A stretch of DNA of 64,000 nt, from assembly GCA_047495785.1 (NCBI GenBank), contig JBLDXI010000004.1, positions 2,666,001-2,730,000 on the forward strand. Direction: 5' to 3'. Under the pieces are notes generated by a model, which saw nothing but the letters and a program-made list of their open reading frames with translations, was not told where the DNA came from and did not search any database. The DNA comes from Lepidodermella squamata. Lineage: Eukaryota > Animalia > Gastrotricha. Shown one piece after another: positions 1 to 64,000 of the stretch (positions are counted from its first letter, which is position 1; every line of letters starts with the position of its first letter). A program made the translations under genes and the position numbers.

Positions 1-1010
1 TCGAACACAGCTGATCTTAAGTATGGAGTGCCACAGGGTTCTGTATTGGGACCTTTACTTTTCACAATTTATGTTAACGAGCTGCCACTTTCATCACTAA
101 AATCCACCGTAATCCAATACGCCGACGATACCACCATTTATTTTGCTGCCAAAAATGATTCTGAATTGGAATCAGTACTTCAAAACGACCTTAATAATGT
201 TATCAACTGGTTAGGCTCAAACTGTCTTAAGGTTAACGGTAAGAAATCGCAGCTCATGATAGTCTCGCTTAGTAAATCCGCCAGAAAAATTTCTATAAGT
301 ATTAACGATAACTCGCTGGATCAAACCAACTCTATCACTCTTCTAGGCTTCATTCTCGACGAAAAACTGTTATACAGTCAGCAAATAGACAAGGCCTGTA
401 CCAAAGCTCGCAAAGGCTTATTTGCTCTTCATCTAGCGTCTAAGAACGGACTAAACAGGAATTGCTTGAAATTAATGGCTAATGGTCTAGTTTTTTCTCA
501 TTTACAGTATTGCGTGAAGCTTGTGACACATCTTTGAAACGATTGCAATCTCTTCAGGACAAAGCAGTGAGAATAATTATGAATGCTTCTGATTCCGCTG
601 ACGCCTCTCCTCTTCGTGATGAATTAGAATGGCTCGACCTGCAAGGCAAGCGTAATGTACATATTGCTACTCTCATGTACCGTTTTGTTGTCGGTGACGC
701 GCCTGTGTCCATCAAATCTATTTTTGTACTGAAGCCTCCGTCTCGCACTCGTTACTCCCAGCTCTCATTCAAAATACCGCGTATGCGTCTGGACTACGGT
801 CAGGCCTCTCTTAGCTTCACCGGTCCTAGTCTGTTCAACACTCTACCTTTATATTTTCACTGCCCTCATCATCGCCCAATCGACATTATGAACTACACTA
901 ACCTACCGCCAAGATGTGATTGTGGTTTCAAAATTTGTTACGATGCCTTTTCTTGCCGTCAACTTGTTTATAAATATTTTTTATCTAAACCTAATCTGAA
1001 AAAATTATAA
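1..1010 (+). mobile_element. 3' part of a non-LTR retrotransposon (CR1/L2/Jockey-like) reverse transcriptase, frameshifted near 510-537
   Basis: PQGSVLGPLLFTIYVN and QYADDT RT motifs; continues in another frame as LQSLQDKAVRII...LEWLDL, a typical LINE ORF2 C-terminus. Confidence 0.9.
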
Positions 1011-1718
1011 TTGTTGAATCTTTGTTGGAAATACTGATGCTGAAACGGACCGAATTGACAAGATAATCTGCTACTAATTTTTACTTCAAGCAAACTTTCT
1101 TTTCTATGAGCTCTCAACTTTGGGATTTGTGCTCTTAGATAAATAAATATGGGTATACGATTTCTACCGTATTTTTCCCGTGCCACTACGGTAAAACTAA
1201 TGTAACCAGTACCTACGTTAAAGAAATATCAACAACATATGAGTATGACGCCTTGATGTCTATAATTGAAGATGTGACTGTCTCGCCTGGAATTAACGTC
1301 GAAAAATTCACTAAAATGGTAAGGACAGTTTACGGTGAAATCTCGCGGATAAGTCTGGCCGCGCTGTTTTTGCGTTTTTGACGCGTTAAAACCGCATAAA
1401 CGTGGCTGCCGGACCGAGAAATCTATCGGGATTATGGAACTGGGGGGCACTTTTGCGAATTGTTTCTCGCGAACAAAAGGTCGAAATGGGTTCCGCTCAG
1501 GTTTAGCTAGGGTTTTATGATGGAAAACATAGCATCAGCAATATTTAAGAAATTTCAAAACATTTCCGCGCTACTTACGTGAAATTGGGAACGCTATATA
1601 ATTTAAATTATAATGGTAATTAAATTAGTAATTAAAAATTAAATTAGCTGTAAAAAAGTGTCATTTCTGACAGAAAATAATTAGCTGACAAAACATGGAA
1701 TTAGCTGACGAAAAAACA

Positions 1719-2928
1719 TTAACTCGTTTTCTTCACACTCGTCCACGTCAAATCGGCCGGCAGAGCATCGCCATAAATGCGATCGAACTCCTCCTCCTCT
1801 TCTTCCTGGCTAGACGACCGTTCTTCCAAGCCACCGATTGTCGAAACCATCGTAATCGGGTTGATCCGGGGGTCGTGTCGAAATAGTTGGCGCAGGCGCT
1901 CGGTAGTAGGGGAGCTGAAATAAAAAAAATTAATATGGAATAATTTAATTAAAAAATAGTGTTGCATTTGAATTCTATAAAAAAATGCAAATTTCGTTAA
2001 TTTTTCCTTAATTTTGTGAATTTCGAAAATAATAGAAAATTGTCAATTTTTAATTTCTAAAATTTAGTTTTCAAAATATTGAATATAAAATTTTCAAAAA
2101 ACTAAATTTAAAATTTTCAAAAAATTAAGATTAAAAATTGTTCACAAATTTTCTAATTTTCTAAATTTAGGTTCTCGGGTTTTATTCATAATTTTAATTT
2201 TACGATGATTTAATTTTAACTCGAATCGAAATCAAAAACAAAAACAAAAGTCTTCCATGATTTTTGAAAATATTTAAATCAGCAAATAAAAAAATTACTC
2301 ACATGTAAACAGCGCCGGCGCCGCTTTTTTTCAAAGAATCTTCAAGCTTTTTCACCTCGGAAAAACGGTATTCATAGTGAGCTTTTACGACGTCGGCGGT
2401 AAGCTGGCCGGGAAGAAACAACAACGATTCGTCAAGCCGGGACGACATTTCCGTGTAAATATCGACACGCTTCTGCGTCGACGACATGAGTTGAGGATAA
2501 AACTCCTCCAGAACGTCAACGAAAGCTTCTACGACTTCGCCCTCCCAGGTGATGTTACCATGCGAGATAGAAGTTTCCTTCTTCTTCGCTGCTGTAGCAG
2601 GCTCCGTCGGAACAATCGCATTGAATTTTTTGAGACGTTCTTCCTGGGCTTTGCTCAGCGGTTTTTCGGCCGGTTTTCGCTGCTGTTGTTGATGACCTGA
2701 AATAGAACCAGTTTGCGGCTGCGGGTGAATCACTGTAGTCGTGCTCCTGACCAGTGGTGTGAGTGGCAAGGGTGGCGGCAGCCTATTCGCGGCCTGTGGT
2801 TGACCGCGCGACCGACCAGTTTCATTGACCAGTGGTGGGGGTGGCGGAGGTGGCGGCATTTTCGTCGGCGGCTCCGGGTCGTAAGGGCGCCAAATAGCCG
2901 AAGTAGAACTTGACTTTCGGCTGTTCAT
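1719..2928 (-). CDS. Two-exon Myb/SANT-like (MADF/trihelix-type) DNA-binding protein, probably a PIF/Harbinger accessory ORF or derivative
   Basis: Exon 2928-2303 (ITWEGEVVEAFVD...KKSGAG) joins via a GT-AG intron (2302-1915) in frame to SPTTERLRQLFRHDPRINP plus an acidic tract. No transposase or TIRs seen. Confidence 0.6.
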
Positions 2929-4990
2929 GCAAATCGAATCAAATATTGAAAAGTCGAAAAAATGAGCGCTGAATGATTTTTTATTTCATCGTTCCTCGCC
3001 TTTTATTGAATGAATTACGCAATTTGCTGCTATATTTCGTAAACTCGGACATTTCGCAGTGTCTTACCCGGGCCGATAAAGGGACTCGTTGGCACATGAT
3101 ACCATTGTTCAACCCTAAGACAGCGGCTCGTGGCCCTCGTCCACTTTAGGCATCTCGAGACTCGCCTAAAGTGGTTGATTGTTCATGGCACTTTTTTCTG
3201 TGATTAAGTGTCACGTGTTTAGGTGAAAACTGTGTTTAACTCAGTTTTTTTGAAAAGTATGAAGTGTAATTAATATGTGCGTCATTATTTAAGACAAAGA
3301 ATTGATTGCGCAATACTCAAACTCGAGTTTTCTCGCTTTTTAACTTTCAAGGTTTTACGGGTTTTGAAGGAATCAAATATTTTTTATATTTATTTAGAAT
3401 GATGCAAAAAATTCAGGAAAATTGGTCACTACGCCTTTTGATTGCTTCTCCATCCCTCGGGAAAATAACTTGCCAATAATTGCAGTTATTTTGAAAGAGA
3501 AATGAAAATACCTACCGTTGATACAAAAAATTGACAAAAATTACTGTTTTTGAGGCCTGTAAAATCAAATTTTCCATAAACAGGGCACACATCTTGATGC
3601 ATCTAAAATGAGAAAAATAGCAAAGAAATTTTTCAAATTAGGCTGTGAGGTAGGCACGAGAATATTGCTGCGGCTCTCAAATTTTAAAACAATAATTAGA
3701 AGCAATTATTGCCTTAAAAAAGGGCTTGTTCGGCCGGAAATAATCGATTTTCTCCGCGTGATTATCCACCTTAATTTGTTCAGCTTGGAACCTCAGACCC
3801 AAAAATAATAAATTCAACTGAGCATTCGTCGAAGCCAAAATTGTAATAAAATTAGAAACATATTTCAATCAAAATAATTTTTCTCGAGCAGGAAATGGAT
3901 CTTTTATTTGGTTTAGCTGCCAATTAATGCAAGAAATTCATTTTAAATGCTGAGTCTAATATCATGAAGCGATAAGAGGAGCCATAATCACTACAGCTGA
4001 TATTTGATTGCGGAATTTGATTGATCACTACAGCTGATAATATATTTGATTAATATATTAGGAATTCTTCATCATTTTTGGGTCCAAATTTAGCGATGCG
4101 GCCAACTTAATTATTTTAGTGACAAAAATGACAGAAATCTCTCACCGCCATTATCTTAATATTTATTACCGTCAATACTTACGCTATATTCCTTCAGCAC
4201 CTCAATAATTACCTCAGAAATTTCAACAACCTTTAAATTGAAACTCGGATTTCCAAAAAATTAAAATTTAATTTGGCATTTTCATCGCTTGCGGCGATTG
4301 CGCAACATGTACTTAATTACTATGAACAGTCAGAAATACATATGTGCTTGTAGTGTAAAAGCGGCTTTTGTCTTTTCTGACCGGCCTTGACCGCAATTCG
4401 AGCCGGTCAGTTCATGATAGACGTGCCGATTGTGATTTCTCTGTTGCGAATCTCACCGAAAAATTGATCACAGCGCTGAACAATAGCACCTCGGTTTTAA
4501 TAAAAAAACGCACCTCTGGCGTTACGCATATATTTAGACACATCAGGCGTTACTATTTTGTGTGTATCAGCAGTGAAACACAAAATAGTAACGCCTGGAC
4601 TATTTCAAGGCGTTACTATATTAACAGTGATGTATAAGGATCTTCGGTTATTTCATCTCAACTAGGCGCATTATAGCATAATTATCTCCATTTAGTACTT
4701 AAATTGTTTTGTTCAAAACCAGTGTTAATTCGCGCACTAATCTGGTTTCCGAAACCATTTCTCAGTCGGAAACTTGAAAATCCCATCAATGATTTGGTTT
4801 GCGGTTGTTACAAGTGACAAAGTACCGGCATTTTCTAACCGCAAAAATGTCGGTACAAAATAACGAAACTTAGTGTCGATACGAAATACCGATACTTAGT
4901 TACGACCGCAACGGTACTTTTGCCGTAATTTGGGCAGTTAAAGTGTTAAATGCCTATCCGATCGTTAACAAGTTTTGCCCTTTTCAAAAT

Positions 4991-5223
4991 ATATTGATAG
5001 CCCGAGATAATAGACTAAACACTATTGAATATCGCTGGCTCCGTTCGATAGTAGGAGTCCACCTAATGGACTACATTTCTAACATAAGCATAAGGCTAGC
5101 TCTATGCGGAGGTCTCATTGTAGTGAGCCGCATTGACAAAATGTATATTTGGACGCCTCCGTGTGGATGGTTTGCACCTAGAGGACGACCCAGAACTAGA
5201 TGGATCCACGGAGTGCATAGAAA
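4991..5223 (+). mobile_element. Internally deleted fragment of the LINE family at 55533-59896
   Basis: NRLNTIEYRWLRSIVGVHLMDYI...YIWTPP.GWFAPRGRPRTRW matches 59211-59520, but the segment 59356-59434 is missing. Confidence 0.9.
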
Positions 5224-5955
5224 TTTAACAGTACAGCCTAATTGAGCTGTACTCGCAGTACAGTAAGATGAACTGTACTCGCAGTACAGCTCGAGTGGAC
5301 TGTACCGTTCGTACAGCATTGGAGACTGTAACTAGGATTACAGCCTAAAAATACTATACTTGGGAGTACAGGAGTTTTTTTGCCTAAAGTGCGGTTTCTA
5401 CCGCGACGTGAACGGTATGAAAAGTGCCTGAAAGCTTATAAAGGCAATTGAAACGTGTAATGGATGCGAGCGAACGCGCAGCGTTCTCGAGCGCAATTTT
5501 TTAATCAGATGTTTTCACACCCCCCTCCCGCTCAGTTCAAGTCGGACCACTGCCTTTTTGACGAATTTTAGAAAATTATTCATGAGGAACCGCTAGGTGT
5601 TCCTGGTTTCATTGGGTAGAGGGTCGCTTCTGGTATTCATGAGCAGAAATTCGACAAATTTGAGGTACCTGTGACTTTTTTGCTTTTCAAGTAAAATAAA
5701 ATTGTAATGGGCGGATAGGGCGTTTGGTGGCATAAAAACGTAGTCGCGTGCCGACCTTTTTGCAATAACAATCCAAATAATTTCACTATTGAAAGATCGT
5801 TAGTTTCCCATCTGTTACAGTGTTGTCTATGGTCGCGTGTCTGAATTGCACTCTTCTCGCGTGCCTAGTTTGTTTACGATCAGCCATATTTTCATTCATT
5901 TGATTTTAATTTTTATCAAAAACAACTTACTAAAACTTGAATATCGAACTTTCTC

Positions 5956-8751
5956 ATGGCTACAGTTCTTCGCTTTGTAATTATTTTGAGTTTTATTGGA
6001 GCTGCTCACCCGCAAGAGTACAGGCGCTGCTTTTCACGCCTCGATGACTCCTTTGCAGGCTGTAAGGCGGCGTGCTTAGTGCTGGATGAAGCCCAGGCAA
6101 GATCTTTCGCGCGATTAACATCTTGAAACTGATTTGTGCCCTCAATTTAGCTGGGATTAGCTTTACCATCACTTGCAAGCTGCAAAGCCGGCGTGAGTAT
6201 TTCGAAAAAATTGATTTAAGGCAAACTATTTTGCATTCGTGCCATAGGCGGCTCGGAGCTGTTTCAACTTCAAAACCATCAACATGCGGTGCATCCCGCG
6301 TAACCTAGGCTGTGATAAAAATGATGAAGTTATGGTTCGTCCCATAATTACTCATAATTTAGAGGAATCAATTTGTTCTTTTACTAATAGACCGCTGAAT
6401 ACCTCGGCGACCAATTCGAATCGCAGTACAATCTATGCAGATCTACGATCAAACATTTCTTGGTGAGGCGCTTTATTTTCCCCAGAAATTTCAAGCGTTT
6501 GTTTTTTGTGTTTTGAAGAACACCCAGGCGAAGCTTTGCGACAACAATGGCCGGCGGACTTGTGTTCCGGCGAATGGGCCGTGTCCGAATAACGGGGCAA
6601 GTATTTCCCAGCCCTAAAATCAGTCCTAATTAATTTTCTTTCACTCAGAATTTGGTGAGCACCCATAACACATTGCGTCTCTGTATGGCTCAAGCAAACA
6701 GTGGGTTTTTCGTTTTTCCATTTTCCTATTTTTTATGAAAAAAAAACTTTCGCGCAATAGTCGTCCGAAATAATGCCGATTTTCAGCCGCACCAGCGATG
6801 CTTTCTGCAGAATGACCGTTCCTTTGTTGGCTGCCAATCGACGCCGTGTAATTCTACTTCAATGACCCAGGTAAAACTGCTGTGAGAATGTGTGTAGTGA
6901 GAATGGATTAAAACTTCCATTTCAAAATTTAGTCATACAGTGGCAGGACCTACATGGACAAAATTCACTGCATTGCTGGGGTTAGTTTCAATTTCTTTCG
7001 AGGATTTCTTGTAATTTCAAGGATTTTAGCCCGCTGCTCTTTGCTCGACGTCTGACGGCTCGGTTTGTCGCAACAATTGCCCAACTCCAATGACGACGGT
7101 CCGTTTGTTGTACAAGGAGTGTAATAAATTAAAACTTGTACCAGATTTTCTGACTCCGAATTGAATGAAATTGCATATTTGAATTTGCAAATATCAAATT
7201 TCTTAAATTTAAGAATTATTTGAATGAATATTGTGCAACGAATCGCGTGACTGTGAAAGTTTCTAGCCACTGTATTGTAGTGCGGAAATTACCAGGGTGA
7301 TTCAGAAATCAGAAAATATTCGTAGTCCCGATTTATTTTTATGTTTCTCGAATTTTCGAGGTCATTGTAGTCCACGCAGCCCCAATTTATTAAAGTCTAC
7401 TCATAGTAAAAGGCAATTGTGGCCTAAAATTATATCACTAACACGATTTCATCAATTTCATCCGCAACTTAGGCGTGCCGAATTTCGGTTTTAAATTTAA
7501 TTTTCTCGAATTATTTACATTTATTTTCCTCGGTGAAAATTGTCTAAAATGGGAAAGGATTTCGAATGATTTTCAAATCCTGAGATGCTTATAATTTAGG
7601 GGCTGCAAAACATACAGGAAATTTTCGGCGAAACTAGGAAATTTCGGCAAGGAAACTCATTTTAAAACGCTTGAAAACGCTTGGAAAAAGCCAGGGAAAA
7701 CTAGGAAGCTGCTATGAAAACGCTAGGAAAACAAAGTTGTTGGCAATTCCGACTTGCCCGATTTGCTTTAAGATCAATGATCTATACTACAAGCATTAGG
7801 AAGTAATAAAACTGTTATTGGGGTTTCTTTTCAGCTTCCAAAAATTACCCTAGAACATGTCTCGCACTGCTAGAAATTTTTTATTTTTGACCAATCGCGA
7901 TAATTGCTTCAAGGCACATAATTATCTCCGCAACCTTGTTACATAGATAAACAAATTATACTGAAGCCTTTCGATTTGAGTCATAAAATTTATTTTTGAT
8001 TGATGAAGTTCATAGAGCTCATGGAACTAGCTGGCTTCATAAGGTCCGAAATTTTACGCCGATTAAATATGCGCCTACCCCTTTTCTCAACGGTTTAAAT
8101 ATTAGAAATTTCTCTGTCCATTGACAGGTTACGGTATTCAAAACGAAATCTGACTTTGCCAGCAATTACGCCGACTGCCTGAAGTCACAAGCTCCCCTAG
8201 CGTCGTAAGTATTTTCACGGTGTTGGAAAATCTGTAGAAATCGGCGTTTTTACAGATTTTACAAGTGCATCGCAGGTGGGGGGATTGAAACCTGCCGCTC
8301 GGATTGTTCGTCAGGCGAATACCGCTTCCCACCCAATCTCACATTTTCTAGCGAGTCTAGCTGTAGGAACGCAACGAAGCAATTTTTCATCGTTGGATCT
8401 AGCGATAAGTCACTGCCGAGAAACGACGCTAAAGCCTCGTGTGTGAGCAGTAACGGCCGTCTCGGAATGCCGAAGACAAGTGGTGAGATGGTTGCGGCTA
8501 GGCAAGTTCTATCGGACAGGTTCGGAGCTGCTACCGGTTGGTCGGGCGCTTGGATCGGCATAACAAGTGAACCAGCCTGGGAGGACGGCGCGTCCTATGC
8601 CTTCGTCCGGGGTGATTGGACTCACTGGGAATCGGGCAACTGCGTCAAATTCTTGCTTTCTGATGGTGGGAAGTTCATGTTTGGACAGGAGAATTGCCAA
8701 TCGACGAGCATCAAATATGCGGTCTGTGAAACTTACATATCATCTGAATAG
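5956..8751 (+). CDS. Secreted protein A: signal peptide, six 4-Cys repeats, C-terminal C-type-lectin-like domain (about 11 exons)
   Basis: ATG 5956 MATVLRFVIILSFIGAAHP; spliced repeats such as YRRCFSRLDDSFAGCKAACLVLDEAQ|LGLALPSLASCKAG; last exon has AWIGIT...WEDG...AVCE. Exon layout mirrors 30391-33906 and needs two GC donors. Confidence 0.8.
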
Positions 8752-10363
8752 GCTGGATCAAGCGTGATCATGATTCTTCTGTTATGCTCTGTTTGCACTT
8801 GTGAGATAACTAACTTGATTACTAACTTACTAAATAGTAACTAAATACTTAATAGTAACCATTTAATAGTAACTAACTTGAACGTCAACTATTCGTGTTC
8901 ATAGCTGAATAAAATACAGGCAAATGATAATCTCAAATTTTTGCAGATTGCTTATTCCAATAATTGAGCGCTTCCCAAACTTTTAAACTTGTATGACACG
9001 TTAGTGTCGTTGTGTCCTGTGATCATGTCTCGTGGGACACCATACCAACCTGAGTGAAATTCAGCTGGGAATTGGAAGAATTGGCTGAGCAAAACAGTTG
9101 ATTGTCTGATATAATTGATTTTTAAATCAGCTCGGAATTGGAAAAAATCTCAGGTATATGGGTAATAATTACGCGAAAAGGGGGAATTTTAGTTGGATAA
9201 AACAATCTCCAAAACAAGAATGCTAGCAGAGGCCCTGTTTGAATTAGAGATGCCGCGGTTGAAATAATAACCGGATAACCGCGGTTAACCCTCCGAGCAC
9301 TGAAACCTAGAGTCAAAATTTCGACCAAAGGGGGAAATTTTCACCACAAAATGCTAAAGAGCGAAAATTGCACGTAAACGACAGCTGATTTGATGTTTTA
9401 TTGTTTGTTATTGATCTTCACATTATCAAAATCGATAAAACAATGAGATTGAGAGCTTGAGACTACGAATCATGATCACAATGACAACAAAGAACCCGGC
9501 GATGTTCGCAGGTGCTTTTGGTGCTGTTACAGTGCTATGTATGCTAGGTATAGACGCATAACGTACAACTATAAACACTGAGCGCGCGAATTTGCAGTAG
9601 CCGATAATTTCGCAGCCGATAATTTCGCTCATATGCCTCCACAATAGTGTAGTCCGTGCACTGTCTAGCACCTTGATGGAAAATCTTCAAGATAGCTCAT
9701 GGCGTAAAGTCTGCTTATTAGCATTGCTACTCATTGTTTCTTCTTGCAGGCTCATCTGAAAATTTATTAGTTAAAATGCCTTTTTGGGCGATCGCCGAGG
9801 TTTTTCACATTTAATGTCTCGAATCTGAAACTGCAATCTCTGATTGATTCGATCTCTGGAGGAAATTTAATCATGGCGAATCATTTTTAGCTAGCAGCCA
9901 TAACATTTCCGAATTCCGAAGTAGGATCCTCGAATTAGGGGCTATATTCAGGCTCAAATTGTATGGTCAAAGGTTCCCCCTTGTTAGGGTTTTCCACCTT
10001 GGTCGTGCGAAGTGGAAGTTTCTTGATCTTCTTGATCTTGGTCTTAGTTTCAAACAGAAATGATGGTCTTGGTCTTGGCACGAAACTGAAAAAATAGTAG
10101 ACTGAAGGTCGGCAACTATGATTATCATTTTTTATTTTTACCTGCCTGTCCATGTGTCTCGCAGAATAGTCGCATGAGCTGAGCGCCGAGCTTCTAATTT
10201 GGCAAACTGTTTCATTCCTTAGTTGTAACCAATGAGATAATTAATTCATTAGTTTATTTTACTGAGACTCGCAACTGGAGGTTAAATCATTCATGTATCA
10301 GATGAGTCTTTCTCCCACTTCATCATCAAACTCAGTTACAAAACGTTTTCTCTGAGATAGCAA

Positions 10364-13300
10364 TTACAAAAACTGCTCGCATAAGGCGTTTTGCAATGCG
10401 TAATCACAAACTTCAGTTTTGAAGTAATATCCAGGTGGGTTGACATTATAGAAAATAAGACCGCAGCCTTCGGGTAACGACGACCACTGCTCTCCGAAAT
10501 TGAAATCGGAGCCATCGTCCCATTTGAGAACTCCTAACTGCTGAGTGAAACCGATCCAGAAGTATTTTCTCGGATACTGGGTTATCACTTGCAAGGCCGT
10601 GGTCACCTCGGCTGCTGACCTAATCGTGGCTATCGTAGCATTGTTTTGGACACATTTCGACGCGGCGGTAGTTTTGCCGCCCGAAATTTCCACCGCCAAG
10701 TACTTCTTAACCACAGCCTTGCAAGTGTTCTCGTCCACATAGGTGACACTGGCCGGAATTCGAACCTGAATTGCCGCATTGCAGCCTGTCGACTCGGTTA
10801 CACAGTGAACCGTCCCGTCAGTTTTGTCGACGCAGCGGAAATATGACTAGAAAAGAACGTAACATTAAATTCGAAAACTATTATTGAACAGAAATGATAC
10901 ACACTAAAAACTAGTTTTTTGAAATGTATCCTCAGTTTTTTGATTGGAAGAATTCTGACACTTTGGTGGAATTTTTTCAAAATGTTGTTCTAAAAGCTTC
11001 AAAAAAGGCCGAAAACACAAATAAAAGGGCCCTAGCGAAAAAACAGCTCAATTCCGGGCCCATATTAGTTCCGTCCGGTCCCCAAGCGCCTTTAGCATCT
11101 TTGCGCGCGGTTTTAAATTTGTTAAAAATAATTCAACTTATGCGCAAAAGCCAAGTCCTGATTTTTAACAAATTTAAAACCGCGCGCAAAGATGCTATAG
11201 GGTTACTTTCAAATATCGCGGCGGTTTTTATACCAAAACATAATTCAGACAATTCTCTATCGATTGAATATGGGGTTCTCGCTCGAAAAAATTAAAATAA
11301 AAAAGTTTTACGTGCACCTAAAATTTTGCGCGCGAGTTGAGAGCGCGCGCACTCGCTTCTCAAAAGTTAGGATGTGCGGTAACCGTTTTTTCGTTCATTT
11401 TTCACGCGAGAAATCCATATATATTCTATAGAGAATTTTCTGAACTTTCTTTTTCTTTTAAAAACCGCCTAAATAATCAAAACTTGCCCTTTGACTTAAC
11501 CGCACGCGGCCTTGAAATTTCTAAAAATTTTGACTTATGCGCGTTTTGCGCGTTTTGCGCTGGTCCACTTTTACCCTCCGACTGGACGGAACTAATATGG
11601 GCCCGGAATTGAGCGAAAAAACATCTCCACGATGGTTAATGTTATGTTCATGTGTAGCTCAATTATATGATGTTCATGCAAGAACATAAACCGCACATCG
11701 AAAGCAGAAATAATATGAAATCATGTTACAGCCACACATCGGAAAAAAGTCACAAATCGCTAATTATTTTTCATTATGGATTACTAATTTCGACACGCTG
11801 TTCACGAATATCAAGTTTGTTTTTCACCCAGGATCACCTGAGAGGTCGTTTCGGCAAGGTGAAATTAAAAAACTACCTGGGTGAAGCCGCGCAATCTTCT
11901 GCGTAAAGCCGTTTTTTGTGAATTATGAAGAACAAAAAAAACTTGTTCTATTTTCTACGATTCACAAGAAAACAGTTTTAATGAGAGTTTATCGTAATCA
12001 AATTTCATGAGCGGAAGTGGCGCAGTGCAGAGAGAGGCGGGCTGTAAGCTAAGGGCTGGTTGGTTCGACAAGGTTCGAATCCCGATGCCGTCTGCACTTT
12101 TTTGGTTGATGATAATGTGATGTTTATATTATAAAATTTGATAAAAACATTACATTTTTTTATGTTTTTGCTGCACACGTTCACGCGCGTTTCTGTCAAG
12201 TTCTTGCACGATCTCACACGGTCTTGCAGGTTCCTGCCAGAGACTTTGATTTGATTTGATTTGATTGTGATTTGATTTGATTTAGGCCATTTTTTGATGA
12301 TTTGATTTACTGATGATTTGATTTAGAAAATTTCATGATGATTTGATTTGATTAAAATTTAGCCCACTTGATTTACTGCTGATTTATAAAAATCAGAACT
12401 CTCGGAGTTCCCCCAGTAACTAAACATGAGAACTCACATTTGCCTTGAAAACAACTGTTTTCCAAAGCCTGGAGCTATTCATGCCCTTGCATACTCATTC
12501 TGCCAAAACCAAGCATGAAATTTGAAAGAATCCCCAGAAATTTACCTTAATACTCATGTTTCCCTATGCGAAAGATTTGATTTGATTTGATTTAAACGGG
12601 CCTGGTGATTTGATTTGATTGATTTACTATCGATTTTTGGGGAATTTGATTTGAAATGATTGATTTACAAAGACCTGTGATTTACTGAATAAATCAAATC
12701 AAATCAAATCAAAGTCACTGGTTCCTGCGTAGACGTCAACGTGGACGTGTGTGGCTGGTGTGATGAACCAACATGGAAATGTCAAATTCACGCAGGACTT
12801 TTGTATGAGGGCACGAATGCCACAGGGCCTTAAAGCAGTTGTTGCCTGGTTTGCCTAATGGAAAATCTGTCACTGTTTGAGATACAGACTCACAGGAGCA
12901 CTATAATCTTGAAAGCAAACTCACAAGAGGCTTGATACACGATGCGAGATTGGGATACACCGTTGTTCCAGTAACCTGTAGATGAAAAATAGTCAAGAAT
13001 CACAAAACGAACTAACCGAGACGGACTCCAAAGACTACCACTTTGAAAACTGGAAAATCACTCACCCAGTTATTGGGGCAGGAGTACGGGTCCGGAACAC
13101 AGGTCTTGATGACGTTGTTCGACGTACAGCGCCTGAATGCCAAAGTCTGCAATGAAAAAATCATATCAGCATGCTAAATATTCAACGTTTCCAAGTGTCC
13201 TCACCTCAAATGCAGCTTTCTTTTTCTCGCATTCGTTGAGGTTGAATTTCAAGCTCAACGTGGGCTTTTGGTCGTCGAACCAGAACGTCTGGTTATTATT

Positions 13301-13767
13301 AGAAAATAAAAAAAAATAAGGATTTTGATTCAATCTTTGATTCATTGAATCGGAATGATGCTAACATTCATATCACCCGGGTTGTTGCATCCGATGTACC
13401 CGGGAACGCAAAACGGGGTAAGAGCCGCGTATTTGTAGCACATTCGGGCATTCTAAATCAGAATAAAATTATAAAAAAATGTAGCCGATCAATTAACAGA
13501 CCCCAGTGTTGCAGACGCCGACTGTTGAGAAAATCCCACCCCACTGTCGATAAAGGGACACTTGAAGAACTTGAATTAGAAATTGAATTCGAGGAAAACC
13601 TGAAATTCGCGGAGTGGATCACAGCCATTGACAGCTTGTACGCAACTTGTGAATAGGCTGCTCCGCTTCGAGAAGCACCGTACCCAGTTCAACGGCTTAC
13701 TGCCCCAAGCCAGTTCGCTCGAAGCCAGCATCAGCACCAACAGCACAGCAAAGTAATAAACAGTCAT
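10364..13767 (-). CDS. Secreted protein B: signal peptide, four 4-Cys repeats, C-type-lectin-like domain
   Basis: ATG 13767 MTVYYFAVLLVLMLASSELAWG; six small exons down to ~12925, then a phase-0 join (inferred) to the last exon SYFRCVDKTDGTVHC...FWIGF...LKWDDGS...ALCE. Confidence 0.75.
11046..11614. mobile_element. Mutator-like MITE
   Basis: ~34 bp TIR GCTCAATTCCGGGCCCATATTAGTTCCGTCC; 9-bp TSD GAAAAAACA on both sides. Confidence 0.88.
12011..12103 (+). pseudogene. Degenerate tRNA-like sequence (pseudo-tRNA or SINE head)
   Basis: A box TGGCGCAGTG, B box GGTTCGAATCC, 6/7 acceptor stem and a downstream T-run; anticodon and T stems do not pair. Confidence 0.6.
12238..12720. mobile_element. hAT-like MITE with (GATTT)n subterminal repeats
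   Basis: TIR CAG(A/T)GACTTTGATTTGATTTG; perfect 8-bp TSD GTTCCTGC. Confidence 0.92.
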
Positions 13768-16122
13768 TTGTGGAGTCACTAAAAAGTCGAGCGCTGATTG
13801 GTTAATTGAGCGTTGCTAAGACTCCGGAATGAAAAATTTCTGCCGTGCTATCCACAAATAAATAATTTATTTGTTACGTTAGAAATGGTTTGGGTTGGGT
13901 TAGGGTTGAAGACTGGGTCTTAAACAGTGGCGTAACCCGTAACCAGCTGGTTGTTTTGGTTGGTCAAACAACTACATACCAAGATGAAAACTCAAAAACC
14001 CCTCCCGCGGCCTAAAAAAGCCTCGCTAAAATTGCTTAAATGGGGAGGATATGTTTGCAAATTGCCAAAAATTGTATCGCTTCGCTCGAAGTCTCGATAT
14101 CGTTGATTGAAAATCGGCACTAGTCGGCCTTGAATTATCCTGGGAGAAATTCAAATTACATCCTCAGATCTATTTGGAACTGATTGGAATAAATTGGTAC
14201 GGAATTCAATGACGTTTAGTACTGAATTCAATCATTTAATTCGGTAATGATTCACTATTTCCCGTGAATGTAGTTAAATTTAGAGGATCAACAACATTCT
14301 CAAAACGAAATAGGGAAAGTGCTGTCGCTGTAAACAGCGTTAAATGTTGTTTTTCAAGTTGATTTGGCACGCGAACAGCTTACGGCCTTTTGTGAACAGC
14401 TAATACATTGAACCAGTTGAACCCTTTGAACTCGTCGCCGTCAACATCTGTGACCCTGGCGCGTGGCAACTCGAGCTCAAGCTCGACCTCGATTTTTCGA
14501 CATTTTTTGATAAAATAAAGACGTACATATCTGGAGCTTGTGTGAGAACATGACTCACTAATCTTTTTATTCTCTAGCTTGGAATATTAACTGCTATTAG
14601 CATAGCATAGCATAGCGATATCTTTATTACACCATTATTATTAGTCATTAAATATTAACAAAGATTTCAGTGCAAAGAAAATGAGTAGGCAAAATGATAA
14701 AATAAAAATCACTCGACGTACCCAGCGAGCTGTTGATTAAATTAACGTCGAGAGTGCCGAGCGTGGCGAGCGAAGTGAGCCTCAATTGTCACTTTTTCGC
14801 GAAATCATCGGTTGAAAATGCGATGATAATGCTTCGAATTAGAAAATCTTGGATCTTGGAAGAAGCTCACTAAAACGCAACTCAATGCTATAAGATTTAG
14901 TTCGCTTTTCTATAAAATTGTCATATTTCCTACACCCAATTTTGCCTGTTCACTTGAAGCGTTGAATGTTGATTTTATTACATCTGATGAGCGTGTGCTG
15001 CCTCCATTCATGAGCATCGTACACAGCTAGCACAGATAGCTTTATCACTTTGAGTAATCAGATTTCAGGCCCAGTGATGAATTTTACAGATTTCAGAACG
15101 GATTTCCGGGTCAATATATCAGAAAATGGGCCGAAATTTCTCATTTCTGTTTCCATTGTTTGTCTTCGCCTTGTTGATCTCACGGCATATCAAACGCTTA
15201 TCGACTGTCGCACAATCGCACGCTTATCCTTAACGTGATCAACAATCGAAAATCGATAACACAAAAAAGGCGCTGCTTCTTTTTTGCTTCTAGTGTCGCG
15301 TGTTTCAGTTCTCGATAACAAAACAAAATATGGCCTGTTATCGGCTTGTCAACACCCACCATGAAGCTCGTGAGTTTACGCTAATGAATGAATGATTGTT
15401 CGGGCACGTGCCGATACGAAAAATAAAAATAAGTCTTTTTTCACACACAAATACATTTTTAGTTTATCAAACATTAAATATTTATGAAACCGAACTTTAC
15501 TAGAGTTCCGCTGACCACGGAACAAAGCTGGTCTGACACTGGTCGTTTCTCACAGATGTATCCCATAGAACATAGAACAGGATAATTTCAGTTTCTTTGG
15601 CAAGGCAGGGTTGCTATAGATGATAGTTTATTAATTGATTGAGAAATCGTTGTGGTTTTCATTTTTATTTTTTTTCTTGATTGTGGGCTCTTCACCTGTC
15701 CCCTTCACTCTTTTTCTCAGGTAGCAAAGTTGATTAGGACGCATGCCCGCTCGACGCCCTTACAGTATTTTTCCCGAAGTTTTAGTTTACCTTGTATACA
15801 TATTTGGTTACCTAAAATTTCATTTTTAGCAAAAGATTGATCGGTTTGAGGTTATGGTTAGGTGACAGGCTTATGTTTAAGGTTAGCTTTAGGGTTAGGT
15901 TTTTAATAAGTCTCGGCTTTTGGGTAACTTCGAATTGTAGGGTTCAGTACTTTGTCAGTAGCTGTTTTTAACCAGAACCGAGTGATTATATGTATTCATT
16001 TGCGTTATGCAGCTTAAATTTTGTGACAGATTGTGTATGAATGCAATTTGAAAATTAATAATACTATCAAATTTATTAAATAAATAATTGTCACATTAAT
16101 TCTAGATTTTTCAAGATAAAAC

Positions 16123-19100
16123 ATGCTTTTTTCGAGACATTTCTTCGTAGAGATGGCTTGCATCATCGCCATTATCGCTCAAGGCGTAATGAATGTAAGC
16201 TTACAATTTAGACAATTTTTGCATTTGTTTATTTATTTGTTAATTCATTGGCTCCACAGGATGAAAAGGCCGATGCCGAGCAGGTGCGACAAATCCTATA
16301 CAAGCTCTATTCTCAGAAGCGACTGGATGGTGGCCGAGAAATAGTGAGATATTTCACGCATATTCTTAGAAATAACCGAATAGAATAAATATAAATAACC
16401 GAAAAGCCCATCGGAATTTGATGATAAGCGGTACCACAAAAGGGAATTTTCCGCCCAGTCAAATTTCTCGTAATTTTCAAGATTTATTCTTAAACTAAGT
16501 TCCGTTAGCATTGTGAAACGTGTCAGAAAAAAGACAGAGGCTAGGTGTGGTGACAACTGATCAAGCTTCTATTTAACATGCGACAACTCGGCACGACTAT
16601 TAGGCAAACTCAATTCGACACTAAAAATTTCAAGGACCGAAAACGACAATTCGGCAAAACGATAACTCGACATGATGAAAATCACCAATATGGGTAAACG
16701 ACGACTCGGCAGGAATACATTTCTGCCACTTCTGCCACTGCCGAGTAGTATTTTTGCCGAGTTGTCGTTTTCGATCGAATAAAAATTATTGTCGAATTGA
16801 CACTTGCTGAATTGTCGCTGCCGAATTTCCCAGTTGTTGTTGATCAATTGTCATACATAGGACTGAATCTTTGGGGCCATTTCACTCTAAACCCTTTCAC
16901 GACCGTAAAGAGGATTTACTTGAATAGAAGAGGAATTCGGACTTCGCCTGACCCGTTATTCAAAGAAGGGGTGCTCTTATCAAGGTCTCGTACATTTAAA
17001 AAGCTAAAAACGGCACGATTTGAGGCGCTAATTCTTTTGGATCGTAAACAGCCCTACCTATATGAAAGAGCTTCAGGGAGAACAGGGAGAGGACTTTTAT
17101 TCAAATGCTTTTCACCCAAAATTATTGTCTGGTTTCGCCACTGTCGATAAAATTAAGGATTGATGAATCAGAATTCAACCGATAGCTTGCTAGCCGAAAC
17201 TCGTATTCGAATTCAGTTTTCAAATCCTGTATCGCCTGGGCGCCTAGTCCTCAAAATTGCAGTGCGCTGGAAATTCGATATCCCCGAATACCTATTAGTA
17301 AATTGGTAATCTAGGAATCATCGAATAGCAAAATCAAAGCTACAGTAATCGGCCGACCAATCATTTATAGCCTAGGCCCATTCTTGCTCCGACGACGGAG
17401 TCCCTTAGCTTTCAAATACTATCGTTAAGATGCGCCGTACTCACTCTTCGCTCAAAGATGAAACAGATTTCGAACAAATTATCGAAAAATCATATTTTTT
17501 GGCCGAAAGTGTATTTCGGGTGGGAGTAGTCATTTATTGGTTTAATAATTTGCCTGAAAATATTTAAAATGCCTTTTCACTTGTGTTCCGTTGCCAATCA
17601 CAGTTGCCTATTGAGAAATTCGAGGTGCCGAAGACGAAGGCCGGGCTGAGGCCGAGCGTGGCGCAATCTATGTACGACAAATTCATGGCTAGGCACCACA
17701 GCAGCAAAGCAGATGCAACCGACGACAGCGAAAGCGTGCCCAATCTCAGATCAGCATCGTCTAGAGCCTGGCAGCTGCCGTTGCCTGTTTATATTAGCGA
17801 GGATTATGATCGGAGTGAGTTGACACGATGTTGCTGTAACAGGATTCTAACTAAACACCTGTAACTTGATAGCTCCCGAATTCTATGCCAAGTTCATCGT
17901 TGCTCTCGACCTTTACAAGCAACACACGTGCTTCGATTACAACCTAACAAACGATTGGGTTGTTCTATTGGTTAACCAAGACGTGTAAGTTAGCTATGAT
18001 GCACAATCATTTGGTGATTTTGCTCTTTTCCAGCGTAACATTCACGCCAGGCCACTTCGCGGGAAATACCATGACGAATGCATACATAGATGTACCTATT
18101 ACAGTGAGTACCGTCGGAATAATTTGTCATTAGAAATCAGCCGTTGCTCCCAAGCTTTAAAAATTGTAACAAGATGTAACAATTTGGGTGGCCAAATTGA
18201 AGAGTGGCACCCTGTAGAGACCAAATTGAAGTCTATGATCTACACGACTTACACGCCTAAACGGTTTTCATGAAATTATAATAAATTTGATATTCATTAG
18301 AATTGAAATTAAAACATTGCATACGTAATTTATTAATAATTATTTGCCTGTAATTGGAAAAAATGAATTTGGAATCGATTTTTCAGCTAAGAACCGACAT
18401 TGCAGGAAATACGTTTCATTTTATTGCTAGAAAGCTAAGCCCTTATTTATTCCGAAACCATTTTCTCAATTTCATGTGCATACAGGGGGAGGGCCAGTGA
18501 CTATCGAAGCAAGTTATTCATTTATTTTGACAGGCTATTCATCGCATTTTGGCCTTTGACATCGGCGTGGTAAGTCAAGCTCTATTCTTTTATTCGCTCA
18601 TAAATGTGGACGTTACAGGAAGAGGAGGCCACTCGCCCTGATCGGGATACGTACTTGACGGCGACGGGATAGTAAATAATGTTCGCCCAAACAACTTTTT
18701 CATATTTATTTGTATGATAGCGATTGGAAGAAAGTTATTCCAGCCGAGCAGTTCGAAGGTTACGGTGTACCCTTCGACTACGCGTCCGCAACAATGGTAC
18801 ATCCACTTGTAAACGATGGCGAAGTGAAACCGAAGGACTGGCGCTACGTTGGCGCCATGAATGCCCCGCTGCCGTCTTTCAACAACTTTAAAGTTATCAA
18901 CATGTTTTACGACTGCCTAGGTGAGATAAATCAAGCTACATTTTATGCGTCTCGTTTCAAATCACGATTCTTCCTTCTGGCAGCTCTCTGCAGTGGGCCG
19001 GCTCCGAACTGTACCCACGGCGGCTATCGGGATCCCAAGAATTGCGCCATCTGCAAATGCCCGCCCGGTTTCGGCGGTCCCTTCTGCGACGATTTGCCTG

Positions 19101-21091
19101 TATTTCCTGGTGAAACTTGCGGCGGTGTGATCTATCTGGAACCAGGAGTCTCGCAAGCCATCGAATCGCCAAATTATCCTAACAGTTACCCAATCGGCAG
19201 TACGTGTTCCTGGCGAGTCATCAGCAGCCAGGTGACATCTTGTTGCCTTCTTGAACTTGAACCTCAAATTTTCAACGCAATTACAGCCTGGCATTGTGTT
19301 TGGTTTCGATGGCAAACCTGATCTAACAGTTGGAGTAGGTAAGCACCAATTGAAGTTTTCGAATTTGGGTTATTAATTGGAAAGATTCGCATGCCGGTTG
19401 GCTAGTTTGACTACACTACGGAAAAAAGTAGCTGATAATTAGCTAAAGGGTGGCCAAAAATGCCGCAGAATGTGAATTTGATGCGCATCAACTTATTTGG
19501 AGTATTTAGTAGTATTTTTTGCCAATGAGAGTCCTCAGTAAAAATGATGCGTATCAAATTCACATTCTGCGGCATTTTTGGCCACCCTGTTGAGACCAAA
19601 TTGAAGTCTATGATCTACATGACTTGCCCGCCTAACAATGGTTTTCATGTAGATCGTTGACTCCAGTTTTGGTCTGTAGCTAATTATCAGCAAATAAACC
19701 ATTTTTTTCCTAGTGTACCTATGTGGGAAGGCATGAATGCAAAAACAGCTGGCCAATCGGAGTTCGTAATCCTTACTTGAACCCAAAAACACTTGAAGAA
19801 TCTGCCGATTTGTTTTTAAATATTGATATTATTCTGATTCTGCTATAACGCAGTGGATGATGGATGGTCAAGTAGCACCGAAAGCTGTTTCGATTACGTC
19901 GAATTTCGCAACCCCGTCGATGGTACTCAGCCTTACTTCCGAATTTGCTCCTATGGCGTTAGCTCGGGGAAAATCTACGAGACGGAGGGGAAAACAGCTG
20001 TTGTGCACTTCAAAGCCAACTCAGAAAACCCTGGCAAAGGCTTCAAACTGGTAGCGCGATCGAGTTTACCAACAGACAATCTGTTGGAGTTGAGGCTGAC
20101 CGCGACTGGTTACGACTACGAAGGCCAGGTTTCGAAGACAAAATCTGGTCGCCCTTGCTTACCGTGGCCTGCCCCAACAACCTGGGTTGAGAAATTCCAG
20201 TATCCTCGCGGATTGGTGGAGCTGTCGCAGAATTTCTGCCGCAACCCACTGTCGCGCGCCACTGGTCCTTATTGCTTCATAAGCGTGGGCAATGCCACGG
20301 TGGAGGAGTCGTGCGACATCCCTATAACACCGTCTCCTGGTAATTTCTATTCAAGGCTCAAAGCTCATTTCTAAACATGCACGAATTTACCGTATCAGTT
20401 AAGCCTCGTCCGGCATTTGGTCGATGCATGGCGAGTTCGACGAACGAATATCAAGGCTGCAAAGCTAATTGTCCCACTAGCGAATACTCGCTGAAAGGCA
20501 GTAAAACCTTCGCTTCTACAAGTTCATGCGAGAAAGGGGTTAGATTTATTGCACTTTGAAAATTCTAACAAAAATAAGTTGTTTTATTCACAGTCGGCTA
20601 TAAAATGTGAGAAGGTTGTGCGAGGAGTCACCACATACCGATGCATTGGAGGTGATATGAGTTGCGACAAAGCAGCTGGAGAGCGACAGGTTTTAGCGTT
20701 TCAGGCAGTTTTCTCCTGTTTTCAAATTATTTTTCCATTTCCTCAAGTTGCAAGTATACAATGGCTATCGCTATTTCTCAAGAAATTTTCTGTCATGTCA
20801 ACACTCCGACGGCATGGTTTGTTGCTGTTTGATTCTCAAACTACTTTGTGATTCAGTAATTTCCCGCAAATTAGACTTACGTCCGCTGCTTTAACAATCG
20901 AACGAAAGAATTCGCGGAATGCCGCCGAAAGGCTCTTGGCTGCCACCAGGATGAAGTGAGTTTAAATCGTACCTTTCCAACCATTTTTTACCGTCATTTT
21001 TCTAATACCACAGTTCGCCCTTCCCTCGTCAAAACAAGATCCCATCAGATCGCCACAACAGTGCTATAGTGGTCTTCCTATTACAGCCTAA
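16123..21091 (+). CDS. Secreted astacin-like pseudo-peptidase, EGF, CUB, kringle and three 4-Cys repeats (copy 1)
   Basis: Astacin landmarks RAWQLPLPVYI, YKQHTCF, TRPDRD, YGVPFDYAS, INMFYDC; EGF CTHGGYRDPKNCAICKCPPGFGG; CUB IESPNYP...CFDYVEFR; kringle YEGQVSKTKSGRPCLPW...NFCRNP; open frame through short GT-AG introns to TAA 21089-21091. Confidence 0.85.
16550..16854. repeat. Foldback/MITE built from CGACAACTCGGCA-like units (also at 38835-39139)
   Basis: Ends TGACAACTGATCAA / TTGATCAATTGTCA, with internal direct and inverted units. Confidence 0.6.
19447..19588. mobile_element. Palindromic MITE in an intron of astacin-like copy 1
   Basis: ~45 bp TIR AGGGTGGCCAAAAATGCCGCAGAATGTGAATTTGAT; absent from the matching intron of copy 2. 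Confidence 0.8.
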
Positions 21092-21918
21092 AAGCCACAT
21101 GAAGCCACACTCTTATTCTTCTTGACTTGATTCGAATGACAACTGTTATCTTTATTGTCAAATGATCTGTTATCACGTGATATCACGCTAATATTTAACA
21201 TCGATGTTAATAGCAGGCTGTTAGTTTTTCTTTTGAATAGTTGGTCGCTAAAAAAAATTTTCATCGTTTCCGGCTTCCAAAGCAGCTTGTGGAAACGGTC
21301 ATAAACAGCAGATAAATTGCGACAGATAACAACAGTTCCTTACAGCTCCCCCAAACTGCAGTGTCCCATTGTTATGTCAGATCCATTACGGACCATCGGA
21401 AATAAACTTGAATCTTCAGTTAAGAGCGATAAGCTTTTGTCATATCGGATGGAAAATATATACTATTTGGAAAAGCGGAAAAATCGCAAGTTGTTGCATT
21501 TTCATCGCCAATTATTTCGCCGGAATCCGGAATCCGATTCCAAGAAGAATGTCAGAAAAGTTTACCACACACTTGTGTCCGTTAAACACGTGAGCAGCTG
21601 CAGCTATGCAAAAACCCGAAACGAATTATTGGCAACAGCAGCAGCAAAGCTGCCGCAGTAGCGCCGGGGGGAACCTTTGAGACTGACGAGAACAATGATG
21701 GTAATTCTACCTCGGAACTATCGGGTAAGGCCTGACTCGAGCCTGCTGTAATCTCTACGCATGCCAAGACCAAGATCCACCGTACCCTTCCATATCCTCA
21801 CGCAACGGCAGCACTAAGCGAACGGCGTTACCTCACAGTGGCGTTGAATGCGCCACATGAAGAAAGGCACGCCTGGCAAGCGACAGCGGTGCTCGAGGAT
21901 GGAGACTCTGACGTAATA

Positions 21919-22932
21919 GTCGTAGGACGGAATCTCAGGATGGCGTCCTGCGCCGTGCGAAGGGTGCTAGGTAAACGGAGGAGACCAGTTAAGCACATTA
22001 TGTACAAAAGAGGTGACACCCCTAGCACCACCGATTCACACCGTACATTTGGGACCCGCCAAGCGATTTCGTCCCTTATTAATCATTTGAAAAATATCCA
22101 AACGCTAGCTATGATTAGAACTAATTCCATTCATAAACCGTTTTGCTATATAAATAACTTCGGCCTTAGATGTATTTTCTGCTATAAAAATAGTAACAAT
22201 CCCGTCCTATCTCTAAATAGCTTCGCTGACTCAGTAGAACTTTTAACTCGCCTATACCTAGAATGCAACTACTTGCCGTATCTACATAATATAAATAACG
22301 CTGAAATGAAACCTGATAAAACTGACATAATTAATTCTATAATTTGCTGTGAATCTAGCGGCTCTGCACATTTATCGAAATTACTATCCCTCGCCTACAA
22401 TTACCGGATGACTCTAAAATTGCATACATATCCGCCTATTCCATCTACCTAGTCTTGACCAACTATATCGGCAATATTAATAAAAAATGTGAATAAATAT
22501 TACCCTGAGCATCACTCTGGAAAAAACTACCTCTGCCTATGATATTTTTGTGTGTGTGGTACCATACTGTGCTATATTACATTTATTATATATTATACGA
22601 TATTATTATAACGATATTTCTGATGCGCCCAAAGCCCAATCGTGGCCGGTGCTTTTATTTTCGTTTTGAAACAATAAAACCAACAGCTCTCTCTTTAATC
22701 ATTTGAAAAGACAACATCTGGCGCATAGTCCCAATTGCACAACACCCACTTTTCGAATGATTGAACACCGAGATAGGGCCGAAGTCGCTTGGCGGGTCCC
22801 AAATGTACGGTGTGAATCGGTGGTGCTAGGGGTGTCACCTCTTTTGTACATAATGTGCTTAACTGGTCTCCTCCGTTTACCCAGCACCCTTCGCACGGCG
22901 CAGGACGCCATCCTGAGATTCCGTCCTACGAC
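21919..22932. mobile_element. Non-autonomous DNA transposon with ~150 bp TIRs and TA flanks
   Basis: 21919-22070 is the near-perfect reverse complement of 22780-22932. Confidence 0.85.
22094..22694 (+). mobile_element. 5'-truncated LINE 3' end nested in the TIR element
   Basis: 15-bp TSD TTAATCATTTGAAAA (22079-22093 and 22695-22709); open frame with CIFC...E...LYLEC resembling a LINE C-terminal zinc finger; AATAAA and (CT)n tail. Confidence 0.75.
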
Positions 22933-24768
22933 TATACCGTAGATGTACCGTAGATCTAGAGCTTAGCGGAACGGTAATTCTTCAGCACGGTGTCATAGTT
23001 TTCACTTGAAAACTTTCTTCTATATAAATGAAACTGTCTGGTTTGAAACTAACGCAAAAAACTATTCAGGGGCACCTTTAAAATACTAGCATGTCCGAAA
23101 CTGCACGATAGCTCAGTTGATAAGGTGCCTGGCTTCGAGTGTTGAATTGAGGGTTCAAATGGCATCTGCTACCGTCATTTTTTCTGTCCACCTACCGTAC
23201 CGTGCTAAATGGCAACGTGCTCACTACAGTAGAACTACGGTAAGAAATACAGAGGAGATCGGCGCTTTTAGAAATAGGGCTAATACCATCTAACCCGAGA
23301 GTTGTAGAAAGCTATCGGCGAGTCAAAGTGTATGCTAAATTGAACCAAGCGCTGGCTAACGGAAAACTCAGCGATACTGGGGGTTGAAGAGGCTCAGTTC
23401 GTGGAAGATAGTGAAGTAGGACCGCGGAACCATCCCTAACGGTAGTTCTGTTGCTGTGTCAAGTGGCAAGTGGCCGTTTCCTCGCTCTTAAAAAATAGGA
23501 CTAATAAGGCCTCTAAAGTCTCAAGGCGATACACGCAGTATCGGCTACCACGCACCTGGGAAAGGAGAACGCGGCGGTTCTGGGAGTTGTAGAGATCCAG
23601 TTCGTCGCAGATCAAGTTCGGACGCGTCAAACTGCCGGTGATAGCAGCCTAAGAGCCTCTGACGCGGTAGTCGTGAAACGGACTGCCAGAATTGCGCTGA
23701 GTGTTTTGTTTTGCAACATGGCGACGTGGAACTGTTGCCGCTAAAGGCAAGCCTAGGCAGTGACCGATTCCATTCTGAGCCCTTTACTCTGGCTCTGACA
23801 AAGTAGCTCCCTTACTATAAACGAGGTGACATCCTCAGCCTACGTGCCTTGGGACTTACCAAGGGCTCTGGGTGAACAGATGAGATCACAGTTGTGGATT
23901 ACAAGGGAGTACAACGGAGGTGCTACTTGACATCCTTTCCCCACTCGTAGAAAATGGGACTAATAGCATCCAACCAATAGGTATTAGAGTCTCAAGGCGA
24001 TGCACGTTATCGGCTACCACGCGCCGGAGAACGGAGAACTCGGCGGTTCTGGGAGCTGAAGAGGCTCAGTTCGTTGAAGATCGGGTACGGACATCGGGAG
24101 CGACGAACTGTTCGGGATAGTTAGAGCCTAAAAGCAACTAATTCAGTGAACGGCGTAATGGATTTCAATGGGTTTTGGCACGTGGCTGTGCAGCGTCCGG
24201 GAGAATGAGCAGGGGATGGGGTCGGCTTCGGAGGTGAAAACACAGTGTCTCTCCCTACGATTTGGACGGAGATTGCCGCTGGATCAGCTGAAACACCGAG
24301 TCGGACAGCAATACACATAACCGAACCGTCAGCCCGAACCGTCTCACTACACTTTAGAATCAACGGTATTCGCCGCAAACCGGCGGTCTGAAAGCGCAAC
24401 TTGAATGCAGGCGACAAGGCAATTCACGATTAACGCTGTGTGTCTTTCTCTGACGAGTGTTGCTCCGGCATCATAAGTGATGGTCATGATTCGGCATCGA
24501 ACAGCAGTGCCTCGGTCGAGTCAATGCAGATCAATACATCGACATTCTGCGGCGGGCTGAAATCGACAGAATTGACAGAATCGAAGCCACGTCAATTGCT
24601 GGCCAATACTTGATTGTTTACTCACTATGTGATTGCTGAATAAAACCACGCTTTGAAGTAAAAAATCTCAAGAAAAGGTTAATTTTCAGTCACCGGCAAG
24701 AAGTTTTGTCCGATAGTGTACATCTGTAATGTATGCGGTGGTTAACTACTCAGTTATCGCCAAGTTTT

Positions 24769-25825
24769 ATTGGCAACAGCAGCAGCATAGCTGCTACAGT
24801 AGCGCCGGGGGAACCCATTTGACACCTTTCTCGAATTCCTAAACCTTAAACAGTGTATTGTTTACACGTGGATAACATTGTTATTTATGAGTCGTTAAAC
24901 GAGTAAACTCAACAAAAAATTCGAGTTACGTGTTACTTCCTTAGCTGTTAGTTTCTTGTCGTATAACGAGATTGGTAATACTTGATGAGTCAACACTACA
25001 CTTTTGTTGTTCTGAGGTAACTATGGCCTTGGATCAAGCCTACTTCCGGATTTGGCTCGATCCAAGCAAAGGTGTCTTCGTCGACGATTTCCTCCACGCG
25101 CGTGGAAGTTAAACCTAAATTTCCATCATTTCAAATCAACAGCGGCGACGTTGTTCAGGATTTGTTTCACACATAAAAGGCCTATAGTCATATCGCACAA
25201 AAAGTAATAGTTGCTTCCGATCACTGAGTAAGAGCGAATACCATCAAAACGAGCGAACATATGAAAAATCGTTTGAAAGCCACATCCTATCACCTGTTGC
25301 CATTCTGCCATCCGAAACATCGAAACACCTGATGCTCGCTTACGCTTAAGGAATCGGCAACGCCTGGTAGTCAGCGCCCTCAGGATTGTAGGCAATGAGG
25401 TTGCGCAGGGCAGGTCGTTCAGAAACCGCGGGCTTTCATGCTCCGGAGTCCACGGGTTTTCCGGAGGCTCTGGTACAACCGTGTAGCAAGGAAACAAGCC
25501 GAATTCTACGGGCCGAATTGCGGCTCCGAATGTCGAGGAAAAGGAAAGCCTCATTTGCTGGGATCGAGTCTAATTCGGACCACAAAATTGTATCGTCGAC
25601 AACAGACAACAGACCATCGAAGCACATCGTTTCTGAACGAGATGCCCTGTACGTAATACAAAGTTTGCCGCAGTTGAACTCGAAGGCACTTTTATTGAGT
25701 TTACTCGTCTAACGACTCATAAATAACAATTTTATCCACGCAACAGTGTAAACAATACACTGTTTGAATTCAGAGAAAGATGTCAAATTGGTTCTCCCGG
25801 CGCTACTGTTGCTGCTGTTGCCAAT
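24769..25825. mobile_element. Non-autonomous element with ~145 bp imperfect TIRs; a solo end also lies at ~21628-21683
   Basis: ATTGGCAACAGCAGC...GAGTAAACTCAA mirrored at 25690-25825. Confidence 0.75.
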
Positions 25826-26269
25826 CAGTCGAACCGTGCCGCAGACGAAATCCGAAATATAACCCACGTCCGACGTCGCTTTACTGACTTATATGTCCTG
25901 AAAGGCAGTGCGGATTCACCGAAATAGCCCGACTGACGTACAGGCGATTGCGGAAAACAAGATCCTTCAAACTAATCGCCGCAACACCCTCGTTGAGATT
26001 GCAATGAAGTTGTGCGGGGCAGCTCGCTCAAAAACCGTGTGCTTCAATGCTCCGGAGTCAACGATACATTTTCGTTAATCTCCACACGGGGCTCTCTTGG
26101 ACCGAATTCGTTCGTCGGTTTGAGCGTATCACAATAATATAGAGCACATCACAAAATGTCACTGAGTTCCAGCCTCGGCCCTCGACTAAGACTAAGAAAA
26201 CACTAAATCTGCCATAGATTCGGACACTTGTTGATCGTTGATTAGAGACGGAGACATTTGTTGAAGTCT

Positions 26270-26700
26270 TTTACGAAAGTTTGCCGTGATCGCCTCGTAA
26301 AAATGCGGCATAATTTTGCATTATATACGTGCGGGGCAGTAGCTCGTTCGAAACCGTGTGCTTCGATGCTCCGGAGTCAATGATTTCCACTTTCGTGGCT
26401 CTGAAACCACGCCGTCATGACGCCGTCGTGCTCATGCGGCAGCAGCAACGCAACAAGCCGACTTCCACGCGTCAACTTCGGCCACGACTGTGGAGGAAAA
26501 CAACGTTAAAGCATCATTGATTAGGACCGAGTCTAATGCATCTTCCGGCGACACCATGGTTGCCTCCGAGCAACGAAAGTGGAAATCATTGACTCCGGAG
26601 CATCGAAGCACACGGTTTCGAACGAGCTACTGCTCCGCACGTATATAATGCAAATTATGCCGCAGTTTTACGAGGCCTTCACAGCAAAATTTCGTAAAAA
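26270..26700. repeat. ~125 bp inverted repeat whose arm encodes a copia-like protease motif
   Basis: 26270-26397 is the reverse complement of 26572-26700; the arm reads IIDSGASKHTVSNELLLRTY. Confidence 0.7.
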
Positions 26701-26870
26701 CTTCGTAAAAATTCGGCAAGCGGCAAGAAAAGCTGCGGTAAAACACATGGGTTCTGAACGAGCTGTCCTGCACCACTTCATTGCTTACACTATTCGAAAT
26801 TCTAACATTCAACATTCACGACGACATGAACTTGGGCTAAGGTTTACGGTTTGTTTCGTATGACGTGGGC

Positions 26871-27036
26871 CAGTGTGCGAAGTAGGATCCGGGAACTGAG
26901 GTGTTTTCTACTTGGTTTTAAGGACCTAGCCGAAGAAACCAAAGGCTCCCCCCTGTGGTTTTTTCAGCCTTTCTCTGGTTGGAGTCCCGGAGCTGGGGTG
27001 TCGCGACACTCCAGCACCCCTGTAATTCGCACCCTG
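26871..27036. mobile_element. hAT-like MITE (relatives at 30842-31135 and 55030-55171)
   Basis: Ends CAGTGTGCGAA / TTCGCACCCTG; 8-bp TSD ACGTGGGC. Confidence 0.9.
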
Positions 27037-27567
27037 ACGTGGGCTTGTATGATGTTCTTGTATGATGTGAGCGCTGTGTGAACTAAAATCGCGAAGCAAG
27101 AAGCAATCATTTTCCGTCCGTGCACAACAGTTTACCCGGCAATTTAAGGTGCCAGCGGCTAGTGGTTGGAATGGCTTCTTAGGCCTTAGGCGGGTAGTCA
27201 TCGACTGAAAATTGCATTACGATTGCATTCTGACAAGTCACGGTATGCTTGGTATGCGTATACGTAGGCGTGTAGTCAAGCATTGCAAACACATTGCGCA
27301 TGGGTCATGGGTGCATACAAACAAACAAACAAAGAAACAAAGATGTCCACGACACGAATGGCGACAGTACGGGGGTTCCCCCGGCACATCCAAAAACCAA
27401 ACCTGAATAGTTAAAAGAGTGCGCAACAGGCGTGCACAGACTGTGCGCACGCTGGCGGCATACAAACAAACAAACAACTTGTCCACTCACAAACGGTGGC
27501 AGTATGGGGGTTCCCCCGGCATTTCGACTAATCATTTTCAACGAAGAATTTGAAGTTTCTGCTATTC

Positions 27568-28570
27568 TGTAACAATAACACTTGTAATATTTCGATATTG
27601 TTCTCGTTATCGTGATACGCTTCTATTGCGCAGTCGTTGATTTGTGATCATTGGCGTTATAAGCACGCATTTGTACCATGGATCTTTATTATGGTTATTT
27701 CCTTGTTAATAAACATCAATGTTGCCTTAAGGGCGTCGTTGTTTTCTTACAAAATAACCAGAATCAATTCATTGTCTTTGGCCCTAACTCAACATTGGCG
27801 TGCAATGTCGGTGCCTGCTCTTACGACTGAGCAGCAAGTCGAAGTTCTCGCCAATCAACTTGCGGCTCTAACCGTGAAGTTCAATGATCTTCAGGGCACC
27901 AAGGCAAGTTTAGAACCACGACGTGGCTCCGAACCAGCGGCTTACGACGGCGACCGAAAATATTTTCGACGCTTCATGAACCAGTGCAAACTCTATCTGC
28001 AAATGAATCAGACTATTTACTCAACTGAACCGTTCTGTGTCGGCCTGGTTTTGTCACTGCTACATATCTACTGGACCGGCTCACGACTGGGCTGCGCCGC
28101 TCATCGAGAAAAAGGAAGATTTTCAGAATGATTGGAAAACCTTCATAATTCGTTTTGCTGAGGCCTTCGATGGTCCTGATCGAAAGGCTACGGCCCTGCA
28201 TCGGTTGGAAAAACTGGTCAAGGCAATTATTGACCAGTGCCGGTCTACGCATCTGAATTCAATCAAATTAGCGTGGATCTGGATTTCAATGATGAGGCTT
28301 TGTGTCACCAGTTTCGACTTGGTTTGAATGACGAAATTAAGGATGTTTTGTTTTACAGCGAGCAATACACTACTCTGAAGGCGTTGCCCAGTCGTCGACC
28401 AGCAATGTCTTACCTCTACAATTGAATATTCTGCGAATCAAGTTTCAACTTCAATGAACACCAGCGATGCTGAACCTGCTTCGATGGAGATCGACGGAGT
28501 TGCTAGGGCGCCTCTAAGCAACGCGGAAAACGCGGTCTTTGCTTCTACTGTGGCACTGTGCTTCTGCTGT
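27568..28570 (+). mobile_element. Ty3/gypsy (Tf1/sushi, PEG10-like) LTR retrotransposon relic: 5' LTR 27568-27751 plus frameshifted gag
   Basis: LTR TGTAA...TTACA with TATAA and AATAAA; gag EPAAYDGDRKYFRRFMNQCKLY, TGPAHDWA, YASEF, QFRLGLNDEIKD, MEIDG, RGLCFYCG. Confidence 0.85.
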
Positions 28571-28928
28571 GGCACCAAATCGACGCTGAAAATTTCGGTC
28601 TTTTGTTAATTTACTAGCAAAACAACAGGCGCCAATCGCCAATGTATACTCACGGTGAAATTCTCAAATTTCGGATCACTGGTACCCGCGTCGACTGCAC
28701 TGAGGGGTTCTGAAATCTCAACTGAAGACACGTCCCTGAGGTCGGCGCACGTAAGGTTCGTCATCAACATGGTCGAATTGATTAGAAAGCCCAGATAAAA
28801 TGTGACTATATGAAAAGGTTAGCATATATCAGATTCATGCACTGGCAAGAACACGTGTAACATGGGTCGAGTCGAATTAGTTCACTCCTTGGGGTGATGG
28901 GTTACTCCCCGAAGGTTTTACTGTTGTT

Positions 28929-29344
28929 CATGAGACGTACCAGGACGCAGCGCCTCGAATTAAATGCTTGATTTTTGTGTTATTTTTTGATAAGGTCCGA
29001 AGGTCGTTGTAGGTAAAAATAACCTCATTAGCAGCGATCGTTATTTTTCTTCTGCGACCAGCAAAAAATCTCATTCATGAAAATCACGTATTTACGCAAA
29101 GGTCAGCTTTTTGCAGCGGCCTGAAGATCTCGATCTTAAAGACAATGGCGGGCCGCGAAAAGATCAGTTATTCTGTTTTCAATTTTAATTTTTAGTATCG
29201 ATAGCAATTTTATTTTTTTATAAATTAAAAATTTGTCATCGAAAGTAATTATTATGCACACTTATGCTAAACACGTCAAGTGATTTTTTACGCAAACCCG
29301 GATAACGGGAGCTTTAAAGCCGTTTCGTCCTGGTACGTCTCATG
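28929..29344. mobile_element. MITE with CATGA- ends (P-element/hAT-like)
   Basis: 19-bp TIR CATGAGACGTACCAGGACG; 8-bp TSD CTGTTGTT. Confidence 0.9.
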
Positions 29345-30390
29345 CTGTTGTTTTTTTACTCAGCATAGTTGATTCATTAATCAAATGATCTTGCTAGATG
29401 CTCTACAGACCTGAGCCAGTCTCAGAAGATCTTGCAATAGATTGGAGGGGTAAAACCTAAAAAAAGATATGCGTAACATGCCAAACATCTTGCAAAGGAC
29501 GTTCATGAGATGTAAAAACACTAATTTACCCCACATTTTTTACTGAATCAAAATCTCTAAGAATGCCTTTCTCATGCTGCAATTATTAATTCGAATAGGC
29601 TGAGCACGAATTTACCATGCCCCGACCTCGTGGACGTGTCCTTGGTCGACATAATGGAACCCCAAAGGTCAGGCGACCGGCTATCGGAAAATTTCAATTT
29701 CCTCGGGTCGCCTTGGAAACTATTTAAATTCAAATAATAAAAATGTGATGTAGTTATTAAATAACAGTTCAAAAATGTGTTCATATTTTTAATTAAATTG
29801 CGTTCAAAATCAGAAAGCGCTGTATTTGTTTTTTGGCATTTTTTACACTGCGGATTTGACGTATTCGAAATCTGGCACATTTCGCTCAAGTAGTTCTTAG
29901 TGCGAACAATAGCTAATAATTATGAATCATCGCTGCATTTTTTGCATGGTGATGATTCATAATTTGTGCAAAATGATCACACCATATTATTTAGTCTCTA
30001 TCTAATGACACTAAGCACTTGGCTACCGGATGAGTGGAAGTATACTATTTAAGCATGCCGCCAAATACAAAGGAAAATTCAAATTTAACCATTGAGGACC
30101 TTCGTCGTTTAGTGTTGTAGATAAAACATCAATTAGATTGTGTACGATTTTTATTTAAAAAAACTGACCTGGCGCTGCCAAAAAAAACCACCGTGGCCTA
30201 GTTTAGTGTTAGAGCGCTTTTCAACGCGTGCCTCCGGAGTTTCCAAAGCGTGCTTGTTTACAAGGAAGAGTGGCGCCACGTGGAAAACAACGCGCACGAT
30301 GAAACGCACCGCCATTCACAATTCATTCGATACATTTTTCACAAATTTATAACGTGATTTTGTCTTCTGTAAACACGCTTATCCTATCAA

Positions 30391-33300
30391 ATGGTTTTGT
30401 ATCAGTGTGCTATATTGCTAGCCTTACTGCTGGCGTCAAGCAACAATGCCTTCGGCAAACAGCTGAACTGGGTTCGATGCTTCTCGCAGTTCAGCAACAG
30501 ATTCACCAGCTGCGTACTAGCCGCGGACGGCTGTGATCCACTCACCGAGTATCAGGTTTTTCTCAACGAAATTAAATTGAAGAGCAAATTAATCGACATG
30601 TCTCTCTATTTATAGTGGGGCTCAATTTTCCGAACAACCGGGGTCTGCAATACCGGAGTCTGTTAATTTTTATGCTAAATTCATTTTAATTTGCTCTGCT
30701 TTATCTATAGAATGCCAGGATGTGCTACAAATACGAGGCTATTACCCCGTTTTGCGTACCTGGAAACGTTGGATGTAACAATCCTGGTGATATGAATGTA
30801 AGCCTCATTTCAATAACCAACAACTTTTTAATGGTGACTACCAGTGTGCGAAGTAGGATCCAGGAGCTGAGGTGATTTCTAGGACTTGTTTTCTAAGACC
30901 CAGCCGAAGAAACCAAAGGGTCCCCCTGTGGTTTTTTCAGCCTTCCTCTGATTTGAGTCCCGGAGCTGGGGTGTCGCGACACCTCAGCACCTCTGTACAG
31001 GGCGTTCGCGTAATAATTAATAATACTCTAGGTGAGCTAAAAATAGCTAAAAATAAGCTCAAATGAATGCAAAAAGTAGCAAAGCTATTTTTAGAAGAGT
31101 ATTATTACGCGAACACCCTGTACTTCGCACCCTGACACCTTCGCATTTTCACCTGACTTCGGGTGAAAATGCCATTCCTCTCCACTCTTTCCAAAAAATC
31201 AGAAAATCTAAATCTAAATATCGCCGGAATCAAAAATTCCATGTCGAGAGTTTTCTCTAAATTCTAAATTCTAAATTTGAATTTAGAATTTAGAATTTAG
31301 AGAAAACTCTCGACATGGAATTTTTGATCAATTAAAAAAAGTTTCCGCACGAGCCATACCTTGGAAGAGGAAAGGCATTTCTGCTCACCAGTTGTAGCCA
31401 TATTTTCCCCGATTTTTGATAAATTATCCATGAGAGAACACAAGATGTACCTGATAGTAATAGATAGAGGGTCGCTTCCAGCTTCAAGAATTTCGTAGGA
31501 GAAATGCAAAATTTTTGTAAGGGACATCTCTGGCTTGGATTTCTAATTTTTGAAATTATCTCTCCTTTGAGCATTCCGTTAAGCACTGTTGAGCACTCCG
31601 TTGAGCAGCGTTGTGCACATTGAGCACAAAATGAGACATTTCTTTAGGCACGTTGTGCTTCTTTGAACAGCCTTCGAGCACTCTTTGTGCGGCTCTTGAG
31701 CATCGCGTTCAGCACCAGTCGTCAATGAATTAAAAAAAAACAGTCGCGGGCAGGAATTGAACCAGTGATCACTACTCTCAAGCCCGCAATCAAATCCATT
31801 GCGCCGCTGGCTCCTCAAATGGATACTATCAAAATCGACTTATTAATAATTCCATCTGTTAACAATTTTGCAACTTTGGCAGTTTTTTGTAATTGCAACC
31901 GAGCCATTTGCAAATGAAATAATATAATTGGGGAAAAAATATTGAAAAAACAACCAGTCAGGGGCGGGAATCGAACCAGTGATCACTGCCCTCACACTCA
32001 ATTTTGTCATCTTTGGAGTGCTCAATGATAACCTGTTATCCTGTTGCGCACAAGTTGAGCACTTTCGATATGTTCCGGCTGACGTTGAGCATAAATTGCG
32101 CACAAATTGAGCACCCATTGAGCAATCATTGAGCATTTTGAGCACAAGTTGTGCAATTGAGCAAAAGTGCTCAAAGGAGAGATATTATTATTTATAATTT
32201 TGATGGGCGGATATGGTGGTCTATAAAGTGGTCGCGTGCTGTACTTTTCGCAAATTTAGCTCGAATAAATTAACTATGGATAATGTATAGAGGTTGGTTT
32301 CCTGTTTCCTCTCTGTTGCAGGTTGTTGTTGTGATTATTGGTATTTTTATCGTTTTCATTTTTTAGACGTTTTGGTTCGACGATCAGAAGCCGACGTTGA
32401 GCTTGAAATACAACCTAAACGAATGCGAGAAACGGAAAGCAGTATTCGAGGTTGGTATTCAGGAAATAATGCCATTGCGTATTATGCTTTAACTTTTTAT
32501 CATTCCAGACTTCGAAATTCAGGCGCTGCACGTCGAACAACGTTATCATCACCTGTGTTCCTGACCCGTACACCTGCCCCAACAACTGGGTGAGCGGCTT
32601 GGAAACAGTTTATGTGTTTCTTTGTAACGCTGTAACGCTGATTCTTGCTTTTCCAGGTAACTGAATCGACTCTTTATTCAACTCTTGCTTCATGCACCAA
32701 TGGATCAGGTTCGCGCTTTGCGTGAAAAATATCGCCACGATTTTTAAAAAGTAACGCGTAATCTTTCATTTCAGTCGTAGTTCCGGTCAACGAAAAGCCG
32801 CATATTCGGTGCTTTGATTCTACGAGCAAAAGGTTCAACGACTGCCGACCGCAAAGCTCCGGTTGTTTTGCTGGCAATGAGACACAGCAGTACTCGACCA
32901 AAGTTTATATCAACCGTGCAGCTTGCCTGCTCGGAGTAAGTTTTACTTCTATTTTAGCAATTGATTATTCTCGTTTACTCTCGTTTGACAGAATGCCGTT
33001 TCGTGCAAGGATTCATCCAATCGACTTTCTTGCTACGCAGCTTGTCCTCATGATCAAACTAAGGTAGCGCTCAGCCAAGAGCACGGTTTTCGCTGGTGCC
33101 AACTGTTTTTCTTCAACAGGATAAGCTGTTCTCGAACTTGGGGACTTTTCAGCTGAACCACGACAATTGCGTTAACGATATAACGCCCTATGTGAGTTTA
33201 TTTCGAGTAAAGGTTTCGTAGACATATGTTGAAAGTTGAAAGAGGGCAAATGGTTTCTGTCATAAATTTCGGGTCATTCCGGGGTTTGAAAACACTGTTA

Positions 33301-33906
33301 TGCCATTTTCGGTTTTGGGGTATGTAACGTTGTTTTTCAATTATGCTTTATGCGCCACTTTCACCGCCTGTCCTTGATATGATAGGTACATTAGGGATTT
33401 CATATTTTCGATAGATTGCTACCCATCGGTGCTTGCGAACTGCCGACGGTTCAGTAACTTGCCGACCGAGCTCAAATGGCTGTGACGCCAACACTGAGAT
33501 TCGCTTTCCTGCAAATGTTACTTTCAGCGGCGAATGGCAGTGCCAACACGCTCGAAGGATTGTGTTCATGGTTAATTACACCGACAGTTATTTAAATTAC
33601 ACATCTGCAGCCGCAAAGTGCTCGCAACTGGATAGCATCTTAGCAACTGGTAAAACGGCTGCCGAAATAGCCCAGGCTCACAGCGTTGGACCCGCACACA
33701 ATAGTGCATGGATGGGTCTTGATCCATATTCTGGCGTTCTCAAATGGTCCGACGGTTCGGCATTCACATACGTATATCCAGACCTTATTGTATCAGAATA
33801 CTATCCAGATCGATGCGGGAACCTGCTGGCAGGTGCTCCTAGAATGGTGTTCAATACGTGCGACAGCGGTTTGATGTACGCAATGTGCGAAACCTACGCT
33901 GAATGA
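30391..33906 (+). CDS. Secreted protein C: signal peptide, six 4-Cys repeats, C-type-lectin-like domain (about 10 exons)
   Basis: MVLYQCAILLALLLASSNNAFG; exons WVRCFSQ..., NARMCYKY..., TFWFDDQK..., FRRCTSNN..., HIRCFDST..., NAVSCKDS..., THRCLRTA..., then AWMGL...LKWSDGS...AMCE; all GT-AG and in frame. Confidence 0.85.
30842..31135. mobile_element. hAT-like MITE carrying a nested TA-flanked Tc1/mariner-like MITE (30998-31120)
   Basis: Outer element matches 26871-27036; inner TIR CAGGGCGTTCGCGTAATAAT, with a second copy at 50604-50720. Confidence 0.85.
31229..31328. repeat. ~100 bp near-perfect palindrome
   Basis: ATCAAAAATTCCATGTCGAGAGTTTTCTCTAAATTCTAAATTC... immediately followed by its reverse complement. 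Confidence 0.9.
31559..32182. mobile_element. TA-flanked MITE with TTGAGCA subterminal repeats and two internal tRNA-like cassettes on the minus strand
   Basis: TIR TCTCTCCTTTGAGCA; B-box-like GGTTCAATTCC and GGTTCGATTCC followed by T-runs at ~31735-31812 and ~31945-32000. Confidence 0.75.
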
Positions 33907-34175
33907 ATGGCAAGTGTTCGATGCTGCCGTTAGCTTTTGAACTACCTGTCGCCTATTTACATGTTGATGATACGTGATGAGCTGCTGCAACAAAATATCA
34001 GTAGAATAAAAGAGACAGGTTCGCAAGACCATGCAATTCTTTTTTAAGCGTTTTAAACAATAATTTTTTATTTTTGGTTTACATTCAAACTCAGTTCCCT
34101 AGCAAAGAAAATTGTTTATTAGCTGAAGATAAAAATATTTTATGGCTATTTATCTCGTGGATTATTAGCGGATAA

Positions 34176-34322
34176 TTGGGACCCGTCAAGCCATTTCGGC
34201 CCTATCTCATCTTCATAGTCATTTGAAATGGGGTGTTGCGCAATAAACAATCATGCTTCAGCTGTGGCCTTTCAAATGACTGTGAAGATAAGATAGGGCC
34301 GAAATCGCTTGACGGGTCTCAA
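34176..34322. mobile_element. Short MITE whose TIRs match the inner ends of the 21919-22932 arms
   Basis: TTGGGACCCGTCAAGCCATTTCGGCCCTATCT and its reverse complement. Confidence 0.8.
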
Positions 34323-35389
34323 CTTTCTCATGGTTTTTACCTACGCTAAGTGAATCAGCTTGTAGCTTGTTTCTAGGACAAATCGGCTACCAAGTGGGGT
34401 ATAATTTCAAGAGGGTGGCCTAAGTTGTGTAGTCTGAAAATGTGTTTGTATAACCTCTCAAAATGGACAAGTGTCATCTAGAATGTGTGTGCGCGCCACT
34501 TTAATCTTCGAAGTGTAAACAAAACCAAAAATCGCCACCTAATCTTGAATTATGTCAACAAAACCTTGAAAACGCAGCGCTGAACTTGAAAGCGCCTCCT
34601 GTAAATCGTAACCCGCGCCCATGAAATTGTCATTTTTTTCAGCATAGCGCAGCCGGTTTTTACTTTGGATTAACGATGAATCATCATTTAGTCATCAGAA
34701 CGTCATGCGGCTGTTTTGTAAAAATGGAAGTTTTCTCCGCGATTCTCCGCAATTCTCGACGAATTGATTAATTTCAAGTTGTTTTATGGTGATTTGGAGC
34801 CTGTTAGTACCCGCTGCACCCGGATACGGTTACCTTAATAGCACCTGGTTCGAAGAAAATTACGCCACTGATAAATCAGCAATTTCATTTTATTTCTGCT
34901 GGCCATCGCGGCCATCGCGGCCATCTCGGTGAAAATAATAAGGCAATTGAGGTAAAATAATCGGATTCACAACAATTACGCTCAAGAAAATATAGAAAGG
35001 AATGATCATAATTCACCTTTTATGGCAGCCAGGATCATTTGAAAATCGCTTACTTCCAACGAGATATTAATAATCAGTCAACAAGACTTCTCAAGTGAAA
35101 GTTACCTCAAAATCGAGTACAGTGACGCCAAAATTGCGTCTCAACACTTGAAGAAAAGAAGCAGGGAATTTCGAAAAATTCAACAAAAAGTTTGTCGAGT
35201 CAGAAACAAAAGTGGATAGGTATAGGATTTTTCATAGGCATTTTGTTAAATCTTTTCCAAGGCGGGAAAAAGTATAGCCATGGTTGGGAATCTCGTGGCA
35301 GAGTGTTCGCAAATAGCTGAGAGATTCGAACTTTGAGGAACGAGAAAAAGATAACGGTTAATTAGTAGCGCATTTCACAACTTTCACAA

Positions 35390-36052
35390 CTTGATGACGT
35401 TGTTCGACGTACAGCGCCTGAATGCCAAAGTCTGCAATGAAAAAATCATATCAGCATGCTAAATATTCAACGTTTCCAAGTGTCCTCACCTCAAATGCAG
35501 CTTTCTTTTTCTCGCATTCGTTGAGGTTGAATTTCAAGCTCAACGTGGGCTTTTGGTCGTCGAACCAGAACGTCTGGTTATTATTAGAAAATAAAAAAAA
35601 ATAAGGATTTTGATTCAATCTTTGATTCATTGAATCGGAATGATGCTAACATTCATATCACCCGGGTTGTTGCATCCGATGTACCCGGGAACGCAAAACG
35701 GGGTAAGAGCCGCGTATTTGTAGCACATTCGGGCATTCTAAATCAGAATAAAATTATAAAAAAATGTAGCCGATCAATTAACAGACCCCAGTGTTGCAGA
35801 CGCCGACTGTTGAGAAAATCCCACCCCACTGTCGATAAAGGGACACTTGAAGAACTTGAATTAGAAATTGAATTCGAGGAAAACCTGAAATTCGCGGAGT
35901 GGATCACAGCCATTGACAGCTTGTACGCAACTTGTGAATAGGCTGCTCCGCTTCGAGAAGCACCGTACCCAGTTCAACGGCTTACTGCCCCAAGCCAGTT
36001 CGCTCGAAGCCAGCATCAGCACCAACAGCACAGCAAAGTAATAAACAGTCAT
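35390..36052 (-). pseudogene. 3'-truncated copy of secreted protein B (exons 1-4 and part of exon 5)
   Basis: Identical to 13105-13767 but breaks at 35390 inside exon 5; no downstream exons seen. Confidence 0.85.
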
Positions 36053-39000
36053 TTGTGGAGTCACTAAAAAGTCGAGCGCTGATTGGTTAATTGAGCGTTG
36101 CTAAGACTCCGGAATGAAAAATTTCTGCCGTGCTATCCACAAATAAATAATTTATTTGTTACGTTAGAAATGGTTTGGGTTGGGTTAGGGTTGAAGACTG
36201 GGTCTTAAACAGTGGCGTAACCCGTAACCAGCTGGTTGTTTTGGTTGGTCAAACAACTACATACCAAGATGAAAACTCAAAAACCCCTCCCGCGGCCTAA
36301 AAAAGCCTCGCTAAAATTGCTTAAATGGGGAGGATATGTTTGCAAATTGCCAAAAATTGTATCGCTTCGCTCGAAGTCTCGATATCGTTGATTGAAAATC
36401 GGCACTAGTCGGCCTTGAATTATCCTGGGAGAAATTCAAATTACATCCTCAGATCTATTTGGAACTGATTGGAATAAATTGGTACGGAATTCAATGACGT
36501 TTAGTACTGAATTCAATCATTTAATTCGGTAATGATTCACTATTTCCCGTGAATGTAGTTAAATTTAGAGGATCAACAACATTCTCAAAACGAAATAGGG
36601 AAAGTGCTGTCGCTGTAAACAGCGTTAAATGTTGTTTTTCAAGTTGATTTGGCACGCGAACAGCTTACGGCCTTTTGTGAACAGCTAATACATTGAACCA
36701 GTTGAACCCTTTGAACTCGTCGCCGTCAACATCTGTGACCCTGGCGCGTGGCAACTCGAGCTCAAGCTCGACCTCGATTTTTCGACATTTTTTGATAAAA
36801 TAAAGACGTACATATCTGGAGCTTGTGTGAGAACATGACTCACTAATCTTTTTATTCTCTAGCTTGGAATATTAACTGCTATCAGCATAGCATAGCATAG
36901 CGATATCTTTATTACACCATTATTATTAGTCATTAAATATTAACAAAGATTTCAGTGCAAAGAAAATGAGTAGGCAAAATGATAAAATAAAAATCACTCG
37001 ACGTACCCAGCGAGCTGTTGAATAAATTAACGTCGAGAGTGCCGAGCGTGGCGAGCGAAGTGAGCCTCAATTGTCACTTTTTCGCGAAATCATCGGTTGA
37101 AAATGCGATGATAATGCTTCGAATTAGAAAATCTTGGATCTTGGAAGAAGCTCACTAAAACGCAACTCAATGCTATAAGATTTAGTTCGCTTTTCTATAA
37201 AATTGTCATATTTCCTACACCCAATTTTGCCTGTTCACTTGAAGCGTTGAATGTTGATTTTATTACATCTGATGAGCGTGTGCTGCCTCCATTCATGAGC
37301 ATCGTACACAGCTAGCACAGATAGCTTTATCACTTTGAGTAATCAGATTTCAGGCCCAGTGATGAATTTTACAGATTTCAGAACGGATTTCCGGGTCAAT
37401 ATATCAGAAAATGGGCCGAAATTTCTCATTTCTGTTTCCATTGTTTGTCTTCGCCTTGTTGATCTCACGGCATATCAAACGCTTATCGACTGTCGCACAA
37501 TCGCACGCTTATCCTTAACGTGATCAACAATCGAAAATCGATAACACAAAAAAGGCGCTGCTTCTTTTTTGCTTCTAGTGTCGCGTGTTTCAGTTCTCGA
37601 TAACAAAACAAAATATGGCCTGTTATCGGCTTGTCAACACCCACCATGAAGCTCGTGAGTTTACGCTAATGAATGAATGATTGTTCGGGCACGTGCCGAT
37701 ACGAAAAATAAAAATAAGTCTTTTTTCACACACAAATACATTTTTAGTTTATCAAACATTAAATATTTATGAAACCGAACTTTACTAGAGTTCCGCTGAC
37801 CACGGAACAAAGCTGGTCTGACACTGGTCGTTTCTCACAGATGTATCCCATAGAACATAGAACAGGATAATTTCAGTTTCTTTGGCAAGGCAGGGTTGCT
37901 ATAGATGATAGTTTATTAATTGATTGAGAAATCGTTGTGGTTTTCATTTTTATTTTTTTTCTTGATTGTGGGCTCTTCACCTGTCCCCTTCACTCTTTTT
38001 CTCAGGTAGCAAAGTTGATTAGGACGCATGCCCGCTCGACGCCCTTACAGTATTTTTCCCGAAGTTTTAGTTTACCTTGTATACATATTTGGTTACCTAA
38101 AATTTCATTTTTAGCAAAAGATTGATCGGTTTGAGGTTATGGTTAGGTGACAGGCTTATGTTTAAGGTTAGCTTTAGGGTTAGGTTTTTAATAAGTCTCG
38201 GCTTTTGGGTAACTTCGAATTGTAGGGTTCAGTACTTTGTCAGTAGCTGTTTTTAACCAGAACCGAGTGATTATATGTATTCATTTGCGTTATGCAGCTT
38301 AAATTTTGTGACAGATTGTGTATGAATGCAATTTGAAAATTAATAATACTATCAAATTTATTAAATAAATAATTGTCACATTAATTCTAGATTTTTCAAG
38401 ATAAAACATGCTTTTTTCGAGACATTTCTTCGTAGAGATGGCTTGCATCATCGCCATTATCGCTCAAGGCGTAATGAATGTAAGCTTACAATTTAGACAA
38501 TTTTTGCATTTGTTTATTTATTTGTTAATTCATTGGCTCCACAGGATGAAAAGGCCGATGCCGAGCAGGTGCGACAAATCCTATACAAGCTCTATTCTCA
38601 GAAGCGACTGGATGGTGGCCGAGAAATAGTGAGATATTTCACGCATATTCTTAGAAATAACCGAATAGAATAAATATAAATAACCGAAAAGCCCATCGGA
38701 ATTTGATGATAAGCGGTACCACAAAAGGGAATTTTCCGCCCAGTCAAATTTCTCGTAATTTTCAAGATTTATTCTTAAACTAAGTTCCGTTAGCATTGTG
38801 AAACGTGTCAGAAAAAAGACAGAGGCTAGGTGTGGTGACAACTGATCAAGCTTCTATTTAACATGCGACAACTCGGCACGACTATTAGGCAAACTCAATT
38901 CGACACTAAAAATTTCAAGGACCGAAAACGACAATTCGGCAAAACGATAACTCGACATGATGAAAATCACCAATATGGGTAAACGACGACTCGGCAGGAA

Positions 39001-40556
39001 TACATTTCTGCCACTTCTGCCACTGCCGAGTAGTATTTTTGCCGAGTTGTCGTTTTCGATCGAATAAAAATTATTGTCGAATTGACACTTGCTGAATTGT
39101 CGCTGCCGAATTTCCCAGTTGTCGTTGCTCAATTGTCATACAGCGGACTCAATCTTCGGGGCCATTTCACTCTAAACCCTTTCACGACCGTAAAGAGGAT
39201 TTAGGAATTCGGACTTCGCCTGACCCGTTATTCAAAGAAGGGGTGCTCTTATCAAGGTCTCGTACATTTAAAAAGCTAAAAACGGCACGATTTGAGGCGC
39301 TAATTCTTTTGGATCGTAAACAGCCCTACCTATATGAAAGAGCTTCAGGGAGAACAGGGAGAGGACTTTTATTCAAATGCTTTTCACCCAAAATTATTGT
39401 CTGGTTTCGCCACTGTCGATAAAATTAAGGATTGATGAATCAGAATTCAACCGATAGCTTGCTAGCCGAAACTCGTATTCGAATTCAGTTTTCAAATCCT
39501 GTATCGGCCTGGGCGCCTAGTCCTCAAAATTGCAGTGCGCTGGAAATTCGATATTCCCGAATACCTAAAAGTAAATTGGTAATCTATGAATCATCGAAAA
39601 ATCATCAAAATCAAAGCGACAGTAATCGGCCGACCAATCATTTATAGCCTAGGCCCATTCTTGCTCCGACGATGGAGTCCCTTAGCTTTCAAATACTATC
39701 GTTAAGATGAGCCGTACTCACTCTTCGCTGAAAGATGAAACAGATTTCGCACAAATTATCGAAAATCATATTTTTGGCCGTAAGTGTATGTCGAGTCATT
39801 TTTCGGTTTATTCATTTTCCCGAAAATATTTGAAATGCCCTTTCACTTGTGTTTCCGTTGCAAATCACAGTTGCCTATTGAGAAATTCGAGGTGCCGAAG
39901 ACAAAAGCCGGGCTGAGTCCGAGCGAGGCGCAATCTATGTACGACACATTCATGGCCAAGTATCACAGAAGCAAACCAGCGGCAACCGACGAAGGCGAAA
40001 GCGTGCCCAATCTCAACGCAGCATCGTCTAGAGCCTGGCGGCTGCCCTTGGCTATTAATTTCAAGGAGGATCGTGTTCAATGTGAGTTGATCCGCTGTTG
40101 CTGCGTTAAAAGATTCTAACTGTAAATTGACAGCCGCTGAATTTAAACCTAAGTTCATCGCTGCTCTCGACCTTTACAAGCAACACACGTGCTTCGATTA
40201 CAACCTAACAAACGAAAGGATTGATCTAGAGGTTAATGAAGACGTGTAAGTCGGCTATGATGCACAATCATTTAGTGATTTTGCTCTTTTCCAGCTACGC
40301 TTACACGCCAGGCCCCGCCGCAGGAAATTCTCAAGCATATGCATACATAGATGTACCGATTACAGTGAGTACCATCGACATTCTTTGTCATTAGAAATCA
40401 GCCGTTGCTCCCAAGCTTTAAAAATTGTAACAAGAGAGGTGAGCAAGGTGATTTATGAATTTATGAAAAATTATACCTCCTCTATTTTCAACTGATTAAA
40501 GGAAAGTTAAAACGTGTATTGCTGACGTTGATCAGGATAATTTCATTTCACGTGTT

Positions 40557-41008
40557 ATATATGTCGTATCGTATAAGGCAATCCCTCCAATTGCCGATAG
40601 AGATATCTCAATGAGCAATCCGATTTTACTTTTTGCCTGTTGTTTTCATCAGCCTTCAGGTTATTGAATTATAATCTATCACATATTAAAGTGCCCGAAT
40701 AGCTCTATCGATTGGTCAGCTAATATATTAATAAAGAGTTTAAATGGACCGAGAAGGCCAGAGGACAGTTACAGTGAAAATACGCTAGCTTTTTAAAAAC
40801 TCATAAAACACGCAGTTACGGAACAAGTTATTAGGGAAAATGGGCTCTGCTAGATAGGCGAAGGGCTATTCTGCTATCTTGCTTGGTTTCCAAATTAAAA
40901 AACCTGATTAAAATAACTGAAAATGACGTTGGGAACAATTCGGATTGCTCTTTGAGATATCTCAATCGGCTATTGGAAGAAATTGCCTTATACGATACGA
41001 CATATATA
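40557..41008. mobile_element. MITE with ~70 bp imperfect TIRs
   Basis: TATATATGTCGTATCGTATAAGGCAAT ... ATTGCCTTATACGATACGACATATATA. Confidence 0.8.
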
Positions 41009-41506
41009 GGATACGGGTTGATTTGCTCGTCCGTTGATTCCCTCCTTTGTTGGCTTAATTAAGTTCCGTTAGGAAAACCTTGTTTTGTCAGCAACGACAC
41101 CTTCTAGAAGCTAAGTTATTAGCTAATTTAATTCAGAGTTAATGGGCGAATGAAGCTTATTTTACTAAAATGAAAGGCTAATATACATATTTTGATAGTC
41201 GCTTCTTGGCATCAGCGCTTGCGGCCAACATTTTAACAAAACAGAAGTGCAATTTTGCATTAAACTTGAAAGAAATTTCAATATTCCACATATTTCAAAT
41301 GCTACGGCGAGAAAAATGGTGAATTCGGAAGCTCAGATATCCGAGGTCGTTGGAAGTATTAGGAAGTTGTGGTCTTCAGTCGCAAGGCTTTTAAAGTACA
41401 ATTCAACTGAGCATTTCAAAATCGAAAATGCATATATTACCAGAGCAAGACTGACGCTGAAAGGCAAAGTCTTACCGAAACGTAACCTGAGATATGATTT
41501 AATGCT

Positions 41507-41989
41507 CGTTAGCGTTTCGGTATAACTCTCCATTTGACGGTAACTCCATCTCGTCATTGTTCTCTAGTTGCGGTAAATAGTTTACCGTAAACAGCACTAC
41601 ACTGCGACACTAAGTCGTAAAATACTCGCGTGCGGTAAAATTAATTTCTCTGCGGTAATTTCAGCTCATATTATCTTGTAGGAACAGTAGGAATTACAAG
41701 CATATTATGGGGGAATAGAAATGGAGTTGGAACTGCGCTCAGGTTATATGATGGTGTGCGCGCGCAGCTTAGAATACAGCGTGTTACGCAACCGCTGTAG
41801 CGCATTGCTGCGAGCCGCAAGCCACAAGCTTGGGCCGCAAGTGCTTCTGCGGTAAAAATAACACCGCGTGCGGTAAAAATTAACTTACACGGCGCCGTTA
41901 GTTTTACTGCACGAGCATTAAGTAACCTGGTTTGCGTACTGCGGTAAAATACTTACCGTCAAATGGAGACTTATACCGAAACGCTAACG
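41507..41989. mobile_element. MITE with ~35 bp TIRs and GCGGTAAAA subterminal repeats
   Basis: CGTTAGCGTTTCGGTATAA.TCTCCATTTGACGGTAA and its reverse complement; possible 4-bp TSD TGCT. Confidence 0.8.
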
Positions 41990-44607
41990 TGCTGAATAAA
42001 TCTGAGAATGGCGATTTTCATTAGCCCAGTGGCTATCGGAACAATTTATTCATTATTTTGATAGGCAATTCATCGCATTTTGGCCTTTGCCATCGGCGTG
42101 GTAAGTCAAGCTCCATTCCTTTATTCGCTCATAAATTTGGACATTACAGGAAGAGGAGTTCACTCGCCCTGATCGGGACACGTACTTGACCGTGACAGCA
42201 GAATAGTAAATATTGTTTGCTTATTTGTTTGCTTACTCATTTTTATTTGTATTATAGCAATTGGATAAAGAAAATTATTCCAGCCGAGAAGTTCGAAGGT
42301 TATGGTGTACCTTTCGACTACGCGTCCGCAACAATGATACATCCGCTCGTAAACGGAGGCGACGTTGAACCGAAGGACTGGCGCTATGTTGGTGCCATGA
42401 ATCCCCCGCTGCCATCTTTCAACAACTTCAAAATTATTAACATGTTTTACGACTGCCTAGGTGAGATTAATCGAGCTTTTACGTGTCACGTTTCACAGCA
42501 CAATCTTTCCAGCTAACTGCAGTGGGCCTGCTCCGAACTGCACCCATGGCGGCTACCGGGATCCCAAGAATTGCGCCATCTGCAAATGCCCGCCCGGTTT
42601 CGGCGGCCCCTTCTGCGACGATTTGCCTGTATTTCCTGGTGAAACTTGCGGCGGTGTGATCTACCTGGAGCCTGGAGTCTCGCAATTCATCGAATCTCCT
42701 AATTATCCTAACAGTTACCCGATCGGCAGTACGTGTTCATGGCGAGTCATCAGCAGCCAGGTGACACCTTGTTGCCTACTTGAACCTTAAATTTTCAACC
42801 GAATTACAGCCTGGCATAGTGTTTGGTTTTGACGGCAAACCCGATCTCACCGTTGGAGTGGGTAAGCACCGATAAAACTAATACTTATTGTTGAAAGTGA
42901 AGTTCTTTAATTCGGGTCATTGATTGGAAAGATTCGCATGCTGATGGGCTAACAGCTGGCCAATCGGAGTGTATAATCTTTTCATAAACCCAAAAACACT
43001 AAAATAATTTACCGTTTTTTTAAAAGATTAAAATTATTCTGATTCTGCTATAACGCAGTAAATGATGGTTACACAAGAAGCACCGAAAGCTGTTTCGATT
43101 ACGTCGAATTTCGCAACCCCGTCGATGGTACTCAGCCTTACTTGGTACAATGCTACGGTGGAGGAGTCATGCGATATCCCTATAACACCGTCTCCTGGTA
43201 ATGATTTCTTATTCAAGGCTCTCATCTTTAAATCTGCACGAATGTACCATATCAGTTCAACCTCCTCCGGCTAAGGCATTTGGTCGATGCGTGGCGAGTT
43301 CGACGAACGAATATCAGGGCTGCAAAGCTAAGTGCTCCACTAGCGAATACTCGCTGAAAGGCAGCAAAACCTACACTCCTACGCGTTCATGCGAAATCGG
43401 GGTTAGAATTATTTACATTTGAAAATTCTAAAAAAATTGATTGCTGTCACAGTCGGCTAAAAAATGCGAGAAGGTTGTGCGAGGAGTTACCACCTACCGA
43501 TGCATTGGGAATGATATGAGTTGCGACAAAGCAGCTGGAGAGCGACAGGTTTAAACAGTTTTCTCCTGTTTTCGAAATTATTTTTCCATTTCCTCAAGTT
43601 GCAAGAATACAATGGCTATCGTTATTTCTCAAGAAATTTTCTGTCATGTCAACACTCCGACGGCATGGTTTGTTTCTATTTGATTCTCCGACATTGTGTT
43701 TCACTAATTTTCCGCAAATTAGACTTACGTCCGCTGCTTCAACATTCGAACGAAAGCATTCGCGGAATGCCGTAGAAAGGCTCTTGGCTGCCACCAGGAT
43801 GAAGTGAGTTTAAATCGTACTTCTCAAATCATTTTTACCGTCATTTTTCTAATACCCCAGTTCGCCCTTCCCTCAACAAACCAAGATCCCATCAGATCAC
43901 CAGGCCAGTGCTATGGTGGTCTTACAGTCTAATAGCCACATAAAGCCACACTTCTGGACTTGATTCGATGGCAACAGTTATCTTTATTGTAAAATGTTCA
44001 GCCATCACGTGATACCACGTTGATATTTAATATTGCCGGCCTTCCATGTTTAAAGCAGGCTTTTAGTTTTTCTTTTGAAAATGTTGATCGCTTAATAAAG
44101 TTATCATCGTTTCTGGCTTCCAAAGCTGCATGTGGAAACAAGCTAAACAGCTAGATTGCGTCAGGATAACAACAGTTACCATATTAGGTAGCGGGTTGAC
44201 GTTCCGCGTTGTTATCAGTTCCGCTTAGATGAACTACGCCGCGGTTTACTTGCATGTGAACAAATCCCTTGGCGATGGACGCTGAAAATGAATTTTTTTT
44301 TATTTGAAATAAGTATGCGCAAAACGTTTTGCCTCGCATACTAATGTGTTTACCCAATAAGCTTTTAGAATGGGTCAATTTTCAGACTTATTATCGTGCG
44401 ATAAGAAATCACATACAGTCAAAAGCATACAGACAATGTTATTTGGGACTCACGTGATGTTATATAGATCAAACTAATACCTTTTTCCAGACTTTGTTTA
44501 ACGAAAAGGGCAGAGCCAAAATAATTTCTCAGGACATCGGTGCAATATATTCAGCCTGAAAATGGAACTCTTTCATTCCACGTATCCAATTAAATATTTC
44601 CACAATC

Positions 44608-44930
44608 ATGAAGGTCATTGCCGTATTGGCAGCTGTTCTAGCCGTTGCATTTGCGAATCTTAAGCTGGAAGGTACGCCATTTTTCTAATCAATAATCGAC
44701 ATTGCAACTCTTTTATAACGGCAGACGTAGTCTGTCCGGATGGCTTCACTGGCATTTTCGACAATAAGGCGTTTTGCTGCAATGGAAACGCCAATCCCCT
44801 TAATCAGGGACTGGAATGCTGCGGCAATGCTGCTCACGATCCTTCCATTCAGAAGTGCTGCGATAATGCTATTCTGGCTGCTCTCGGGGACAACAAAGAT
44901 AGTTTTAATGAAATAAACTGGAATATTTGA
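44608..44930 (+). CDS. Small secreted di-cysteine (galaxin-like repeat) protein, two exons; missed by the ORF track
   Basis: MKVIAVLAAVLAVAFA signal peptide, ~53 nt GT-AG intron, then AFCCNGNANPLNQGLECCGNAAHDPSIQKCCDN. Confidence 0.7.
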
Positions 44931-46530
44931 GAGTTTTTCTTCGGGGTTAATTTTTCAAAGCCTAATGGAATTTAACTCGAAATAGACTTCCGCCTGATCG
45001 AGGCTGGCAATATCGTAATTGGTAATTGGTATTGGTATCTCCATAGCTTTCGAGGGCCCCTTGGCACTTTTTTCGGGGGCCCTTACCACCGTGAGTAAAC
45101 ACACTTTTCGTACTTGTACTACCGATAGCGTACCGAGAAAACACAAGGTAGCTATGGAATCCCGAGAAGTTAGACTAAGTTCTCCTAAAATCTTGTTATT
45201 TCTCGGCCGGTCGAACTGGGAGTACCTTTCTCCCAGTCTCCCCGCTACTTCGCGCACTGCGTCCATTTAAGAGCTCACCAATAAGATGTCCGTTACATAC
45301 GATTAACGATTAAATCCGCGATAAATCTCTGGCTATATGGACAAGCTGGGATCAAGGATACCCGAAAAATTTATGGTAGCGAAAAGCTTCATGAGCAATT
45401 AAGTCGAAATATCACTCCATAGTACTCTAAAGTCCATCTCGCTCGGGGTTTCAGATCAGGGGGAAATTTCATTTCTCTATGCCTGGCTATAGAATAATGC
45501 TATTCCTACATGCGCACGACACTTTTAGTCTCCCTAAAAGGGTGCAATGGGTACATAGGGGTGATTTCAGCATAGTCATTTCGAGAAAATAAAACATCCA
45601 ACTTGAACTTTCACGAAAACAATTCTGCCTTTGAAAAGACAAATACTTTTCATTCGGCGATTTTTGTCTTGTGTGCACCTTGATGTTTAGGCGCACATTT
45701 GTTCCGATAGGAACGAAAGTTCCCACCCCATTGCCATTTTCCGCGCCCTTTCCCCTTTCTTTCATTACTTAAATGGAAGACCCCCCCAATTCCAAAAGGG
45801 CAGGGTTTTTCATCCGATTTCCTTGCAAGTTATATCAATCGATAGCCCTTGACGAGAAAAGCTTATAAAAGATTTTCCAGCTGTTTTCGCCGGACCATTT
45901 TGGAGAAATTGGCAAAAAACTGCATTTTTTCTACTTTTCTGGGGACATGACCCAATTTAAACTAGGTCAACGCGTTGCTATTTTTAGCTGCGCAATCACT
46001 AATATATGGCCAGTACTGCGCGCATCACTAATAATAGAGATATACTGATCGCGTTTTGGCCTTGGCCACTGTTACTCGGGCTTTCATACAATTTGGCCTC
46101 CCTCCTCGGGGAGGGAGGCTTTCGATATATAATTGCTTACTTCCATTTCCTTAAAGATGTAAATTCGCGCAACAAAGGCTTAATTGAGATTTGATTGAGG
46201 AAAATTTAACGATGGATTATTATCGACATATAATCAATGATTATAATCATTCCATCGACATAATTGCTACAGTTGTTTGGTTTATTATGTTGTGGATGAA
46301 GCTTATTACCTGCTCTGATTTGGACATTTCATACTGCATTCGATAACAGGCGACCGCTTTATATTGCTCTATATGATACTACCAGAAGAAAGTTTATCTG
46401 GAAACGTGGCGAATTCCTTGGTTTTTTTATTGGCAGAATCCGCTGGTTACGGGGTCTTGCCGTTTTTCCGTCTGTCCTCATGTCGGAGAAAAAGGTCGAA
46501 AGGTGTGATATCTGATACCCGAATTCAGAC

Positions 46531-46946
46531 CAGAGATGAGAATGGGTCAAAGAAATCGACCCAGGACCAGAGGAGACCCATGCCGGGAGGACCCAGGACT
46601 CAACTTTTATAGCCCAAGTGACTCATAAATCTAAATTTCGTAATTTTGAAGCGGATGACTCATGACGTTGTTTTTATGCATATCACGCTTTATTCTCATC
46701 GGCAATCGTCAAAAATCGTCAAAAATTCACTTTTACATGTCTTCTAGCTCAGAAAACACTTGTCAAACTAAATCAAAAGTGGACACTTTTCATGGCTTGA
46801 AACAACAAAACTTGCGCCTGCAAAATTTCGGGCTCTCTCTGTCAGGCGTGGGTGATTGAAAGCGACCCAGGACCCAGGGCAATTTGTGGAAAAAGGTGAC
46901 CCAAATTACCCATTGACTCATTTAACCCGACCCATTCTCATCTCTG
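46531..46946. mobile_element. hAT-like MITE
   Basis: 18-bp TIR CAGAGATGAGAATGGGTC; 8-bp TSD ATTCAGAC/GTTCAGAC; GACCCAGGACC subterminal repeats. Confidence 0.85.
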
Positions 46947-48852
46947 GTTCAGACTACTTGCCACCAGGAGAATGGGATGAACAGTAGGCTAATGACAAAG
47001 CTCATATGGAATGTTGATGGCCAGTGAAAGTAAAATTGATAAAGATGAGCCTGCCGGAAATGTTTTTGAAAACCATTAGTTCTGGAGCAATCTTCGAAGG
47101 CTTGCGCGAGCTGATGAATATTAATGTAAATTACATCATGTTAAGGTGTCGTTTTCTATGTGTATAGAATACCGTACTGCCCGTAAAAAATGTCAGCCTC
47201 GAACAAATGGCAGCCTCAAATAAATGTCAGATGTCAGAGGTTAGAGGTCGTTCGAAAAATTAATTTCAGGCCCGAAATAAATGTCAGGTCAATCGCGGGT
47301 ACAATACTGAAGATCACTAGAGGTCAGGGACCAATTTTTTGGCTGGAAATACGTAGAATCTCCGGGAAATGTATGCCATTTTGGTTACATATGCAGTTAC
47401 TTATTGGTTCGGATAACTATGTCATTCCCTTTTCCCTTTTTCCTTTTGAATTTTGAATAGAATTGTCCTAAAAAATATAGGTCGAGTAGCTTGGCCAATT
47501 CGATATTTTACGGTATAACATTCGTAAATCGTTTATATCTGAACTCGCCGCACTCGATTTACTCATCTCAACTCGCCTCCGGCTCGTTTCGATTCGTAAA
47601 TCTCGGTCGGTCGGTTATAGGTTTTACCATACAAATGCCAGGGGTTCATCAACGTTTGAATAAATATAAGTGCCATGGTTTTTATCCCTGGCAGTACAGT
47701 AAGTGCAAAATAAAACGATAACATGTTGGCCATAGAGAAAAAGTGACCAGAGTAAGCACTCAAGCTACAATTTTGATCTGCATTATTAAATCGAGTGCTT
47801 CTTAAAACGGATATCTCCGTTGCACACCAAATTTTGCATGCATATAGAACGCGAGCTGCTCTTTCACGTGGTATAAGATTTGAGGTGGGCAATTGCTGCT
47901 CAGTCTTTATGCGAATTCGGTGGTTCTAAGTTATATTGTATATACTCTAAGTTATGAGTATATACATCAGTCACTTTAAATACTCTATTTAACTTTAACT
48001 CGTCAGTCCCCATCCATCACCCATATAATCACAGAATCAACTCCTAATGTCAGGATTGATGATTCGCTGGCTGCAATTGATTAAACATGCGGTTTATTGG
48101 AGGGTGGGGCTCAGGCCCTTCCTTATTAAGGGAGGGCGTTTTGGGAGAGTTGGTTTAACCTCTAAATTCGATTATCCCTCATCATTTACCTTTTTACATT
48201 GAGCTAGCACTTTACTAGCACAAAAAGCTGGATTTTTGGTCAACCGTCATTCGCCGTCAAAATCTTCATGCTCTCCGGCTGGCCGAAGCATGAAGCATCA
48301 GTGGTCACGACTCATGAAACAGAGCGCCCATTCCAAGCCCCCAAGATCATCAGTTGTCTTGGTTCGACGCTGCCTCCATGAAGCCACTCAAATCGGTCGC
48401 TTGCCAGCTGGGTTCGCACAGAAATCACTGCATTATACATCGCGGCGTTTGGAAGACTGGCAATAATAGAAGCCATCTGCTCGCTGCAAAATGGTATCCA
48501 GGTCGCGACTCGCGACGGAAATTAACCATAAATTCGGGTGAATTTTGCCGGTCGAAGACTCGCCGAGAAGCCAGTCATTGTCGCCTCTAACGTTGCTAAG
48601 GCTAATCACTGAATTTCGGTTGCTGGTTGCTGTTCAAAATCGCGAATTCGGAGGGAAAACCAGTTCGGCATCGCGACGGTTACTATCAAGACATTTCGAC
48701 GACCTCGTTTTTCGCCTCATTTTGTCAAATTTATGTTTTTGCACGTGAAATTGCTTTCAAGTAAAATTGAGTTTTTCGCTGTTTTTGTGACTTTGCTACG
48801 ATTCTCGAGAAAATGCGTTTTATGAAAGTTTCGAGGCAAATTCTGAGCAAAA

Positions 48853-48941
48853 TGCTGCCCACATTTGTGGCATTTTCATGCCACAGAGAAATTATTGGTT
48901 GCCATCATTATATCATGAAAATGCTACAAATGTGGGCAGTA
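48853..48941. repeat. Short palindromic MITE-like element
   Basis: CTGCCCACATTTGTGGCATTTTCATG ... CATGAAAATGCTACAAATGTGGGCAG. Confidence 0.7.
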
Positions 48942-49549
48942 CGCGCTGTACCCACTATCCCCCATCTTGGAATTTCGATTTTTTTATTTTGAAAAGATAT
49001 CGATTTCAAAGGCCGATTCAACCAATAGGTTAATTTTCTAAATGTTCATAAAATAGTTCAGCTAGCAGATAATTTTGCAGCTATCAGCTATTCAGCTATC
49101 AGAATCAATAAGAAAATTCCCGGCACCAATTTTGGTCGATTGTCTACAGAATCTTGAAAATGACGATTTTTTGAAGAAATTGCGAATTTTGGCTTATTTA
49201 TTGGCAGATAGCTCGTCCAATAAGAATCAGAAAACTCGGGAATAAATTCCACTGAAGTGTCACAGGCGGCCTCTATTTAATGAGACCTATCTCGAAATTT
49301 CAGAATCACACAGGCCAGACTGAGTTTGACGCTGTCGACACTATAACCATTTCATCTGCGGCAAGTGTTACCTACAACAACTCAACTATCGCCGACTTAG
49401 TTCCAAGAAATTCTTCCACGCCTAACAATTCATTCATTGTGCCTGATTCTTCGTTACCCGCAATAGCAAGCGTGGCTATACCTAGCCAGCTTCCTGTGGC
49501 ACCATCCGCACCTCCGTTACCTGCCGGCCACTTCTACGACTGGCAACAG

Positions 49550-49961
49550 TTCTTATGACAAATAGGAACCGAGGATTTGTACATGCGGGTCTTCAAATAT
49601 CTACGGGACCAGATGGAACGGCTGTGCCCGATTTTAGTGACTCAAGTCACCTGCGATTTCGAATCAGCGTTGCTCAATAGCCTTCGAGCTGTTTTTTTCG
49701 TCACGATAATTAGTTGCTTGTTCCACTTCTGCCAAGCTAAAACAGGTGGTGAAGTCCCCCCGGTTCTTTAGAGACGTCGAGCCCGGTTCTTTGGTGCGCA
49801 AAGCTGTCCGAAGGTGTATGGCCCTGCCTTTGCTGCCCATCAATAACGTTCGAGCTGCCTTTGCCAACGTGCGCGAAGAAGCACCACAGCATGTTGAGCT
49901 CAATCAGTTCTTGCATGGGTTTCAGGACATTTTTGGACGCTGCTTCACATCTACTTTCTGA
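49550..49961 (+). pseudogene. Degenerate MULE (Mutator) transposase fragment
   Basis: VTCDFESALLNSLRAVF...CLFHFCQA, then after a frameshift RRCMALPLLP: MULE DDE-domain motifs. Confidence 0.8.
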
Positions 49962-50349
49962 GTTTGAAGGAAAAGAAACCGCCTGTTGATCGTCTTGACC
50001 TCGATAACGAAGAAGGCGTGCCACTTGACCTGGTTACGCCGACATCGCTGTCCGTTTCGTCCGTTTCGTTTCGTCCTCCCGATCCGCGAAGCTGACGAGC
50101 AACTACGCCTCTCTGCTAACCCGGTGCCCGTTCCCCACTGGCCCTGATCGCCAGCAGGCTTCCTTGGGGTCCTCTGCCCACCTTAGGTGTTTGATCTTTC
50201 CGTGTCTCTTCCGTCTTTCTATAGTCCTGGTTCCTCTTTTCTTTTCTTTTTTCTTTCTTCCAGCTGCACTCCTCTGTCTCTGATTAACCTACTCTGTGCA
50301 CTGCCGCAGTGCCCTTCTCTCCTTCTCTTCATGTTGGCCGATGCGCAAT

Positions 50350-50815
50350 CTACTCAAAACATGTTCCTCTTCTGACAACTGAAACTTTGACTTTCATCAG
50401 TTTTTCGCGTACAGCTCGAAAACTCAGCTGAAAACCCAGTGTTACCCAGGTGCAATACCTGAAGAAGTTCTTCTGCTCAGTGCATTTATTAGCACATTGT
50501 GAAAATCCTTTGAAGCCCGGATAGATACGCTTGCTTGAACCGTCACAGTAGACAACATTCCTTTTAGTGTAATTATTCTGTGCCACTGAGAACGAAACAT
50601 CTACAAGGGCGTTCGCGTAATAATACTCTGAACGAGCTAAAAATGGCTACAAAAAAGCTAAAATGCATGCAAAAAATAACAGAGATAATTTCAGAAGAGT
50701 ATTATCACGCGAACGCCCTGTACATGCCGATATTTTTTTGGAAATGTTGCGGCTTACCCGTGTAGAGAGCGCGAGGATCGAGTAAAACTTTAGGTGCACT
50801 GCTAAATTTCAATGT
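50350..50815 (-). pseudogene. Probable degenerate paralog of the PAN/apple protein
   Basis: Same acceptor context (cag|TGGCA) and YCDG...SQCANKC...C pattern as 52535-52894; candidate GTAAG donor near 50757; first exon and C-terminus decayed. Confidence 0.45.
50604..50720. mobile_element. TA-flanked Tc1/mariner-like MITE
   Basis: Same family as 30998-31120. Confidence 0.8.
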
Positions 50816-50821
50816 TTAATG

Positions 50822-51419
50822 TTCCGTAGATGAAGAAAGAAATTAAAAGAATGAACTGAAGTCATGTAAGATGCTAGGCTATTACGTAGCCAGGAATTGC
50901 AGCTGCCGGTTGACGTAGGAATAATAAGCTTAAGCTTAGCCTTAGCATTAGTGTTGAGGGAATCTTATGATCTAACGTCGTTGCGCCCATTTGCAGCAAG
51001 GTTGTTTGCTATATATCTTGCCTCTATGAGTGGGAAGAAAATTCATGTAAAACTACATTAGCGGTGGCATAGGACTATGGCCAATGTCTCAATACGGGAT
51101 CGAGTTGAAAACGTAAGAAAAGCGTGCGAAGGTATAATTCATGTATAATGTTTCACCAAATGCACTGAAACGTACTACGAATTTTTCAATGCCTGGCTAC
51201 CAGCCTAGCATCCAGCATGACTTCAGTTCATTCGGTAGAACGTCATAACAGCGACTGCGCAAAACAGCGAAAAATCCTCCCTAAAATGCTATGTAACGTG
51301 CAATATCAAAGTCGCAAATTAGATATTTCGCTGTTTTGTCGTGTTCGCTGTTTCGAGTATTAGCTGTTATTGCGTTCTGACGTTCATTCTGCTTTTCATT
51401 TATTTCTTCATCTACGGAA
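50822..51419. mobile_element. Composite/nested inverted-repeat element
   Basis: Outer TTCCGTAGATGAAGAAA / TTTCTTCATCTACGGAA; inner GAATGAACTGAAGTCATG / CATGACTTCAGTTCATTC. Confidence 0.65.
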
Positions 51420-52534
51420 TGGGGCTCAAGCACCCATTGAAACAAAAACAGGAGCTCTGTTTCTGAAGCCCATCAATGCCTTTTCATCTCGAGTTTTCAT
51501 TAATTTTCATAAACATTTATTGTAAGGCAGAAGCGGAGTAGAAGACAGACTATCAATTTAGGGCAGATGAGCCCGCTTTATTTTGAAACCTTACACGCAC
51601 ACCTACGTGCTACGACTCAGTCAGTGAAAAAAATAAGCGAATGGGGAGAATAATCTTAATCGTTTCGAGCTGGTCCGCCAGAGATCGAGGTGAGAATTTT
51701 CAGCCGTCATCATCATAATTCATTACATTATACTAACCTAATTATTAATATAACGAATAACCACCATAGCCGCAGCCTTCTACCCGTGACTACCTACATG
51801 CGCGAAGAGATTGTTCAAGGCGGAATAAAGGACGATTGGTGCACTTACTGACGAAAACTCGCAACCTATCCTGCTTCAACTACTTGCCCCAGGCGCTCAT
51901 GCAAGGCCCAGATCTATTAATTGATCCTGCCTGATAATGCGTAAAAAATACGGTATTTTGTTGCGTGAATGCCCGAAAAAGTTATCAGGGTCCAGAAACA
52001 TCGATGTTTGGCCATGTTGAAAAACGCATGAATTTAAAAATTGGCGAAGCGATACTTGATCGCGATTGGGCAATTTGTAAACATCATAAATAATGAAAGC
52101 AATCTTATAGAGCGAAGAGGTCGAAATGTGCAGTGCTGCATGGTAGTTTAATTATTCAAATTTCTAATTAAAATGTATGCCTAATTTAACCTTGATCCGG
52201 TCAGAGCTCACTTGGACAATAGTTATCTTCTAAAATGGAGCCTTCCGGTGACTCATAGCTAACCGTTGTAATTATGCGCATCTTGCACTCCGACAAACCT
52301 TCATAGCAAACAAACTAGGGTGCTAAGGGGTGAAATTAATAGTGGTCATAATATATACTCATTACTTCGCCCGGCTTCTGTAGCATCGCCAAAGTTCTAA
52401 CAGCTGAACAAACTCGTTTCCACCACCCCCGGCTAAGCAGCCTATAAAACACGGCTGAGTTAGGGCGAATTTTCATTCTTTCAAGTTATCTTGTTCGCCT
52501 TTCTAAACAGATAATATTTGTTATCCGATTCGTT

Positions 52535-52894
52535 ATGGCAACTAAGGTTTTCCTCGCTGCGCTGGTCGCCTTTTCTTGCATTGCTTTAGCAGGTAATTTT
52601 AATCATTTTCTATCGATGTTGTCGCCGATGTAGCTTTCACGCACAGTGGCAGTCACCAGTATCAATGGATATGCCGCTACAACAAATATTTACTGCAATA
52701 ACCGGGAATTCGAGACATATTCTAGCGCCACTGATGCTTCACAATGCGCCAAGATGTGCGATACTAGAAGGAGTAAAACGGGCTGCTCGTATTTCATCTG
52801 GGCAAAGTCGGCGCGTGGTTACAGCTGTTATCTGTTCAGGAGTTGTGATCCCATAGAATTCAAATTCGATGGCGCGTTGTATAAGAGGCAGTAA
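52535..52894 (+). CDS. Small secreted PAN/apple-like domain protein, two coding exons
   Basis: TATAAAA at 52443; MATKVFLAALVAFSCIALA signal; GT-AG intron; YCNN...SQCAKMC...GCSYFIW...CYLFRSC cysteine spacing. Confidence 0.75.
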
Positions 52895-53310
52895 TCTCGA
52901 AAGAGGCAACGGCGAATGATGACGGGTCGATGTTCGACCACATTGATGAGGATGAGATTGATGAATAGCAAGGTCCATATAATGAATAATAAAAATGAGC
53001 GGATAAACTGCCACGACTTTTAGATCACTACATTACAATTTCAGATAATGTTGACTGTGCTTGCTGTTTTCATTGCTGACGTAAACGCTGTACGCTGTAA
53101 GACCACTCGAATCCGGTGATTGTCAAATTTAAACGCGACTGATTCTGCCAAATCAAATCATCGACGCCGATAGATCAGGATGTTGCGGCGATTGGAAGTA
53201 CTCTGTGCTGAGCATGAAAAACCTTGAACAGTATGAGTTTGATCGAGTTAAATCTTAAATTTCAGGGCTTCAATAAGTATTCTTCATTTCTTCGAGATTC
53301 TTCATTTCTA

Positions 53311-54002
53311 GCACATTTTCAGGCCCGCCTGTGTTACGGCTCTGCGCGCGCTCCTATTGGTCAGCTCATTTTGAACTGAAATCAAAGGGTAATCTATGAA
53401 TTTCACGTCGGCTTTTACAACAAAATGAAGTAAATTGAATTCTCTATCGATTGAATATAGATTTGTTACGATTGAAGTTTGAGAATTAAACATTTTACGT
53501 GCACACTTTTTACTTGGTGGTGCGCTCGCGTGAGGTCACCCGCTTTAATTTTTCAGTGCACGTAAAACTTTTTCCCTTTCAATTTTTCGAGCGAGAACCC
53601 CATATTCAATCGATAGAGGATTAAATTCTCTTCATTTTGGCATAAAAACCGACACAAAAATTTCAAGTTACTCTTTGACAACTGCGCGTGCGGTAAAATT
53701 AGCGATAAATAACAGTGCGCACGACTTGGGCGAGTGAGCGTGCCTTGTAAATATGTCCTAAAGTTAGCCATGTTTGCTTATTTTTCGTACCTACCATGCA
53801 AATTTTATATCGATAGATGTCGATTTTTCGATTGAAATTAATTTTTATAAATCTGATAAAATATATGCTTTTTGGGTTAAAATTGGTTCAGTTGTGCACG
53901 CACGCACTTGCGGCGCGCATGTGTTGCGTAACAGTGTGCGCGAAATGGCCGACCAATAGGAGCGCGCGCAGAGCCGTAACGTAGGCGGGCCTGATAATGT
54001 GC
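53311..54002. mobile_element. Mutator-like MITE
   Basis: ~52 bp TIR GCACATT.TCAGGCCCGCCT..GTTACGGCTCTGCGCGCGCTCCTATTGGTC; 9-bp TSD TCATTTCTA. Confidence 0.9.
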
Positions 54003-54013
54003 TCATTTCTATG

Positions 54014-54149
54014 GGGCTGTTCACAAACTATTCGCAATTATATATGAAAAGTACTACACTAATAATAATAAATGTACTGCGCCAGTACTCGCATTATTAT
54101 TAGTGTAGTACTTTTTATATATTATATCGAATAGTTTGTGAATAGACCC
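54014..54149. repeat. Palindromic MITE
   Basis: GGGCTGTTCACAAACTATTCG ... CGAATAGTTTGTGAATAGACCC; the whole element folds back. Confidence 0.8.
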
Positions 54150-55029
54150 TATTAATTGTTTTAAAGCAATTCAATTTTTTTTATTTATTTTGCTAGTATT
54201 CAATCTGAAACGTGTGAATGAAGTCGAACAGGTCTTGAAAATGTTATAACTAATAAATCAATAATCGATCGAAACACACATCTGGTTTTTGAAGCGTGAC
54301 AAACACCGAAAAATAGCACGAGCGAGACGGGGTTGTTTTTCAGTTTTGAAATCAACAAAATCAGGCAAGAAAAACAACAATATTGTTACTTCGCGCAGCA
54401 ATAGACTATTTCTCAGTTTTTTTAGATTTTCCGATTCGATTTGAGAAGGATAGGCTTGTCGAAGAAGCGTGATGTAACACAATCGCTTGAACTTGTTTGA
54501 TATGAAAGTCGTACTCGGCCTTGCAAAATCTCCTGATAAATGAGATTCAACCGTCCTCAAGTCTACGGTTTATTCCAATGCTGGCAACTTGTCGAAGCTC
54601 TACTGGATCCGACTGGATGGAAGAAATTCAAGCTTTCGCCACAGTTTTTGGAGTTTCATTGACAAATTTGACTTAACAACCGCCTTGATGGCGTTCGAAA
54701 GGAATTTTTGAAGATTAAATTGTGAATATTGAAAATATGGAATTTAACTTTTTTTTACAACGCTTGGAATTTCTACGCTTGGATAACTGGATACCTTTAT
54801 TTTTCAAACATAAAGAAGAGGCAAGTTACAGTTCCACGAAATGCGAACGAGAAAATAAAATTATAAATAAATGCATGGCCAAATTGTTAGAGAATGGTGA
54901 ATCTTATTGTATGCAGCATCGGACACAACGGCTTTCGTTTGAATTATGGGTCCCAGGTCCCAGCAGTTGGCCGTCTAATCACGGATCCTTGTCAAGAATC
55001 GCGTGTTCTGCGTAAGTTCGGAGTAAGCG

Positions 55030-55171
55030 CAGGGCGCGAAAGACGGGGGGAATGAGGGGTATCGTACCACGCAGTTCGGCAGGCCAAAGAGGAGAAACCC
55101 CCAAAAAACCACAGTCATAAAATTGGGGCCCGAAAATACCCCCTAGTTCGAGGATCCTAATTCGCGCACTG
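55030..55171. mobile_element. hAT-like MITE inserted in exon 2 of the pseudogene
   Basis: Ends CAGGGCGCGAA / TTCGCGCACTG; 8-bp TSD AGTAAGCG; removing it restores the reading frame. Confidence 0.9.
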
Positions 55172-55584
55172 AGTAAGCGTAAAATGCCCAGCCGCCACTT
55201 CTCTTGGCCGCAAATTTCCATGAGCTCCCGCAAAGGTGGGTAGCATCCATGCCTACTGCATGTTGGCCCTTGTGATGCGCTGCCATAGTCCAACCAGCGC
55301 CGTGTGTCCTAGCGCAAATTATCACCGAATGTGGCAGATGTCAGATCGGTTCCTGAAATAGATGAGGAACAATGAAAAAATGTTGTACATACAAGTTTCG
55401 CCTCTAAAACTACAAAATGTAAGCAAATTACTACTTTCATTTAGGAAAATTATGGAATAAATTCACTGAAATTTGAAATATTTGGAATTAAAGATCTACC
55501 ATCTATTTTTTTTAATTGAGTACTTTTGTTAAATATCTGCGTATCGATTTTCGAATTCTAAGATTTCTTAAATAATAATTTACC

Positions 55585-56451
55585 ATGGCCCAACTCAATC
55601 TGGAGACGGCGGAACAATTTGCGACGCTAAACCAGCTGATCGATGACGTGGCTGATCTCGAACTACGAGATAAAATTCGTAGGTCGGTGGCGATCATCCA
55701 AAACGGAGTGCTGGTGGGCATTTTCGCCAAACAAGCTCGAGACGACAAGGAGATGTTGGAGCACTTGGCCGAAAAAATTGCCAACGAAGATTTACTCGTC
55801 ATTTCTGGACTGCCAGAGAAAAACTGGCAAGAGGAGGTGAAAAAGCTGTTGCCGATAAACCTCCCTAAGTGGACAATCCAGGAACGCAAGGCTGATGGGT
55901 CGGTTGTCATCGAGCTGATCGAGGACGCAAGGCAAGCCAAACAGCGAATCTTTGCGGAGGCTAGAAAGTGGAGGTCGCCACTTAGGGCCTCGAACCCAGC
56001 AACTGGCCACATCCGCGAGGTAGGCGAGCTCCTCGAAAAGGAGAAGAAGGTCCTGGAGGAACAAGGTTTCCAAGGACTCGAAATACGAGGGGCGAACCTC
56101 GTACAAGGCAGGGCCGTTCTGACGAGATATTTCTCTCGTGGGAACAGGCTAGTAACCAAGCATGCGCCTATGGAGGACTTCAAGCCGGAAGAAAAGCCAG
56201 TTGGACCACAGTGCTTTGGCTGTTTTGAGTACGGACACATGCGATATCAATGCCCGAACCAAAACAACGGAAATGGCTACTACCGAAACAACTTCAACGG
56301 TTTCGACAACAACTACCAGCAACGTCGTCCCGGGGGAAACAACTTCCGTGACGAATACCACGGCAACCGTAAAAATTATAACGGCAACAACTACAACGGC
56401 AACAACTACAACGGCAACAACTATGGCTATGGCCGCCGGCCCAACTGGTAG
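55585..56451 (+). CDS. LINE ORF1, gag-like, with a zinc knuckle and an N/G/Y-rich tail
   Basis: CFGCFEYGHMRYQC (CX2CX4HX4C); NYNGN repeats; intact 288 aa. Confidence 0.85.
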   Translation: MAQLNLETAEQFATLNQLIDDVADLELRDKIRRSVAIIQNGVLVGIFAKQARDDKEMLEHLAEKIANEDLLVISGLPEKNWQEEVKKLLPINLPKWTIQERKADGSVVIELIEDARQAKQRIFAEARKWRSPLRASNPATGHIREVGELLEKEKKVLEEQGFQGLEIRGANLVQGRAVLTRYFSRGNRLVTKHAPMEDFKPEEKPVGPQCFGCFEYGHMRYQCPNQNNGNGYYRNNFNGFDNNYQQRRPGGNNFRDEYHGNRKNYNGNNYNGNNYNGNNYGYGRRPNW

Positions 56452-59400
56452 GCCGGGCACCACCCACTCCCAACGCTCAACAGATTCGAACTATTAGCTG
56501 ACTATGATGACTTTCGATCAGTGACCTGTGATGAAGATGATGAGGACAATGGAGAGGGCGAAGGCAGCATGAAAAATGACAAGAAACTACCTATAAAACG
56601 GCTAAAATGTAAGAGTAAAACAACCTTGCGCCAATCATCAAAAATTAAGGACGATAATGTTTTCAAAATTTGTACTATCAATACTACTACGCTAAATAGG
56701 AAAGAAGAGGAAACAAATTCTGAACTTCGTCTATATGACGCAGTGGCTTTGCAAGAGCACTGCAAAAAAGGCCAAGGCCGTATAAATCTTAGGCATGGCA
56801 CGATTTATTATAGTGGCGTAAATGATGGTAAGGCACAATCAGGGGCCGCACTATATGTTGGACGATGCAAATATATACATGTCATCGAGGTCAAATATAT
56901 CAATGAACGTATTATATCGGCTAGGCTTAAAGTAAATCGCGATATGTTTAACATTATTTCCGTCTACGCACCAGCAAATAATTGCACCAAAACATTAGAC
57001 GCCTTTCTTCAAGTACTGCAACAAGAATATGCGCGTTTGAACTCAAAAACAGGCACTACAATTGTAATGGGAGATTTGAACGGCCGGATTATGAGTGCAC
57101 AAAAATCAAAAACTGTAGGCCCTTATGGTGATAACATTAGAAATGATAAAGGAGATTTATGGATTGAATTTGCAAACAGCAACAATCTGTGTTTTATTAA
57201 TACGTTTTTCCCCAACATTGGGTACACATGGCAAAGGGGCAACGGAAAAACCCTTCGTAGATCCTTCTTAGACTACATCTTGGTCGATAAAAGCGAAAAA
57301 GATAAATTTGATGTTTGCGACGTTCAGGAAGAACCCATACTCGAATCAGATCATAGGCTAGTTCGTGGTGTTATTAAGTGCCCAAACTTTCAACGGAAAA
57401 AGGTTGACATTAAAAAATCAATTAAACATCATTTGCTTAGGAATGAGGAAAACAGTTCCAAGTTTAATGAAATTTTAGCTAGCAACATCGCAAATGAAAA
57501 CGAAAACCCTGTCTCAATAGAAGAGAAGTGGGTGAACACTAAATCTAACCTACTGGATGCTGCCAGATCCTCCTGCGGTGAACGAAAAGTAGGCAAAATT
57601 AGCGAAAAACCGCTCTGGTGGACACCATTAGCCAACAAAATCATTCAAAAAGGTAAAGAAAATTTTAAAAACTACACCAAGGGCCACATAGACCGAGAGA
57701 ATTATACAATAGCTAGAAATGAGAAAAATCAGGCCCTTGAACGCTTGAAAATTATTAAGGATCAAACTGAATTTTCTGAATTGGACAAATTACTTGAAAA
57801 TCCGACTGATTATGATAATATCAAAAAATTCTGGCTGGAAATAAAAAAATTGAGGGGAGAAAATAGAGAGAAAAGCGAACCCAATCCTCTTGAAAAAGAA
57901 GACGGCTCACTTACCAGCGGAATTGACGAAATATTAGAAGTTATGAAAAAGTATTTCATTGATCTTCTACAAGGACTTGAAAAGGAACCCAATAACCCCG
58001 ACGATGAAATTCTATTAGATAAAAATCCAAATTTAACAGAAATTACTCTCACCGAAATTAAAAATGCCATCGACCACATGAAAAACGGTAAAGCCCCGGG
58101 TATAGATGAAGTAAGACCCGAAATGATCAAAGCTCTGAGCGAGGCCAATATTGAATGGCTCAGGGAAATTTTGAATCGAGCTTGGATAGATAAGAGGGTC
58201 CCAGAAGAATGGTCAACGGCTATAATTACCCCAATTTATAAAAATAAAGGTGAGAAATCAAAATGCTAAAATTACAGAGGCATCAGCCTCTTATAAGTGT
58301 TGTAGGAAAACTCTATGCCATTATTCTCGAACGAAAATTGAGAGCATTAATTGGGTCAAAAATTTCTAAACTGCAATTTGGTTTTCAACCCCTCAAGGGC
58401 ACCAGAGACTGCATTTACGTTCTCCGACAAATTATAGAGAAAATTATATTCTTTAAGAAGGAACTCCACCTAGTCTTCATCGATCTCGAAAAAGCCTATG
58501 ATCTGGTGGACAGGGAAAAAGTATGGGCCGCCCTCCAAAATATGGGTGTAGAACCCAGCTTAATTGAAGCTATTCAAAGTCTATATAAAGTAAATAAAGT
58601 TGCTGTTAGAGTCGATTCTGAGCTCTCAGATTTCTTCTATGTTACCAGGGGACTAAGACAGGGTTGCCCGTTGTCTCCTTTGCTATTCATAGCGACCTTC
58701 AACAAAATTTGCGAAAAAATATCTGCTGAAAAATTAGGCTTTCCTATTAGCGAGACCGCAAACAGCGAGACCGCTATGAGCGAGACTGATTTCCTAAATT
58801 TACTAGCGTTTGCTGACGACGGAACACTTTTAGGCATGAACCACGACGAAATTTCACGACTACTTCACATTTTCGATTTGGCTTGCACCGAATTGGGTCT
58901 GAAAATTAACGCGGCAAAAACTCAATATATGATTATTTCTAGAGACGAGTCAGCCACTCAAAATTACGAATTGGAATTGAACGGGAAAAAACTTGAAAAA
59001 GTGACCAAATTTAAATATTTAGGGAGCATTATTACCAGTGACGGCAAAATCGATGAGGAACTAAACTACAGAATTTCTAAGGCAGGCAGTGTTTTCGGCG
59101 CCATGAATAAATTCATGTGCAACAAAAGTCAGGTTTCCATAGCTACAAAACTTAAGGTACTGACATGTGTTATAATACCTGCCATCATTTACGCCTGCGA
59201 ATCGTGGAACATATCGATAGCCCAAGAAAATAGACTAAACACTATAGAATATCGATGGCTTCGATCTATAGTAGGTGTCCACCTAATGGACTATATTCCA
59301 AATATAGACATTCGACTTGCGTTATGCGGAGGTCTCATTGAAGTGAGCCGCATTGTTGAAAAACAAAGGCTAAGGTATCTAGGGCACATAATTAGGTCAC

Positions 59401-59793
59401 GTGACTATGGACTATGACGTAGAAGGACTAATACACAAAATATATATTTGGACGCCTCCGCTTGGGTGGTTTGCACCCAGAGGTAGACCTCGAACCAGAT
59501 GGATCAACGGAGTGCATAGAAGCCTAATTAAAGTAGGTCTTACTAAGGAAATTCGCCGGAAAAAGAAAACCAATATGAACAATAAGGTCAAGGATAAGAA
59601 AAATAAAGCCACTAAGAAACGAGAAAATAGAAAAAATCCCGGCGAAAAGGATTTTGAGATCAAAATTATTCCCGATGTCCAACTAGCGGAATCGGTTTCT
59701 TTTGAAAAAGATGAATGGCGCATGGTTGTTAACTCGATTGAAAATTACGAATTCTATACAAAAAGCAGAATCCTCGACTGTGGGGGTGGGTGA
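56452..59793 (+). pseudogene. LINE ORF2 (AP endonuclease + reverse transcriptase), disrupted
   Basis: ALQE, ISVYAP, GDLNG, LDYILV, SDH, KAPGID, NYRGISL, FIDLEKAYD, GLRQGCPLSP, FADD, RGRPRTRW; stop at 58267, frameshifts at ~58290 and 59403-59416. Confidence 0.92.
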
Positions 59794-61001
59794 GGATCAT
59801 TCTTCGCCTGCCTTCGCCCTCTTCAAAACCGGAAACGGTACACGACGCTCAGTCCCGAAGAGGATAAATAAAAACATTATTATATTATATTATTATTACT
59901 TTTGTTAATTTATTAATTTTTATCATCTGTATGAAAATGAATAAATCAAAAATTTTGAAAAAAAATAAAAAACTGATGCAACCTTCGGACAAAAATCCGG
60001 TTTTACCCTTGATAGATTTCGTGAGAGCAGCTAGACCTCCGAGCCAGATGTGGTAAAACTCCGGGTTCATAGCGCATCCGGTGATGTAGGCCACCATCGG
60101 ATAGCACGGGCGTGGCAAAGTATCAACTTTCACGCAAAGAACCGGCAAGACGTTTGTGCAGTTCGTATCACCTCGAGAAAAATTGCAGTTCGAACAGCCA
60201 ATTCAATACCAAGCGTTGATAGGTGAGATTCAACTGCCCAAGTCAGGCCCTTGCCATTAGCTGCCAAGGCAGGGTTAAAGGCGCAAATGGAGACGGTAAA
60301 AACGGCCGTAATTAACACTTTAAGCGCCGGGGTTTTTCACGTGTACCATTCCTGCAGCGCCGGGGTATTTTCGATGTACCTACCAAAAAATTCGACCCCC
60401 AGATTATTATATTTTCTTGAAGTTCATGGAATTCTAAGATCATTGGTCAATGTCCCGAATTTTTCTAACTCATCCTTATAGCAGATAGGAATTGCCGTAG
60501 CTGGGCCACTCGACGGCTTACGCCCTTTTTGGCAATTCGAGCCTAACCATGGAAATTGGCAAAACGTTTCAAGGACGTTTTGAATAGATATTTAGTGTGT
60601 TCGAAATTGCTAGGGAGATGAGTTATGACAATTGCGCGTCCGCGAATGAGGACAAAATTTCGGCGTAAGGGGGGAGTATTAGATGCGCAAAACATACATG
60701 AGCGAGGTATGACTCATCACACACACAACACTTCCCTAAAATAACACTATAAAATGAGACGAACGCACATATAAATGGGCCGAGCCCACTGGCATAATCA
60801 AAAGCCCATTGAAAGGTGAATCGGCTACGTTCTGTATCAATGGCGTTGCCAACGTCATTGTCGTGAATTCAAAGGCATTGAGAACCTATACAGCTGTGAT
60901 TTGACACACCTGGTCAATGAAAGCTCTGCAAAAGTAAGTATTCTATATAATTTAATTTTCTGCTCGAATATAAGCTCGTCTGGCGCATTGCTAGCATTCC
61001 G

Positions 61002-61858
61002 ATGGATGCCTCCATTTGCGCAGTAAATTATTATTCAACCAACTCAGGTAGCAAGAAGATCAGCATAGGAAAAGAGTGGAATAAGAAGAAAGACCCAGCG
61101 CCTCATTTGAGCTGCTTATATCTAGCTTACAAATACCGGCAACGTCAATCACGGTTTCTCGTTCGATTGCAGCGAGAGTTTACAACCAAATTTGGCATAA
61201 AAATTGTTCCAGCGTACGGTACATTGTTAGGTAAGGGCTTTATATCGAATCTGCAATCATTTATCGATTGATTTGGCAAAAGGCTTCATGCGAGAAGGGG
61301 ATATAATTCCCTTCGACGATGATCTGGATTTGTTTGTTACGAAGACTCAATTTGGCGATTTAATGCAGTTTTACGAGCAAGGCAGGCCAATAAAAAAACA
61401 GAAGGATCAAAGAATAGTCAAGATCGAAGGAACGGATGGAAAAATGAAAACATGGGTGCTTGGAATTGAAAGAGGCGATCGGAAAGAAATTTCACACATA
61501 TCTGTATATTCATGGCAAACGAACATCGTACAATGGCCGTTTGCAGAATTCTTTCTGGATGAGCGATTTCATGTAACTAATTGACATATTTTAATCCTGC
61601 TTGTCATTTTAATTTTTGCAGGAAAACACGAAATTGACTGCGGAAACCGTGAAACTCAAGGCTGATTCAGGAACTGAGTTCAGATACTATCTACCCGATT
61701 TCTGGCGGGAGTTTCTTGTTGAAAATTATGGTGATGATTGGCAAACCGTGGTGAAAATTGCCGGTGGACACAGAACAGACCACGACAAGAACTTGCAGAG
61801 CTCAACAAACTGTTGCTATGATTTCAGAACAGGATTACTAGTAGCGCAGCGAGCCTGA
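61002..61858 (+). CDS. LicD/fukutin-related nucleotidyltransferase-fold protein (at least 3 exons; 5' end uncertain)
   Basis: AYGTLL|GFMREGDIIPFDDDLDLF joined by a short GT-AG intron; C-terminal LVENYGDDWQT. Confidence 0.8.
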
Positions 61859-62357
61859 GAATGAGTGAGATCCTCAGATTTTCAGATTTTCTTTCCCACC
61901 TAGATAATGATGTATCCAAGGAGCAGTAAACTGCACAAATTTGATGTGTTTCTTCCGCTTCTGGCTCAAAAGCTCAAAATGTGCCTATCGACAACGTTTT
62001 TCAACGACCCACGTTGTGGTTGAAAACTTGTCCAAATATTACGAGTCATATATCATTCGAAAGCCAGTAAAGTACAGATTAAAAAATTGGGATTGGAATT
62101 TCAAGTTTCGCTAACGTTTGTTGCAATCTTACGATACAGTGGCCGTATCCTTCAACTGTCGTGATGTCTTGAACTGTACTATTCCAGCAGCAACATGTCT
62201 CTGACAATTGCGCGTTCACGAATGAGGACAAAATTCCGGTGTAAGGGGGGAGTATTCGTGGGAAGACGTGAGCACACCTTACAAAAGAAATGTAGTTTTC
62301 CTTTTCTTTAATTCAATTTTTGTCAGAATCTATGCAGGTGTAAATGAGCCGGTTATA

Positions 62358-63137
62358 TTAAATTACGTATAATTCAGCATGGTTACTGTTATGATATACA
62401 AATATAATTGGTAATAATACTGTCACAATTAAGGTGATCTTAGCAGCCTCGTTTTTTATACCCTTGGACTTTGGGGTAGACGACGACCAGCTGGTCGACC
62501 AGCTTGTCGACCAACCGGAGCGGGACCACGCGGAAGACGCCCATGCAGTCCATTGACTCTGCAATTTTGCATCGCTCCAAGCGAGCCAAGAAGGTGTGTA
62601 GGAGTTCGAAGCCGTAATTCTGGTATCTAACAGCGTTGTTGTAGGGTTGCAAAAGTCGTTGCTATTTGAACACCCTGCGGAACAACAGACACAGAATAAA
62701 GCCCATCCAGGGTCATCATAATTTATCTCTTCTGTAACCACAGGATATTTAGTCCGACTTTCTATACATGTTGGTACATAGGTGGCTAGGATGCAATTGT
62801 AGGCAAATTTTATTTCGGAGCCTTTCGAAGGTCGCGAGATGGTTACAGAAACCTGCAAGCGTGACATTTAGAAGAAAGCTCTTTAATGAATAACCTATTC
62901 TTACAGCGCATTGACCACATCCTCCAACTGTCGTAGCATCTGTAGTCGAGCCGTTCAGGCAACTGAAACCAGAGCTTGTACTTATTGACTGTACAAGAAC
63001 TACCTGTAAGATTATGCAGTACATAATTTCAGTAATATATTTTATCTCACAGCGAAATATTGTTCAAATAGCAAAATGAGCACGGAATGAGAAAGCAACT
63101 TCTGTACTGAGAATCCTGTAGCCAATAGCAACACCAT
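62358..63137 (-). CDS. Probable GPI/membrane-anchored Cys-rich (Ly6/three-finger-like) protein, three exons
   Basis: FSCLNG...GCGQCA|VSV...C...C...CVCCSAGCSNSNDFCN, a Ser/Trp-rich linker and a hydrophobic C-terminus; ATG 63137 tentative. Confidence 0.55.
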
Positions 63138-63323
63138 TAGCTACCCTATTCAACCTATTTAACAGGTGAAAAGAATTGATAAGTACGAGTGGGGTACAGC
63201 GGAGTGAAAGTTCCCGGGAAAGCAAGCGAGTGAATGATAGATTAGAAACGCTTCGCCTCTCATTAACAAAATATGAAAAAACATATCATCAATACATTTA
63301 GACCTATTGAGCTCGCCTGCAGT

Positions 63324-63941
63324 TTATTTTTTCCGCTCTAACCTATTTATTTTCTCCAAGAGTTCGCTGCGGAAATTGTTAGGGAAAGTTGACTGAAGCG
63401 ACGTTTTGAGGTTGAATTTCATGTCAATATACTTCTCATGCTCTTTTATTATCAAATTATATTCAGTTTCAGTGATGTTTCCGTCCTCTAAAGCTTTTGC
63501 GATCATATCACCCATTGAGTTCAGCTTTGAAGATGCCAGAGTGCATATGCGTTCGTGCTTTTGAGCTTTATCTTCTAAGGCACTCGCAGTAGCATTCACA
63601 ACTACGCTAAGAACTCCTCCGCCAAGGGCAACTCCTTCGAGAATAACTGCGATAGGAATACCGGCAACAGTAGTAAGGACACTAATCCCACCAATACCCG
63701 TCAAAATTGATACGCCGGTTATACCTGTGTTTAATTTTAAACAGATTTTAGCCAATTTTTTATATTTTCTGTATAGTTTGTACCTCATTTCCATCTCTTT
63801 GTCCAAGAATTCTTTCAGGCGCCGCAGTTCTGAAAGCCTGAATTCTTGCACCGGCGAACTCGGAAATGATAAGCGTGGTGCGGTCGGATAAATATGACTA
63901 TTATCAGCTCGCACGTGAACTTGTGTATCACTGCTATTCAT
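63324..63941 (-). CDS. Intronless 205 aa protein resembling a Polinton/Maverick (adintovirus) accessory membrane protein
   Basis: FRLSEL...LYRKYKK, Gly-rich hydrophobic hairpin, KHERI..LASSKLN...KALEDGNITETEY; resemblance is from recall only. Confidence 0.55.
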   Translation of the reverse strand: MNSSDTQVHVRADNSHIYPTAPRLSFPSSPVQEFRLSELRRLKEFLDKEMEMRYKLYRKYKKLAKICLKLNTGITGVSILTGIGGISVLTTVAGIPIAVILEGVALGGGVLSVVVNATASALEDKAQKHERICTLASSKLNSMGDMIAKALEDGNITETEYNLIIKEHEKYIDMKFNLKTSLQSTFPNNFRSELLEKINRLERKK

Positions 63942-64000
63942 CGTTTATCAAAAATTAGATATTTTCAAGTAAAATTCAACAGTCATAGGTTTGCTGGAAG

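Follow-up and report, generated by a model that had tools for sequence, protein, structure and literature searches.

An undescribed four-cysteine module shared by lectin-like and astacin-like genes of the gastrotrich Lepidodermella squamata

Do lectin-like and astacin-like genes at one gastrotrich locus owe their cysteine-rich repeats to a common extracellular domain, and what might such a domain do? The question arises from a 64,000-nucleotide stretch of L. squamata contig JBLDXI010000004.1 (the window, about 41% GC), which belongs to an assembly of 122 Mb in 157 contigs with 43% GC, obtained with multiple displacement amplification (PMC11660948). A sequence-only reading of this window had assigned 22 copies of a repeat beginning with RC to five genes, three of them lectin-like (A, B, and C) and two astacin-like (Ast1 and Ast2), and had proposed that an exon-shuffled, lineage-specific domain links their products.

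The four-cysteine module and its predicted fold

We assembled gene models by hand, exon by exon, from open frames separated by GT/GC..AG introns, mostly of 49 to 67 nt (Table 1). In the models of all five genes, the module has the spacing C-x7-11-C-x3-6-C-x15-26-C, with its four cysteines in 33 to 46 residues. The proposed count held (six modules in A, four in B, six in C, and three each in Ast1 and Ast2), as did the examples quoted for these genes, but the literal RC occurs in only 13 of the 22 modules and Ast2 is frameshifted, so that the intact genes (A, B, C, and Ast1) hold 19. Among 5000 shuffles of each protein, the pattern appeared 0.2 to 0.35 times on average and three times at most, and A, B, and C each held more copies than any of their shuffles; the three modules of Ast1 equal the shuffle maximum and surpass it (two) if R or K is demanded before Cys1. 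A six-frame scan of the window found no further modules except in B', a duplicate of part of B.

Table 1. Positions of the genes, domains, and duplicated segments in the window.
Feature	Position	Strand	Description
Gene A	5956..8751	+	signal peptide, 6 modules, atypical C-type lectin domain; 418 aa, 11 exons
Gene A modules	6013-8376	+	exon model
Gene A lectin domain	about 8419-8733	+	PF00059, E 6e-4, just under gathering score
Gene B	10364..13767	-	signal peptide, 4 modules, atypical C-type lectin domain; 331 aa, 7 exons
3.7-kb block	13105..~16830		99.9% identical to 35390-~39120
Ast1	16123..21091	+	695 aa, 16 exons; intact, transcribed
Ast1 degenerate zinc region (two small exons)	18534..18671	+	HExxHxxGxxH absent, ExxRxDRD kept
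Ast1 kringle	20102..20323	+	PF00051, E 1e-14
Ast1 three-module tail (5 exons)	20399..21091	+	entry via phase-1 intron
Gene C	30391..33906	+	signal peptide, 6 modules, atypical C-type lectin domain; 435 aa, 10 exons
Gene C modules	30466-33552	+	exon model
Gene C lectin domain	about 33592-33891	+	PF00059, E 2e-4
B'	35390..36052	-	near-identical copy of first 4.5 exons of B, ends inside exon 5
Ast2	38408..43932	+	broken paralogue of Ast1
Ast2 module exons (three segments)	43256-43932	+	out of frame

The module had been said to match none of the EGF, Kazal, ShK, and TIL spacings, and Pfam profiles bear this out: 21 module exons, including six that hold a complete module, gave no match at E ≤ 10 to these families, to PAN or CBM14, or to any other cysteine-module family. 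A PDB sequence search with the modules returned no family (its one match, 9w4x at E = 8, is a chance match), the ESM Atlas, searched by features, and Foldseek yielded no family and no significant match, and we found no description of the module in the literature. AlphaFold2 modeled the single exon carrying C module 6 with pLDDT 77 to 90 over the module, placing strands at residues 3 to 8, 14 to 18, and 28 to 30 and a helix at 40 to 45, and it gave Ast1 module 1 the same elements (mean pLDDT 76); the two models (pTM 0.46–0.47) shared most alignment rows and are not independent. Single modules can thus be modeled, as had been suggested, and return the same mini-fold, but the accompanying Foldseek comparison gave nothing significant. 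In the predicted fold, a beta-hairpin is followed by a third, short strand, and a helix closes the C-terminus.

All structural neighbors of the predicted module scored below Z 8, the tool's level for more than a common arrangement: MbtH-like proteins came highest (6n8e, Z 5.0, rmsd 1.5 Å over 41 residues; 9up2_B, Z 4.5), the complement C6 FIM scored 2.8, and Kunitz domains, which supplied nine of the 12 VIA rows obtained with the Ast1 module, scored 2.0 to 2.7 (residues 16–54, rmsd about 2.7 Å over 33). The MbtH-like likeness recurred in the Atlas model of P0032, a relative of the module from another organism described below (TM 0.44–0.47). Although MbtH-like proteins (PF03621) are thus the best structural neighbors of the predicted module, the fold resemblance is weak, and they are bacterial and cytoplasmic, lack the four-cysteine pattern, and are only 5 to 20% identical to it. 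Neither the module exons nor P0032 matched PF03621, and the Trp/SLWP signature was absent from the alignment. The resemblance probably reflects a common small arrangement.

It is unlikely, to our judgment, that the module is a truncated, rewired derivative of Kunitz/BPTI (PF00014) that keeps a core of about residues 16 to 54 and makes the tails putative protease-binding or inhibitor-like units. Besides the predominance of Kunitz domains among the VIA rows, where hairpin, short strand, and C-terminal helix align, this derivation could draw on the motif T-[FY]-x-S-x-x-x-C at the end of the module, which we take to recall the Kunitz helix cap. However, the Kunitz scores are at background level and below those of MbtH-like proteins, no module exon matched PF00014 at E ≤ 10, and the module has four cysteines rather than six in about 58 residues, with no N-terminal segment or canonical loop, the reactive-site segment lying outside the aligned range. 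Because the module fell outside both the Kunitz and the MbtH families, we regard it as a family of its own, so far undescribed and simple in topology. We conclude that it is a real, shuffled extracellular domain of about 40 to 45 residues that has not been described before.

Lectin-like proteins and a dead astacin carry the module

The identification of A, B, and C as lectin-like holds, although their heads are atypical: each matches PF00059 (B at E 1e-8) and has the conserved cysteines and the WIG motif. The open frames of the three genes, modeled from DNA sequence and in A including two GC-AG introns, begin with a hydrophobic signal-like segment and encode no membrane span, and the products are predicted to be secreted. 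EPN or QPD together with WND mark the classical C-type lectins that bind sugar through calcium, and classical binding of this kind seems unlikely for A, B, and C because EPN, QPD, and WND are absent from their lectin domains. Modules 1 to 3 of B and C are under purifying selection (dN/dS 0.19, dS 0.73); the long intron of B contains no remnant of modules 4 and 5.

Secreted mosaics restricted to one lineage are common among invertebrates, and nematode clec proteins combine a PF00059 head with N-terminal lineage-restricted cysteine modules (CW/PAN-3) or CUB. With a signal peptide, tandem small domains, a terminal lectin fold, and a history of tandem duplication and loss, A, B, and C resemble the secreted C-type lectin-like mosaics of invertebrates; they differ from them in a stalk module that belongs to no Pfam family and in heads without EPN, QPD, and WND. 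The undescribed module sits in a familiar kind of mosaic secreted protein, and given how common such mosaics are, the surprise is moderate unless the modules prove to assemble with one another or a ligand is defined.

Ast1 encodes, in order, a signal peptide, a pro-region, an astacin-like domain, an EGF-like domain, a CUB and a kringle (both identified by Pfam), and three modules, with no membrane span. A spliced contig from run X2 (2307 nt, no mismatches) agrees with the model between 16291 and 21200; its pieces skip every modeled intron from 16343 on, and their offsets match the exon model exactly. This contig runs from the pro-region to the last module exon, the signal exon lying outside it; a single mRNA therefore carries both the dead protease domain and the three modules, and Ast1 is transcribed and spliced, so that the proposed use of the module exons together with the protease domain is confirmed by RNA for this gene. 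The locus is present in a 2024 read run and in a 2015 probable RNA run. A candidate exon at 17430 to 17520, which made Ast1 look broken, was rejected because the RNA joins 16343 to 17604.

Astacins are defined here by the motifs HExxHxxGxxH, ExxRxDRD, and the Met-turn (PMC9848320). The zinc region of Ast1, in exons that agree in length with the spliced contig, reads AIHRILAFDIGV/EEE, which in neither register offers a catalytic Glu or more than one His, whereas the ExxRxDRD that follows the third His is kept as EATRPDRD; the Met-turn, SIMHY with a Tyr ligand in astacins, reads FDYASATMVHP, with Met retained and Tyr lost. The label "astacin-like" rests on these motifs and on domain context because Ast1 exons searched singly gave no PF01400 match. 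As the sequence-only reading had held, Ast1 is, to judge from its motifs, catalytically dead, its zinc site lost. It resembles the astacins (M12A) in its signal peptide, pro-region, ExxRxDRD, Met-turn Met, EGF-like domain, and CUB, and kringle is among their listed accessory domains, but it lacks HExxHxxGxxH, has an altered Met-turn, and ends in three undescribed modules (PMC9848320). It also resembles ADAM11, ADAM22, and ADAM23, multidomain extracellular proteins with a metzincin-type domain devoid of a zinc site, although these are membrane-anchored whereas Ast1 appears secreted and astacin-derived; pseudo-metallopeptidases of this kind function in protein interaction and scaffolding (PMC11266112). 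With Ast1, a pseudo-astacin that is expressed and ends in a new tail is documented for gastrotrichs, a phylum in which a 2023 review found no astacins (PMC9848320).

Birth and death are both seen at the locus, with B' and Ast2 as examples. The CUB-kringle exon of Ast2 (43059–43197) measures 139 nt as against 486, its kringle being deleted and its frame shifted upstream of the modules; the 351-nt deletion that comes with this frameshift is present in DNA run X1 and absent from X2. We kept the Ast2 exons as separate segments. The 3.7-kb block comprises the 5' half of B, the shared upstream region, and the first two Ast exons, and its copy stands in front of Ast2. This near identity stems from duplication or conversion in the very recent past or else from an artifact of amplification or assembly, and contig depth (99 within the block, about 38 for Ast1-specific and about 81 for Ast2-type sequence) does not decide between them because depth is not copy number. 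Between Ast1 and Ast2, dN/dS was 0.06 for EGF plus CUB and 0.43 for the modules, values that we read as purifying selection; for the astacin-like domain it was 0.44, and for the pro-region exon 0.94. In the cleft region, two exons of the astacin-like domain differ in amino-acid sequence much more strongly than the remainder (p = 3e-7); their pN is no higher than their pS (p = 0.51), and relaxed constraint or conversion therefore explains them as well as selection does.

Our preferred reading, to which we give a probability of about 0.65, is that the module is a small disulfide-stabilized stalk or binding unit in a secreted repertoire of fast turnover, and that Ast1 is a noncatalytic multidomain binder; we infer the disulfides, the stalk or binding role, and the site of action. 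The module, presumably held by two disulfides, would have been duplicated repeatedly, in part as triplets, and carried from gene to gene by intron-mediated recombination. The chain of modules in A, B, and C may form a stalk, or a rod for multivalent binding, at whose end a lectin-fold head free of calcium and sugar motifs is displayed. In Ast1, a block of three modules would have been added through a phase-1 intron to an astacin-like–EGF–CUB–kringle protein unable to bind zinc, the product possibly serving as a nonenzymatic multidomain binder, like other pseudo-metallopeptidases (PMC11266112). The likely role would be that of a secreted repertoire, in mucus, cuticle, or gut surface, that binds proteins, glycans, or microbes.

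We consider it rather improbable that, beyond this, the modules bind each other and unite lectin heads and dead astacins in one putative combinatorial extracellular system, co-regulated from a head-to-head promoter. The shared module, the physical linkage, and the variable cleft-region exons of Ast1 and Ast2 are consistent with such a system, as is the head-to-head placement of B and Ast1, which had been correctly read, but the two ATGs lie 2356 nt (2.4 kb) apart in a gene-dense genome and the variable exons do not have pN above pS. Just as doubtful is the broadest proposal, a new animal extracellular family of disulfide-stabilized, MbtH-like topology that occurs in at least two meiofaunal lineages and docks variable lectin-fold heads and dead astacins into one combinatorial system of recognition or adhesion.

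Homology of the modules and a second host

A profile of the 16 lectin-gene modules was scored against the astacin-gene modules and against 1000 shuffles with the cysteines fixed in place. Modules 1 and 3 of Ast1 reached 20 bits, above all shuffles (p = 0.001), but module 2 gave no match to this lectin-only profile (p = 0.57), so that the proposed cross-match holds for two of the three astacin modules and fails for the middle one. The reverse profile, from astacin-gene modules, recovered A1, A6, C4, B1, and C1 at p < 0.01, and leave-one-gene-out profiles recovered 16 of 19 modules at p < 0.03. Weak matchers were the middle modules A5, B2, C5, and Ast1-2; a triplet periodicity is clear at positions 1 and 4, partial at 3 and 6, and invisible in sequence at 2 and 5.

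Introns had been described as mostly phase 0 and recurring after Cys3 and Cys4, and this is what the models of A, B, C, and Ast1 contain: 26 of the 30 introns in or beside modules are in phase 0, three in phase 1, and one in phase 2. A phase-0 intron at C4+3/C1-4, after the first module of a block, is common to lectin and astacin genes, a further one sits four to eight residues past Cys3, and a phase-1 intron precedes module 4 of A and C and module 1 of Ast1. Intron positions support homology independently of the sequence profile, and from the two together we judge the modules of both gene types to be homologous beyond their cysteine spacing. The simplest history would be that a three-module block was joined to a kringle exon via the phase-1 intron. 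The conserved intron positions, the phase-1 entry intron, and the cross-profiles uphold the proposal of exon shuffling; the locus is a clean case of a young module spreading in this way. That the repeats are unrelated cysteine-rich look-alikes or an artifact of hand splicing, as their shortness, their mean identity of about 24%, and the unmatched middle module of Ast1 might suggest, is very improbable and largely refuted by the cysteine-fixed shuffles, the intron positions common to both gene types, the RNA contig that confirms the Ast1 exons, and the six modules lying whole within single exons.

To establish the range of the module, a profile of the module exons was searched against 1.84 billion proteins, giving 42 matches, of which 41 lacked the four-cysteine pattern and belonged to BspA-type LRR or other, unrelated repeats. 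The one true relative, P0032, is a tandem-module gene on ENA metagenome contigs (ERZ27333047 and ERZ23486764). Queried with the last exon of C, a word-index search retrieved nothing, and queried with P0032 it retrieved only P0032 itself; scans of JGI metagenomes for the module were likewise empty. No described family was matched (for P0032, no described cysteine-module family in Pfam at E ≤ 0.01), and the expectation of a lineage-specific domain is qualified by P0032, since the module is not specific to one species. New here are the RNA proof of the astacin–module fusion, the tested cross-homology, the predicted fold, and the second host. The module defines a domain family that neither Pfam nor PDB contains, whose fold is predicted and whose hosts include another animal besides L. 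squamata.

The P0032 gene opens with a signal-like segment and encodes three modules in tandem and, where the contig stops, part of another; its introns are phase 0 and fall after Cys3 and Cys4. Against a profile built from the window only, its three modules scored 37, 26, and 8.5 bits (p = 0.001, 0.001, and 0.004). The contigs come from a eukaryote with a compact genome and GT-AG introns of 55 to 71 nt, and the neighboring genes are animal-like (Med23, CLPTM1, DHTKD1, LDLa, and a weak lectin match). From these features we take the host to be a second animal with the same module and the same intron habit, plausibly another gastrotrich.

Divergence and intron structure of module-bearing genes

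Between the dead astacin-kringle gene and its broken paralogue, we compared two exons of the astacin-like domain and the intron between them (17875-18103 versus 40136-40364). pN was 0.14-0.26 in the exons, whereas the 49-nt intron was less diverged (0.06). Further expressed dead astacin-kringle paralogues were found in sequencing run X2, which is probably RNA; these map partially to 17900-20280, with 85-95% identity. Separately, our model of lectin-like gene A requires two GC-AG introns, at 6097-6150 and 6597-6648.

An additional exon in the second animal

In the tandem-module gene of the second, metagenomic animal (sequence L001), modules 3 and 4 are separated by an unrelated 68-aa exon (L001 5737-5940) for which a Pfam search returned no match.

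Other genes and mobile elements in the window

Other coding sequences and mobile elements, in window positions
Feature	Position	Strand	Remarks
Small secreted gene, galaxin-like CC repeats	44608-45100	+	PF24748, E 3e-6
Small Cys-rich frame, CxxxC spacing, PAN/apple-like by eye	50353-50646	-	Pfam search: no match
Small Cys-rich frame, CxxxC spacing, PAN/apple-like by eye	52634-52891	+	Pfam search: no match
LicD-family fragment	61231-61581	+	PF04991, E 2e-5
ORFs without introns, window end	62361-63944	-	Pfam: weak matches only
LINE retroelement	55579-59414	+	ORF1 and ORF2
Second RT fragment	1-1007
Palindromic MITE-like insertions	11046-11614, 19447-19588, 31229-31328, 34176-34322, 53382-54149

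The LINE carries a zinc knuckle in ORF1 and endonuclease-like and reverse-transcriptase-like sequence in ORF2, and the palindromic insertions lie within introns and intergenic sequence.

Follow-up and report, generated by a model that had tools for sequence, protein, structure and literature searches.

A transcribed astacin-like gene with a dead active site, probably a secreted pseudo-peptidase, and its broken duplicate

The gene described here (copy 1) probably encodes a real, partly constrained pseudo-peptidase, i.e., a non-cutting secreted protein of several domains, within a family that gains and loses copies, a reading to which we give a probability of roughly 65%. In the window (the whole 64-kb stretch of DNA analysed) it occupies 16123-20894 on the + strand as a model of 14 exons and ~668 codons, with all splice sites intact and its modules in the order signal peptide, pro-region, dead astacin, EGF, CUB, kringle, and LCCL-like Cys modules:

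16123..16194, + strand: exon 0, ATG and a hydrophobic, signal-peptide-like N-terminus (X1 joint 16194>16260, GT..AG)
16260..16343, + strand: exon 1, pro-region (X1 joints 16194>16260 and 16343>17604)
17604..17814, + strand: exon 2, pro-region, then the beginning of the astacin-like domain (X1 piece, 0 mismatches)
17873..17984, + strand: exon 3, N-terminal subdomain, carrying the conserved Cys of HTCFDY (X1 piece)
18034..18103, + strand: exon 4, shortened and without Cys (X1 joints 17984>18034 and 18103>18534)
18534..18569, + strand: exon 5, dead active-site helix AIHRILAFDIGV replacing ..HExxHxxGx (X1 joints on both sides)
18619..18671, + strand: exon 6, EEEATRPDRD, translating to EEEATRPDRDTYLTATG (X1 joint 18569>18619)
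18721..18920, + strand: exon 7, Met-turn SATMVHP and C-terminal subdomain ending ..INMFYDC (X1 piece)
18984..19231, + strand: exon 8, EGF-like module (6 Cys) and N-terminal CUB (Pfam CUB and PDB CUB matches)
19287..19338, + strand: exon 9, mid-CUB (X1 joints; the protein is the same in copy 2)
19854..20339, + strand: exon 10, C-terminal CUB and kringle (X1 piece, Pfam Kringle)
20399..20538, + strand: exon 11, 4-Cys module resembling the N-terminal half of LCCL (X1 piece, weak LCCL match)
20594..20689, + strand: exon 12, Cys-rich tail (X1 piece)
20748..20894, + strand: exon 13, predicted last coding exon, predicted stop at 20892-20894

A spliced contig of 2307 nt from run X1, a run labelled RNA only as a guess and whose contigs carry no expression-level information, matches copy 1 with 0 mismatches and over exons only; it supports 12 GT..AG joints, and X1 depth is zero over the long introns and flanks of the gene. 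Exons 0-12 run in frame for 1860 nt with no premature stop, the stop being predicted in exon 13. The protein continues beyond the kringle: the transcript covers two more coding exons, and its loose end, which after 20689 matches 20748 onward, marks the start of a third (exon 13). An in-frame stop at 20372 was rejected as the end of the protein, since the joint 20339>20399 places it in an intron. Similarly, VSTVGIICH and LSLEISRCSQ in intron 4 were rejected as missing astacin strands because the X1 transcript skips both.

Copy 2 is a broken duplicate of this gene:

38408..43742, + strand: copy 2, equivalents of all 14 exons, with conserved GT/AG sites and 84-100% nucleotide identity
42065-42100, 42150-42205 and 42258-42460, + strand: copy 2 motif exons (AIHRILAFAIGV and EEEFTRPDRD) and Met-turn exon (SATMIHP)
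43059..43197, + strand: remnant of copy 2 exon 10, 139 nt (alignment, frame check)
40365..42064, + strand: copy 2 intron 4, 1700 bp vs 430 bp in copy 1, ~1.3 kb extra
13105..16850, no strand assigned: duplicated block, ~100% identical to 35390-39135, spanning exons 0-1 and the upstream region

Exon 0 is 100% identical in the two copies; past the end of the duplicated block, inside the gene, identity drops to ~84%, and word depth in the DNA run X2 is ~99 in the block at 13105-16850 vs ~40 over 18328-18695. In copy 2, exon 10 has lost 347 bp, and with them the C-terminal half of the CUB and almost the whole kringle; the resulting frameshift leads to a premature stop in exon 11, at 43272. Outside this deletion all exon indels are multiples of 3 and every splice site is retained in copy 2. 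The first-pass annotation had the reading frame kept in both copies, which is true of the astacin, EGF, and tail exons but not of copy 2 overall.

Active astacins (M12A, PF01400) are recognized by the motif HExxHxxGxxH, with the general-base Glu after the first His, and by the Met-turn SxMHY, whose Tyr is a zinc ligand. Copy 1 lacks the three-His motif, the general-base Glu, and the Tyr ligand alike. Its motif exons 5 and 6 read, just where they had first been located, AIHRILAFDIGV followed by EEEATRPDRD (in copy 2, AIHRILAFAIGV followed by EEEFTRPDRD), the splice between them being confirmed by the X1 contig (18569>18619, GT..AG, 0 mismatches), and the Met-turns are, as previously quoted, SATMVHP (18785-18805) and SATMIHP. 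Six-frame translation of the whole 64 kb yields just two occurrences of the pattern R.DRD, one per copy. Relative to the active motif, the catalytic Glu is replaced by Arg, His2 by Ala, His3 by Glu, and the Met-turn Tyr by Pro, while the Met is retained; the general-base position is Arg in both copies. The initial description of this site, in which all zinc ligands and the catalytic Glu were lost, is right for the Glu, His2, His3, and the Met-turn Tyr, but it is a slight overstatement, as His1 is probably kept: the motif had been quoted from the Arg, omitting the His that precedes it. This His, of AIH-R, most likely sits at the first zinc-ligand position, judging from alignment to the dead relative L004 (AAYRVGYVLGYNDETVREDRD) and to active relatives (HE[VI]GHALG..HEH.RPDRD), and therefore no more than one of the three His would survive. 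The placement requires a one-residue insertion before the Gly, a gapless alignment putting the His one residue off; whichever alignment is used, the catalytic Glu, His2, His3, and the Tyr ligand are missing. Rescue by an alternative exon with an intact HExxH was rejected, both copies and their surroundings being free of any HExxH..G..H string. A domain with a single His ligand at most could neither hold a catalytic zinc nor activate water.

An exhaustive HMMER search, dominated by multi-CUB proteins, found no close orthologue among 1.84 billion representatives, and word-index protein searches (exon 7-8 read-through; exon 10) were blank, their length window excluding full-length relatives. The weaker HMMER matches P0039 and P0047, however, led to metagenome contigs L001/L002 and L004. 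L001 and L002 encode active astacin-EGF-CUB(-kringle) proteases (M12A, PF01400; the broader set of astacin-EGF-CUB proteins includes those of the nematode NAS/HCH-1 type) with intact HExxH and the same order of modules from signal peptide to kringle, and with the CUB domain split into exons at the same breaks. The EGF-CUB exon is 50-54% identical to that of L001 and the CUB-kringle exon ~35%; in the astacin part, RPDRD and the C-terminal ..IN..Y.C are in common with copy 1. Against these active relatives, copy 1 has (H)RxxAxx(x)GxxE in place of HExxHxxGxxH and SATMVHP in place of SxMHY, an extra intron within the motif, and a domain ~20 residues shorter with one Cys pair fewer. The missing pair is that of the GC..VG strand region, a stretch of active relatives (GC..VG .. 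C) whose position is taken in copy 1 by exon 4, the exon in which the two copies differ most (73% nucleotide identity). A further candidate from an EGF-CUB metagenome scan, L003 (GC-rich, with long introns, vertebrate-like), was dropped as not a close relative.

The third relative, L004 (Logan SRR23086389), is itself dead. It has the kringle-bearing architecture of copy 1, the motif YRxxYxxGxxDE (YRVGYVLGYNDE..REDRD), and the Met-turn SIMQP, and shares with copy 1 the replacements of Glu by Arg and of Tyr by Pro. It has retained RxDRD, the family-specific Glu, the Met, and the C-terminal Cys; its N-terminal part lies off the contig. It differs from copy 1 in coming from another organism (GC 57% vs ~41%, ~36% identity), in having all three His replaced, and in carrying the C-terminal part of the astacin domain, the EGF, and the N-terminal CUB in a single exon.

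That the dead domain is an astacin at all is not evident exon by exon. Singly, the astacin exons gave no astacin match in Pfam (E<=1) or PDB (E<=10), and exon 3 alone was not recognized as astacin from ESM Atlas features; exon 7, on the other hand, was assigned by such features to PF01400 Astacin clusters (0.93, 26 of 30 matches). A local astacin profile matched exons 2, 3, 6, and 7 in the correct order in both copies: exon 2 weakly but colinearly at positions 6-28, exon 3 in both copies at positions 32-52, and exon 6 in both copies as the best match of all, at positions 108-119. In a tblastn comparison with L001, EATRPDRD pairs with EHTRPDRD and the C-terminal SFNxxKxINxxYxC end aligns. The Glu peculiar to the family after the third His position, together with RxDRD, is present (E-E-A-T-RPDRD), exon 6 thus retaining both although its third His has become Glu. 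Both copies also have the two Cys that would pair to link the subdomains, one in HTCFDY (exon 3) and one in FYDC (end of exon 7). We consider that the dead domain probably derives from an active protease like those of L001/L002, with astacin, EGF, CUB, and kringle, and that it would still adopt the astacin fold.

The modules that follow are identified with varying clarity. The N-terminal part of the CUB reaches 21.5 bits in Pfam (PF00431) vs a cut-off of 21.4, its PDB matches being the CUB domains of cubilin, PCPE, and MASP, and the remainder aligns to the CUB of L001. The kringle scores 55.1 bits (PF00051, cut-off 34.3, E 9.9e-15) and has 4 Cys vs 6 in the kringles of L001, its first and last positions not being Cys. 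Exon 11 matches LCCL (PF03815) at 15 bits, below the cut-off of 22.6 (E 0.028), and over profile positions 22-47 only, and its sole PDB match is a weak one to the LCCL domain of cochlin (E 0.13). Kringle and LCCL are among the accessory domains of astacins listed in a 2023 review (PMC9848320). The astacin-EGF-CUB-kringle architecture singled out at first reading is indeed uncommon, but it is not peculiar to the dead copies, being found with intact motifs in L001/L002, and it extends past the kringle.

Selection was gauged as pN/pS from a single paralogue pair, copy 1 vs the now broken copy 2. The dead motif and C-terminal subdomain (exons 5-7) are under significant purifying selection (0.28, p=4e-4), and the EGF/CUB exons (8-9) more strongly so (0.06, p=3e-9), whereas the N-terminal subdomain (exons 3-4, 0.68) and the pro-region (exon 2, 0.90) are indistinguishable from neutral; intron divergence (K=0.22) is near the dS of 0.25 between the copies. 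This gradient could also mean that the dead domain is a vestige, i.e., a drifting spacer or extended pro-region, perhaps removed after secretion, with selection acting only on the EGF-CUB-kringle-LCCL part. The gap between 0.06 in EGF/CUB and 0.68-0.90 in exons 3-4 and 2 fits such a view, as do the loss of one Cys pair and of ~20 residues, the fact that only two short motifs of the astacin part align to L001 while the other domains are 35-54% identical, and the precedent of some ADAMs that discard their pseudopeptidase domains (PMC11266112). We nevertheless regard it as unlikely, given the significant constraint on exons 5-7, the frame-preserving indels, the retention in both copies of the HTCFDY and FYDC Cys, RxDRD, the family-specific Glu, and the Met, and the recurrence of the last three along with the C-terminal Cys in L004.

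It is a good deal less probable that copy 1 is a functionless, transcribed pseudogene-to-be whose signal of constraint dates from a time before the duplication or soon after it. The breakage of copy 2 and the absence of a close orthologue among the 1.84 billion representatives would suit a gene on its way out; yet 14 exons with intact splice sites and ~668 codons free of premature stops have persisted at dS ~0.25, copy 1 is transcribed and correctly spliced in X1, the pN/pS of EGF/CUB is 0.06, and a similar dead motif occurs in another organism (L004). The description of both copies as a maintained non-catalytic pseudo-peptidase applies to copy 1, with its intact frame, spliced transcript, constrained exons 5-7, and no HExxH exon, but fails for the frameshifted copy 2. 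Very improbable, lastly, is a hydrolase with some other metal site, e.g., one built from the retained His and the three consecutive Glu (EEE) at the former zinc site, as Arg stands in for the general-base Glu, Ala (or Phe, if aligned without a gap) for His2, and Pro for the Tyr ligand, and as the three His positions of L004 are Y/Y/D, which leaves no common alternative metal site conserved; we know of no metzincin that works through a His plus Glu-triplet site.

Under the preferred reading, that of a non-cutting secreted protein, copy 1 would most likely work through binding rather than proteolysis. Binding of extracellular partners may fall to the EGF, CUB, kringle, and LCCL-like modules, perhaps with a contribution from what remains of the cleft in the dead domain, and the protein could serve as a cofactor, decoy, or scaffold in the manner of dead ADAMs or arthropod serine-protease homologues. 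The gene family itself would be lineage-specific, gaining and losing copies, copy 2 being a recent loss through the 347-bp deletion.

Clip-domain serine protease homologues of arthropods (masquerade type), which often form expanded families, are secreted proteases without activity and serve as binding proteins or cofactors; the analogy with copy 1 is functional only, as fold and catalytic class are unrelated. Pseudo-peptidases of the metzincin clan include ADAM11/22/23, ADAM2/7, and C. elegans unc-71 (M12B), which are likewise extracellular metzincins with zinc ligands and general base substituted and the Met kept, although they belong to the adamalysin rather than the astacin subfamily and carry other accessory domains. 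Pseudo-peptidase ADAMs act through protein-protein binding, and the review describing them (PMC11266112) contains no astacin (M12A) example. The main astacin survey retained only sequences with intact motifs (PMC9848320), and because of this dead astacins lie outside the existing catalogue. Pseudo-peptidases are well described for ADAMs and M14 carboxypeptidases. The locus supplies a transcript-verified gene model for a dead astacin with a rare kringle and LCCL-like accessory set, and it can be compared both with active relatives that have its architecture and with a further dead one from a different organism. Should ligands bind to the dead domain, the family would offer a natural example of a metzincin cleft put to new use in recognition.

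In a tree built on the exon 7-8 region, the kringle family (four rows) comes out as a single clade (SH-aLRT 68), and a constraint uniting the dead pair (copy 1 and L004) was not rejected (p-AU 0.57). The branch of copy 1 is very long and its placement weakly supported; this tree does not settle whether activity was lost once or twice. A common dead ancestor of copy 1 and L004 is possible. Going further, we tentatively entertain, while thinking it doubtful, that dead astacin-EGF-CUB-kringle proteins form an old cross-species clade marked by Glu-to-Arg and Tyr-to-Pro, in which the fold was turned to ligand binding and which expanded here into a large, fast-turnover family of secreted recognition or decoy proteins, some of them fused to C-type lectins. 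Were this true, the clade would parallel, among astacins, the dead ADAM receptors or the arthropod serine-protease homologues. Elsewhere in the 64-kb window, the remaining large ORFs are without family or belong to a LINE.

Copy 1 (16123-20894, + strand) is a real, expressed gene. Its exons were predicted from splice sites and from conservation with a duplicate, copy 2 (38408-43742, + strand), in a window that is eukaryotic in character (G+C ca. 41%, short GT..AG introns), and the model was then compared over 15200-20700 with two public sequencing runs, X1 and X2, the latter being genomic DNA. A 2307-nt contig of X1 matches copy 1 with 0 mismatches, in exons only, across GT..AG joints at 16343>17604, 17814>17873, 17984>18034, 18103>18534, 18569>18619, 18671>18721, 18920>18984, 19231>19287, 19338>19854, 20339>20399 and 20538>20594; past 20689 it continues in sequence matching 20748 onward, and the joint 16194>16260 lies in a second X1 contig. 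The RNA label of X1 is only a guess, but the run behaves as RNA because its depth is zero across the flanks and long introns of copy 1. The stop at 20372 is intronic in this transcript and is ruled out as the end of the protein, which therefore extends beyond the kringle; the astacin-EGF-CUB-kringle architecture proposed by the first-pass annotation is thus too short at its C-terminus. The resulting model has 14 exons (0-13) and ca. 668 codons, with exons 0-12 in frame over 1860 nt, a predicted stop at 20892 in exon 13 and a hydrophobic, signal-peptide-like N-terminus. A short repeat of ca. 65 bp (90% identical) is shared by introns 4 (at 18208-18272) and 9 (at 19583-19649), intron 9 also carries a MITE-like 142-bp inverted repeat (19447-19588), and one X1 contig has an opposite-strand joint at 18331/18420.

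The active-site region of copy 1 is spread over three exons.

Exons of copy 1 carrying the altered active site
18534-18569, + strand: exon 5, translated as AIHRILAFDIGV
18619-18671, + strand: exon 6, after a 49-bp intron, translated as EEEATRPDRDTYLTATG
18721-18920, + strand: exon 7, with SATMVHP at 18785-18805

Copy 2, ca. 23.5 kb downstream, reads AIHRILAFAIGV, split by an intron ahead of EEEFTRPDRD, and SATMIHP. Translation returned these strings in both copies just as first reported, and R.DRD occurs only twice in a six-frame translation of the whole window, once per copy. The accompanying claim that all zinc ligands and the catalytic Glu are lost was too sweeping: the Glu, two His and the Met-turn Tyr are gone in either of two alignments, but the first His is likely kept. 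When aligned with two relatives (contigs L004 and L001, described below), AIH-R of the window gene pairs its His with the first ligand and its Arg with the general base, at the cost of a one-residue insertion ahead of Gly, while Ala occupies the His2 position, Glu that of His3 and Pro that of the Met-turn Tyr; a gapless alternative moves the His off the first ligand position by one residue. Judged from these residues, the known zinc-endopeptidase mechanism is closed to the copy 1 protein. Dead ADAMs, in which the Met-turn is kept as it is here, are treated in a review of pseudo-metallopeptidases that holds no astacin example (PMC11266112).

Among the domains, the kringle is certain (PF00051, E 1e-14), with four Cys in copy 1 versus six in the L001 kringles, the first and last positions being non-Cys. 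The CUB domain rests on a Pfam match of 21.5 bits (cut-off 21.4), on PDB CUB matches and on alignment to relatives, and is preceded N-terminally by an EGF-like module with six Cys. Exon 11 encodes a 4-Cys module that matched nothing but the N-terminal half of LCCL, and that weakly, once in Pfam (E 0.028) and once in PDB (cochlin, E 0.13); kringle and LCCL are among the accessory domains listed in a review of astacins that included intact-motif sequences only (PMC9848320). Searched one by one, the astacin exons gave no match at Pfam or PDB threshold. Indirect but consistent evidence points to an astacin identity for the N-terminal domain: ESM Atlas features of exon 7 lead to PF01400 clusters (0.93, 26/30 hits), a local profile built from 28 astacin domains matches exons 2, 3, 6 and 7 colinearly in both copies (0-11 bits each), EATRPDRD and the C-terminal SFNxxKxINxxYxC are alignable to relatives, and Cys residues in HTCFDY and FYDC fall at the positions of the Cys pair by which astacins bridge their two subdomains.

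An exhaustive HMMER search among 1.84 billion representatives, which also supplied the domains for that profile, found no close orthologue, and two short hits led to the relatives. On L001 and L002, two eukaryotic contigs of metagenome assemblies in ENA, tandem genes combine astacin with EGF, CUB and at least one kringle, an architecture absent among the best 150 hits of the search. Their motifs are intact (HE[VI]GHALG[LM][HW]HEH[TM]RPDRD, S[VI]MHY), their CUB domain is divided into exons at places identical to those of the window gene, and over the EGF-CUB exon they share 50-54% identity with it. A single active astacin-EGF-CUB gene of L001 (1-7720) or L002 holds as many as three kringles. 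L004, from a Logan assembly of another organism (SRR23086389, 57% G+C), has the architecture of the window gene and a dead motif, AAYRVGYVLGYNDETVREDRD with SIMQP, sharing with it Glu-to-Arg and Tyr-to-Pro. A tree built on the exon 7-8 region groups the four kringle-family rows in a single clade with weak support (SH-aLRT 68), a constraint joining the two dead rows is not rejected (p-AU 0.57), and the branch of the window gene is very long. Copy 1 is a transcript-verified member of a dead astacin-EGF-CUB-kringle family. A 704-aa ENA protein, P0104 (astacin-CUB-MAM), has a strong PF01400 match (E 1e-48) and RPDRD, leaves a regular expression for HExxHxxGxxHE unmatched, and may be another altered-motif astacin.

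The two copies differ by an intron K of 0.22 and a dS of ca. 0.25, and selection was gauged from this one paralogue pair.

pN/pS by region, copy 1 versus copy 2, with one-sided p
Exons 8-9, EGF and N-terminal part of CUB: 0.06, p = 3e-9
Exons 5-7, dead motif and the rest of the astacin domain after it: 0.28, p = 4e-4
Exons 11-13, Cys-rich tail: 0.53, p = 0.06
Exons 3-4, N-terminal subdomain: 0.68, not significant
Exon 2, pro-region: 0.90, not significant

On these values part of the dead domain appears still constrained, and the view that the gene is maintained, with which it was first described, is supported for exons 5-7 and 8-9 but not for exons 2 and 3-4, whose values are not distinguishable from neutral. 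We consider that the copy 1 protein probably acts by binding (probability roughly 0.65). Its main rival, in which the dead domain is a drifting vestige on functional EGF-CUB-kringle modules, agrees with the values for exons 2, 3-4 and 8-9, is at odds with that for exons 5-7, and seems to us rather unlikely. The stretch from the last part of exon 3 through exon 4 (17950-18103 / 40220-40364) stands apart: no exon differs more between the copies than exon 4 (73% nucleotide identity), while intron 3 beside it is 94% identical, and synonymous and non-synonymous changes are both raised (pN/pS ca. 0.7), which looks more like a patch acquired from a third paralogue than like a clear case of positive selection.

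Conservation of the reading frame, originally ascribed to both copies, stands for copy 1 and, in copy 2, for every splice site and four exon indels (+3, +3, +6 and -3 bp); it fails in copy 2 exon 10, where an internal deletion of 347 bp takes out CUB's C-terminal half and nearly the whole kringle, and the 139-nt remnant shifts the frame so that exon 11 runs into a stop at 43272. Only if that remnant were skipped would the frame be preserved. That copy 1 is itself a gene in decay is improbable, given its intact frame and spliced transcript. Least likely is that the domain is still a hydrolase, acting through some unconventional metal site. The binding role remains our preferred reading for copy 1.

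Over its first 3.7 kb (13105-16850 versus 35390-39135), which take in exons 0-1 and the presumed promoter, the duplicated segment is ca. 100% identical; this block ends abruptly on the left and decays on the right to 84% identity within the gene, and X2 word depth over it is roughly double. This pattern points to gene conversion or to a recent secondary event such as re-duplication. Intron 4 of copy 2 (40365-42064) is ca. 1.3 kb longer than that of copy 1, and a LINE-type retroelement lies at 55512-59417, its ORFs encoding a zinc knuckle, an endonuclease (Exo_endo_phos) and a reverse transcriptase (RVT_1, E 6e-31).

Follow-up and report, generated by a model that had tools for sequence, protein, structure and literature searches.

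Anatomy of the locus

Within the analysed window (the whole stretch of 64,000 nucleotides of DNA), the minus strand from 60318 to 54957 carries a two-exon, non-processed pseudogene of a bacterial-type gene, with a LINE in its intron and a MITE in its second exon (Table 1). In minus-strand translation the signal-like segment and KGLTW are read in frame 1 of exon 1 and IGCSNCNFSRGDTNCTNVLPVLCVKVD...EFYHIWLGGLAALTKSIK in frame 3, GTDLTS...FGDN in the entry frame of exon 2, and ICARTHGAGWTMAAHHKG...GGWAFYAYS, then ...AYSELTQNTRFLTRIRD, a stop and TANCWD, in the frame following the entry frame. All peptide strings quoted in an earlier note on this DNA were reproduced in this way. An ALA-A motif and a hydrophobic core (mean Kyte–Doolittle value of 2.4) precede KGLTW and form a putative signal peptide, which has no ATG.

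The spliceosomal-type intron postulated earlier could be verified from its ends, which are a donor GT at 60006-60005 and an acceptor AG at 55354-55353 preceded by a pyrimidine tract, and from the effect of its removal: the spliced join reads K-G-TDLTS, which restores V.GT.LTS, the consensus of the family, without gain or loss of a residue. Once the LINE and one of the two copies of its target-site duplication are subtracted, the intron measures 277 bp and has a G+C content of 24%, as compared with 50-53% in the exons. The corresponding site is uninterrupted in the bacterial homologues and in two eukaryotic members of the family (contigs L001 and L090).

Table 1. Pseudogene and inserted transposons, in window positions.
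Feature	Position	Strand	Description
Exon 1	60007-60318	-	Signal-like hydrophobic segment LITAVFTVSICAFNPALAA, then first half of the family domain; motifs in order KGLTW ... LPVLCVKVD ... EFYHIWLGG ... KSIK (translation and collinear family alignment)
Frameshift 1	about 60199-60205	-	Frame 1 (...STLGIEL) to frame 3 (IGCSNCN...)
Intron	55353-60006	-	GT...AG ends, phase 1
Exon 2	54957-55352	-	(G)TDLTSATFGDN / ICARTHGAGWTMAAHHKG ... GGWAFYAYS / MITE / ELTQNTRFLTRIRD, stop, TANCWD (minus-strand translations, family alignment, HMMER matches)
Frameshift 2	about 55316-55322	-	Between ...ATFGDN and (I)ICARTHG
TAG stop	54975-54977	-	Replaces the conserved Gln of the C-terminal DQxANCW
LINE retrotransposon	55533-59896	+	Antisense to the gene, within the intron
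LINE ORF1	55585-56451	+	CCHC knuckle
LINE ORF2 AP-endonuclease	56521-58269	+	Pfam match
LINE ORF2 reverse transcriptase	58263-59417	+	Pfam match
LINE target-site duplication	55521-55532 and 59897-59908	+	TACTTTTGTTAA, 12-bp direct repeat
MITE	55030-55171		142 bp, in exon 2; hAT-like
MITE target duplication	55022-55029 and 55172-55179		AGTAAGCG, 8 bp

Transposons inside the gene

The LINE, which the earlier note had already placed in the intron, was recognized by its open reading frames, of which ORF2 is disrupted by frameshifts, by Pfam matches and by the 12-bp target duplication. Its extent follows from the presence of TACTTTTGTTAA at both borders, this being the sole exact repeat of at least 12 nt that the two border regions have in common. 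By depth the LINE is high-copy, and cDNA-adaptor-like loose ends lie immediately before 55532.

The borders given previously for the MITE were exact. It has terminal inverted repeats of 11 nt (CAGGGCGCGAA / TTCGCGCACTG), and these, with the 8-bp target duplication, are hAT-like features. A second, partial copy lies at 9917-9965 of the window. Depth over the MITE in the organism's DNA run is in the thousands, and the other copies diverge exactly at 55171.

Disabling lesions and integration in host DNA

Both frameshifts that had been proposed could be placed. At the site of the first, the family reads LG.D.VGC.GCN unbroken, and at the site of the second, the short proteobacterial members read LTSAATGDKLCATSFGAGWRMA unbroken. 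At the position now occupied by TAG, 94% of 230 family rows have Q. The frame opens with GTG (60318-60316) and an in-frame TGA (60339-60337) stands 18 nt upstream, so that the gene has no ATG; its absence had been missed in the earlier note. The MITE brings its own in-frame stop into the coding sequence, and two conserved residues, the Trp of RFW and the Asp of HHDG, are substituted. Clearly, a retained exon–intron layout is combined here with multiple independent lesions, which identifies the locus as a pseudogene.

Animal genes, represented by CUB/astacin and LicD exons, lie on both sides of the locus. Unique contigs from a DNA run, which looks independent and yet may derive from the sample behind the assembly, span 54700-55114, 55130-55558 and 59861-60341 with zero differences from the window, and cross the exon/intron and exon/MITE borders. 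The G+C content of the pseudogene exons (49-54%) lies inside the range of 40-54% seen in host exons, and one bacterial homologue locus has 73%. Exon depth in the same run is at single-copy level, no intact or close paralogue is present in the window, and the protein libraries gave no close match; intact paralogues, which had been suggested, thus found no backing.

That the stretch represents contamination from a bacterium or a protist, or else a chimeric assembly, could be proposed solely from the predominance of bacteria among the carriers of the family, and we regard this as highly improbable. The gene contains a spliceosomal-type intron as well as a LINE and a MITE that are both high-copy in the organism and each flanked by a target duplication; the locus lies between animal genes; and the unique contigs, even if they come from the assembly's own sample, cross its borders without differences. 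The argument from intron and host transposons that had been made before is therefore upheld, now with the contigs in addition, and contamination is excluded. A similarly negligible probability attaches to another objection, namely that a working protein is still made from the locus by means of frameshifting, readthrough or alternative exons. The majority of conserved residues are indeed intact, and a trace depth of 0.6-1.7 was seen over the exons in a cDNA-like run. However, such expression would need the bypass of four independent coding lesions and of a MITE with an in-frame stop, and would have to proceed with no ATG from a sequence in which the two conserved residues of RFW and HHDG are changed; moreover, the 60007/55352 splice junction is missing from the listed joints of the cDNA-like run.

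Family membership and distribution

Sequence comparison confirmed the assignment of the pseudogene to an uncharacterised, mainly bacterial family of secreted proteins with six cysteines, of which the signature is KGMTW...GDTxC...LPILC...RMAEHHDG...GGW...DQxANCW. The pseudogene was compared piece by piece. The 65-residue piece encoded at 55146-55340 matched 20 proteins at E ≤ 1e-3 (best 1.4e-13; phmmer, 1.84 billion proteins), and the exon-1 piece scored 44-65 bits against the proteins matched by the exon-2 piece. The six pieces (e1a, e1b, e20, e2a, e2b, e2c) are collinear on the family profile and do not overlap. Of 29 family columns with at least 90% conservation, 25 are kept; among the four that are missing, two coincide with breaks (the aligner trimmed the Cys of IGC, and the intron splits a Gly), and the others are the changes W>L and Q>stop. 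Each of the six cysteines can be read in the frames of the pseudogene.

A scan with the family alignment found the family in at least 224 bacterial species genomes of many phyla, including myxobacteria, Lysobacterales and Burkholderiales. The named matches of the profile search were all bacterial, and three ESM-Atlas family clusters, 100% bacterial, were the only structural matches above TM 0.5. Relatives were detected neither among viral contigs nor, in the protein-library searches, in any named metazoan or other named eukaryote, although genes split by introns would slip through the length filter of those searches. At least two metagenomic eukaryote lineages carry the family. The bacterial part of the taxonomic range given in the earlier note, i.e., myxobacteria and xanthomonads, was thus borne out by myxobacteria and by Lysobacterales, which are xanthomonad relatives; its ciliates were not established, the eukaryotic members being metagenomic contigs.

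No Pfam or NCBIfam family matched intact members at E ≤ 1, and searches of Pfam, NCBIfam and PDB sequences with single pieces gave nothing usable. For the exon-1 piece, the ESM Atlas returned no usable match and a word-index protein search, in which a length filter leaves out full-length relatives, no candidates. A scan of bacterial genomes with a back-translated exon-2 pattern yielded no confirmed match; it was the family alignment that succeeded instead.

As stated in the earlier note, some records of the family are automatically named "flagellar hook-length control protein". This label found no support: no Pfam or NCBIfam model, that of the FliK (Flg_hook) domain included, matches any member, and none of the gene neighbourhoods examined in bacteria is flagellar. 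Papers on true FliK were all that a literature search on the mislabel and gene transfer returned.

Origin and donor

The reading that we favour, and hold to be probable, is a horizontal transfer into an animal ancestor followed by the later inactivation of what had become a resident gene; the ultimate source would be bacterial. As to the donor, the pieces fall on different, weakly supported branches, and their placement changes with the method. In the FastTree tree the exon-2 piece grouped with a clade of eukaryotic metagenome sequences (support 98), one IQ-TREE C20 run placed it with Fibrobacterota-type rows, and another such run placed both the exon-2 and the N-terminal pieces in a eukaryote-like clade (support 89). 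When placement was summed over the pieces, as per-branch likelihoods on a fixed backbone, bacterial branches led by a mere 3 log-likelihood units or so, a margin within which all the alternatives lie.

Since eukaryotic members of the family exist, an intermediary host among eukaryotes is possible. Under this reading, which we consider unlikely, the gene would have come from another eukaryote, such as a protist prey or symbiont, or would belong to an older eukaryotic branch of the family, and would not have been taken directly from a bacterium. Two tandem family copies are present on a 161-kb contig with 35% G+C that also carries Cullin, Mo25, Sad1/UNC and TAFII55 genes, and a second eukaryotic clade adjoins a copia-like polymerase fragment. 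The exon-2 piece joined this second clade in two of three trees, once together with the N-terminal piece, and the states GW.MA[AS]HH, SW.[WF]A and IRDQ are held in common. On the other hand, the same clade received 0.035 of the likelihood weight in the summed placement, and the pseudogene pieces are no more similar to it (41-45% identity) than to bacterial members (40-53%). Additionally, a signal peptide that runs straight into KG.TW and the string LTSA.TGD..C match a short proteobacterial group, and none of the eukaryotic members examined has an intron at the site in question. Of the horizontal acquisition proposed in the earlier note, the presence of a bacterial-type gene in animal DNA stands, and a direct bacterial source is not established, as eukaryotic members exist.

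Proposed history and function

According to the favoured reading of transfer and later inactivation, an animal ancestor would have received, through horizontal transfer, a gene whose secreted product measured about 190 residues, a signal peptide being followed by a single six-cysteine domain of about 165 residues. The copy would have settled as a nuclear gene, gaining a single spliceosomal intron and coming to resemble the host in base composition, and selection would have kept it long enough for nearly all family-conserved residues to persist. Its inactivation, probably recent, would have involved two frameshifts, the nonsense change at the conserved Gln, the loss of the start codon and the insertion of the MITE into exon 2; the LINE would have inserted into the intron. 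With 25 of the 29 conserved positions still in place, it is probable that the gene was functional in the host lineage up to recent times. The acquisition had been called old, which was not established: the retention of so many conserved residues, together with transposons that look young, points to a recent inactivation.

As to the role of the living protein, we infer a binding function, and our best guess is that the protein, stabilised by disulfides, most likely acted outside the cell as a module that bound a surface or glycan ligand. In bacteria the domain either follows a signal peptide as the sole domain or is attached to secreted hydrolases or adhesion domains, its fusion partners being matrixin, subtilase, fasciclin, BNR/sialidase and PPC domains. 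Foldseek found no match of the predicted fold in PDB or BFVD, the fold having no solved neighbour, and a wide VIA-align search gave zero chains at Z ≥ 2, an unusually empty result that may be technical. An endostatin/DUF1554-type C-type-lectin-like fold, which had been considered, was backed by none of these searches.

The pseudogene alone is a clear but ordinary transfer relic in a small invertebrate. It makes the life cycle of a foreign gene readable in 5.4 kb, from arrival through intron gain, compositional adaptation and selection to death by point lesions and transposons. The by-product may outweigh the relic: a large secreted six-cysteine family that has no Pfam model and no solved relative, whose structure is confidently predicted and resembles nothing in the PDB, and some members of which are mislabelled as flagellar in databases. 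Rather doubtfully, we suggest that this is a new fold that entered eukaryotes several times (in the animal and in at least two microbial lineages), and that it was a functional secreted protein in the animal after the intron had been gained. Function in the animal lineage after intron gain would mean that intact orthologues are to be expected in sister species, and, if this suggestion is true, they would offer a way into the function of a bacterial secreted family that is widespread and unstudied.

Comparison with known systems

The closest known proteins are bacterial hypothetical secreted proteins, such as P0054 of Ideonella sp. MAG2 and its relatives in Myxococcota, Lysobacterales and Burkholderiales. 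They are about 160-220 residues long and resemble the pseudogene in their single domain, in motif order and in the six conserved cysteines; their signal peptide likewise runs directly into KG.TW, and LTSA.TGD..C...GAGWRMA is present. Their genes are intact, uninterrupted and set in operon-type contexts, whereas the pseudogene is split by an intron and broken. The metagenomic eukaryotic members (P0019 and P0030 on contig L001, and the clade of P0016, P0025, P0013 and P0008) have the same domain, with some residue states in common with exon 2, a eukaryote-style signal peptide and a eukaryotic genomic setting. They differ from the pseudogene in being intact and in their longer N-terminal linkers.

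Bacterial genes and pseudogenes horizontally acquired by small invertebrates, e.g., bdelloid rotifers, were reportedly described by Gladyshev, Meselson and Arkhipova in 2008. The pseudogene is of the same kind as such cases, with a foreign-type gene in an animal chromosome, a gained intron, transposons around it and partial decay, but it differs from them in being dead and in belonging to a family with no described function or solved fold.

Structure of the locus

The locus is a dead gene that carries an intron and is probably of horizontal origin. Translation bore out in every detail an earlier reading of 60318-54957 as a minus-strand gene of two exons with a LINE, a MITE and shifted frames (see the table), and its splice product, ...SIK-G-TDLTS, fits exactly to the V.GT.LTS of a mainly bacterial protein family. 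The reading frame lacks an ATG; its first codon is GTG, with an in-frame TGA 18 nt upstream. In exon 2, the translation following the interruption (ELTQNTRFLTRIRD) is in the same frame as GGWAFYAYS, and the TAG occupies the position of the conserved Gln in DQxANCW.

Features of the pseudogene and its surroundings (window positions)
Feature	Position	Strand	Description
Exon 1	60318-60007	-	frame 1, hydrophobic segment then KGLTWAVESHLSTLGIEL; frame 3, IGCSNCNFSRGDTNCTNVLPVLCVKVDTLPRPCY...EFYHIWLGGLAALTKSIK
Intron	donor GT 60006-60005; acceptor AG 55354-55353	-	pyrimidine tract ahead of AG
Exon 2	55352-54957	-	entry frame (G)TDLTSATFGDN; shifted frame ICARTHGAGWTMAAHHKG...GGWAFYAYS; post-interruption ELTQNTRFLTRIRD, TAG, TANCWD
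LINE	55533-59896	+	within intron; ORF1 with CCHC knuckle; ORF2 with AP-endonuclease and reverse transcriptase
LINE target-site duplication	55521-55532 and 59897-59908		TACTTTTGTTAA
MITE	55030-55171 (142 bp)		interrupts exon 2; 11-nt terminal inverted repeats starting CAGGG; 8-bp target duplication
LicD-family match (DDDLD motif)	61273-61584	+	exon-sized ORF, E = 1.5e-5

As the TACTTTTGTTAA duplication bounds the LINE, the original intron measures 277 bp; without the LINE, its G+C content is 24%, compared with 50-53% in the exons. The ORF2 of this LINE copy is split near 58263 and 59401. In the cDNA-like run X2, adaptor-like loose ends just before 55532 coincide with the LINE 5' end set by the 12-bp duplication; many pieces of the LINE occur there at an identity of at least 99%, and its family has apparently been active of late. 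The MITE is hAT-like by its terminal inverted repeats and 8-bp duplication. Part of another copy is found at 9917-9965, and 23 contigs of run X1 depart from the window copy at 55069.

Run X1 holds contigs of the organism's DNA and is possibly the run behind the assembly. Its unique contigs, at about 40-50x, cover 54700-55114, 55130-55558 and 59861-60341 with zero differences, and depth over the LINE and MITE bins reaches thousands. The borders between exon and MITE, exon and intron, and intron and LINE are thus genuine, and the two elements belong to the repeats of the genome. Intact paralogs elsewhere had been envisaged in the earlier note; the single-copy depth of the exons argues against any paralogue with at least 85% nucleotide identity. 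In X2, only trace depth was seen over the exons, and the 60007/55352 junction was not among the joints listed.

The upstream 300 bp (60342-60700 region) are repetitive in the genome, with a depth of 1000-2400 and a 55-bp match at 62202-62256, and exon 1 is immediately preceded by a 33-bp tandem duplication (AGCGCCGGGG...) at 60323-60380. Together, these suggest that a third insertion may have taken out the promoter and the start codon. The LicD-like ORF is probably part of a fukutin-like host gene beside the pseudogene.

The protein family

Family scans and a word search with single pieces of the translation gave no identity for them, and therefore an exhaustive HMMER search was used, with the 65-aa piece encoded by 55146-55340 as the query. 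It returned 20 proteins at E <= 1e-3 (best 1.4e-13), all sharing the domain KG[ML]TW..VGC.GCN.Y.GDT.C...LPILC.K....RP.Y....EFY.GW.GG....V.GT.LTS..A..C...G.GWRMAEHHDG...GMD....G..W....GGW.FYAYG....RFW..I.DQ.ANCW[DN], after which the protein ends. The window pieces all align to this domain in order. Over 230 rows, 29 family columns reach a conservation of 90% or more, and the pseudogene keeps 25 of them; of the remaining four, two fall at a break, one is W>L and one is Q>stop. In addition, Lys replaces the invariant Asp of HHDG. No close relative was found: bacterial and eukaryotic members alike show 40-53% identity.

A profile search gave 135 relatives, none with a Pfam domain in the family region. 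Viral contigs, also scanned, contained no member. Those with names are all bacterial (Anaerolineae, Archangium, Bdellovibrionales, Acidovorax, an Ideonella MAG and a Pseudomonadota MAG). When bacterial genomes were scanned, one for each species, the family appeared in 224, among them Myxococcota (Cystobacter, Corallococcus, Myxococcus, Archangium, Sorangium, Nannocystis) and Lysobacterales (Lysobacter, Dokdonella, Tahibacter), as well as Burkholderiales, Thermoanaerobaculia, Anaerolineae, Desulfobulbaceae and Fibrobacterota. The searches thus bear out the distribution given in the earlier note for myxobacteria and xanthomonad kin, and the label it mentioned, "flagellar hook-length control protein", is indeed borne by the two MAG members. 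As an identity, FliK is baseless: comparison of intact members with Pfam and NCBIfam gave no match, and the bacterial gene neighbourhoods examined are unrelated to flagella.

The AlphaFold2 model of an intact member, P0044 (m353be14fd01d; 87 aligned sequences), is confident (pLDDT 90, pTM 0.84). It has no neighbours in the PDB, by Foldseek or a wide VIA-align search, or among the viral models of BFVD, and its matches in the ESM Atlas are the family's own bacterial clusters only; the modelled domain is possibly a new fold. Members have signal peptides and six conserved cysteines, and the domain stands alone or is fused to matrixin, subtilase, fasciclin, BNR/sialidase, PPC or metallophosphatase domains. 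From these features, we infer a binding module that acts outside the cell and is stabilised by disulfides. Alternatively, the conserved E-H-H-D cluster might mark a metal site. In the bacterial proteins P0002, P0101, P0048, P0074 and P0103, one or two copies lie C-terminal to matrixin-type metalloproteases, and others accompany fasciclin or BNR/sialidase domains; such placement suggests that the domain may serve in targeting or binding.

Origin and history of the animal copy

The family also occurs in metagenomic eukaryotes. The P0019/P0030 cluster lies on L001, a gene-dense contig of 161 kb (35% G+C) that encodes Cullin, Mo25, Sad1/UNC, TAFII55 and EF-hand proteins; at L001:5158-6783, two intact tandem copies stand between the EF-hand and Sad1/UNC genes, which looks like an independent eukaryotic foothold. 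A second clade, clade A (P0016/P0025, P0013, P0008, P0033, P0146-P0151), is found on contigs of roughly 1 kb, one with a copia-like polymerase fragment adjoining the family gene. The earlier note had placed the family in ciliates as well, a link that these contigs do not establish.

The best reading is that the animal copy is ultimately bacterial, because the family is broad in bacteria but patchy in eukaryotes. A eukaryotic intermediary may nevertheless stand between. With the pieces entered as separate rows, not as one joined or frame-corrected model, FastTree joined the exon-2 piece to clade A (support 98) and the exon-1 piece to Anaerolineae (support 81). Under a site-heterogeneous model, IQ-TREE once put the exon-2 piece beside Fibrobacterota-type rows; with a thinner set, it placed the exon-2 and N-terminal pieces in the clade-A group (support 89) and left the exon-1 piece unplaced. 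When each piece was scored in turn on all branches of a fixed backbone with 62 rows, the summed weights were 0.59 for a Chloroflexota-type branch, 0.21 for deep branches, 0.13 for a short proteobacterial group and 0.035 for clade A; these alternatives all lie within about 3 log-likelihood units. Qualitative characters are divided: the short architecture and LTSA.TGD..C are like those of the proteobacterial group, GW.MA[AS]HH and IRDQ like those of clade A. The earlier proposal of horizontal acquisition is largely right, but no particular donor is established, since the placements differ by method.

In both eukaryotic groups, the members are intact and have no break where the window copy has its intron; judged from the homologues examined, all without interruption there, the intron would most simply have been gained once the gene had arrived. 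At 49-54%, exon G+C falls inside the range of the window's host exons (40-54%); a bacterial homologue locus has 73%. The earlier note had called the acquisition old. Its age is not established; as nearly all conserved residues are kept and the reads contain many other copies very similar to this MITE and this LINE, the gene was probably functional in this lineage and died recently.

Dead, intron-bearing genes of horizontal origin are already a known kind in small invertebrates, and the value of this locus lies mainly in the completeness of its record and in the unstudied family behind the gene.
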